Part shown: positions 1 to 35,027 of the stretch, in pieces | Numbering within the stretch: the stretch's first letter is position 1 | How the letters are laid out: every line of letters begins with the position of its first letter | NCBI GenBank assembly: GCA_964538225.1 | Contig: CAZIDW010000003.1 | Location: forward strand, 1 to 35,027 | Length of the DNA stretch: 35,027 nt | Source of the DNA: an uncultured Candidatus Peribacteria bacterium | GTDB lineage: Bacteria > Patescibacteriota > Gracilibacteria > UM-FILTER-43-11 | Reading direction: 5' to 3' | The notes under the pieces: model-generated | What the model was told of the DNA's origin: nothing | What the model saw: the letters and a program-made list of their open reading frames with translations, nothing else | Database searches by the model: none | Translations under genes and position numbers: made by a program

Positions 1-58
1 AAAGTTTTGTATGAACTTTTATCGGGAAAAAACACCTAAAAAGTTCCATTATGCCCAA

Positions 59-129
59 ATTTCTGATTTTATTTACACATTTAAAAATATCCCATTTCAT
101 TCTGAAATCTAAAATGTGAAAACTGAAAT
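59..129. repeat. heptamer-array palindrome (ATTTCTG/CTGAAAT family) just past the purD stop
   Basis: ctgaaat-ctaaaat-gtgaaaa-ctgaaat at 102-129, one atttctg at 59; spacer tttatttacacatttaaaaata resembles that at 10878-10899. Confidence 0.6.
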
Positions 130-132
130 GAA

Positions 133-1437
133 TTAGCCTCTCAGCTCCTTCATCATCTTCACCCGCCTCTGAATCAACTCTTGCGTCCCGATGTCTTTCC
201 GGTAAAAAATGGATCCCTCCACACTTTCCACCCCCTGCTGAGCCAGTGCTTCCGCTTCTTCGATCGTATCCGCGATGCCGACAAACGCCACGGCGCGGGA
301 ACCGGTCATGACCAATTCACCATCTACCTCATTCACCGACGCGTAAAAGACCTTGAGCCCTTCCGGGAGCGGGCCGATTTTGATTCGTTCGCCTTTTACC
401 GGGTTTACCGGATAGCCTTCCGGCACCGCGTATTTGCAGACGGTGGCTTTTTTAGAAAATTTGATGTCGAGTTCATCGAGCGTGCCGTTGATCATCGCCT
501 GACAGACATCAACATAATCGGTTTCTAAAAGCGGCAAAGCGTTCATGGCTTCCGGGTCGCCCAGGCGGACATTGTATTCGATCAGGCGGACACCGTCTTT
601 TACCGCGATAAACCCGCCATACAAAACCCCGACATAATTCTGGCCGGTTTCTTCTTTGATCGCTTTCACGGTCCCCATATTGATGGCATGCGCGTCTTTT
701 AAATCCCGTTCATTGAGAAAAGGAAAATTTTCGGGGTAATTATACGTGCCCATTCCGCCGGTGTTGGGGCCGGTATCACCTTCATACGCGCGCTTGTGAT
801 CCTGAATGGGGGGCATGTCGACAACGTTTTTTCCATCCACAAAGCTCATCAAACTGAATTCCTGACCGACAAATTTTTCCTCGATCACCACCTTTCCGTC
901 GCGCTCCACGCATTCTTTGGCATACAGCACGCCATCTTCCAGTTTTTCAAAATGGTCGCCCTGCACCTGGACCCCTTTTCCCCCTTGTAAACCATCCGCT
1001 TTCACGACAATCTGTCCAACTTTATTCGCGAATTCCATCATGCCGTCGATGGAGGTAAAGGTTTTGAATTTCGGGCCGCCGGGAACCTTGTGTTTGGCGA
1101 GTAATTCCCGCGTGAAGGATTTGGAACTTTCGATCCGGGCCAGTTCTTTAGCCGGTGACGCGGACGGAATACCGATGAGTTTCAGAACATCCACCACCCC
1201 CGCCGCCAGCGGGTTTTCCGGGCCGATAACCGCGAAATCCGGTTTATTTTCATTCGCAAATTCCTGGATGGCTTTCATATCTTTCAGATCCCCCGCATGA
1301 TAAACGGATGCGAGATCCCGGATGCCGGGGTTTACAGCACTGGCGTATACCAATAATTCATTGCATTTAGAAGATTTTTTAAGGGCTTCGGCCATGGCGT
1401 GTTCACGGGCTCCGTTGCCAACTAATAAAATTTTCAT
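133..1437 (-). CDS. purD: phosphoribosylamine--glycine ligase
   Basis: 434 aa; N-terminal GNGAREHA, IGPENPL, ESSKSF, KADGLQGGKGV, QDHKRAYEGDTGPNTGGMG and EYNVRLGDPE motifs of GARS. Confidence 0.97.
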   Translation of the reverse strand: MKILLVGNGAREHAMAEALKKSSKCNELLVYASAVNPGIRDLASVYHAGDLKDMKAIQEFANENKPDFAVIGPENPLAAGVVDVLKLIGIPSASPAKELARIESSKSFTRELLAKHKVPGGPKFKTFTSIDGMMEFANKVGQIVVKADGLQGGKGVQVQGDHFEKLEDGVLYAKECVERDGKVVIEEKFVGQEFSLMSFVDGKNVVDMPPIQDHKRAYEGDTGPNTGGMGTYNYPENFPFLNERDLKDAHAINMGTVKAIKEETGQNYVGVLYGGFIAVKDGVRLIEYNVRLGDPEAMNALPLLETDYVDVCQAMINGTLDELDIKFSKKATVCKYAVPEGYPVNPVKGERIKIGPLPEGLKVFYASVNEVDGELVMTGSRAVAFVGIADTIEEAEALAQQGVESVEGSIFYRKDIGTQELIQRRVKMMKELRG

Positions 1438-1491
1438 AATGTCTGATATTTAAAAAATACTGCCCGCCTATTATAGCGTAGATTGGGGAAA

Positions 1492-2008
1492 AGTCGACCA
1501 CCCCGCCCCGATTTTCATCGGGGCACCCCTCCTTAATTAAGGAGGGGATTTTTTTGATGTTTGTTTTTTATTTTTTTGATACAATATTGAACTTTATGAA
1601 TCTAAAATAGAATAATGAGAATACACAATCGAATAATTGAATATGATTTAAGAAAAAAGCTAAGAAATAATATGACCGAGGCAGAGGTAATATTGTGGTC
1701 ACAACTTAAGGGAAAACAATTACAAGGTCTAAAATTCAGAAGACAACATAGTATTGAATCTTATGTCTTAGATTTCTATTGCCCAGAATTAAAATTGGCT
1801 ATTGAATTAGATGGCGAATATCATTTAAAAAAAGAGATTCAAGAATATGATCAGGAACGCCAAAGTTATATTGAAGATTTGGGAATTTCTTTTATTCGTT
1901 TTACAAACAAAGAAGTTTGTAAAAATGTAAATGAAGTTATTCAAAAAATCCTATCAGCAACCCCCTCATCGGATGAGGAGGGGTGCCCGTAGGGCGGGGT
2001 GGTCGACT
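1492..2008. mobile_element. DUF559 cassette bounded by inverted REP-like repeats
   Basis: 17-bp perfect terminal IR agtcgaccaccccgccc (1492-1508 / 1992-2008) plus a 13-bp inner IR (1521-1533 / 1976-1988); AT-rich interior. Confidence 0.7.
1615..1992 (+). CDS. DUF559 / Vsr-like PD-(D/E)XK endonuclease domain protein
   Basis: 125 aa; LRNNMTEAEVILW, FRRQHSI..YVLDFYC, LAIELDG.YH, D..R..Y...LG...IRF.N. Confidence 0.92.
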   Translation: MRIHNRIIEYDLRKKLRNNMTEAEVILWSQLKGKQLQGLKFRRQHSIESYVLDFYCPELKLAIELDGEYHLKKEIQEYDQERQSYIEDLGISFIRFTNKEVCKNVNEVIQKILSATPSSDEEGCP

Positions 2009-3716
2009 ATTCAAACTTCCGCTTCCTCGTATACCTCGTCAGCAATAATTCCTCCTGCTTGTGTTTGGGGAGTTTGGCGATGTAATTTTCGAAAAAATCG
2101 ATGACCATCGGGTTTTGGTGGGCGGTTCGGATCTTCATCTTATCGTCTATGCTGTACAAAGCCTGGATCCGTTCCCAGATGATTGCTTCGGAATTCGGAT
2201 ACGGCTGGCCGCCGCCGCCGATACATCCGCCCGGACAGGCCATCATCTCGATGTAATCGTACGCCAACGGATTCTTTTTGATCTCTTCGATGAGAATACG
2301 GGAATTCTTTGGCATGTAAGCAACAGCCACATGAAGGGTGCGGCTGCCGAATTTAACCGTCGCCTTTTTAACCCCCTGCATCCCGCGGACTTCTTTGAAT
2401 TCGACTTTTTTCAATTCCTTGCCGGTAATAAAATGATAGGCGGAGCGGAGCGCCGATTCCATCACGCCGCCACTCGCGCCGTAAATCGCGGCCGCGCCGG
2501 AATACGTACCGGGTGTATCCAGTTTTCCTTTTTTGAGTTTCGGCAGATCGATGCGATGTTTTTTAAGGAGCGCGCCGGTTTCACGCGTTGTCAGCACATG
2601 ATCGACCGGGTACAGGCCGTTTATTTTTAATTTCTGAAAACCGGCTTCGTATTTTTTGGAGGTGCACGGCATAAAAGAAACGATGACGATTTTTTTCGGG
2701 TTTACACCGGCTTTTTTGGCCCACCACGTTTTGTATGCCCCGCCGGAATGGATCTGCGGAGAACGGGATCGGGTAAGGTGGGGTAGTATTTCCGGATGAT
2801 AAAATTCCGCGTACTTTACCCACCCCGGACAGCATGACGTGATCATAGGAAGAGTACCGTTATTTAAAATCCGTTCCGCCAGTTCCGCGGCTTCCACGTA
2901 GGTGGTAATGTCGGCGCCCATATTCACGTCAAACACGTAATCAAATCCGAGCTTGCGGAGCGCCGTGACCATTTCGCCTTCCAGATTTTTACCGGGCGGC
3001 AAGCCAAATTCCTCGCCGATGCTGGCGCGGACGGACGGAGCCATCTGGGCGATGAGGATCTTACCTTTTTTATTCTTTAGTAATTTTTCAACGGGTGTTA
3101 GGTGATCCTGTTCGCGTACAGCTGCCACCGGACAATGGGCGGTACACTGGCCGCAATAAACACAATCCACTTTCGGGTCTTTATTATAAGCAAGATGGGT
3201 TTTGCTACCTTTACCTTCGAGCTTTAAAAAACCAATGCCAATCTTTTCACACATCTCCACGCATTTGTTACAGGCGATACAGGCCTGCGGGTCGAATTCC
3301 GCGGCCGCGCCCATTTTGTGAATCGGGGCTTTGATCTCATCACGGTGGTATTTGGTGCCGGTGACCTGATATTGTTTCATTTTTTGCGCGGTCCGGCAAA
3401 AATACCCCTGCCGGCACTTGGGGCAGATCTTTTTATGGTCCGCCAGCAGGAGCTCCAGGTTTTCATTGCGCAGTTTACGGACTTTAGGGGAATGGGTTTT
3501 TACTTTCAGCCCGGACTTGACGGTGAAGTCGCAGGACGTGGTCACATTGCCTTCCACTTCCACCAGGCATGTGCGGCAGCGGACGTCCGGCGGAAGGTCT
3601 TCGTGGTAACAGAAATGCGGAATATCGATACTGTTACGGATGGCGACCTGCAGAACGCTTTCGCCCTCGTTACATGCATACTTTTTGCCGTCGATGTGAA
3701 TGGGAATTTTTTTCAT
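2007..3716 (-). CDS. hydA: [FeFe] hydrogenase catalytic subunit (group A type, with F-clusters)
   Basis: 569 aa; H-cluster motifs TSCCPGW, MPCTSKKYE, EMMACPGGCIGGGGQP; N-terminal 2Fe-2S cysteines, HxxxCxxCx5C, two CxxCxxCxxxC ferredoxin motifs. Confidence 0.95.
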   Translation of the reverse strand: MKKIPIHIDGKKYACNEGESVLQVAIRNSIDIPHFCYHEDLPPDVRCRTCLVEVEGNVTTSCDFTVKSGLKVKTHSPKVRKLRNENLELLLADHKKICPKCRQGYFCRTAQKMKQYQVTGTKYHRDEIKAPIHKMGAAAEFDPQACIACNKCVEMCEKIGIGFLKLEGKGSKTHLAYNKDPKVDCVYCGQCTAHCPVAAVREQDHLTPVEKLLKNKKGKILIAQMAPSVRASIGEEFGLPPGKNLEGEMVTALRKLGFDYVFDVNMGADITTYVEAAELAERILNNGTLPMITSCCPGWVKYAEFYHPEILPHLTRSRSPQIHSGGAYKTWWAKKAGVNPKKIVIVSFMPCTSKKYEAGFQKLKINGLYPVDHVLTTRETGALLKKHRIDLPKLKKGKLDTPGTYSGAAAIYGASGGVMESALRSAYHFITGKELKKVEFKEVRGMQGVKKATVKFGSRTLHVAVAYMPKNSRILIEEIKKNPLAYDYIEMMACPGGCIGGGGQPYPNSEAIIWERIQALYSIDDKMKIRTAHQNPMVIDFFENYIAKLPKHKQEELLLTRYTRKRKFE

Positions 3717-3764
3717 TTATTTGGTTATCAGTTTTTCTGAAGATGCGATGACATCATCGTACTT

Positions 3765-4760
3765 TCAGAATTTTCGAAGGACATTTTTCATATAACTCTT
3801 CACCGGAATCAGAATCGACTTCCCCAGTGCGCAAAACGAGGTCTTGCCCATGGTCTCGACGATTTCCATCATCTTTTTCCAGGGCACCCGCTTATGGCGT
3901 TTGAGGAGTTTATATAATTGATACGACCCTTCCCGACAGGGCGTGCATTTGCCGCAGCTTTCTTTGGCGTAAAACTCAAACCAATGCAGGAGCAGTTCGC
4001 GGGGATCGGTTTCGGCTTTAAAAACCTGAATGGAACCCGCGCCGGTCATCTTCTGGGTTTCTATTTGTTTTTGATTGATGACCAGACCGCTCGCCCCGCC
4101 CCCGATCTGCGCGAAAAAATCATAACGGGGGTAGCGTTTGGTCTCTTTGAGGATTTTTTCAATCGTCCAGTCATCGGGCAGGTAGCAGACTCGGTTTCGT
4201 TTCAGCGGGCTGGACAGGGAATAAAAGCGCTTCGGCTCAAACTTATCTTCCGCCACCTGGGCGATGTTGAACAAAGTTTCCACATTGTGGATAAGGGTGG
4301 GTTTGCCGAACAGTCCTTCATCGCACGGGTAAGGGGGTTTTAGGCGCGGTTCAATACGCTTTCCTTCGATGGCGTTCAAAAGGGCGGTTTCTTCCCCGCC
4401 GATGTAGCTGGGCTTTTCTTCATACACGGTGAACCGGTATCCCCTGGCTTCATAGCGCTTTAAGATGGAATCGAGTTTTAGCACCACCCGCCGGTAATAC
4501 TTTTTATTGAAATTAAAATAGGCCTGTTTGGTTCCTAAAAAATCCATCGCCAGCACCATGCCTTTCACCACATCTTCCGGATATTTTTTAAGAATGTGGA
4601 TGTCTTTAAACACATCCAACTCCCCTTCGCTGGCGTTGCAGATAACATATTTCGGCCGGCCGGCCGCTTTTTTGACCATTTCCCATTTGCGCGCGACGGG
4701 AAAACCCGCGCCCCCCCGGCCCACCAGTTTCGCGGCTTTGATTTTGTCGAGAATATCCAT
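3765..4760 (-). CDS. NuoF/HydB-like FMN/NADH-binding subunit (short form)
   Basis: 331 aa; GRGGAGFP..KW, CNASEGE, YIGGEETALLNAIEG, NVETL, ESCGKCTPCREG..C. Confidence 0.9.
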   Translation of the reverse strand: MDILDKIKAAKLVGRGGAGFPVARKWEMVKKAAGRPKYVICNASEGELDVFKDIHILKKYPEDVVKGMVLAMDFLGTKQAYFNFNKKYYRRVVLKLDSILKRYEARGYRFTVYEEKPSYIGGEETALLNAIEGKRIEPRLKPPYPCDEGLFGKPTLIHNVETLFNIAQVAEDKFEPKRFYSLSSPLKRNRVCYLPDDWTIEKILKETKRYPRYDFFAQIGGGASGLVINQKQIETQKMTGAGSIQVFKAETDPRELLLHWFEFYAKESCGKCTPCREGSYQLYKLLKRHKRVPWKKMMEIVETMGKTSFCALGKSILIPVKSYMKNVLRKF

Positions 4761-4796
4761 GGATTTCTTATGGATTGCTAATGGATGTTAATCAGC

Positions 4797-4873
4797 TGTC
4801 AGGTGTCAGGTGTCAGATGTCAGCTGTCAGGTGTCAGGTGTCAGATGTCAGATGTCAGTTGTCAGATGTCAAT
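4797..4873. repeat. tandem TGTCAGN heptamer array (10 units plus one variant)
   Basis: Units counted directly at 4797-4866, then tgtcaat, which contains the stop codon of the upstream minus-strand gene. Confidence 0.97.
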
Positions 4874-5381
4874 CAGTTATATTTTTTAAAATAAGATACG
4901 CCACGCCTCCTCCGATCACCGCTGTAACAAACTGCGGCCAGCTCATCATCACGGCCAGTTTGGCAACGATTTCCTGCTTCAGCAGTTTGCTCATAATCAG
5001 CGTGACGGATTCATGGAGAAAGGCGAATTTAAGAAACGCGGCAATGCCGATTGCCAGTAAAAAATTTCTTTTATATAGGTAATAAAAGGTGGCGACCAGT
5101 ACCGCGTTGCCGATCATAATAAACGGCACCATGAGTGCCAGAGGCAGCGGGAGCAAACCGGCGACAAGCGCGATGGTGCTGGGCATCAGACCGATGAGCA
5201 CCGCCTCCATAGGACCAATGAGAACGGTGGTTATTATCAAAACCGCATTGACCATCGGGCCGGTGATCCACTGGATGTGGATAAAGGCGGGGACGATGAT
5301 GGATAAACCGAACAATCCCGCAAAAAGAAGAATCTTAATACGGGTAGAATCAAGTGCCTGAGTCAGGTGTTTTTTATTCAT
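4869..5381 (-). CDS. ECF transporter S-component-like membrane protein
   Basis: 170 aa, about 5 hydrophobic segments; QWITGPMVNAVL, PFIMIGN and WPQFVTA patterns; co-oriented with the hydrogenase genes. Confidence 0.7.
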   Translation of the reverse strand: MNKKHLTQALDSTRIKILLFAGLFGLSIIVPAFIHIQWITGPMVNAVLIITTVLIGPMEAVLIGLMPSTIALVAGLLPLPLALMVPFIMIGNAVLVATFYYLYKRNFLLAIGIAAFLKFAFLHESVTLIMSKLLKQEIVAKLAVMMSWPQFVTAVIGGGVAYLILKNITD

Positions 5382-5529
5382 GATCTTTGTTTCATATTGA
5401 TAAATATTTTACCATACAAGGGGGGTAAATAAAAATTTTATAATGGATTTTAAGATGATTCGCCCCCTGCCGCCTGTATTTTACTGCTGTTTTATGGTAA
5501 AACTAATTTTGCCATTTAACCTTAAAATC

Positions 5530-5712
5530 ATGTCCTTAGAAAAACCCAGAGACGATGAGCCTTCGGAAGCGGAAACCGAAAGCCGAAAAACCAGAAAACC
5601 GCTTAATCCGCATTACTTAGCGGTCGCCATGGGCCAGGCGAATATGACCCACGCGCGGGCTTTGGCTGCCATAATGGAAGATAAAAAAAATAATCCGGAT
5701 GCCGATGAATAA
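5530..5712 (+). CDS. small hypothetical protein (60 aa from ATG 5530)
   Basis: ATG after an AT-rich leader; stop overlaps the next start; no recognised motif. Confidence 0.45.
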   Translation: MSLEKPRDDEPSEAETESRKTRKPLNPHYLAVAMGQANMTHARALAAIMEDKKNNPDADE

Positions 5713-6511
5713 ACATCTGGTCCGTTTAAAAACATTGCAGATCATCGTGGACGGCCTGTTACTTCTGGCCGCGTTCGCGCTGGCTTATTTTCTGCGCATC
5801 GGCTTTTACTTTTCAACGGATTTTCCGTTTGATCAGTATATGATCATCGCCCTTATTACCACACCCGTTACGCTGGGATTCATGTTTTTCGCCCGCGCCT
5901 ATAAACTGACCCAGCAGATCCGGAGCCTGCGGCACATGCAGAGGATCGCGTTTGTGGCGATCGAGAATGTGGCGGTGTTTATGGTGCTGTATTACTTCGC
6001 GTACCAGAATTTCTTTTCGCGCCTGATCCTGGTTTACATCTTTCTGCTGACGTTCCTGTTCGTGTATTTCTGGCACCGGATCTTTAAATGGATTTTGCAG
6101 AAAAGCGCGGAACGGGAAGTGGGCGTGTACCGCACGCTCATCATCGGCGCGAACCGGCCGGCGGAAGCAATTGTGAAACACCTGATCCAGACCAAATCTC
6201 ACATCAAACCGGTGGCGATTATTGACGCGCAGGGAACGGGTAAAAGCGTGATCGCGGGGGTGCCGGTAGTGGGTAAGATGAATGTGTTTGAAAAAGCCAT
6301 CGCCCAGCACGACGTCGACCATATTCTTCAGGCGGATCATCTGGAGCAAAGCTTAAACATCATCAATTACGCCCTCCAGAACAACCTTAAATTCATCATG
6401 CCGCCGGAACTTCTGGGAATCTTTCAGGGACATCAGCGGGTAGAGGAAATTGAAGGACAGCCGTTTTTGAAAGTTGTGAGGAAGAAACATTGGTGGGATA
6501 AAATCTGGTAA
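5705..6511 (+). CDS. N-terminal part (4 TM + Rossmann-like domain) of a WcaJ/WbaP-type sugar transferase, no catalytic domain
   Basis: D-helix start, FFSRLILVY, RTLIIGA, GVPVVG, EEIEGQPFL; stops where the catalytic domain would begin. Confidence 0.75.
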   Translation: MNKHLVRLKTLQIIVDGLLLLAAFALAYFLRIGFYFSTDFPFDQYMIIALITTPVTLGFMFFARAYKLTQQIRSLRHMQRIAFVAIENVAVFMVLYYFAYQNFFSRLILVYIFLLTFLFVYFWHRIFKWILQKSAEREVGVYRTLIIGANRPAEAIVKHLIQTKSHIKPVAIIDAQGTGKSVIAGVPVVGKMNVFEKAIAQHDVDHILQADHLEQSLNIINYALQNNLKFIMPPELLGIFQGHQRVEEIEGQPFLKVVRKKHWWDKIW

Positions 6512-6519
6512 ACCTTTTT

Positions 6520-6615
6520 AAAATAACAAATATCAAATTTTAAATATCAAATTTTAATTTAAGGTACCAAAAATTGTAATTTGTCATTTGTAATTTAAAA
6601 TTTAAAATTTGTAAT
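6520..6615. repeat. heptamer-array palindrome (NNCAAAT/ATTTGNN family), copy 1
   Basis: 6520-6609 matches the reverse complement of 30588-30677 at 82/90 positions. Confidence 0.9.
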
Positions 6616-6617
6616 TA

Positions 6618-7562
6618 GTGAAGTGTATTATACTGGCCGGCGGTTTCGCGACACGGTTGTGGCCGCTGACGGAAAATAAGGCAAAACCCCTTCTGCACCT
6701 GAAGGATAAACCGATTATCTCGCATATTGCCGACGGCCTGCCGGAGGATATGGAAATCGTTATTTCGACCAACGCGGTTTTTGAAAATGAATTTAAAAAA
6801 TGGGCGAAGGATTATAAAAACCGCCCGATTAAAATTTTTGTGGAGGATTCGTTTGACGATGAATTTAAAAAAGGGGCGTTGGGCGCCGCCGCCATGGTGA
6901 TCGGGCACGAAAAGCTGGATGAGGATTTACTGCTGATCGCCGGCGATAATTATTTCGGATTTAAAATGAAGGATTTTATTGATTCTTACCAAAATAACCC
7001 CCTGTTGGCGGCGTACGATATCCGGAATCCGGATTTGGCGAAACGGTTTGGAGTCGTGGTTGAACAGGGCGGACGTGTGGTCGAATTCCAGGAGAAACCG
7101 CAGGAGCCGAAAAGCACTTTAGTGAGTACCGGCTGTTATATTTTTCCCAAAGAAAATCTGGACGATATTGTGGAATATGCCAAAGAAAAAAATGATGATT
7201 TGGGCGGCATTTTTGAACATCTGCTTAAAAAAGGAGTGCCTGTCAGCGTTTTTTCTTTCAGGGAAAAATGGTTTGATGTGGGGTCGTTTGAGGGTTATCT
7301 GGAAGCAAATCGGGAGCTTCTGGACGAACGGGTGATCGAAAACGGTCAGGTGGAAAAAGAAGGCTCACAATTTAAGGGCGGCGTTTATTTGGGTGACCAC
7401 ACAACAATCCAAAATTCGACTTTAGAAAACGCGGTGATTTTAAAAAACTGCAAAATCATCAACTGCGTGCTGAGAAACTGCATTGTGGATGAGGGATCTG
7501 AACTTAAAAACATCGACCTGAGCCACAAGATGATACGGCAGGGTAGTAAAATACAGAAATGA
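6618..7562 (+). CDS. sugar-phosphate nucleotidyltransferase with C-terminal left-handed beta-helix
   Basis: 314 aa; ILAGGFATRLWPLT..KAKPLL, IAGDN, FQEKP, WFDVG; GTG start. Confidence 0.92.
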   Translation: MKCIILAGGFATRLWPLTENKAKPLLHLKDKPIISHIADGLPEDMEIVISTNAVFENEFKKWAKDYKNRPIKIFVEDSFDDEFKKGALGAAAMVIGHEKLDEDLLLIAGDNYFGFKMKDFIDSYQNNPLLAAYDIRNPDLAKRFGVVVEQGGRVVEFQEKPQEPKSTLVSTGCYIFPKENLDDIVEYAKEKNDDLGGIFEHLLKKGVPVSVFSFREKWFDVGSFEGYLEANRELLDERVIENGQVEKEGSQFKGGVYLGDHTTIQNSTLENAVILKNCKIINCVLRNCIVDEGSELKNIDLSHKMIRQGSKIQK

Positions 7563-7643
7563 TCAATTTTAAATGACAAATGACAAATTTTAATTTTGCA
7601 TAAAGTAAACCGGCCAAAATTGTCATTTAAAATTTGTCATTTC
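7557..7643. repeat. heptamer-array palindrome (GACAAAT/ATTTGTC family)
   Basis: caattttaaatgacaaatgacaaattt ... aaaattgtcatttaaaatttgtcatttc; starts on the stop codon. Confidence 0.85.
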
Positions 7644-7678
7644 ACAGGGTTTCCGCTAAACTTATTCCGCCCGTTTTT

Positions 7679-7752
7679 ATGACGAAATGACGTAATAATG
7701 AAATGACAGATAAATTAAGTTGTTTGCCACTCCGTCATATCGTTATCTCGTA
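7679..7752. repeat. octamer-period inverted array upstream of secD
   Basis: atgacgaa-atgacgta-ataatgaa-atgacaga ... ccgtcata-tcgttatc-tcgtatt. Confidence 0.55.
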
Positions 7753-7775
7753 TTAATATTTAATTCTAAAACAAG

Positions 7776-10121
7776 ATGTTTTCCCGTGTTTCCAAAGGAC
7801 TTATCTTTATCATTATCGCCTCTATCCTGATGGGGGTGATAGCCCTGCCCTATTCCGTTAAATCCACCTGGCCGGACAACAAGCTGGTCAACTTTTTCGA
7901 AAACCCGAAAATCACCCTGGGGCTCGACCTGCAGGGCGGAACCCAGCTGGATTACCGCATCGATCTGAGGAACGCGCACGCGAAAAACGAAGACGATGAC
8001 AAGGCCAACGATGTGCGCATCAAAGACATTGTCGAGGGCGTGCGCACTACCATCGAACGCCGGGTGAACCGTTTGGGGGTCTCCGAGCCGCAGATCTACC
8101 TTTCCAACGTGGCGGATGAACAGCACATCATCGTGGAGCTGGCCGGCATCAAGGATATCGAGGAGGCTAAGCGCGTAGTGGGCAAGACCATCCAGCTCGA
8201 ATTCAAGGAAAAAAAGACGGAAATGGATCCGGATGAAAAGGAAAAGGTAAAAGCACAGGCCACAGCCACACTGGAAAAGGTGCTGGCGTCCGGTGCAGAT
8301 TTCCGGGAAATCGCTTTAACCACCCAGACCAGCGATAAAAAAATCGATTTCCGGGAAAACCAGACCACATGGGAATCCGAACTGCCGGCACGCCATAAAG
8401 ACTTACTGCCCGCGATGGAACCAGACACTGTCCATCCGGAACTCATTGAAGGAACGGATGGTTATGTGGTCGGTGAAAGCGGCCAACTGACCGAACAAAA
8501 AGGCCTTTACCTGCTGCAGTTCCTCGGCAAAGAAACAAAGGAACGCACCAAATCCGTCACCAAATCCTTCCGTGAGGTAACGGAAGCGTTCGATAAACTG
8601 CGCGACACGGAAAACTTTAAAAAACGTTCTGACTTTCCGGAACATGTGGCGGACATCCTGTGGGCGACGCCTGTTAATGAACTGACGAGCGTCATCGAAG
8701 TGGAAGATGAACTGAAAGTGTACGAAGTGCTGGCCAAAGACGAAGGAAAAGGCGAAGTGAAGGCCAGCCATATCCTGATCGCCTACCAGGGCGCAGAACG
8801 GGCTGCGGAAAATGTGACCCGCACGAAAGCGGAGGCGGAACAGGAAGTCAGCGACTTATTAAAACAAATCAATGACAATCCGAATCGCTTTGAAGAATTG
8901 GCCAAAAAGCATTCAGATTGCTCATCAGCAGCCAGTGGAGGGGATCTGGGCTTTTTCGGTACCGGGCAGATGACCCCGGCTTTTGAAGACGCGGCGTTCG
9001 CGCTGGACGTGGGCGAAGTTTCGGACGTGGTGGAAACGGAATTCGGTTATCACATCATCAAGACTGCTGACAAAAAAGGCGGGGATGAGACGGTTTCGGT
9101 AGCCGTTCTGACCCTGCCGGACACCGAGGCAAACCGCGCCAAACTGGAAGAAGAGCTGGCTCTCACGGAACCGCATGAGGTAACTGTTGAGGAAACCGAA
9201 TACAATTATCACGAGCTATTTTTCGACCTGACACCTGACCCCTGGAAATCCACAGGACTGGATGGCGCGCATTTCAAGCATGCCACGGTGACGTACAACC
9301 AATTAGGCGCGCCCCAGGTGAGTATCGAGTTCGACAGCGAAGGATCGGACATGTTTGCCGACATCACTGATCGCCTGGTAGGAAAGCCACTGGCCATCTT
9401 TGTCGGCGGGGAACTGATTTCCGCGCCGAATGTGAATGAAAAGATCAGCGGAGGCGCGGCTGTGATCACAGGCAATTATTCCATCCGGGAAGCGCTCCAG
9501 CTGGCCACCGACTTAAACACCGGCGCCATTGACGCCCCGGTCATCCTGACCGGCCAGCACACCATCAGCGCCACTTTGGGGGAAAGCGCACTGCGCGTAT
9601 CACTCCTGGCTGGCCTGATCGGCCTGATCGGCCTGGCGCTTTATATGATCCTCTGTTATCGGCTGATGGGTGTGTTCGCTGTCCTGGCGCTTATCATCTA
9701 CTCTATTATCATCATCTTCATTCTGAAGGTTACCGGCATTGTGATGACACTGGCGGGCATCGCCGGCATCATCCTGTCTATCGGTATGGCGGTGGATGCG
9801 AACATCCTGATTTTCGAGCGCACCAAAGAAGAGCTTAATTCCGGCAAGGGTTTTCAGGCGGCTGTCATCACCGGTTTTGAACGCGCCTGGTCCTCTATTC
9901 GGGATTCCAATGTCTCTTCTCTTATCACCTGCGCCATCCTGTGGTTCTTTGGAAATTCCATCATCCGGGGATTTGCCCTGATGCTGGCTATCGGTATTCT
10001 GATTTCCATGTTCACGGCCATTACCGTGACGCGCCAGTTCCTGAAGACTCTGCCCGGCACCCGCTTGGCCAAAAACCGCTTCTTATTGGGAACGAAGGAA
10101 ATCGAGTCCATTAACCGATAA
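7776..10121 (+). CDS. secD: protein translocase subunit SecD with inserted parvulin PPIase domain
   Basis: 781 aa; LGLDLQGG, RRVN.LGVSEP, GMAVDANILIFER, AWSSIRDSN, RGFA; internal KASHILI...SAASGGDLGFF...FEDAAFAL...ETEFGYHII. Confidence 0.95.
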   Translation: MFSRVSKGLIFIIIASILMGVIALPYSVKSTWPDNKLVNFFENPKITLGLDLQGGTQLDYRIDLRNAHAKNEDDDKANDVRIKDIVEGVRTTIERRVNRLGVSEPQIYLSNVADEQHIIVELAGIKDIEEAKRVVGKTIQLEFKEKKTEMDPDEKEKVKAQATATLEKVLASGADFREIALTTQTSDKKIDFRENQTTWESELPARHKDLLPAMEPDTVHPELIEGTDGYVVGESGQLTEQKGLYLLQFLGKETKERTKSVTKSFREVTEAFDKLRDTENFKKRSDFPEHVADILWATPVNELTSVIEVEDELKVYEVLAKDEGKGEVKASHILIAYQGAERAAENVTRTKAEAEQEVSDLLKQINDNPNRFEELAKKHSDCSSAASGGDLGFFGTGQMTPAFEDAAFALDVGEVSDVVETEFGYHIIKTADKKGGDETVSVAVLTLPDTEANRAKLEEELALTEPHEVTVEETEYNYHELFFDLTPDPWKSTGLDGAHFKHATVTYNQLGAPQVSIEFDSEGSDMFADITDRLVGKPLAIFVGGELISAPNVNEKISGGAAVITGNYSIREALQLATDLNTGAIDAPVILTGQHTISATLGESALRVSLLAGLIGLIGLALYMILCYRLMGVFAVLALIIYSIIIIFILKVTGIVMTLAGIAGIILSIGMAVDANILIFERTKEELNSGKGFQAAVITGFERAWSSIRDSNVSSLITCAILWFFGNSIIRGFALMLAIGILISMFTAITVTRQFLKTLPGTRLAKNRFLLGTKEIESINR

Positions 10122-10123
10122 AG

Positions 10124-10302
10124 CTGATTGGTAGCTGACATCTGACACCTGACAGCTGACATCTGATTGACATCTAATCAACAGCAGTACGCATGTGCGC
10201 ACCTGTGTAGGCCTGAAAGGCCGCGCACTCGCGCACCATAAATAATCAAATAATCAGCAATCCATTAGCAAGTCGATTAGCAATCCATTAGAAGTCCATC
10301 AG
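10124..10302. repeat. composite repeat: NCTGACA heptamers, GC-rich hairpin, agcaatccatt repeats
   Basis: 4 NCTGACA units at 10134-10161; ggcct-gaa-aggcc hairpin at 10210-10222; 11-12-mer repeats at 10256-10300; both repeat modules are shared with 4758-4876. Confidence 0.85.
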
Positions 10303-10307
10303 TAATT

Positions 10308-10829
10308 ATGAATCTCAGCAAAAGCCTCCAACAGCAACTCGACGAACACATCCCCAAGCGCGAACAGCCGGCCTTTATGGAATTGGCGATCAAGACCCAG
10401 CTCCGCAAACACCAGGCGGCAAACGCGGACAGCGTGGATGTGTATGTGGATGGCGGGGCGCGTGGCAATCCTGGTCCGGCCGGCGGAGGGTTCGCGGTTT
10501 TTCGGGGCGGGGAAAAACTGCTGGAAGGTTCCGAGTTTTACGGTGAAAAAACCAACAACCAGGCGGAATATCTGGCTTTACGGACAGCGCTCCGGGAGGT
10601 GTTCAACCGTTTTCCGGACTCATCCATCCACTGTTTTATGGACAGCCAGCTGGTGGTGGAGCAAATGAACGGCAATTATAAGGTAAAAAACGAAAACATC
10701 CGTCCGATTTTTGAAGAAGTCCAGCGGATTGCGGGGCAGTTTAAAAATTTCCGAATCAAACACGTCGAACGCGGACAGAATAAGCTGGCGGATAAACTGG
10801 CCAATCAGGCGATGAATCGCGGCGCTTAA
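10308..10829 (+). CDS. rnhA: ribonuclease HI family protein with N-terminal extension
   Basis: YVDGGARGNPGPAG, TNNQAEY, DSQLVVEQMNG.YKVK, HV.R..N..AD.LAN. Confidence 0.92.
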   Translation: MNLSKSLQQQLDEHIPKREQPAFMELAIKTQLRKHQAANADSVDVYVDGGARGNPGPAGGGFAVFRGGEKLLEGSEFYGEKTNNQAEYLALRTALREVFNRFPDSSIHCFMDSQLVVEQMNGNYKVKNENIRPIFEEVQRIAGQFKNFRIKHVERGQNKLADKLANQAMNRGA

Positions 10830-10846
10830 ATGCGCCTTAATTTTAC

Positions 10847-10953
10847 ATTTCTGATTTGTGATTTCTGATTGTATTTTTTTATTTGTACATTTAAAAATAC
10901 CAAATGAATAAATACTGATTCAAATCAGAAATCTGAAATCTGAAATCTTAAAT
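10847..10953. repeat. heptamer-array palindrome (ATTTCTG/CAGAAAT family) between convergent rnhA and trxA
   Basis: atttctg-atttgtg-atttctg ... aaatcag-aaatctg-aaatctg-aaatctt. Confidence 0.85.
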
Positions 10954-10962
10954 GAGCAATTT

Positions 10963-11286
10963 TTAGGAGTTTTTTTCTACCACTTCCATAAGCTGGTCTT
11001 TTTGGTGGACACCCACCATTTCATCGACCACTTCGCCGTTTTTAAAAACTTTGAGTGCAGGAATACTCATCACGCCGTACTGGGTGGCGAGCTCGGTATT
11101 TTCATCCACATTCACCTTAAAGACTTTCACCTTTCCCCCTTCTGAATCAACCAATTCATCCAGAATAGGCCCCTGTGTCTGGCACGGGCCGCACCAGGGC
11201 GCCCAGAAATCCACCAGGACCGGTGTGTCTTTAACATCTAAAACATCTGACTGGAACGTATCGCTACTCGTTTCTTGTGCTGGCAT
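10963..11286 (-). CDS. trxA: thioredoxin
   Basis: 107 aa; VDFWAPWCGPC, SIP cis-Pro motif. Confidence 0.96.
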   Translation of the reverse strand: MPAQETSSDTFQSDVLDVKDTPVLVDFWAPWCGPCQTQGPILDELVDSEGGKVKVFKVNVDENTELATQYGVMSIPALKVFKNGEVVDEMVGVHQKDQLMEVVEKNS

Positions 11287-11387
11287 AATAAAACGTTTTA
11301 AAAATTAAAGTTATAAAGTTATATAAAGAGGATACAAAAAGTCTGCCAGTTTTTCAAGTTCACAGAACCTTCTTAATATCCCTTGAT

Positions 11388-11432
11388 AACAAAACCCCCT
11401 CAGCCATATGGGCTATAGGGGGCCTTGTTTTT
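11388..11432 (-). terminator. probable intrinsic terminator of HU (possibly bidirectional)
   Basis: ccccct-c-agcc-atatg-ggct-at-aggggg hairpin flanked by aacaaaa and ttgtttttt. Confidence 0.6.
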
Positions 11433-11473
11433 TGTTTTACTTAAAACGATTTAACGGATTCCGCCTGAGCGGA

Positions 11474-11749
11474 TTAGCGGATTGCGTCTTTCAGGCTTTT
11501 GCCGGCCTTGAAAGCAGGGATCTTCATAGCGGGGATCTTGATCTTCTGGGAGGGGTTCCGGGGGTTTACACCCGTGCGGGCAGCGCGTTTGCTCACGCGG
11601 AACGTGCCGAAACCGGTAATGGTGACACTTTTGCCTTTTTTAAGTTCTTTGGTAATAGAGTCGACGATAGCGTCTAAAGCAATGCCAGCGGTTTTTTTGG
11701 TAACACCGGCGCTGGACGCGATCGCGGCAATAAGATCTTGTTTAGTCAT
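11474..11749 (-). CDS. hup: DNA-binding protein HU
   Basis: 91 aa; MTKQDLI, GFGTF, R.ARTGVNP, P.FKAGK.LKD. Confidence 0.97.
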   Translation of the reverse strand: MTKQDLIAAIASSAGVTKKTAGIALDAIVDSITKELKKGKSVTITGFGTFRVSKRAARTGVNPRNPSQKIKIPAMKIPAFKAGKSLKDAIR

Positions 11750-12119
11750 AATAAAAAAAAATAAAAAAATAAAATCACTCGTTCGCCTGATTCTGAGGGC
11801 TTATACAGATACCGGCAGCCTATCGCGGGCGCTTACCGATACCCATCATACCTCTGATAAAAGCGAATAGTGCAAAGGCAGTATACTTAAGCGGGCCTGA
11901 GCCTGACAAGAGATTTTCCGCTTTATCTAGCGAAAAAGTCGGTTGATAAAATTTTGTATTCAGGTTTTATTCAGTATTTAAGCCAAAATCCGCGGATTTG
12001 ACGAAAATGCAAAAAAATTAGCAGAATTAATGTTAATTTGGGCTTATTTAAACGGAAGATTAACAATCTTTTTTTGGTGGCTTTACCTTTTTTTAGACAG
12101 CCTGATCTGTACAATTGAT

Positions 12120-12148
12120 TTGACAAGCCGCCCGCTTACCTGTAAATC
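12120..12148 (+). promoter_or_regulatory. candidate sigma70 promoter of topA
   Basis: TTGACA-N17-TAAATC, 30 nt before the ATG. Confidence 0.4.
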
Positions 12149-12177
12149 TTTCAGTTGTTAATCACCCCGCCAAACTT

Positions 12178-14406
12178 ATGAACCATGTTATTATTGTGGA
12201 ATCCCCGGCCAAAGCCAGGACGCTGAAAAATTTTCTGGGCGCCAAATATAACATCAAAGCGTCCATGGGCCATGTGCGGGATCTTCCTAAAAAAGAAATG
12301 GGCATTGACATCAAAAACGGATTCAAGCCGAATTACATTATCAGCCCCGACAAGAAAAAAATCGTCAAGGAACTGAAAACGCTTGTCCATAAATATAAGA
12401 ATACGATGGTATGGCTTGCCTCTGATGAGGATCGCGAAGGGGAAAGTATCGCTTGGCATCTGGCCCACGCGCTGGATCTGAAAAAAGACCATTACAAACG
12501 CATTGCGTTCCATGAGATCACCAAGCCGGCCATTCTGAACGCGCTGGACAATCCCCGGCCGATTGATTTTAACCTGGTGCACGCACAGCAGGCCCGCCGG
12601 ATCCTGGACCGGCTGGTGGGGTACAAACTGTCCCCTTTGCTGTGGACCAAGGTCCGCGCCGGACTGAGCGCTGGCCGCGTTCAGAGCGTAGCGGTCCGCC
12701 TGGTAGTGGAGCGCGAACGGGAAATCGAAGATTTCAAACCCGATGAATACTGGAAAATCGACACGGATCTGAAAGCGAAAAAGGGCAAATTTAACGCGGA
12801 ACTCAGCGCAATCAAAGGTAAAAAAGCCAGTGTTAAAAACAAAAAAGAGGCAGGCACTGTTTTAAAAGACCTGGCCAAGACCACTTACACAGTCAAAGAC
12901 CTTGCCATTAAGGCGGCCAAACGCTATCCCGCGCCGCCATTCATCACCAGCACCCTCCAGCAGGAAGCCTCGCGCAAGCTCGGTTTTTCCGTAAAACAGA
13001 CCATGGTCGTGGCTCAGCAGCTTTACGAAGGTATGGAGCACGGAAGACACCATACGGGTCTTATTACCTATATGAGGACCGATTCTTTTAACCTTTCCAA
13101 TGAATTTTTAAAAGCGGTTCCGGGTGTCATCAAAAAAAGGTACGGTCAGGAATATGTCCTCAGCAAACCGCGCTTTTTTACCAAAAAGACCAAAGGCGCC
13201 CAGGAAGCCCATGAGGCCATTCGGCCGACTGACCCCGCTAAAACACCCGACCAGCTGAAAGCGCATTTGGACCCTAACCAATATAAATTATATAAATTGA
13301 TCTGGGAGCGCACTATCGCCTCACAGATGCCGGAAGCCAAGTTGGATGTGACGACAGTGACGGTGGAAACAGGCAATGATTACACATTGACGGCCAAAGG
13401 CCAGGTTATCAAATCCCCCGGGTTCATGAAAGTATATGTGGAAGGGACCGACCATCCGGAAGAAGCGCTGGCAAACAAAGAGCGCATCCTGCCGCCCATT
13501 GAAAAAGGTGAGGTGTGTGGACTGATCAAAATCAATGACGAGCAGAAATTCACCCAGCCACCCGCGCGTTATACCGAAGCAACCTTGGTGAAGAAGATGG
13601 AATCCGAAGGCGTCGGCCGGCCATCCACTTACGCGCCGGTGATCTCCACCATCATCCAGCGGGGTTATGTGGAAAAACAAAAGGACAAAAAGCTGTACCC
13701 GCTGGAGATCGGTTTCATTGTGAACGATTTCCTGATGAAACATTTCAGGAACATCGTCAGCTATCATTTCACAGCCGATATGGAGAAAAAACTGGATGCC
13801 GTCGCTGAAGGCAACGTGAAATGGGAACCGGTCATCGAAGACTTTTACAAACCCTTTGAAAAGACACTGGAAGAAAAAAAGAAGACCATCAAAAAAACCG
13901 ATGTGCTAAAAGAAAAGACCGATGAAAAATGTGATGTCTGCGGCGCGCCCATGATCATCAAACTGGGTCGTAACGGAAAATTCCTCAGCTGTTCCAAATA
14001 TCCGGAATGCAAAAACGCCAAACCTCTTAAAGAAGACCGGAAAAGAGAAGAAGAGCTTCAAAAGGAATTCAAAGACGAGAAATGTGAAAAATGCGGATCG
14101 CCCATGGTGGTTAAAACCGGTAAATACGGGGATTTCCTGGCCTGCTCCGCGTATCCGAAATGCAAAACCACCCGCCCGCTGGCCCATGCTTTAAACGCGG
14201 AGTGCCCGAAATGCGGCGCTAAACTGGTTGAAAAACGCACCAAGCGGGGGAAAGTTTTTTACGGCTGTTCCAGTTACCCGAAATGCGATTTTGCCACCTG
14301 GCATAAACCCATCGACGACCCCTGCCCCGTTTGTAAAGGCCTTCAGGTACAGGCAAAAAAGAACCTCATCAAATGTGAAAAATGCGGAAAGGAAACGGAG
14401 ATCTAA
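12178..14406 (+). CDS. topA: DNA topoisomerase I with C-terminal zinc ribbons
   Basis: 742 aa; IVESPAKA, D.DREGE, SAGRVQS, ITYMRTDS, EAHEAIRPT, GRPSTY, repeated C4 zinc ribbons. Confidence 0.98.
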   Translation: MNHVIIVESPAKARTLKNFLGAKYNIKASMGHVRDLPKKEMGIDIKNGFKPNYIISPDKKKIVKELKTLVHKYKNTMVWLASDEDREGESIAWHLAHALDLKKDHYKRIAFHEITKPAILNALDNPRPIDFNLVHAQQARRILDRLVGYKLSPLLWTKVRAGLSAGRVQSVAVRLVVEREREIEDFKPDEYWKIDTDLKAKKGKFNAELSAIKGKKASVKNKKEAGTVLKDLAKTTYTVKDLAIKAAKRYPAPPFITSTLQQEASRKLGFSVKQTMVVAQQLYEGMEHGRHHTGLITYMRTDSFNLSNEFLKAVPGVIKKRYGQEYVLSKPRFFTKKTKGAQEAHEAIRPTDPAKTPDQLKAHLDPNQYKLYKLIWERTIASQMPEAKLDVTTVTVETGNDYTLTAKGQVIKSPGFMKVYVEGTDHPEEALANKERILPPIEKGEVCGLIKINDEQKFTQPPARYTEATLVKKMESEGVGRPSTYAPVISTIIQRGYVEKQKDKKLYPLEIGFIVNDFLMKHFRNIVSYHFTADMEKKLDAVAEGNVKWEPVIEDFYKPFEKTLEEKKKTIKKTDVLKEKTDEKCDVCGAPMIIKLGRNGKFLSCSKYPECKNAKPLKEDRKREEELQKEFKDEKCEKCGSPMVVKTGKYGDFLACSAYPKCKTTRPLAHALNAECPKCGAKLVEKRTKRGKVFYGCSSYPKCDFATWHKPIDDPCPVCKGLQVQAKKNLIKCEKCGKETEI

Positions 14407-14437
14407 TTTCAGATTTCTGATTTCAGATTTCAAATTT
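14407..14437. repeat. TTTCAGA heptamer array directly after the topA stop
   Basis: tttcaga-tttctga-tttcaga-tttcaaa. Confidence 0.85.
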
Positions 14438-14557
14438 TTGTTGTATCGCCCGTTCTCCGTAGTATATGCTGGTGCGCACTATTTTGTTCATTGTAAATTA
14501 AGCGCAATACGCTATATACTAAAGAGGATGAATTATGTCGTCGTTTCGTTATATCGT
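14438..14557 (+). repeat. 120-bp dispersed hairpin element, copy 1
   Basis: 114/120 identical to the reverse complement of 30460-30579; identical 83-bp core. Confidence 0.95.
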
Positions 14558-14565
14558 TTAGTTCA

Positions 14566-16245
14566 ATGAGTAAAAACCTTCTGCTGAAAAAATTACTGGA
14601 ACGCAAAAAGACCAAAAGCGCGGTGCTGGACCGACTGCTTTTCGGAATCCTGGGGCTCGGCTTTCTGATGATGATCGCTTTTTTTATTTACCTGGTCTGG
14701 TTTACCCTCAGCAACCGGAGCGTTACCTATTTACTGCCCGCGGAAAAGACCGTGGCGTATTTTGAGCTGGAAGACCTGACCCTTCCCCCGCGCCTTGAAC
14801 AGCAGACGGTCTTTGACCTTTTAGGGCTCAACGTGGTGCTTGAGCAGACATTCCAGCTGACCATGGAGGATCTGAAAGGGCAATTGTCTTACGGCCGGCT
14901 GGGGCTGGCGCTCATCCAGAACACTGACGCCAAAAATAACTTAGTCCTGTTTTTCCGCACGCGCGGCCACAAACAGGCCCTGGCCTTTTTCGAAAATCTT
15001 GGCCTGGAAGGCGAAGCGCTGATGATCAGCGGGGATGATGATCTGCCGATTTATTCGTATCCGCAAAGCAAACGCTTTGCCTTCAGTTTTATCGGCCCGT
15101 ACCTTTTTATCGCTGAAAATCCTTCTACTCTGGAAAATATCCAGTCGGTGTATAACAATGAAGACCAGGACCTCAACGCGGATCCGGATTACCGGAAATC
15201 TCTGGCCAACCTTCCCCGGCAGGCATGGGGGCATGGTTATTTGGATGTGAAAGCGCTGCGCTTTGGCGATACCCATCCTCTGCGCCAGGTAACGGAACCC
15301 CTTCAGCACATCACGGACCATCTGGCGCTGAGCATCCAGAAGGAGTACAACGGGTTCCATTTCAACACACTCCTGTCGCTTGACCCTGAACTGCTCGCGC
15401 TGAAAAAAGGTTATACGGATTCGACCCGTTTCGCTTATAGTCTGGCGGATTTTTTGGGGGGTCAGCACACGGCTGTTTATATCGGCGGAGCAAACCTGAG
15501 TGATGAATGGCAGAACACGCTGGAGACCATCAGCCAGCTCAACCCGGCCTACGGCATCATCCTGGAAGGAATCATACGGGCGCAGGTAGGCCAAATCTTC
15601 GGGGAGGACGTCAGCCTGCGGAATGATATCTATCCGCTGTTCGGAGGGGAATACGCCCTGGCCTTTGAGCACCTGGAAGACGGCCTGACCGGTATCAAGC
15701 TCATCCTTAAGCACCATGACCGTTCATTCGCGAAAACCAAACTGCAAAAACTGCTGGAGGGTTTCCAGACTCTGGCCGCCCAATTCGCTCCGCGCCTTAA
15801 GGAATTCACCCTGCCGGACGGCACAGAAAGCCGGGAACTGGTGGCGGATCCGTCCCGTCTGCATGAGACAGAAGAGACGTATCAAAATTATGAGATTCAC
15901 TGCCTGAATGTCCTGAATTCTGTTTATGGGTTCTGTTACACGGTGACCGATGAGCTCATCATCATGGCCAACCACCCAGAGTCGGTCAAAGAATCCATCG
16001 ACCTGAGCATCTCTCCCCGCTTTGTCCTGTCACAATCCCAGTCCTTCCGCCAGGCGCTGAGCAACCTGAGCGCGGTGAGCGATGAGATCACATTCATCGA
16101 GTTCAGCAACCTGCATCCGCTGTTTAAAAACACGCTGGCGGGAATATACACCCAAAATCTGCTCAGCTCTTTCGAGGCGGTTGCCTGGATCAAACATTAT
16201 TTCAATGACGGGGTGAGTACGGAAGGGTATCTTTTACTGAAGTAA
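14566..16245 (+). CDS. membrane-anchored DUF3352-like protein
   Basis: 559 aa; single N-terminal TM then LLPAEKTVAY; DI.PLFGGEYALA pattern; family assignment from recall. Confidence 0.65.
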   Translation: MSKNLLLKKLLERKKTKSAVLDRLLFGILGLGFLMMIAFFIYLVWFTLSNRSVTYLLPAEKTVAYFELEDLTLPPRLEQQTVFDLLGLNVVLEQTFQLTMEDLKGQLSYGRLGLALIQNTDAKNNLVLFFRTRGHKQALAFFENLGLEGEALMISGDDDLPIYSYPQSKRFAFSFIGPYLFIAENPSTLENIQSVYNNEDQDLNADPDYRKSLANLPRQAWGHGYLDVKALRFGDTHPLRQVTEPLQHITDHLALSIQKEYNGFHFNTLLSLDPELLALKKGYTDSTRFAYSLADFLGGQHTAVYIGGANLSDEWQNTLETISQLNPAYGIILEGIIRAQVGQIFGEDVSLRNDIYPLFGGEYALAFEHLEDGLTGIKLILKHHDRSFAKTKLQKLLEGFQTLAAQFAPRLKEFTLPDGTESRELVADPSRLHETEETYQNYEIHCLNVLNSVYGFCYTVTDELIIMANHPESVKESIDLSISPRFVLSQSQSFRQALSNLSAVSDEITFIEFSNLHPLFKNTLAGIYTQNLLSSFEAVAWIKHYFNDGVSTEGYLLLK

Positions 16246-16324
16246 AAAATCTCTGATTTTTTCTTCTCTTTTTTCCCTCTCGCCCCGGAATAAAAGAGTG
16301 TTACCTATAACAAACAAAAAATAA

Positions 16325-16352
16325 TTGACTTAGTGTTCAAGATTGCTAGAAT
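16325..16352 (+). promoter_or_regulatory. sigma70-type promoter of groESL
   Basis: TTGACT-N16-TAGAAT immediately before the CIRCE. Confidence 0.65.
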
Positions 16353-16355
16353 GAC

Positions 16356-16382
16356 TTAGCACTCAATTATTTTAAGTGCTAG
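16356..16382. promoter_or_regulatory. CIRCE element (HrcA operator)
   Basis: TTAGCACTC-N9-AAGTGCTAG versus consensus TTAGCACTC-N9-GAGTGCTAA, upstream of groES. Confidence 0.9.
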
Positions 16383-16406
16383 TTTTACCATTTAATCTCA
16401 TTATAT

Positions 16407-16697
16407 ATGAACATCAAACCTTTAAATGGTTATGTGGTGATCAAGCCTCTTGAGCAGGAGGAGATGACCAAAAGCGGAATCGTGATCCCGGATACCGCGA
16501 ATAAGGAGAAGCCCCAGGAAGGCGAAGTGGTGGCGGTAGCGGAAAAAAACATCAGCAGTAACGGCACGGACCTGCCTATCGAGATGAAGGTAGGCGATAA
16601 AGTGCTGTACGGCCGTTATTCCGGCGAAGATGTGAAAGTGGACGAAGTGGAATATAAGATCGTGGAGATGACATCGGTACGCGCTATTGTTGCGTAA
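16407..16697 (+). CDS. groES: co-chaperonin GroES
   Basis: 96 aa; IKPL, TKSGIVIPDTA.KEKPQEGEVVAV, KVGDKVLY. Confidence 0.97.
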   Translation: MNIKPLNGYVVIKPLEQEEMTKSGIVIPDTANKEKPQEGEVVAVAEKNISSNGTDLPIEMKVGDKVLYGRYSGEDVKVDEVEYKIVEMTSVRAIVA

Positions 16698-16783
16698 CTA
16701 CAGGTTGTGGTTTTAGTTGTAGCGGCTGGTCCAGCAGCCACAACCATAACCAAACCTTTCTTTATCACTTAAATTAAATTTAA

Positions 16784-18454
<1,671 letters not shown>

Positions 18455-18465
18455 AAATGGTATAA

Positions 18466-18500
18466 AGCAAAACGGCTCTGCATTGCGGAGCCGTTTTGCT
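18466..18500. terminator. intrinsic terminator after groEL
   Basis: 13-bp perfect stem agcaaaacggctc / gagccgttttgct. Confidence 0.85.
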
Positions 18501-18514
18501 AACTAAAATCTATC

Positions 18515-19540
18515 ATGCGTATTATAATAGGATTAGCTTCACTGAGCCTGTTAGCTTTAAGCATCATCGCTATTATGACCCAAAAACCAACGTCCGGACC
18601 GTCTGATTTTTCTACTGCCACTTTTGCCGGCGGGTGCTTCTGGTGCATGGAACCGGCTTTCCAGGAAGCGGACGGAGTCCTCGACACGGTGACGGGGTAC
18701 GCGGGCGGTACAAAAGAAAATCCGACTTATGAAGAAGTGCGCACCGGAACCACCGGCCACCGCGAAGCCGTGCAGGTGACATATGACCCGGCCAAAATTT
18801 CTTATGAACAGTTACTGGACATTTTCTGGCGCCGGATCGACCCGACCGATGCGGGCGGGCAGTTCGCTGACCGGGGAACGCAGTACCAGACAGCCATTTT
18901 TTACCACGATAATGAGCAGAAACAGCTGGCTGAACAATCCAAAAAAGAACTGGGTGAATCAGATAAATTCGATAAACCGATCGTAACGGACATCCTGCCG
19001 TTCACGAATTTTTATGAGGCTGAAGCCTATCATCAGGATTACTACCAAAAGCAGGCTGACCGATACAAACAGTATAAAAAAGCGTCCGGTCGGCAGGAGT
19101 TTATTGACAGTATGTGGGGGAAAGAAGATTTAAAAAGCCGGCTGACTTCCCTGCAGTACGAGGTCACACAGGAATGCGGCACGGAACCCCCTTTTAAAAA
19201 CGAGTACTGGGATGAAAAACGCGACGGCATTTATGTGGATATCATTTCGGGGGAGCCTCTGTTCAGCTCCAAAGACAAATTCGAATCCGGCACCGGGTGG
19301 CCGAGCTTCACCAAACCATTGATGCAGGAAAATATTGTGGAAAAAGAGGATACGACACTTGGTATGACGCGCACGGAAGTGAAGAGCAAAGAGGCAGGGT
19401 CGCATTTAGGACATGTGTTTGACGACGGCCCCGACCCGACCGGCCAGCGCTACTGCATCAATTCGGCTTCACTTCGTTTTATTCCGAAAGAAGATCTGGA
19501 GAAGGAAGGGTATCCGGAATATTTGAAAATTTTTGAATAA
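18515..19540 (+). CDS. msrAB: bifunctional methionine sulfoxide reductase MsrA-MsrB with N-terminal signal/anchor
   Basis: FAGGCFWC and AEAYHQDYY (MsrA); [29 protein letters not shown] (MsrB); hydrophobic N-terminus. Confidence 0.95.
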
Positions 19541-19845
19541 TGTTTAAACGGCTCATTGCCTTTTTGATTTTTTTCGCCTTTTCATTACGCGGAATTTATA
19601 TGAGCGTTAAAACCATCTGCGATGGGTATCAGGTGCGTTTTGGAGGCGAAAACTGTGTTCAGTCGCTGATGGTTTCCATCGAGTCAATCGAAACTGCTGT
19701 TCAGAAAAAAAATAACGCGCTATGGGCGCTCAGCCAGCTGGAACGGGAAGCATCCCTGCCGTTTTTATATGAACTTAAAGAGCAGAAAAACAATGGCTCA
19801 GGCACATATCGTTTGCTGTTTATACGAAGATGGTCAGTGTTATAA
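19540..19845 (+). CDS. hypothetical membrane-anchored HEAT-like protein, possibly degenerate
   Basis: TAATG coupling to msrAB; N-terminal TM; NALWALSQL..EASLPFL resembles a HEAT/PBS repeat; C-terminus looks unstructured. Confidence 0.45.
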   Translation: MFKRLIAFLIFFAFSLRGIYMSVKTICDGYQVRFGGENCVQSLMVSIESIETAVQKKNNALWALSQLEREASLPFLYELKEQKNNGSGTYRLLFIRRWSVL

Positions 19846-20124
19846 TATCCCCTGAGCGAAACGAAGTGAAACCGAATGGGGGCAACACTGGCAATTTTGG
19901 GTGGAGCGTTGCCTCGTAGGTAGTGGCAACGGAACCGTATAAACAGCTGTTGTGGGATGTAGTGTAAAAATCTTTCTCTAATCCTAAATAGAGTCATTGT
20001 TGTATCATCCTGAAAACTTCCTGCCCGGAGGCAGGGCTATCAAACGTTAGCGGAAGTGCTAGTGTTTAATTATTGATAAATAAGCCATTTTTTGGTATAA
20101 TAATAAGATACCTAAAAAGCAAAA

Positions 20125-21444
20125 ATGAAATATCAAGACAAATGGCCAAATGAACTTTGGTGTGGTGATAATATGGAAGTACTCAAAAACATTCCTGATG
20201 AAAGTGTAGATTTGATATATATCGATCCACCTTTTTTTAGCAATAGACATTACGAAGTCATTTGGGGCAATGGCGCTGAGCTTAGATCATTTGGTGATCG
20301 CTGGAAAGGAGGAATTAATCACTATGTTTCTTGGATGAGAGAAAGAATTGAAGAATTGCATAGAATACTTAAACCAACTGGCTTCATCTTTGTCCATCTT
20401 GATTGGCATGCTAGTCATTACATCAAGGTTGAAATGGATGATATTTTCGAGATTGAAAATTTTCGAAATGAAATAATTTGGTCCTACAACGGAAAGGGTT
20501 TGTCAAATGTGAAGAAGAATTTTGTTAAATATCATGCGAACATTCTCTTTTATTCTAAAAGTGATGACTTTGAATTAAATAACAGAATACCGATTGTAAC
20601 TGATTCAGTTCAAAAAAGATGGGGCAGATATTTAAATGAGGACAATAAGATTACTTTTGGCGCCCTAAAGGCTGGCAATGAACATTCTGAGCTCCGAAAG
20701 GCAACAAAAAGCTTTATAAGAAACAATGGGTGTGAACCAAATGATAATGATATAGCAGTAGATTATGGGAAAGGAGCTTATTTAAAAGATATTTGGGACG
20801 ATATTCCGATTGTTAGGGAGAATAAAAAATATGATGAATATATTGGATATCCAACACAAAAACCATTAAAGCTCTTAGAGCGTATAATAAAGGCAACAAC
20901 CAAGAAAGGAGATGTCGTACTGGATGCCTTTTGTGGATGTGGAACTACACTTGTTGCAGCCGAAAATCTAGGCAGAAAGTGGATTGGTATTGATGTCTCA
21001 CCGATTGCTGTCCAAGTAATGGAAGAAAGATTAAAGGACAATGATATTAATAATTTTATAACTTATGGTTTGCCACAGAATACAATTGCCACATTGAGAG
21101 AGATGGATGGTTTTGAGTTTGAAGATTGGATTATTCAACAAATTGACGGTAAGCCTTCAGCTCGACAAGTCCATGATTATGGCATAGATGGCTATACAAA
21201 AGACAATTTACCTGTGCAGGTTAAAAATTGGGGTCATAACGTTGGTAGAAATGTAATCGATAATTTCCAATCAGCTATTAGAAGGGATAATAAGAAGGGT
21301 GGTGAAATATATTCTTTTGGATTTGTAAAAAACGCCGTTGAAGAAGTGGCAAGTATTGAAAAAAAACACGGCCTAGAAATTAGACTTATTGAAATTGAGA
21401 AATTCCTGATTGCGAAATACGGCGATCATACACATCGAAAATAG
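20125..21444 (+). CDS. N6/N4 DNA methyltransferase (beta class) fused to an Mrr-like endonuclease domain
   Basis: DPPF precedes YPTQKP and FCGCGTT; C-terminal FEFE...DYGIDG...VQVK; AT-rich. Confidence 0.88.
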   Translation: MKYQDKWPNELWCGDNMEVLKNIPDESVDLIYIDPPFFSNRHYEVIWGNGAELRSFGDRWKGGINHYVSWMRERIEELHRILKPTGFIFVHLDWHASHYIKVEMDDIFEIENFRNEIIWSYNGKGLSNVKKNFVKYHANILFYSKSDDFELNNRIPIVTDSVQKRWGRYLNEDNKITFGALKAGNEHSELRKATKSFIRNNGCEPNDNDIAVDYGKGAYLKDIWDDIPIVRENKKYDEYIGYPTQKPLKLLERIIKATTKKGDVVLDAFCGCGTTLVAAENLGRKWIGIDVSPIAVQVMEERLKDNDINNFITYGLPQNTIATLREMDGFEFEDWIIQQIDGKPSARQVHDYGIDGYTKDNLPVQVKNWGHNVGRNVIDNFQSAIRRDNKKGGEIYSFGFVKNAVEEVASIEKKHGLEIRLIEIEKFLIAKYGDHTHRK

Positions 21445-21634
21445 GTTGCTCATTTTTTACTAATTCGTAAGCGCCCTTAATATATTCTGCAAGGTTATCT
21501 TGTTTGTGAAATTTTAAATAATTTGTCCTTACGCCCATACGTCTAAATTTATCCACATGCGATTCATGCCACTCCAGTAAAGCGAGCATTTGAGTAGGTG
21601 TTAGTTCGACGAGATACTTGCATTCTTTTTGCAT
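21386..21634 (-). CDS. hypothetical protein
   Basis: 82-aa ATG ORF in the AT-rich island; 59-nt convergent overlap with the MTase gene; no motif. Confidence 0.3.
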   Translation of the reverse strand: MQKECKYLVELTPTQMLALLEWHESHVDKFRRMGVRTNYLKFHKQDNLAEYIKGAYELVKNEQPIFDVYDRRISQSGISQFQ

Positions 21635-21728
21635 GACAAAAAATTAATTATAGGGAGAAAGCTTAGTACGATTAGGGTATTTAGTCAATGGAATGGTAAA
21701 ATAATTATGTTTTCAAATTTATGCAAAT

Positions 21729-22439
21729 ATGTTTTTTACAAAAGATGACGAAGAAAATAGCATAAAGAAGCAAGCTGTTATTTATGTCAAACAACATAAG
21801 CAGAAAATATTGGCGAGATTTGCTAATGATCAAATTTGCGAACAGCAAGATGAACCTATTTCCATTTTTATGGCAGGCTCACCAGGTGCGGGGAAAACCG
21901 AATTTTCAAAAAATTTATTAAAAAAGGCAGGTTTTAATGCTGTGCGCATAGACGCAGATGAAATTAAAGAAATTATTCCTCAATACAATGGAGAAAATTC
22001 CACACAAGTTCAAGGCGCCTCTGCATTAGGAGTTCAGTATTTATTTGATTATGTTTTGCAGAAGCAAAAGAGTCTAATATTGGATGGTACATTTGCTGAT
22101 TTTGATATTTCATGTAAGAATATTGAACGGTCGATTAAAAGAGGGAGGCCGACTGAAATATATTACATTTATCAAGACCCTCTAATCGCATGGCAGTTTA
22201 CAAAGGTAAGAGAGGTTCTTGAGGGACGTTTTGTGCCAAAAGTACTCTTTGTTAATTCTCTATTTCAAGCTAAGGAGAATGTAAATAGGATAAAGAAAAT
22301 TTTTGGAGAAAAGGTTAAGATCCATGTCGTAATAAAAGACTTTGAACACAAGTTGCAAAAATTCCATTTAAATGTCGGAAATATTGACAATCATTTAAAA
22401 ATAAGCTATAATAAAGAATCCCTATATAAAAAATTATGA
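21729..22439 (+). CDS. zeta toxin family P-loop kinase
   Basis: 236 aa; MAGSPGAGKT Walker A, RIDAD, ILDGT, R...EGR.VP. Confidence 0.88.
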   Translation: MFFTKDDEENSIKKQAVIYVKQHKQKILARFANDQICEQQDEPISIFMAGSPGAGKTEFSKNLLKKAGFNAVRIDADEIKEIIPQYNGENSTQVQGASALGVQYLFDYVLQKQKSLILDGTFADFDISCKNIERSIKRGRPTEIYYIYQDPLIAWQFTKVREVLEGRFVPKVLFVNSLFQAKENVNRIKKIFGEKVKIHVVIKDFEHKLQKFHLNVGNIDNHLKISYNKESLYKKL

Positions 22440-22588
22440 ACGCTTCAAACTTCACTTCATTGCCGGCAAGAGAAAAAAAGAAGATTGTTAAATCGGCGAT
22501 TCAAGGTGCCAACAGAGATCAGCGAGCTTTAATGGAGCGATTTGAGAAAACTGTTGGTTCTAAGGTATTTAAAAAAAATTCAAAGTAA
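22436..22588 (+). CDS. 50-aa protein coupled to the zeta toxin (not in the ORF track)
   Basis: ATGA overlap; MNASNFTSLPAREKKKIVKSAIQGANRDQRALMERFEKTVGSKVFKKNSK. Confidence 0.65.
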   Translation: MNASNFTSLPAREKKKIVKSAIQGANRDQRALMERFEKTVGSKVFKKNSK

Positions 22589-22778
22589 TCTTGGGGATTA
22601 GAATATTTTCGATGTAGGTTTTTAATTTATTCAAAATTGATACAACAATGATTCCCTCTAAATAAAGGAGAGAAATTTTTACACTATGTACCACATCTCT
22701 CTGATATACTACTGAATCGCGTCATCCGATTTTTAAAGGGGTGGACGCTGACCAAATGGATGTATAAAGACCTGTAAT

Positions 22779-23072
22779 ATGCGACTCAAATATAACCTGT
22801 CCGGCTGTGAATCCCTGGAATCTAAACCGCTGGACAGCGGTGAAATACTTCATATCGTAAAATTTAAAGACCGGAACGCCCATCCGCCGCGTGAAGTCTT
22901 CCAGTTGTGCTGTGCGGGGGAAGGAGGAAGTTTTCGGATGCCTTTTCCGGACAACGCCCGCCATTACCGACTGTGTGAGATCGTAGAGATGTACCGGGCC
23001 ATCCATACCCGTGAGGATGTGATGGCAACCCTCCGCCAAATACAGGGGAAATGCAGACGCAGTCAGGATTAA
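22779..23072 (+). CDS. hypothetical protein
   Basis: 97-aa ATG ORF filling the gap before asnS; no motif. Confidence 0.45.
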   Translation: MRLKYNLSGCESLESKPLDSGEILHIVKFKDRNAHPPREVFQLCCAGEGGSFRMPFPDNARHYRLCEIVEMYRAIHTREDVMATLRQIQGKCRRSQD

Positions 23073-23123
23073 GCTGGTCGTTTGAGAGGTTTTTTGATAT
23101 GGTTTTCGAGGACTTTATTTTTA

Positions 23124-23153
23124 CCTAGTCCTTAGTTCTTAGTCCTTAGTCCT
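23124..23153. repeat. CTTAGTC heptamer array abutting the asnS ATG
   Basis: cctagtc-cttagtt-cttagtc-cttagtc-ct-ATG. Confidence 0.85.
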
Positions 23154-24455
23154 ATGATAACAAGAATTGCAGACGCCAAAAATCATGTTGATAAACAAGC
23201 CACCATCCAGGGCTGGATGTACAACAAACGGGAAGCCGGGGGCGGCAGTTTGTTTTTTCTGCAATTGCGGGATGGCAGTGGGTTCATGCAGGGGGTGGTA
23301 AGCCAGAATGACGTCAGCGAGGAAGCTTTTAAAAAAGCGCAGAATATCCAGATGGAATCCACGTGCCGAGTCACTGGCACTATTACCCAGCACCCAAAAA
23401 AAGAAGATGTGTTTGAACTGCAGGTAACGGATATCGAGACTCTCCACCACCCCCCGGAGGAATACCCCATCAGCAAAAAGGAACACGGGCCGGATTTCCT
23501 GCTGGACAATCGGCACCTGTGGCTCAGGAGCAATAAACAATGGGCCATCCAGCGCGTGCGCAATACCATCATCAACGCGACATATGAATACCTGAATAAC
23601 GAAGGGTTCATTAAAATCGATTCCCCTATTCTAACGCCCAGCGCGTGCGAGGGAACGACGGAACTTTTTGAAGTGCCCTATTTTGAAGAAGGCAGCGCGT
23701 ATCTCACGCAATCCGGCCAGCTGTATCTGGAGGCGGCCATCATGAGCCACGGGCGGGTGTTTGATTTCGGTCCGGTCTTCCGCGCGGAAAAAAGCAAGAC
23801 CCGGCGGCACCTGACTGAATTCTGGATGATGGACGCGGAAGCCGCGTTCTGCGACCACGAGGAAAACCTGAAAATACAGGAAGAACTCATCTGCCATATC
23901 CTTAAAAAGGTGCTTGAGCTTAACCGGAAAGAACTGGCAATCCTGGAGCGGGACACGGAACCGCTGGAAAAAATCCAGGCGCCGTTCATCCGTAAAACCC
24001 ATGCCGAGGCAGTGGAAGAACTGCGGAAAATGGGGTCCGACATCCAGCCCGACCATGACCTGGGCGCGGATGATGAAACGATCCTGACTGAAAAATACGA
24101 CCAGCCCATCTTTGTGGAAAAGTATCCGGCGGAAGTGAAGGCGTTTTACATGAAACGCGACCCGGAAGACGACAGCCGGGCCCTGTGCGCCGACCTGCTG
24201 GCACCGGAAGGGTATGGCGAGATCATCGGCGGCAGTCAGCGCGAAGACGATTACGATGAACTGTTAAAACGGATCAAAGAACACAAACTCGACCCCACGG
24301 TGTTCAACTGGTATCTGGATCTGCGAAAATACGGCACGGTCCCTCACAGCGGGTTCGGTTACGGGCTGGAGCGCATCACCGGTTGGATCACGGGTGTTCA
24401 CCATATCCGCGAGACGATTCCTTTCCCACGGCTGATTAACCGGCTAAAGCCTTAA
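23154..24455 (+). CDS. asnS: asparagine--tRNA ligase
   Basis: 433 aa; OB fold (F.QLRDGSG), RHLWLR, ACEG, YLTQSGQLY.E, FRAEKSKTRRHLTEFWM, PHSGFGYGLER. Confidence 0.96.
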   Translation: MITRIADAKNHVDKQATIQGWMYNKREAGGGSLFFLQLRDGSGFMQGVVSQNDVSEEAFKKAQNIQMESTCRVTGTITQHPKKEDVFELQVTDIETLHHPPEEYPISKKEHGPDFLLDNRHLWLRSNKQWAIQRVRNTIINATYEYLNNEGFIKIDSPILTPSACEGTTELFEVPYFEEGSAYLTQSGQLYLEAAIMSHGRVFDFGPVFRAEKSKTRRHLTEFWMMDAEAAFCDHEENLKIQEELICHILKKVLELNRKELAILERDTEPLEKIQAPFIRKTHAEAVEELRKMGSDIQPDHDLGADDETILTEKYDQPIFVEKYPAEVKAFYMKRDPEDDSRALCADLLAPEGYGEIIGGSQREDDYDELLKRIKEHKLDPTVFNWYLDLRKYGTVPHSGFGYGLERITGWITGVHHIRETIPFPRLINRLKP

Positions 24456-25433
24456 TTAGCGTGGTTTGCGGGTGGGGATGCCTGTGACTCTTATCATATC
24501 TTCATCGGAAGGCCTTTTTCTATCTACAGTGCCTTCTTCTTCATTTCCTGTAATTATATTGCCTCCTTCTAAATCCGTATCGCTGAAATCTGCGACAGAA
24601 ATAGGGATTTCACTATCCACCTCACCCATCGTGTGCATCCAAGCTTCTCCATCCTCCATATCTCTGCCTTCGGCACGATGCCTTTCAATATAGTTTTTAA
24701 TCGCCTGATCTGTTACATCAGTCCATCCTGTATTAAGAATTTCCGGATGCACAATGGCTAAAGTGCTGTTTAACATAAACTCTTCATAAGGACTCAAACC
24801 TAATCTTTCCGGTTTTTTTTCGTCTTCTTCGGAGAGATCTAAGGGGTCGAAAGGTCCCATTTTTTCTGCCTCTCCAGCGTCAGCCATCCGTACACCCCCC
24901 TCCCTTTCTTTCGGCACCAGAGGAGCTGTAGGGATGAAATTTTCATGTTTATCCACATAGGCTTCGCTGAAATAAGGCTGTTCTTTTGATGGGGTCGTCA
25001 GGAGCTTATGGACCTTATCCCATGTCTCCGGTTCGCGGATATTTAATTTTTTATCGGCTAAAATCTGTTTGATTTTCGGAGATATTTTTGGATCATAAGC
25101 GCTTTCAAAGGCCAATAAAGCTTCACCTTTAAGCCCGTTTTCCACCAGTTTTTTCCTCAATTTTACTTTTTTTCTTTCAACTTCTTTTGTTTCTTCAACT
25201 TTGCTTTTCTGTTTAGCTAATTTTGTCTGCGTTTGCATTCTAGCGCCATGTGTTTCTTCACGTGGAATAGCTAAGTCGGCCCTTTTTGCTTTTTCTTTTG
25301 CTGCTTTTCGTGTTTTCTGACTCATTTCAGCTACTTTTTCCGCGGCTGATTTGTTGTCTGTTTTTTCAATGGGCTCTCCCTGCCTTTCTTTTTTAGCAGG
25401 AGGGCTGGGTTTGTGGTTTGGTGTTTCAAGCAT
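24456..25433 (-). CDS. hypothetical charged protein
   Basis: 325-aa ORF, basic N-half and acidic C-half; stop abuts the asnS stop. Confidence 0.7.
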   Translation of the reverse strand: MLETPNHKPSPPAKKERQGEPIEKTDNKSAAEKVAEMSQKTRKAAKEKAKRADLAIPREETHGARMQTQTKLAKQKSKVEETKEVERKKVKLRKKLVENGLKGEALLAFESAYDPKISPKIKQILADKKLNIREPETWDKVHKLLTTPSKEQPYFSEAYVDKHENFIPTAPLVPKEREGGVRMADAGEAEKMGPFDPLDLSEEDEKKPERLGLSPYEEFMLNSTLAIVHPEILNTGWTDVTDQAIKNYIERHRAEGRDMEDGEAWMHTMGEVDSEIPISVADFSDTDLEGGNIITGNEEEGTVDRKRPSDEDMIRVTGIPTRKPR

Positions 25434-25494
25434 GATATTAATTTTTTATTTATATATCTTAAAATTATACCATATTTAAAAATTAATGGCAATA

Positions 25495-25517
25495 CTTCGA
25501 CTTCGCTCAGTATGACA
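25495..25517. repeat. single REP-like half repeat
   Basis: Reverse complement tgtcatactgagcgaagtcgaag resembles the widespread gtcatNctgagcgaagtcgaag repeat type (recall); only one copy here. Confidence 0.45.
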
Positions 25518-25524
25518 ATTTGTT

Positions 25525-25908
25525 TTATTTGATCCACACCTCTCTTTCCCTTGGCCCGTCAAAATCGCAGAAATATATGGTCTGCCATTCACCCAATTTC
25601 AATTTTCCTTCTTCTACAAATACCTGAACCGACGAACCAATGAGGGAAGATTTGATGTGCGCGTCTGAATTTCCTTCCTGATGATCATACTCTAAGTCGA
25701 GTGGAACTAAGTCGTTCAGCCGCCGAAGGATGTCGCGCTGGACCGCCGGATCATCGCTTTCGTTGATCAGAATGCCTGCCGTGGTATGCGGGCAGTAAAC
25801 GGTAACAATTCCGTCTTCCAGTCGCATATCCGCGACGGCTTTTTGGACGTCGTCTGTGATGTTATTTATTACGGTTCTGCCTTTGGTGGAGATTGTGAGG
25901 GTTTTCAT
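25525..25908 (-). CDS. yjbQ: YjbQ/UPF0047 family protein (secondary thiamine-phosphate synthase)
   Basis: HTTAG..INE..DP, H.EGNSDAHIKSSL, LG.WQ.IYFCDFDGPR.R. Confidence 0.95.
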   Translation of the reverse strand: MKTLTISTKGRTVINNITDDVQKAVADMRLEDGIVTVYCPHTTAGILINESDDPAVQRDILRRLNDLVPLDLEYDHQEGNSDAHIKSSLIGSSVQVFVEEGKLKLGEWQTIYFCDFDGPREREVWIK

Positions 25909-25926
25909 GGTTATTTGATTAGTTAA

Positions 25927-26120
25927 TTTTCTTTTCTTTTGTTTATTTTTCTTTTCTTCCCCTTATAATCCTGACCCCCCAACCCTTTTTTGCTCCCCTT
26001 ATTAGGGGAATTAAGGGGTTGGGCCCCAGGTGAGTATATACACGCCCCTTCATTCTGGGGTTAGAGGGGAAAGAGAAGAAGGACAAAAGAAAGTAAATAA
26101 AGAAAAGAGAAGAAAGAAAA
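25927..26120. repeat. long imperfect inverted repeat with pyrimidine and purine arms
   Basis: T/C-rich arm 25927-25963 pairs with A/G-rich arm 26066-26120; inner tcccctt-att-aggggaa hairpin. Confidence 0.6.
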
Positions 26121-26217
26121 ACTTGCTCTTGACTTTTAATACAACATTACTATAAAGTGATTTTCCTGATTTGTATATAAGTATCTAATCGAATTTTTTG
26201 TATCCTAACTGAATTTT

Positions 26218-26553
26218 ATGTATCAAAAGAAACTGAGTTTTATTCACAAATTCCTCCTAAAGCATTGCCCGACCGTGGCTATGCGGCTTTTTGCAAAAAA
26301 CATAGGCATTAAAAATATTATTTTCGACAAAGCCCATGAGGCTCTTTTTAATACGGAGCGGATTGATTTTTTCCCGACAATCGGCGGCCGGGGCCTTATT
26401 ATGGTCATCGATTGCAAGACAGCGCTTTTTTTCTATCAGAAAGGCGACCATTTTCTATATGACGGCTATGAAATGGGGCCATATAACAAGGGAGATGTGA
26501 GGATTTTTGATAATATCAAAAAAGACGCACCGATGTACCCATGTGACAATTAA
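26218..26553 (+). CDS. hypothetical protein
   Basis: 111-aa ATG ORF, first of a tightly spaced co-oriented cluster. Confidence 0.65.
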   Translation: MYQKKLSFIHKFLLKHCPTVAMRLFAKNIGIKNIIFDKAHEALFNTERIDFFPTIGGRGLIMVIDCKTALFFYQKGDHFLYDGYEMGPYNKGDVRIFDNIKKDAPMYPCDN

Positions 26554-26573
26554 TTATTTAATCTATAACCAAT

Positions 26574-26798
26574 ATGGCTATGGCTAAAAGAGGTTTAAAA
26601 AAAGATGATGGGTATCATGATGACTGCCCTATCTGTCAGACCATGAAGAAAATGGGCATCAGACAAAAGGCTGTTGATATTGATGGTCCTACCTATATCA
26701 CCCCTGTCCATCCTAAACAGGCAGAAGCATTAAAAGCCGCCTTTAAAAAAGCGAAAGAACAAGGAGGAATAGTCGGAGGGCCATTCTTTGCACCTTAA
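26574..26798 (+). CDS. small CxxC protein
   Basis: 74 aa with HDDCPICQ. Confidence 0.65.
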   Translation: MAMAKRGLKKDDGYHDDCPICQTMKKMGIRQKAVDIDGPTYITPVHPKQAEALKAAFKKAKEQGGIVGGPFFAP

Positions 26799-26811
26799 AT
26801 ACTTATCTATC

Positions 26812-27471
26812 ATGACAAGAGATGAAATAATTAAAAAACTCAAACAAGATTATGATTTTATGCCACCAGAGTGGTGGGAATGCCAGTGGAAAAGGATTCC
26901 CTGCAATAGTCCTGAGTGTATGTTGTGCGGAAAGATGTTAAAACAGCGTTTTAAGCATGAGATGAAAGGTGAAAATCCTGACAGTATGGAATCTGCCCTT
27001 CAGGACGTCGGGGATTCATTTGCCGAAATAAAATTTATGATAGAAGAAATGACAAAAGAAAAAGAGGTTGATCTGGACGCTATTGATGAATCTGAAATCA
27101 AACAGCCTCCTGACCATTGGGAACATCCCTTGTTCAAAAAAACTTACGAATGGGTAAAAAAATTACATCAATTTGCTGATCGGAACGCCCATGGATGGCA
27201 TCACACAGAAGCTGGTCAGGATCTAATGTGGTATGCAAACTTAATCCCCGCCAAAACCGGGCGCAATCTGAATAATCGATGGTTAATCGAAAATGATGAT
27301 CCGGATTATGGGATCGATTATGATTATCAGCATTACATTTTATCCAGCTGTATATCTATTGTCCAAAGTTCATTTGAAGAAATAATCTCCATGCATCTCC
27401 CATATAAAAATGAGCTTATTGAACTTTACAATGAACTTATAGCATTTAAAGACGACGTGCTTTCTATTTGA
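26812..27471 (+). CDS. hypothetical protein with N-terminal four-Cys motif
   Basis: ATG 26812 is in frame with the track ORF; WWECQWKRIPCNSPECMLCG. Confidence 0.75.
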   Translation: MTRDEIIKKLKQDYDFMPPEWWECQWKRIPCNSPECMLCGKMLKQRFKHEMKGENPDSMESALQDVGDSFAEIKFMIEEMTKEKEVDLDAIDESEIKQPPDHWEHPLFKKTYEWVKKLHQFADRNAHGWHHTEAGQDLMWYANLIPAKTGRNLNNRWLIENDDPDYGIDYDYQHYILSSCISIVQSSFEEIISMHLPYKNELIELYNELIAFKDDVLSI

Positions 27472-27527
27472 CATTTTTTAGCACGCATTAATATAATTGT
27501 AATACAAATTATTACTTATTATTACAA
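27468..27527 (+). promoter_or_regulatory. consensus promoter and probable TA operator
   Basis: TTGACA(27468)-N18-TATAAT(27492); inverted repeat ttgtaata (27497) / tattacaa (27520). Confidence 0.75.
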
Positions 27528-27531
27528 ACAA

Positions 27532-27753
27532 ATGCGTCAAATACTAAACATATCACTACCTATGAGCATGGTAAAAACGATAAAAAAAGAGGTTAAGAAA
27601 GGGGGATTCGCTTCTGTAAGCGAATTTATCCGGCATTTGATCCGTCTTTATAATACGGAAAAACTGGTTAAAGAATTAGAGGAATCACGTAAAGCATTCC
27701 AGCGAGGTGAAGGAAAAATTCTAAAATCTTTTAAAGATTTGGATAAAAATTAG
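27532..27753 (+). CDS. ribbon-helix-helix (CopG/ParD-like) antitoxin
   Basis: LNISLP....IKKEVKKGGFASVSEFIRHLIR; upstream of a RelE-like gene. Confidence 0.85.
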   Translation: MRQILNISLPMSMVKTIKKEVKKGGFASVSEFIRHLIRLYNTEKLVKELEESRKAFQRGEGKILKSFKDLDKN

Positions 27754-27785
27754 CAAATTGGTTTTCTGGGGATATTAAATAGTTT

Positions 27786-28043
27786 ATGGAAATATTTTTT
27801 GTAACGAAATTTAAGAGGCAATACAAAAAATTGCCAAAGCATATTAAAAAATCGTTAGCTGAAAAGGAGGCTGTCTTCCGCAAAAATCCTTTTCATCCAT
27901 CATTAAAAACACATAAGCTTCATGGAAGATTTAGTGGTTTCTGGGCTTTTTCTGCAGACTGTGAAACAAGAATAATTTTTGAATTTAAGACTAAAGAGAT
28001 CATTTGGGTCCATACTGTTGGCAAGCATGATATTTACGAATAA
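27786..28043 (+). CDS. RelE/YafQ-superfamily toxin
   Basis: 85 aa; FKRQYKKL, NPFHPSLKTHKLHG, WAFS, RIIF, VG.HDIY. Confidence 0.88.
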   Translation: MEIFFVTKFKRQYKKLPKHIKKSLAEKEAVFRKNPFHPSLKTHKLHGRFSGFWAFSADCETRIIFEFKTKEIIWVHTVGKHDIYE

Positions 28044-28045
28044 TA

Positions 28046-28960
28046 CTACCTTAATTTCTTATAAACCCGATACACCCAATACCAAACCGGCCGCACGACC
28101 ATTTCTTTGGCCTGCGGGTAATCAACCGTGTGGCCGCCGAATTTCTTTTTAAAACTAGTCACCCCCGCCCACGCGTGCCCCTCGGCGCCTTCAGGTGCGA
28201 TGCCCAGAAAATCGTAATGTTTACAGCCGCGTCTTTTGGCTTCTTTTATCGCCTCCCATTGGATAAGGTAGGGCGCCATCACATTCCGATAGGTTTCCGC
28301 TGACGCGCCATAATAATAAATCCCCCACTCGTCCAGATATACAAAAAAGCCACCCGCAATCACCTCTCCATTACAGGCCGCCAGTAACAATTGCGCGTTT
28401 TCAGGCATGGCCTGTAACATTTTTCGGTAATAGGATTTTGGATGGATACCGAATTTGTCACGAAACCCTGTTGTGGAGAGTAAATGATAAAATGTATCGA
28501 CATCCACACTCGGCTTCACGGTGACTTCATGCTTTTGAGCGACCTTGATGTTATAACGGCCTTTGGGTTTCATCTGCTTCAGAATGTCTTCTTCGCTTTG
28601 ATCCAGGTCGAGGATGAGGCTGGTTTGGGGCTGATGATCATATTGCGAATCTCTTAGTCCGTAGTCTTTAGTCTTTAATCCTTCAAAGGGGGACAAACGG
28701 ACGAAAATCGCCTTCTGTTTTTTGGCGGTTTCCCGGATTTCAATCAGGATCTGTAACAAACCTTTTTTATCCTTAAAAAGCGGGCCGCGCGGACATTCCA
28801 GCCAGCAGAAACCAAGAGGCAGTTCATGTTTTACAAGCAAGGCCGAGGCGCCATCCGCTTCCAGTAAAAAGACTTTCCGTTGAACAGCGCTCTGAAACGC
28901 CGCCCACAAGGGGTGCTGCCATAAGTTACGCCGTTTGTTTGTTTTCCAGAATTCCAGCAT
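28046..28960 (-). CDS. FemABX family peptidoglycan bridge aminoacyltransferase
   Basis: W..FQ, PRGP, QP..SLILDL, MKPKGRYNI..A, YYYGAS, YDFLGI, FKKKFGG. Confidence 0.92.
   Translation of the reverse strand: MLEFWKTNKRRNLWQHPLWAAFQSAVQRKVFLLEADGASALLVKHELPLGFCWLECPRGPLFKDKKGLLQILIEIRETAKKQKAIFVRLSPFEGLKTKDYGLRDSQYDHQPQTSLILDLDQSEEDILKQMKPKGRYNIKVAQKHEVTVKPSVDVDTFYHLLSTTGFRDKFGIHPKSYYRKMLQAMPENAQLLLAACNGEVIAGGFFVYLDEWGIYYYGASAETYRNVMAPYLIQWEAIKEAKRRGCKHYDFLGIAPEGAEGHAWAGVTSFKKKFGGHTVDYPQAKEMVVRPVWYWVYRVYKKLR
28653..28680. repeat. intragenic NNTAGTC heptamer array
   Basis: cttagtc-cgtagtc-tttagtc-tttaatc, encoding part of GLKTKDYGLR. Confidence 0.7.
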
Positions 28961-29847
28961 TATTTTAAATATTTAAACAGACTGAACATCAATAGCCAGA
29001 AAATCTGGCAGTAAATAATGAATATAACTTCCTGGGGGCCAAAATAACTTTGAGCCAAAACAATACCCAAGCCGACATTTAAAAATAATAAGTTGCTTTG
29101 TGCGCTGATTTTATCTTTTTTCCCTTTGATATAAATCACCATTAGCTTGGCAAAAAAATATAAAATCAAATGTGCCACAAGAACAGCCAGCCATAAGGTC
29201 TGATTTAACAGATTTGCAACCAATTCCTTATTGTAAGGAGCTAAGGCGCCAAAAAATAATAAAAATAAAATCAGCAAACTGATCAATTTGTATGATTTTT
29301 TAGTTTTTTCAATGGTCTTTTTGGCAAAATATTGGGCTGACAGGCTTAAAATAAACGGCACTGCCATCAAAACCAATAATTGCCATAAAATGGTATATAA
29401 GCTTACCTCCACTTTTTTACTGGCAAAAAAGGCCAAAAGAATTGTTATTGTAAACGGGCTAAGTAAATTGGAAAAAACTGTATTGGTTGTGGTAAGAGCC
29501 ACATTCCCTTTATATATCCTGGCCACAGCTGGCGCGGAAACCGCTGACGGCAAAAGCATGAACAAAAGGGCGCCCAATAAAAATTGAGGGAAAAAATGCC
29601 CCATGATCGGAATGCTGACCAAAGGAGCAACGACCAAAATCACCATAACCATAAAAATCTGATCCATTGGTTCTTTTAATTCATTTAACAATTTTTTCGG
29701 GTCAAGTCCCAAAAATGCCACAAGCAAAAGGCCGCCCAAAAGCCAAGTCGTAAACGGAGAAAATAATCTGCCGATCTGAGGCAGAGCCAGTGCGGCCGGA
29801 ATGGCCAATAGGGGGATTAGATTAATGGCTTGTGTTTTTACTTTCAT
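28960..29847 (-). CDS. bile acid:sodium symporter family transporter
   Basis: 295 aa multi-TM; PSAVSAP....YKGNVAL......SNLLSPF, N.GLG. Confidence 0.8.
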   Translation of the reverse strand: MKVKTQAINLIPLLAIPAALALPQIGRLFSPFTTWLLGGLLLVAFLGLDPKKLLNELKEPMDQIFMVMVILVVAPLVSIPIMGHFFPQFLLGALLFMLLPSAVSAPAVARIYKGNVALTTTNTVFSNLLSPFTITILLAFFASKKVEVSLYTILWQLLVLMAVPFILSLSAQYFAKKTIEKTKKSYKLISLLILFLLFFGALAPYNKELVANLLNQTLWLAVLVAHLILYFFAKLMVIYIKGKKDKISAQSNLLFLNVGLGIVLAQSYFGPQEVIFIIYCQIFWLLMFSLFKYLK

Positions 29848-30455
29848 AATATTCGTACTTGATTATTATCGATTTTAATTTTCCCGTCCGCGAACATCTG
29901 GACGACTTTGGGGTACCATTCCTTTTCCAATGCCTGCACTTTGTCTTTTAAGGTCTCCGGTGTGTTAGACGGCTCCACGGGGCAGGCTTTCTGGAGGACG
30001 ATGGGGCCGGTGTCCACGCCTTCGTCGAGCAGATGGATGGTCATGCCGGTTTCTTTTTCGCCCGCGTCGATAACAGCCTGATGCACGGATACATCCATTC
30101 CGCCGCCATGCTTAGGAAGTAAGCTTGGGTGGATATTGATGATGCGGTTTTTATATTTGTTCACCATTTCCGGTCCGATGATCCGCATGTAACCGCCAAG
30201 GACCAAAAGGTCGGGCTGATATTCATCTAAAATTTTCATTACCTTTTTATCAAATTCCTTCCGGCTTTTGCCGGCCTGGTCGACCATGTGGTGCGGGATG
30301 CCGGCGGCTTTGGCTTTCTCAACCGCTCCGCATTCCTTATTGGTGATGAGACAGCACAGTTCGACGTTATCTTTCAGTATTCCGGACTTTTGAGCGTCAA
30401 GAAGGGACTGAAAATTGGTGCCGTTGGTGGAAGCGAGGACAGCGACTTTGTACAT
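29844..30455 (-). CDS. purN: phosphoribosylglycinamide formyltransferase
   Basis: AVLAS..GTNFQ, LGGYMRI, INIHPSLLP, TGMTIH..DEGVDTGPI; start reassigned to ATG 30455 because the upstream ATG lies in the repeat. Confidence 0.96.
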   Translation of the reverse strand: MYKVAVLASTNGTNFQSLLDAQKSGILKDNVELCCLITNKECGAVEKAKAAGIPHHMVDQAGKSRKEFDKKVMKILDEYQPDLLVLGGYMRIIGPEMVNKYKNRIINIHPSLLPKHGGGMDVSVHQAVIDAGEKETGMTIHLLDEGVDTGPIVLQKACPVEPSNTPETLKDKVQALEKEWYPKVVQMFADGKIKIDNNQVRIL

Positions 30456-30459
30456 AGTG

Positions 30460-30579
30460 ACGAAATAACGAAATAACGACATAATTCATCCTCTTTAGTA
30501 TATAGCGTATTGCGCTTAATTTACAATGAACAAAATAGTGCGCACCAGCATATACTACAGAGAACGGACGATACAGCAA
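30460..30579 (-). repeat. 120-bp dispersed hairpin element, copy 2
   Basis: Reverse complement of 14438-14557 with 6 substitutions. Confidence 0.95.
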
Positions 30580-30587
30580 TTTTATGG

Positions 30588-30677
30588 AATTTTAAATTTT
30601 AAATTACAAATAACAAATGATAATTTTTGATATCTTCAATTAAAATTTGTCATTTAAAATTTGATATTTGTTATTTT
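30588..30677. repeat. heptamer-array palindrome (NNCAAAT/ATTTGNN family), copy 2
   Basis: Reverse complement matches 6520-6609 at 82/90. Confidence 0.9.
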
Positions 30678-30838
30678 TATTTAGGTTTGACTTACCGGAT
30701 TTTACGAATAAAATGTTATCGGTCTGTTTTTGGACTCTTGCTCACCGAATTCGGTGTGGCTGATCTTTAGACCACGGGAGCATCGCAAACCGCAAACCTG
30801 TAAGTGCAGAACTGAAAACCTACCTCAAGGAGGGGTCC

Positions 30839-31048
30839 ATGGCACAGAAAGGCTGCTTTTCCACATTACATCCGAAAGACCGGCGCAGGCTGGCAACCCT
30901 TGCCAAGAAACGGCAGGACAATATCGACCATTTTCCGACGGAGATCATCCTCAAGGCTCCATCGGTTCGGAGGGGGACGGTGCGCATCCGCGCCTGCATC
31001 ACTGAAGACGGTGTGCAGGACGCACGCACCGGATATCAGATCCTCTGA
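30839..31048 (+). CDS. small basic hypothetical protein
   Basis: 69 aa; AAGGAGG at 30827-30833; promoter TTGACT-N16-TAAAAT at 30687-30714; terminator downstream. Confidence 0.65.
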   Translation: MAQKGCFSTLHPKDRRRLATLAKKRQDNIDHFPTEIILKAPSVRRGTVRIRACITEDGVQDARTGYQIL

Positions 31049-31090
31049 TTACCTGAACTAGCAATTCGACTTGGTTTGCATGCACCCATT

Positions 31091-31122
31091 CGGGGCGTTC
31101 CGCAAGGGCGCCCCGTTTTTTT
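31091..31122 (+). terminator. intrinsic terminator
   Basis: cggggcgttc-cgcaa-gggcgccccg followed by T7. Confidence 0.85.
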
Positions 31123-31840
31123 ATATATTTAAAAGCTTTTGGCTGTAAAACTTTTTATAAATACACTTTTTCGGATGAATAAAATAATCTTTCTCTGAAA
31201 ACTTTTTATCCGACCATCTGACGTCCAGCCCGCGCGTGATGACAAAAGGGATGGAGGCATCCGTCTCGCCCATCAGCAGATTGGCGGCTGATGCCAGATC
31301 GTCCGCGACCGCAATCTGTGTGTAGGCCATCTTTTTTCCGAACAGATCTTTCTTCCCCCGCTCATCCTGAACACCCATAAACCCCGCCCACCCGATGGCG
31401 ATGCCCGAGGTGCCCGTACGAAGGGCCTGGCAATGGGAATCGCTGATGACCACTCCCAGTTTTTTGAGCCGGTATTTTTTCATCAGTTCGCGACGGAGGG
31501 TGTGGGCCGTTTGGAACGGTTTTTCCGGCCATAGAACGACGATATTTTTCGGTGTGTTGCTGTTGTCGATGCCGGCATTGGGGATGAGGATACGGTTTTT
31601 CAGCGTGATGACCATCTCCCCGTCATCGAGAACTTTGTCCGCTTCTTTCTCAATCAGCTGTCTGAATGCTTTTTTACTTTTAACAGAAACCAGACGGTCC
31701 TGACTGTACGCCACAGCTTTGGAAGCGACTACGATAATATCTCCCTCTTTAAGCCTTTCTTTTCCGAGGGCTTTTCTGAGCGCGGCGGGCAGGTCGTCGT
31801 TTGACTTTAAGAGCCGGCTTTTTAACGGTATGAGTTCCAT
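31121..31840 (-). CDS. CofE-like (F420-0:gamma-glutamate ligase family) protein
   Basis: GDIIVVASK, NAGID.SN, GVVISDS...LR.G..GIAIG, D.RG..DLFG, AD.LASAA.LLMGE. Confidence 0.88.
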   Translation of the reverse strand: MELIPLKSRLLKSNDDLPAALRKALGKERLKEGDIIVVASKAVAYSQDRLVSVKSKKAFRQLIEKEADKVLDDGEMVITLKNRILIPNAGIDNSNTPKNIVVLWPEKPFQTAHTLRRELMKKYRLKKLGVVISDSHCQALRTGTSGIAIGWAGFMGVQDERGKKDLFGKKMAYTQIAVADDLASAANLLMGETDASIPFVITRGLDVRWSDKKFSEKDYFIHPKKCIYKKFYSQKLLNI

Positions 31841-33068
31841 GTTTTTGTAAGATTAAAATGCTGGCAATAATGAGCCAAAAGATCATGGCCAGATCGTTTT
31901 TCCAGAATGGCATATCGAACAAACCGTGGATCAGTATGCCCCACAGGGCGATGAGCGGATAGGTAAATGAGGTGTGGCATAAAATAATGAGGGCTAAAAA
32001 GGCAATAAGGCCGATCAGGCCAGCGTTGAGCCAAAAGCCGATAAAAATGTTATGGGAATGAGGCATGTTCCATTCCAGCGGGGCGCGCCCCAGCACGTTT
32101 GGGGCGCTGATCTGATAATTGGGCTGAAAAAGCCCCGGCCCCGCGCCGAACTGCCAATTGTCTGTGACTAACCGGTAAGAGGTCTGGTAGATCTCCAGAC
32201 GGACGGTGGTGCTGGAGCGGTTTTTGAAATCCAGGAACTGCCTGAATTTGGGGGTATTCAGCTGACTCACAATGATCACCGCAAACGTTGCCCCCAGCAC
32301 CAGTAACGCCAGCCCGATCTTTTTACGCTGTTTCGGATTTTTAAACAAAAAGTAAAGCGCGTACAGCCCCAGCGCGCCAAACACCGCGATTACCCCCGCG
32401 TACGACTGGGTGAAAAACAGGCTGTACATCAGCACCACCAGGGTGGATAAGTCGATATGGTCCCGGTGGGAGGGCAGAGCCGTGCCGCGCCGGAGAAGGA
32501 AATAGATGTTGATGAGGATGGCCGGTACGATGTAAAGCGCCAGGTAATTGGCGGATTCATAAAATCCCCTCAAGCGGAAATCAATGGTCACGCCGGCGCC
32601 GAAGAGCCCGAACCCATAGGACAGCAGGCAGACCAGCGTGGCGGAGTAAACGAAATAACGGAGGACCTTTTCAGCGTGTTTGTCGGTTTTCAGCGCCTGG
32701 GTCAGGACCGCGAAATACAGCACCGGCGCGATGATCCAGCCTTTCCATACGCCCCAAGCGGCGCGTTTGGCGTTCAGGACTTCGCCGCTCGGCAGAGACA
32801 GGAAATCCGGGGCGGCCAGCGTGCCGAGCGTAGCGCCTACCACGATAAAAAAGACCGTGTACCAGTACCGGCGGGTTTTTTTAGTCCACACTAGCTCCCG
32901 ATGCGCCCTGAACAGGCTCATCAGCCATAGGGCGAACAACAGATAAATAAAAACCTCCAGCGCGGTGAACGGGATGCCGATGATCTGGAAACGCACAAAA
33001 TACGCCGGAAACAGAAACGGCGAAACGAACAAAAGTTTCCGGACGAAATGTGAGAGGGGTGGTTTCAT
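31749..33068 (-). CDS. O-antigen ligase (Wzy_C) family membrane protein
   Basis: 439 aa multi-TM; RLRGFYESANYLA, TQS, R..IY, G.GPG.F, HSHN, HGLFD.P. Confidence 0.88.
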   Translation of the reverse strand: MKPPLSHFVRKLLFVSPFLFPAYFVRFQIIGIPFTALEVFIYLLFALWLMSLFRAHRELVWTKKTRRYWYTVFFIVVGATLGTLAAPDFLSLPSGEVLNAKRAAWGVWKGWIIAPVLYFAVLTQALKTDKHAEKVLRYFVYSATLVCLLSYGFGLFGAGVTIDFRLRGFYESANYLALYIVPAILINIYFLLRRGTALPSHRDHIDLSTLVVLMYSLFFTQSYAGVIAVFGALGLYALYFLFKNPKQRKKIGLALLVLGATFAVIIVSQLNTPKFRQFLDFKNRSSTTVRLEIYQTSYRLVTDNWQFGAGPGLFQPNYQISAPNVLGRAPLEWNMPHSHNIFIGFWLNAGLIGLIAFLALIILCHTSFTYPLIALWGILIHGLFDMPFWKNDLAMIFWLIIASILILQKHGTHTVKKPALKVKRRPARRAQKSPRKRKA

Positions 33069-33071
33069 AAA

Positions 33072-33132
33072 AGGACACAGGACCCAGAACTCAGGACACA
33101 GCTGTTTTCTGTGTTCTGTTTTCTGTGTTCTG
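33072..33132. repeat. heptamer-array palindrome (AGGACAC/CTGTGTT family)
   Basis: aggacac-aggaccc-agaactc-aggacac-ag | ctgtttt-ctgtgtt-ctgtttt-ctgtgtt-ctg; fills the hpf/ligase spacer. Confidence 0.9.
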
Positions 33133-33136
33133 AAAA

Positions 33137-33706
33137 TTAGTCGTTATCCATTTTCGGCTCGACGATGCCGTAATACCCATCGTGCCGTTTGTACACCACG
33201 CTGAAACGGCCGGTATCCATGTTATTGAAAAGGAAAAAATCGTGGCCGATAAGCTCCATCCGCTCGATGGCTTCTTCTTCTTTCATGGGCGCGCTGGCGG
33301 AAAAGCGTTTCCGCCTTAGGATCTGGGGAATCTCGAATTCATCGGACGGTTTTTCCGGCACTTCTTCGATTTTAGCGCCCAAACCCTTTTTGTCGGACCG
33401 GTGCATTTTGGCTTTATAGCGTTCAATGGGCTTATGGATTTTATCCATGCAGTCATCGACCGCGCTTTCCACATTCTCCCCCCTGGATTCGGCCCGGAGG
33501 ACCGCGTTCGGGGCAAAGATCGTGAGCTGGCAGACGTACGCGTCTTCGGTTTTGCGGGCTTTTTCGTGTTTCACTTCCACCCTGAATTCCGTGGACTCAT
33601 CATCCAGACGGTCTGCCAGGTTTTTCAGTTTTTCGACTTTGGATTCAATCAGGTCTTGCTGGTTGTCGCTAAGGTTAAGTTGTTGGGATTTGATCTTGAT
33701 CTGCAT
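33137..33706 (-). CDS. hpf: ribosome hibernation promoting factor, long form
   Basis: RaiA-like N-domain plus C-domain RRKRF...PM..EEAI..MELIGHDFFLF.N.......VVYKR.DG.YG. Confidence 0.95.
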   Translation of the reverse strand: MQIKIKSQQLNLSDNQQDLIESKVEKLKNLADRLDDESTEFRVEVKHEKARKTEDAYVCQLTIFAPNAVLRAESRGENVESAVDDCMDKIHKPIERYKAKMHRSDKKGLGAKIEEVPEKPSDEFEIPQILRRKRFSASAPMKEEEAIERMELIGHDFFLFNNMDTGRFSVVYKRHDGYYGIVEPKMDND

Positions 33707-33710
33707 AAAC

Positions 33711-33745
33711 TTCAGATTACAAATTAAAGATTTAAGATGTCAGTT
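33711..33745. repeat. degenerate heptamer array next to the hpf start
   Basis: ttcagat-tacaaat-taaagat-ttaagat-gtcagtt. Confidence 0.5.
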
Positions 33746-33912
33746 AGTGCTAAAGCACTACAGGGCCAGAGCACTAAATCTTACTTCAATTATTGCGAAC
33801 CCGTCGATTAAAATCAAGGCAACTATCATTCGCCGGCTCTCTTGAATCAGTGGGGAAAACGTGATAGGCTTACATTCAGAAAGAATGAGGGAGCCATCTA
33901 ACCAAAATAAAA

Positions 33913-35027
33913 ATGTTTTTTAAACTCATTGCCGACACCTTTTCGGTCGCACGTGATTCCGATCACTTTATTCAGGTTAAAACCCTCAAACAGCCGAATG
34001 TGGAAGACCAGATCTGGCTGGCGATCGAGATCGTGGGCGACAGCAAATACGCCCGTTCTACCGCCCAGAGCATCATCGACACCATCGAAGAGGTCTATTT
34101 CGACCAGTTTGAACTCAGCGCGTATGAGCGTTTTGAACAGGCGCTGAAAGAGGTGAACCTCATCGTCAACAACCTTAAAGAAAAGCGTAAAAAATCTTTT
34201 GGGAAGATCAACGCCATCCTGGCGACCTTTACGGGGCAGGAACTCCATCTGACCCAGGCGGGCGACAGCGAAGCGTACCTCATCCGCAACAACAAGTTCT
34301 CTATGATCAGCGAAGGATTGGGCAGTAAGGCCAAAGACCTGTTCGTGAACATCGCGAGCGGGGAGCTGAAAACCGACGACAAACTCATTTTTTCCACCGG
34401 CCGCCTGCTCCGGCTGGCCACCCATTCCCAGATCGTCCAGCTGTTCACAGACGGCGTGGCCGAAGCCATTGAGGCCACCCGCGAACTCACTATGAACGAC
34501 GAGGAGCTGAGTATCGGGGTCATCTGCATGCACATCAAACTCCTTCATAAAGAAACGGACGACTCCAACAAACGTTCTTCCGGCCAGTTATGGGCGCCGA
34601 TTAAAAAAGCCCTGCAATCCATTCAAGGGTTCTTTGCGGAAAAGGCCGGCAAAAAATCTTTCGTGAGCAAACGCAATGTCCTGTTTATCCTGCTGGCCGT
34701 TATCGTCGTCCTGACAGTCAGCGTTTCCCTGCTCATCGGCAGTCGGCGCGACAATGCTATCCGGGAGGAATACAAGACCAAGATCGACCAGCTCAACCAG
34801 GACATTCACGTGGCCAACACCAAAGGCTATGCCAACGACAAAGAAACTGCAAACGCCATTCTGGAAAAAGTAGAAAAAGAATCCCGCGAAATCCTGGAAG
34901 CCGGCTACTTCCGCGCTGAGACCCTGGCGCTTCTCGGTAAAATCCAGGACACCCGGGATAATATCAACAACACCGACCGCCTGGAAGAGCTGGTTGTCAT
35001 CCCCGACCCCGGTCGCGACCAGGCGGA
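33913..35027 (+). CDS. PP2C-like N-terminal domain membrane protein, runs off the window end (not in the ORF track)
   Basis: Open frame MFFKLIADTF...FEQALKEVN...LHLTQAGDSEAYLIRN...IASGELKTDDKLIFST, then a TM (VLFILLAVIVVLTVSVSLLI); no stop before 35027. Confidence 0.8.
   Translation, partial: MFFKLIADTFSVARDSDHFIQVKTLKQPNVEDQIWLAIEIVGDSKYARSTAQSIIDTIEEVYFDQFELSAYERFEQALKEVNLIVNNLKEKRKKSFGKINAILATFTGQELHLTQAGDSEAYLIRNNKFSMISEGLGSKAKDLFVNIASGELKTDDKLIFSTGRLLRLATHSQIVQLFTDGVAEAIEATRELTMNDEELSIGVICMHIKLLHKETDDSNKRSSGQLWAPIKKALQSIQGFFAEKAGKKSFVSKRNVLFILLAVIVVLTVSVSLLIGSRRDNAIREEYKTKIDQLNQDIHVANTKGYANDKETANAILEKVEKESREILEAGYFRAETLALLGKIQDTRDNINNTDRLEELVVIPDPGRDQA

Follow-up and report, generated by a model that had tools for sequence, protein, structure and literature searches.

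The period-7 arrays at gene junctions of the window (the whole stretch of DNA analysed here, 35,027 nucleotides from an uncultured Candidatus Peribacteria bacterium) are probably solo members of a family of elements that, when complete, consist of a small four-helix-bundle (4HB) gene cassette with inverted repeat arms, a reading to which we assign a probability of roughly 0.6. STRR-like heptamer arrays are a known kind of repeat, published for cyanobacteria, Xanthomonas and Beggiatoaceae, so that 'unlike anything known' would be too strong a description; what is new is their tie to PF05635/TIGR02436 4HB genes. This links heptamer arrays to small four-helix-bundle genes, each a long-known and unexplained feature of bacterial genomes.

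Period-7 arrays across the genome

Arrays were called with TRF at a score of at least 30, and all 12 loci named in a preliminary description of the window were read. Across the 1.29-Mb genome, non-redundant TRF arrays numbered 299 at period 7, 116 at period 14 and 34 at period 21, compared with 29-45, 4-5 and 1-5, respectively, in three third-order Markov shuffles. A lag-autocorrelation scan (21-nt window, at least 18 matches) returned 152 lag-7 segments, against 19, 17 and 10 at the best lags outside the multiples of 7 (8, 12 and 11, respectively), two at lag 3 and none at lags 2, 4 and 5. Period 7 was far commoner than other periods by both measures, in line with the genome-wide excess that the preliminary description implied. 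Most lag-7 segments (114 of the 152) were intergenic, by crude ORF calls under which intergenic DNA makes up 12.3% of the genome, and the 299 period-7 arrays comprised 103 canonical heptamers, that is, many coexisting unit families. The claim that units vary at fixed positions was borne out by 220 TGTCAGN units, in which positions 1-6 were conserved at 88-99% and position 7, where the selection pattern permitted any base, was free (A.29, C.23, G.27, T.21).

That the arrays are slippage microsatellites of a small genome lacking mismatch repair, with the nearness of 4HB genes a by-product of scarce intergenic spacers, appears very unlikely to us. MutS (PF00488) was indeed not found in any of the 19 family f1 genomes, this one included, nor in 26 of the 31 genomes searched; most arrays are short (median 4.1 units); and array length and presence vary among congeners. 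However, the excess is period-7-specific, lags 2-5 being empty or nearly so, six of the seven unit positions are conserved and one is free, and four genomes without a MutS match (G006, G012, G014 and G025) have no lag-7 segments in 100, 60, 33 and 100 kb, respectively.

Loci in the window

The window holds 13 parts, listed here without strand, by their positions in the whole stretch:

59-129: weak ATTTCTG / CTGAAAT-type arrays round the core ACATTTAAAAATA, directly 3' of purD (133-1437, minus strand); TRF 101-129, period 7, 4.1 copies, 72% matches; fold z -0.8, no significant hairpin
4759-4873: composite single array, ATGGATTGCTA x2.5 (period 11) then TGTCAGN x11.4 (TRF), occupying the spacer from the start of a NuoF-like gene to the stop of an ECF-S gene
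6520-6615: solo hairpin, AAATATC/AAATTTT versus ATTTGTA/ATTTAAA arms (TRF 6521-6552 and 6574-6616; fold z -1.6), the entire spacer from the stop of a CoA-binding-domain gene (6511) to the GTG start of an NTP-transferase gene (6618)
7557-7643: solo hairpin, AAATGAC/AAATTTT arms (TRF; fold -20.5 kcal/mol, z -4.0, 0 of 200 shuffles as good), beginning on the NTP-transferase stop codon
10133-10299: CTGACAN x4.6, about 75 nt, then AGCAATCCATT x3.9 (TRF, alignment), between the SecDF-PpiC stop and the RNase H start; inverted counterpart of 4759-4873; alone no hairpin (z -0.2)
10847-10953: solo hairpin, ATTTCTG/ATTTGTG versus CAGAAAT/CTGAAAT arms, 40-nt loop (TRF; fold -27.3 kcal/mol, z -5.8, 0 of 200 shuffles), between convergent RNase H and thioredoxin genes
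14407-14437: single ATTTCWG array (TRF, 4.6 copies) immediately 3' of the topA stop codon; no hairpin
16700-16760: weak GGTTGTG.. / CCACAAC.. hairpin in the groES-groEL spacer, an 'empty' state (junction comparison with congeners G001 and G002)
23124-23153: single CTTAGTC array (TRF, 4.0 copies, 90% matches) ending on the ATG of a class II (Asn/Asp/Lys-type) tRNA synthetase gene; no hairpin
28653-28680: weak in-frame GACTAAA-like array (TRF score 34) within a FemAB-like coding sequence, a variable linker, amino acids 94-103 of ORF 28046-28960
30588-30677: solo hairpin, AATTTTA/AATTACA/AATAACA arms (TRF; fold z -2.3), in the divergent spacer upstream of purN
33072-33132: solo hairpin, AGGACAC-type versus CTGTKTT arms (fold -29.9 kcal/mol, z -5.0, 0 of 200 shuffles), occupying the Wzy_C-HPF spacer
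33711-33775: weak mixed array (ATTACAA ATTAAAG ATTTAAG), then AGCACTNN period-8 units; not in TRF output; fold z -1.2

The preliminary description had counted about 12 loci sharing a 7-nt period. TRF placed period-7 or period-14 arrays at 11 of them, the exception being 33711-33745, where only a weak ATTNNNG-like periodicity is visible by eye; the period is shared by these 11, but the window also holds period-8 arrays (7679-7707 and 30460-30484) and period-11 arrays (4759-4786 and 10256-10299; TRF). The location on or near stop and start codons was upheld by the junction sequences and the intergenic bias, except for 28653-28680 inside its coding sequence. Many loci had been described as hairpins, and this applies to about half only: against shuffles, four loci with loop-separated arms fold at z <= -2.3 (7557-7643, 10847-10953, 33072-33132 and 30588-30677), 4791-4873 reaches -2.3 and 6520-6615 reaches -1.6, but 59-129, 10134-10172, 14407-14437, 23124-23153, 28653-28680 and 33711-33775 fold no better than shuffles. 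No Rfam match was found in the window; hence no window locus lies in rRNA.

Several loci are related to one another or to cassettes elsewhere in the genome. The core ACATTTAAAAATA is common to 59-129 and 10847-10953, and was found in this array context at just these two loci. The array at 4759-4873 is an inverted copy of 10133-10299 (39/42 identity versus the reverse complement of 10121-10310, non-array flank included; alignment), and its unit is present in 24 further arrays of the genome. Three AAATNNN hairpins (6520-6615, 7557-7643 and 30588-30677) have 24-40 7-mers (36, 24 and 40, respectively) in common with the arms of the resident 4HB cassette C75:786-1139, a match by which the window arrays would be solo members of the same family. 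The AGCACTNN units at 33711-33775 resemble, compared by eye, the right arm of resident cassette C6:16727-17131 (AGCACT motif).

4HB cassettes with inverted arms

PF05635 gave 11 matches in the 108-contig assembly, none of them on the window's contig (C3), in agreement with the earlier observation that the window lacks a 4HB gene. The association of such arrays with four-helix-bundle (Avd / 23S-IVP-like) genes, previously drawn from recall, proved sound: 8 of the 11 PF05635 genes have inverted arrays on their flanks when an IR score > 11.5, the 95th percentile among 1032 control genes, is taken as the threshold (Mann-Whitney p 2.4e-6). No such flanking is seen at control genes of comparable size, and the arrays occur as inverted pairs, both of which speak against slippage. 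Inverted arms were also present in 27 of the 39 cassettes of relatives (22 genomes of the class), in 45 of the 56 distinct metagenome loci (period 7 in every case), and in 8 of the 14 plasmid loci (12 of the 14 cyanobacterial), with examples in Nostoc edaphicum (GTAGGGA x8, then TCCCTAC x5 on the other side), Calothrix, Anabaena sp. 90, Picosynechococcus and Gemmatirosa. It counts against the cassette model that the remaining 12 of 39, 11 of 56 and 6 of 14 cassettes, respectively, have one arm or no arm, and that unit variants followed a significantly mirrored order in the two arms of only 5 of 28 cassettes.

In the proposed full form, a 5' arm of 3-23 tandem units (mostly 7 nt, at times 8-12) would be followed by a leader of 0-140 nt, a ~120-aa PF05635/TIGR02436 ORF and an inverted copy of the arm at the 3' end, such that the arms could pair with the ORF in the loop, arranged as in a 23S rRNA intervening sequence. 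The TIGR02436 score was 93.6 bits; PDB entry 2gsc, with 5 chains, matched at E 4e-9; and NF033474 (Avd) gave a weak match (E 2.4e-5, far below its cut-off). By these matches, the 4HB protein belongs to the same fold family as Avd of diversity-generating retroelements, and the available text of PMC10053308 says that PF05635 resembles Avd. Array synthesis by a reverse transcriptase with an Avd-like protein, through DGR-like or telomerase-like templated addition, would accommodate this weak similarity and the one reverse transcriptase of the genome, but we consider it extremely improbable: PF00078 was found in only 10 of the 31 genomes (not in 21, among them the array-rich G001, G002, G003, G019 and G023), no reverse transcriptase lies next to the cassettes read, and the free position of TGTCAGN is not adenine-specific, given 99% conservation of the A at position 5. 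The cassettes were likewise rejected as diversity-generating retroelements, which comprise a reverse transcriptase, Avd and template and variable repeats, on the reverse-transcriptase results just given.

Filled and empty junctions

Arrays and 4HB genes vary in presence and absence among congeners at orthologous junctions. The groES-groEL spacer is filled in G002 alone, with CCGATTW x4, a 119-aa ORF confirmed as PF05635/TIGR02436 and CGGWAAT x4, and is an empty GTGACTN/GAGNCAC hairpin in G001; the junction upstream of topA is filled in G001 alone. This supports the suggestion that the window's arrays are empty or non-autonomous derivatives. Elsewhere, the arrays mostly differ between congeners at the same site: 4759-4873 corresponds to an unrelated repeat in G002; 6520-6615 to TGTCCAR/CGGACAT in G001 and a period-12 hairpin in G002; 7557-7643 to G+C-rich hairpins without repeats in both; 10133-10299 to shorter arrays of other units in both; 10847-10953 to hairpins with other units in both; and the Wzy_C-HPF junction to a CGTGTCT/CACGAGW hairpin in G001 and an AGTCTTA/TAAGACT hairpin in G002. 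The junction of 30588-30677 differs in G001 and G002, and at 28653-28680 G001 has no indel and G002 a different, longer insert. A similar array lies at the site of 23124-23153 in G001, and 14407-14437 is the sole window array whose sequence has been conserved across the three congeners (ATTTCTG/ATTTCAG at the same site in G001 and G002).

The genome's own 23S rRNA gene (C39) carries both forms in different helices: a solo CTGACAN/TGTCAGN hairpin of ~99 nt (Rfam model position ~583) and, at model position ~686, an insertion of 543 nt that bears an ORF. The latter sits in a native helix, within a non-repetitive 31-nt stem. A 4HB copy on an Azospirillum plasmid is also within 23S rRNA; of the 11 4HB genes of this genome, 10 lie outside rRNA, between or upstream of protein-coding genes.

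The native helix of the 23S insertion would fit an alternative in which the hairpins are functional RNA or DNA elements of the host (processing sites, stabilisers or terminators) and the arrays a target, with 4HB genes inserting into the loops. Some hairpin is present in all three congeners at groES-groEL, 6511-6618 and 33068-33137, congeners have kept the single arrays at the stop of topA and at the start of the tRNA-synthetase gene, and STRR hairpins have been proposed, in the portion of PMC2670836 available, to act in transcript stability or translational coupling. We nonetheless consider this alternative unlikely. An automatic detector found no significant co-location of window-junction arrays with arrays of G001 or G002 (Fisher p 0.62 and 0.66), and the 51 solo hairpins of the genome with loops of 100 nt or less yielded neither a preference for junction type (tandem/convergent/divergent 30/6/8 among intergenic hairpins, as background; chi-square p 0.76, 0.36) nor a sense-strand (G.U) advantage of stems (13 more stable in sense, 22 in antisense; Wilcoxon p 0.47), the latter giving no support for RNA-level selection. 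Both results also weigh against the cassette reading and lend no support to the role in RNA processing that the preliminary description had raised. Only one of the 13 parts (33072-33132) overlaps a terminator-like site (33092-33118, consensus scan). Intrinsic terminators, which combine a G+C-rich stem with a T run and are absent from divergent spacers, were rejected as an identity for the hairpins, 8 of the 44 intergenic ones lying in divergent spacers, as background.

Co-divergence of arms and protein

Across cassettes, protein identity was correlated with arm 6-mer similarity (Spearman 0.49, Mantel 0/2000), also in the 1511 pairs without outer-flank homology (0.46); with arms only, the values were 0.47 (Mantel 0/2000) and 0.45 for 972 pairs in different contexts, context being defined on ~450 nt of outer flank per side. 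The unit families TAGGTKW, TAGATAW, AAGATTW/AAGTTGW and CCGATTW form clades on the protein tree. Against the cassette reading, protein and arm similarity were uncorrelated among distant 4HB paralogs (Spearman -0.09; Mantel 1685/2000), and in a pair at 71% identity (C10a of this genome versus the G002 groES-groEL cassette) the units AAAGATT and CCGATTW have only GATT in common. Co-divergence across contexts argues against a target owned by the host, which would not co-diverge with the protein, and it likewise counts against slippage.

The units of solo arrays recur in the arms of resident cassettes, another point against host elements. The eight resident cassettes were matched by 14, 23, 45, 32, 0, 43, 1 and 26 solo arrays, and 19 cassettes from other genomes by a median of 0 and a maximum of 19 (p 0.0012 versus resident); in total, 99 of the 203 solo arrays match an arm of a resident cassette, which further favours the view of solo arrays as derivatives. 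A further point against the cassette reading is that no resident cassette was found in the 108-contig assembly for the TGTCAGN, ATTTCWG, AGGACAC and CTTAGTC families of the window; the CTTAGTC array at 23124-23153 has 20 7-mers in common with cassette arms of another genome (G014:C9).

Relation to known systems

According to the portions of PMC2670836, PMC4692102 and PMC4679880 available, the arrays resemble the STRR of filamentous cyanobacteria and other heptamer SSRs in their 7-nt tandem units, strong intergenic bias and frequent abutment on start or stop codons, in the mix of single arrays and inverted hairpin-capable pairs, mostly of ~4 units, and in a type that is kept and a length that varies between relatives. 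Intergenic heptamer SSRs reported there (PMC4692102 and PMC4679880, in part) include GGGNATC in Xanthomonas and Nostoc and TAACTGA in Beggiatoaceae, Cyanobacteria and Bacteroidetes; in those two texts, as far as available, 'helix bundle', 'S23' and 'intervening' do not occur and the 4HB link is absent. The comparison with STRR covers period, location and architecture. The present case differs in its many coexisting unit families and in its host, a ~1.3 Mb genome grouping with Patescibacteria/Peregrinibacteria MAGs rather than a heterocystous cyanobacterium.

Ribosomal RNA intervening sequences are excised by RNase III in enterobacteria and Leptospira. The cassettes resemble them in the stem-loop with a PF05635 ORF in the loop (full cassettes at 8 of the 11 4HB genes of the genome), and the genome's own 23S gene bears such an insertion together with the solo hairpin; unlike them, the window elements lie between or upstream of protein-coding genes, have no ORF and have tandem arrays as stems. 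Insertions with 23S_rRNA_IVP ORFs in CPR rRNA are already published (PMC11270868, in the part available).

In REPIN-RAYT systems, a small gene lies between oppositely oriented copies of a short repeat, gene-less hairpin doublets are scattered through intergenic DNA, the repeat type follows the gene lineage and how abundant the repeats are depends on whether the gene is present. Here, too, there are a small gene between inverted repeats, gene-less doublets, a repeat type that follows the gene lineage and an abundance that goes with the gene, the 4HB gene standing in for RAYT. Differences are that the 4HB gene encodes a ~120-aa helical bundle without a known catalytic motif, not an HUH transposase, that it occurs in many copies per genome, and that the repeats are tandem arrays of 7-nt units, not one ~20-nt palindrome. 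By analogy, the system may work like the REPIN-RAYT partnership, with a small nucleic-acid-binding helical bundle replacing the transposase.

We infer both the mechanism of array spread and the binding of arrays by the 4HB protein. Gene and arms would be inherited and moved together as a unit, and solo arrays and hairpins would derive from cassettes by ORF loss or arm copying. Solo arrays may also act as landing pads, because recombination between dispersed same-unit arrays could move a cassette, and arrays may lengthen and shorten by slippage in a lineage in which MutS was not found. A 4HB oligomer might recognise its own heptad repeat, in DNA or RNA, and RNase III may cleave the stem in transcripts, as it does that of rRNA intervening sequences; the presence of an RNase III gene in the genome counts for the cassette reading. 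No RNA run was found to contain the sequence.

A bolder and decidedly tentative proposal, on the unlikely side in our estimation, is that PF05635 4HB proteins read heptad-repeat nucleic acid in a sequence-specific manner, with each lineage recognising, homogenising and propagating its own 7-nt unit, so that gene, inverted arms and gene-less arrays would together make up a new, transposase-free self-propagating element. If true, the reader model would explain cyanobacterial STRRs (unexplained since 1990), the heptamer repeats found in Xanthomonas, Beggiatoaceae and Bacteroidetes, and the ORFs that rRNA intervening sequences carry.

Array density and 4HB gene number

Among 22 genomes, array density rose with 4HB gene number (Spearman rho 0.77), from 0-3.3 lag-7 segments per 100 kb at three or fewer PF05635 matches (n = 11) to 1.7-21.3 at seven or more (n = 11), although the compared genomes are kin and correlation p-values are overstated for that reason. 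Genomes with few 4HB genes are nearly array-free despite having the same operons, contrary to what host elements would predict. A period excess, presence/absence variation among relatives and an associated gene family (PF05635/TIGR02436) were all found; their absence is what the preliminary description had named as grounds for refuting its reading.

Spread of the arrays as REP/REPIN-type repeats by RAYT-like Y1 (IS200-like) transposases, of which the genome has two PF01797 matches, draws on a correlation between Y1_Tnp counts and array density (rho 0.60, 22 genomes), but seems to us highly improbable. Around both PF01797 genes lie longer palindromes of another kind (~20-26 nt) rather than heptamer arrays, a further departure from REPIN-RAYT; and the partial correlation of Y1_Tnp counts with array density given 4HB counts fell to 0.13 (p 0.57), whereas that of 4HB counts given Y1_Tnp counts was 0.62 (p 0.002).

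Results and discussion

Tandem repeats with a 7-nt period were abundant throughout the host genome (G000), a metagenome-assembled genome (MAG) of 1.29 Mb in 108 contigs (97.7% complete), with the window at positions 1–35,027 of contig C3. Non-redundant arrays detected by TRF numbered 299, 116 and 34 at periods 7, 14 and 21, against 29–45, 4–5 and 1–5, respectively, in Markov shuffles, and 103 canonical heptamers were represented among the 299. A lag scan (21-nt windows with at least 18 matches) returned 152 segments at lag 7 and at most 19 at lags that are not multiples of 7; 114 of the 152 were intergenic, in a genome that is 12.3% intergenic. The observation of the preliminary description is confirmed and its inference supported. 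For a reduced patescibacterial genome this is a large element load (about 450 period-7/14/21 arrays per 1.29 Mb), and arrays are also present within operons such as groESL and within rRNA. A preferred array size of four to five units (a 'pentamer ruler') was discarded, its mode (154 of 449 arrays) being confounded by the TRF detection threshold.

Within the window, about 12 loci had been named as period-7 arrays, and TRF confirmed 11 of them with arrays of period 7 or 14, 33711–33745 being weakly periodic. Hairpin formation, claimed for many, held for the six loci that folded better than shuffles; the other six were single arrays.

Window loci folding better than shuffles
7557–7643, hairpin, fold z −4.0
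10847–10953, hairpin, fold z −5.8
33072–33132, hairpin, fold z −5.0
30588–30677, hairpin, fold z −2.3
4791–4873, hairpin, fold z −2.3
6520–6615, hairpin, fold z −1.6

As to the proposed siting at gene junctions, the arrays span the spacers from stop to start codon, and that at 28653–28680 lies inside a FemAB-like coding sequence. Variation at fixed unit positions was clear for TGTCAGN (220 units), with 88–99% conservation at positions 1–6 and a uniform position 7. Neither Rfam nor tRNA searches matched anything in the window. A core common to 59–129 and 10847–10953 was considered as a dispersed element and rejected, these being its only copies in an array context. Logan contigs of two DNA runs were fragmented, breaking at or piling up on the window arrays, and a single low-depth contig had one 8-nt deletion. 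No RNA run was listed as containing window positions 4700–14600. Composite arrays (period 11 plus TGTCAGN) at 4759–4873 and 10133–10299 are mutually inverted copies 5.3 kb apart, with five genes between them and 39/42 identity that includes non-array flank; opposite-strand contig joints between the two occur in the DNA runs.

The preliminary description placed such arrays beside genes for four-helix-bundle (4HB) proteins, with none of these genes in the window, and both points stood. PF05635 (23S_rRNA_IVP) had 11 matches in G000 (10 above cut-off), none on C3; their products hit TIGR02436 'four helix bundle protein' at 93.6 bits, as well as PDB 2gsc and, weakly, the Avd of DGRs, which PF05635 is described as resembling (PMC10053308). 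Inspection of flanks revealed that most of these genes have inverted arrays at either side (unit AAAGATT in the C10a type), and inverted-repeat scores between 150-nt flanks exceeded the 95th percentile of 1,032 control genes (11.5, hereafter the threshold) for 8 of the 11 (Mann–Whitney P = 2.4 × 10−6). One of the 4HB copies forms a classical 23S rRNA gene insertion, and another helix of that gene carries a gene-less CTGACAN/TGTCAGN hairpin of approximately 99 nt; insertions in rRNA genes of CPR bacteria are reported to include 23S_rRNA_IVP (PMC11270868). An unbiased search of G000 for long loops between inverted arrays yielded 4HB genes as the one recognizable cargo, and other candidate cargoes proved to be adjoining solo hairpins or spurious ORFs. 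The coupling of heptamer arrays to 4HB cassettes (4HB ORFs between inverted tandem-repeat arms) is supported.

Two further loci of G000 were recorded. At C17:18149-18750, AAATTTA/GTAACTN-type arrays surround approximately 350 nt that lack a convincing ORF, with a promoter-like region upstream, and this may be a small RNA gene. At C19:18925-19167, an 80-aa ORF, judged GIY-YIG-like by eye on the basis of its motif, lies between complementary stems inside a 16S rRNA gene insertion; a 2024 survey reports that insertions are absent from 16S genes of Ca. Peregrinibacteria (PMC11270868).

The arm unit co-diverges with the 4HB protein. Scanning metagenomes with an alignment of two sequences from one 4HB subfamily yielded 80 loci, 73 with at least 100 nt on both sides and 56 of them distinct; 45 of the 56 exceeded the threshold, all with period 7. 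Among these loci, protein identity correlated with arm similarity at 0.49 (Mantel, 0/2,000), and at 0.46 in 1,511 pairs without outer-flank homology; for arms only the values were 0.47 (Mantel, 0/2,000) and, in 972 different-context pairs, 0.45. Unit families, TAGATAW among them, formed clades on the protein tree. Distant 4HB paralogs showed no correlation between protein and arm similarity, leaving a one-to-one pairing of every paralog with a unit unsupported at long range. That the two arms are exact mirror copies was dropped as unproven: similarity was 0.88 in register against 0.75 at ±7 shifts, a comparison biased because alignment picks the best register, and 5 of 28 cassettes remained significant in a permutation control.

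Gene-less arrays, in turn, follow the resident genes, in line with the suggestion that they are empty or non-autonomous derivatives. Among 203 period-7 arrays of G000 separated from every 4HB gene by over 300 nt, 99 matched a resident arm. The eight resident cassettes drew 14, 23, 45, 32, 0, 43, 1 and 26 matches, against a median of 0 for 19 cassettes of other genomes (P = 0.0012). Window hairpins 6520–6615, 7557–7643 and 30588–30677 have 24–40 7-mers in common with the resident cassette C75:786-1139.

Across genomes, lag-7 density (17–100-kb samples of 21 relatives, plus G000) rose with the number of PF05635 matches (Spearman 0.77, n = 22, with P values overstated because the genomes are kin), from 0–3.3 segments per 100 kb at three or fewer matches to 1.7–21.3 at seven or more. 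Rival factors were also surveyed across genomes. RT was detected in 10 of the 31 genomes, several array-rich ones being among those without a match; MutS occurred in 5 of 31, with none in the family that includes G000 (f1, 19 genomes), where array-free genomes also occur. The transposase domain Y1_Tnp (PF01797), found in 20 of 31, correlated with density at 0.60, but this fell to 0.13 when controlling for 4HB, while the 4HB correlation with Y1 controlled was 0.62; the two Y1 genes of G000 are adjoined by other palindromes.

The 4HB gene was widespread in the class (25 of 31 genomes, 0–16 PF05635 matches each). Among 39 cassettes from 22 genomes, 27 exceeded the threshold, with unrelated units and periods of mostly 7–9 (5 to 12 in those above threshold). 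Several are preceded by an SOS-like promoter and followed by a radA-like gene, and hence lie in a 5′ UTR. A conserved promoter-like element, TTGAC-N-GTGAACAnnTGTTTACTAnnnT, which looks like an SOS (LexA) box, is found in six genomes (loci L094, L109, L117, L118, L121 and L123) 5′ of 4HB cassettes upstream of radA-like or another gene; the motif also stands 5′ of a RAYT-like gene (REP-associated tyrosine transposase) on contig C38. Outside the phylum, a tblastn search of PLSDB with a single 4HB protein hit 42 plasmid records, predominantly from Nostoc (19) and Calothrix (4), and 8 of the 14 regions inspected exceeded the threshold, 12–13 having an adjoining tandem array. Some plasmid copies lie within CRISPR-cas operons, such as the cas6-cas4 and cas10-cmr3 copies, and one, from Azospirillum, lies in 23S rRNA. 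Arms of GTAGGGA or CTGTCAC occur in Nostoc or Anabaena copies.

Orthologous junctions were compared by aligning syntenic contigs of two congeners, G001 and G002, to the window (genes at 72–83% nucleotide identity), and the predicted presence/absence variation was evident. Between groES and groEL, G002 carries a 4HB ORF with CCGATTW/CGGWAAT arms, whereas the hairpins of G000 and G001 there have other units and no gene. A cassette upstream of topA occurs in G001 alone of the three, with period-8 arms. At junction 6511–6618 the hairpin unit differs among G000, G001 and G002 (AAATNNN, TGTCCAR and a 12-nt unit, respectively), and the only array kept in all is ATTTCWG at the topA stop. By eye, many junctions bear some repeat in all three congeners; positional conservation was rejected on an automatic co-location count that was not significant, and turnover is therefore high. 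One 4HB ortholog pair (G000:C6:16727-17131 and G001:C3:14571-14873) is 96% identical in protein, against 86% for TopA, which suggests recent exchange or strong constraint.

As to function, a selfish or near-neutral element fits better than a host regulatory device. Hairpins were spread over junction types much as the background is (tandem 30, convergent 6, divergent 8; P = 0.76 and 0.36), a G·U strand-bias test for RNA-level selection found no sense-strand stability advantage, and resemblance to intrinsic terminators was rare. G000 does encode RNase III.

To our knowledge, repeated descriptions of intergenic heptamer arrays have come without a mechanism, and the 4HB ORFs of rRNA intervening sequences have likewise gone without explanation. 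Because arrays are cassette arms, the unit co-diverges with the protein and gene-less arrays follow resident genes, both puzzles gain a single testable candidate, a small protein whose binding of its own repeat could be measured, and the coupling offers a testable mechanism; binding assays could be done in tractable cyanobacteria such as Nostoc and Anabaena. The repeat type is already known: the cyanobacterial STRR 7-bp repeats are reported to form hairpins of unknown function (PMC2670836), GGGNATC repeats to occur as inverted pairs with four units preferred (PMC4692102), and TAACTGA repeats have been described, with the remark on the spread of heptamer repeats that "no mechanism is evident" (PMC4679880). 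The coupling of this repeat type to 4HB cassettes seems not to have been described; literature searches, beyond whose reach lay subscription journals and supplements, found no paper linking the two.

Host and other window features

A cyanobacterial origin, guessed from the repeats, was rejected because the TopA relatives, at 73–86% identity, come from MAGs bearing the labels Patescibacteria group, Candidatus Peregrinibacteria or Peribacteria. The sequencing run of origin is listed as a microbial-mat metagenome, and TGA is read within genes in some members of the class. By Pfam, the window genes are ordinary housekeeping genes (purD, FeFe-hydrogenase-like, SecDF-PpiC, topA, groES/EL, msrAB, purN, HPF and others) interrupted by a few islands missing from one or both congeners. 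A single 781-aa ORF at 7776–10121 fuses SecD/SecF domains to a PpiC-type rotamase domain.

Islands in the window
18515–19540, msrAB, missing from G001
20125–22439, low-G+C DNA methylase–Mrr fusion and zeta-toxin-like gene, missing from G001, unaligned in G002
about 25.9–28.1 kb, YafQ-like toxin region, missing from G001 and G002
28960–29847, SBF-family transporter, missing from G001 and G002

At 1615–1992 (+), a 125-aa DUF559 (Vsr-like endonuclease) gene lies within a perfect 15-nt inverted repeat, GTCGACCACCCCGCC / GGCGGGGTGGTCGAC, in a stretch of about 515 nt in the window versus about 139 nt in G002, and is another small stem-loop gene of varying presence. A dispersed element of approximately 105–120 nt, with promoter-like TTGTAA..TATACT and AAAGAGG..ATG motifs, has six copies in G000 (92–96% identity).

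Copies of the dispersed element
window 14438–14566 (+)
window 30460–30575 (−)
C18:17854-17957
C8:13989-14110
C76:3078-3172
C92:518-617

The copy at 14438 sits inside a period-8 array and is missing at the corresponding junction in G001 and G002.

Follow-up and report, generated by a model that had tools for sequence, protein, structure and literature searches.

What places nearly the same stretch of DNA directly in front of two unrelated genes of one genome? The question arises from the 35,027 nucleotides analyzed here as a whole (the window), which belong to a genome of 1.29 Mb with 48.8% GC, 97.7% complete and assembled in 108 contigs (G000). A sequence-only reading had described a 120-bp hairpin element ahead of both genes and had offered two interpretations: an undescribed cis-acting leader RNA, or a recently mobile MITE/REPIN-like unit that targets or travels with the short-period arrays around it. 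Comparison with two genomes of the same genus, G001 (98% complete) and G002 (88% complete), favors the second. Judged from its sequence and distribution, the element is probably a miniature, non-autonomous mobile DNA hairpin of the REP/MITE kind, while the evidence does not support a leader RNA.

The two window copies and their boundaries

The duplication itself is real. By direct count, positions 14438-14557 match the reverse complement of 30460-30579 at 114/120 positions and share an identical core, an 83-nt run at 14459-14541; a repeat search of the window returns the pair as inverted-repeat arms of 152 nt (14406-14557 and 30460-30611) that are 88% complementary. Both copies lie, as had been read, in sense orientation to the gene that follows, and the 120-nt stretches indeed leave gaps of 8 nt and 4 nt to the start codons at 14566 and 30455, respectively. 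The boundaries, however, had been drawn too wide: the inserted unit measures 84 nt (14449-14532 and 30485-30568). The heptamer arrays reported ahead of each copy are present but are not part of the element, the ATTTCAG-type array being native and the AAATTTT/AAATGAC-type array a separate repeat unit. Similarly, the stretches do end in tcgttat-type 8-mers, but these are native flank, which G001 and G002 also have at their unoccupied orthologous sites. The features of the two loci are as follows, those of the topA/DUF3352 locus first.

14404..14437, + strand: ATTTCAG-type heptamer array following the stop codon of topA; part of the native flank, also at the empty G001 and G002 sites
14438..14448, + strand: TTGTTGTATCG target motif, after which the element is inserted; native, uninterrupted at the topA/DUF3352 locus of G001 and G002
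14449..14532, + strand: hairpin copy 1, subfamily A, 84 nt; G001 and G002 are without the insert and their flanks abut
14449-14464, + strand: 5' arm of copy 1, CCCGTTCTCCGTAGTA
14465-14516, + strand: cargo of copy 1, 52 nt, itself a small hairpin
14517-14532, + strand: 3' arm of copy 1, TACTAAAGAGGATGAA
14491..14520, + strand: promoter-like TTGTAA-N18-TATACT facing the gene, in cargo and 3' arm (consensus scan, 9/12 matches)
14490-14461, - strand: mirror-image promoter-like match (consensus scan)
14533..14565, + strand: native 8-mer array TTATGTCG TCGTTTCG TTATATCG ... up to the start codon; equivalent array in G001 and G002
14566..16245, + strand: DUF3352-family gene after copy 1 (Pfam PF11832, 69.7 bits)
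29844..30455, - strand: purN-like formyltransferase gene after copy 2 (Pfam PF00551 Formyl_trans_N, 182.6 bits, residues 3-185)
30456..30484, - strand: native 8-mer array TTATGTCG TTATTTCG TTATTTCG TCACT from the element to the purN ATG; 29 nt, equal to the empty G002 site
30485..30568, - strand: hairpin copy 2, subfamily A, 84 nt, 82/84 identical to copy 1; the purN locus of G001 and G002 is without it
30569..30579, - strand: TTGCTGTATCG target motif, native; the same place without the element reads TTGTTGTATGG in G002 and ATTGTATCG in G001
30581..30684, - strand: hairpin formed by an AAATTTT/AAATGAC-type heptamer array, directly ahead of copy 2; a repeat unit in its own right, with a second occurrence at window 6515-6618

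The long interrupted stem proposed for the core is borne out by fold prediction, with hairpin z-scores of -3.6 to -3.75. The sense strand of 14449-14532 is predicted to fold at -26.2 kcal/mol (z -3.75) and the antisense strand at -22.0 kcal/mol (z -3.59), so that the preference for the sense strand, which had been ascribed to G-U pairs, is real but small (4 kcal/mol). At purN, a longer reading frame from an ATG at 30482 begins in the array and is probably not used; MYKVAVLAS, the start of the product read from 30455, also forms the first residues in G001 and G002. The AAATTTT/AAATGAC-type array unit upstream of copy 2 precedes the copies on C18, C92 and C2 as well.

Copies in the genome and empty sites in its relatives

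The pair noticed in the window is confirmed but forms only part of the set: G000 holds eight copies of the window type (subfamily A) and at least 17 of the wider family, in three subfamilies. Subfamily A, found by DNA search and BLAST, comprises six copies of nearly full length, a diverged one (C59) and a short one (C2) without the inner 50 nt. Subfamily B, found with a covariance model, consists of seven 83-nt copies that are 81-83/83 identical and all lie within TTCAATN heptamer arrays, and the same model finds a third type with two copies, C39 and C7. Two further G000 matches are doubtful, one (C37) lying within an ORF and the other (C5) being weak. The model was built from 89 short-loop copies, and 150 of the 315 candidates in G000 were scored, as were 150 candidates in each family genome, so that all covariance counts are lower bounds. 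The window copies are missing from the covariance list because of this scoring of 150/315 candidates and because their 3' arm differs at two positions. At E <= 0.001 the model gives 14 matches in G000, 0 in G001 and 0 in G002. Each subfamily occupies its own kind of short-period array, which agrees with the earlier proposal that the unit targets or travels with arrays.

Comparison of orthologous loci reveals clean insertions. Nine loci, from among the at least 17 copies, were examined, and all nine are empty in G001 and/or G002, with the flanks joined and no target-site duplication. For subfamily A these are topA/DUF3352, purN, purQ, the C8 gene, tmk (short form) and sua5 (diverged copy); the third type is represented by C39, and subfamily B by C15 and C21. 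At topA/DUF3352, the sequences on either side of the window copy lie next to each other in G001 and G002: with a caret at each junction, the empty site reads TTGTTGTATCG^TTATTTTGTTATTTCG…ATG and the G000 site TTGTTGTATCG^CCCGTTCTCC…GAGGATGAA^TTATGTCG…ATG. Four loci (purN, purQ, tmk and sua5) have exactly as long a native tract between insert and ATG as the empty site; the ends therefore fall at GTATCG^(C/T)CCG(TTC)… and …GATGAA^T, without duplication. The TTGTTGTATCG motif, the 'aattATG' and the tcgttat 8-mers are native, because they also occur at the insert-free sites of G001 and G002. Coding DNA beside the insertions is only 71-84% identical to that of G001 and G002, against 82/84 between the window copies, in keeping with recent bursts of copying.

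The insertion point is equally regular. Subfamily A sits at GTATCG^T at 6/6 sites (TATCA in one) in constant orientation, and all four exact occurrences of TTGTTGTATCG in G000 are occupied by the element. Arrays of the 8-mer type also stand before ATGs in other genomes of the family. These observations suggest a course of events in which the 84-nt version was inserted in the G000 lineage in one orientation, directly after GTATCG in 8-mer tracts that precede start codons. The moving form may be a folded single strand handled in trans by a candidate nuclease-ligase, and an HUH-type or similar enzyme would best fit an insertion that is oriented, duplication-free and tied to a hairpin. The pre-gene position in G000 would then follow from the location of the target tracts rather than from regulation, and any effect on downstream genes, whether through a 5' hairpin or a cargo-borne promoter, would be a by-product.

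Core and cargo across the family and other phyla

The conserved part of the element is an imperfect hairpin of ~30 nt, TCC(G/A)TTCTCCGTAGTA…TACTACGAAGGATGAA, whose ends of ~16 nt each form an imperfect inverted repeat. Across loci, the common unit is TCC(G/A)TTCTCCGTAGTA–loop–TACTACGAAGGA(T/C)GAA, with a loop of 0 to ~75 nt. Its minimal form measures 30-34 nt, and the 34-nt form on C2 is also an insertion, absent from G001 and G002. The consensus stem contains a fixed C.A mismatch and G.T wobbles, and the mismatches are kept alike across phyla. The apical cargo, by comparison, is lineage-specific and differs between genomes; several cargoes hold a degenerate reversed copy of the hairpin unit itself, and the variant in G010, a genome of another genus, has only the two arms in common, with a different interior. 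The arm core is presumably the conserved, recognized part. Outer-stem positions outside the search pattern are also conserved or covary: both sides are changed in 50 cells, where shuffles give 23 ± 4.8 (0/500 reach it); independent events among them are few because most come from one lineage variant, seen in Bacteroidota, in which the TCCG…TGAA of most lineages becomes GCTCC…GAAGC.

Within the family, the distribution is patchy. The covariance model detects the element in 9/31 genomes at E <= 0.001, a lower bound, with none in G001 or G002, and the 5'-arm 15-mer with one mismatch allowed occurs in 7/31 genomes, where a reversed-pattern control gives 0-1 per genome. This patchiness, together with the clean presence or absence at 9/9 loci and the near identity of the copies, upholds the suggestion of a recently mobile MITE/REPIN-like unit, for which a comparison of empty sites had been advised. 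Beyond the family, the exact two-arm pattern, taking one genome per species, identifies at least 115 stretches where ~8 are expected by chance according to our arithmetic. The at least 115 contigs are labelled in their record titles as about a dozen phyla; among the matches listed, the labels include Planctomycetota (Pirellulales, Sedimentisphaerales, Phycisphaerae), Bacteroidota, Cloacimonadota, Peregrinibacteria/Peribacteria, Gracilibacteria, Saccharibacteria, Nitrospirae, Deltaproteobacteria, Elusimicrobia and Latescibacterota. The GC content of the host locus ranges from 34 to 62% in 13 loci sampled.

The context of the element in other phyla is varied. Copies nest in one another: in L083, L065, L126 (three deep) and L067, same-orientation copies occupy the apex of another copy. 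Host hairpins show a modest tendency to receive the element at their apex, at least 8/12 flanking pairs being formed at 20/129 sites versus 5.5% of mismatched controls. Arrays of period 7-8 lie beside the element at 6/114 sites versus 8/570 controls (0.75 threshold), a weak link. No neighboring gene is conserved across phyla beyond lineage-specific paralogues and common families. A 40-nt minimal copy has no match in E. coli genomes or in PLSDB plasmids, which speaks against an rRNA or plasmid origin of the core, and a search of IMG/VR, bearing on the idea of a phage vector, gave 1 match.

A bolder extension of the mobile reading, which we put forward as tentative, concerns this breadth. The same ~30-nt hairpin might recur in a dozen phyla because it exploits a conserved host enzyme, or another widely shared one, whose activity is to cut folded single-stranded DNA, at hairpin apexes and in short-repeat tracts, and to join it again. 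It would then rank among the smallest mobile DNA units known, duplication-free and self-nesting, able to pick up cargo and perhaps to rewire genes through outward promoters. If so, the cargo of the window version, which resembles two promoters facing outward, could rewire the genes behind the tracts in those candidate-phylum genomes that are poor in promoters and without Shine-Dalgarno (SD) sequences.

Alternative explanations, candidate enzymes and comparable systems

The sense orientation and the position before start codons could instead point to a functional RNA or protein-binding 5' leader element controlling translation or stability, for example through pairing of UUCUCC with GAAGGA or through a conserved stem for a widely conserved binding protein. 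We regard this as improbable, although several observations speak for it. A sense ORF starts within ~70 nt for 14/16 G000 copies tested, the distance from hairpin end to start codon being 12-67 nt when two copies with a called ORF starting inside the element are left out, and 12/14 sites in the family with a called gene within 300 nt show the same bias. The purQ gene carries a copy in G000 and in G024, genomes of two genera, with different cargo. At 13 loci of a paralogous family of ~1000-aa genes in Phycisphaerae and Sedimentisphaerales, the element holds a fixed place before a strong AGGAGG-like site. The better fold of the sense strand and the stem mismatches common to several phyla can be added to these, and a regulatory element would also give the sense bias and the purQ copy in two genera, which counts against the mobile reading. 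Set against a leader role, the same genes in G001/G002 are without the element at 9/9 loci, and those served in G000 are unrelated: Pfam assigns them to DUF3352, PurN, PurQ-like, Dtd, Sua5/YrdC, Tmk, ribosomal protein S11 and membrane proteins. The bias toward sense orientation is confined to this family and would follow from the target tracts, which precede start codons also in relatives without the element, and in other phyla the arrangement of neighboring genes is mixed and close to random (++ 14, -- 10, -+ 10, +- 8, from crude ORF calls at 72 sites in loci L061-L140). In G041, copies are found ahead of promoter-like sites or next to terminator-like stems. Rfam gave no match at the gathering threshold for the whole window and 15 of about 115 fetched loci, and in E-value mode around two copies only chance-level matches away from the element. 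Nor are SD words enriched at -20..-4 of 753 long ORFs (GGAGG 10 vs 10 in the control, AGGAG 12 vs 9), the G000 leaders being G-poor with an A peak at -11; the 'SD' that the hairpin seems to sequester is thus probably not an SD, given an organism without SD enrichment. A resemblance to a SELEX consensus had suggested a CsrA site, an idea dropped when no CsrA gene was found in G000. To a portable promoter or operator acting at the DNA level, with the palindromic arms as binding site and the window cargo as outward promoters, we give very little credence. TTGTAA-N18-TATACT faces the gene in the window, with a mirror image on the other strand, and the short form on C2 joins a flanking TTGTAT to the TATACT of its arm at the same spacing. 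However, these matches are weak (9/12), and the two found in the unit compare with 0.7 ± 0.9 in shuffles, which is not evidence of function; the half-sites lie 0 to ~75 nt apart, beyond the span of a dimeric DNA-binding protein; the arms are asymmetric (TTCTCC versus the complement of GAAGGA), unlike a homodimer operator; and the cargo differs between genomes.

The chief competing account of the spread inside G000 accepts the insertions and dispenses with transposition there: a single entry into one tract, followed by ectopic recombination or gene conversion through flanks that resemble one another (left, TTGTTGTATCG; right, TTAYNTCG units), in some cases together with the neighboring heptamer-array hairpin. 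Copying of this kind is conceivable because the copies of a subfamily share similar flanks, and both the flank motifs and the orientation are common to all copies of a subfamily. The same TTATGTCG stands after five of seven subfamily-A copies, although TTATTTTG, TCATATCG or TTGTGTCG is found at the orthologous empty sites. At purN and tmk, G000 also has the AAATTTT/AAATGAC-type array hairpin, which is absent there in G001 and G002 and native at purQ in G001, as if carried along. The lack of a target duplication and of a transposase would both be expected. Nevertheless, we consider conversion an unlikely source of the copies. Homology would extend over very few bases, 7-11 nt on the left side, and no two copies have the same second 8-mer on the right; the topA/DUF3352, C8 and C76 copies are without the shared array hairpin. 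Conversion leaves unexplained both the nesting of one copy inside the apex of another and the arrival of the element in many phyla, where period 7-8 arrays are found at so few sites. A mobile hairpin thus remains our preferred explanation.

No enzyme that mobilizes such a hairpin was found, and the Y1 candidates do not track it. A PF01797 profile reveals two RAYT-like Y1 genes in G000, of which one scores 99.2 bits against NCBIfam REP_Tyr_transpos (cut-off 80) and the other 52.8, below the cut-off. The element does not lie beside them; both are flanked by other palindromes. Y1_Tnp is found in 20/31 family genomes independently of the element: G041 has many copies and no Y1 match, and G001 and G002 have four Y1 matches each and no copies. 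Of the fetched loci that were scanned, L106 alone has a RAYT-like ORF, flanked by a different palindrome. A RAYT/IS200 link is therefore rejected for now, given the other flanking repeats and the lack of co-occurrence. No long element with these ends was found in G000 or the fetched loci, all arm matches in G000 being short copies. A PF05635 four-helix-bundle gene is abundant, with 11 matches in G000 and presence in 26/31 family genomes, and 5/6 of the G000 copies inspected have inverted short-repeat arrays on both sides, the sixth being less clear. These cassettes were discarded as an autonomous form: no element arms flank them, only 2 cross-phylum loci have one nearby, and the window has none.

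Among known systems, the closest in kind are REP/REPIN elements, which are mobilized by RAYT (TnpA-REP) tyrosine transposases according to the accounts of Bertels & Rainey 2011 (PMC3116915) and Di Nocera et al. 2013 (PMC3733652). Like them, the element is a short imperfect palindrome with many intergenic copies, patchy among close relatives, able to form a hairpin on either strand, non-autonomous, and near-identical within a genome. Unlike REPs, for which the description in PMC3733652 gives an unpaired GTAG (or CGTC) tag at one end, it has GTAG only inside the paired stem CCGTAGTA/TACTACG. In a REPtron the RAYT gene is flanked by the repeat, whereas the element has no such RAYT and no Y1 co-occurrence. 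REP families are, in the same description, mostly species- or genus-specific and mostly downstream of coding regions (PMC3733652); the core of the element is common to many phyla, and in G000 it stands mainly upstream of genes.

PATEs, the peel-and-paste derivatives of IS200/IS605, resemble the element in oriented insertion 3' of a short target, lack of duplication and dependence on hairpins. They carry separate subterminal hairpins on the left and right, whereas the two ends of the element pair into one stem; in addition, no cognate Y1 TnpA was found for the element, and its subfamilies differ in target although they have the same arms. DDE-derived MITEs (Correia, ERIC, Nezha) share terminal inverted repeats, small size, bursts and possible effects on neighboring genes. 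They are set apart by the absence of target duplication at 9/9 junctions of the element, by a minimal form of 30-34 nt, far below their usual size, and by the absence of a parent IS among the sequences searched.

The small dispersed repeats (SDR) of Nostoc and other cyanobacteria are reportedly mobile, a few tens of bases long and in some cases hairpin-forming, and are said to nest in one another and among short tandem repeats; they are not known to have an enzyme of their own. They differ from the element in sequence and in the phyla concerned, and the element has its core in many phyla with variable cargo. Integron attC sites, whose core sites are RYYYAAC and GTTRRRY, were rejected on inspection of the alignment: the CCA variants are without GTT, neither strand has RYYYAAC, and the copies are dispersed before housekeeping genes. 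A literature search gave no description of the element's sequence; the listed papers with matches to the arm 10-mers look unrelated, the match in one being part of a cloning primer, and a supplement may hold such a description.

The element thus belongs in kind with REP/REPIN, PATE, MITE and SDR, yet departs from what defines REPs, DDE-type MITEs and IS200/IS605 derivatives. Small palindromic repeats such as REP, REPIN, MITE and SDR are usually species-specific and are either tied to a recognizable transposase or left unexplained; what is unusual here is the minimal size of 30-34 nt, the base-precise junctions, and a near-identical core across a dozen phyla. The pairs of filled and empty sites provide a sharply defined substrate for seeking the enzyme, be it a new mobilizing activity or a moonlighting host enzyme. 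The element may also serve as a marker for recent DNA exchange among uncultured lineages, and it may supply very small genomes with new promoters or 5' structures.

Intergenic heptamer arrays are themselves known from other bacteria, as TAACTGA repeats in the account of Beggiatoaceae by MacGregor 2015 (PMC4679880) and as GGGAATC repeats in that of Xanthomonas and Nostoc by Rehm et al. 2015 (PMC4692102). The element differs from such arrays in that, in this genome, it lives inside them: arrays of 7-8-nt units fill the intergenic gaps, are there at the empty sites, and constitute the landing site. In these genomes, the heptamer and octamer tracts of intergenic gaps act in this way as landing pads.

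Copies of the hairpin element beyond the window

Thirteen loci labelled Phycisphaerae or Sedimentisphaerales (L079, L103, L104, L110, L111, L127, L128, L136, L148, L153, L169, L174 and L064) have a paralogous gene family in common, with a longest frame of ∼1050 aa. Where the sequence was inspected, the conserved upstream region of these paralogues carries the minimal hairpin at a fixed place, with an AGGAGG-like site shortly 3′ of it. At six loci of G041, another genome of the 31-genome family (L030, L036, L041, L045, L049 and L052), the minimal hairpin caps a longer stem. The arms of this outer stem vary among copies through compensating changes:

Outer stem arm pairs in G041
GATACTTTTTG with CAAAAAGTATC
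ATCCGCTTTTG with CAAAAGCGGAT
GACCGCTTTTG with CAAAAGCGGTC

Within G000, the genome that holds the window, two of the 83-nt subfamily-B copies lie 301 nt apart on the 6.5-kb contig C69 (703-785 and 1004-1086). Their flanks are identical, and the pair appears to reflect either tandem duplication at this site or a repeat in the assembly. The 3′ arm of the hairpin also has a match in published primers for an erythromycin-resistance cassette used in Flavobacteriia genetics (primer table in PMC7965970): these primers terminate in a 17-nt string, AACTACGAAGGATGAAA, that agrees exactly with the arm and its adjoining bases.

Paired heptamer arrays and PF05635 genes

A repeat search of the window reveals inverted pairs of heptamer arrays that enclose genes or gene groups, drawn from the families TCAGNTG, AAATTTT/AAATGAC and ATTTCAG:

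Inverted pairs of heptamer arrays in the window
4792-4868 with 10131-10174
6520-6609 with 30588-30677
10922-10956 with 14403-14437

The AAATTTT-type unit is an array hairpin of ∼100 nt in its own right and recurs at several loci of G000 and the same-genus genome G001.

PF05635, the four-helix-bundle protein of 23S rRNA intervening sequences, is found in 26 of the 31 family genomes. It has 11 matches in the 1.29-Mb G000, none of them within the window; they lie on contigs C54, C6, C10 (two), C77 and C37, among others. Five of the six G000 copies inspected are flanked on both sides by inverted short-repeat arrays, the sixth (C37) being less clear, and every pair of arrays has a distinct sequence.

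A RAYT-like gene and the leaders of G000

Contig C56 (locus L060) encodes a RAYT-like tyrosine transposase (NCBIfam REP_Tyr_transpos, 99.2 bits). The gene is flanked by a ∼27-nt repeat of its own (TGTCTCC…GGAGCCAGC), which is present in eight copies:

Features of L060
1182-1386, flanking repeats
1417-1986, RAYT-like ORF
1965-2206, flanking repeats

This is a classical REPtron-like arrangement and bears no relation to the hairpin element.

Upstream of the 753 long ORFs of the whole G000 genome, no Shine-Dalgarno enrichment is seen. The leaders are low in G, with A peaking at -11 relative to the ATG, a composition that could reflect many leaderless or very short-leader transcripts.
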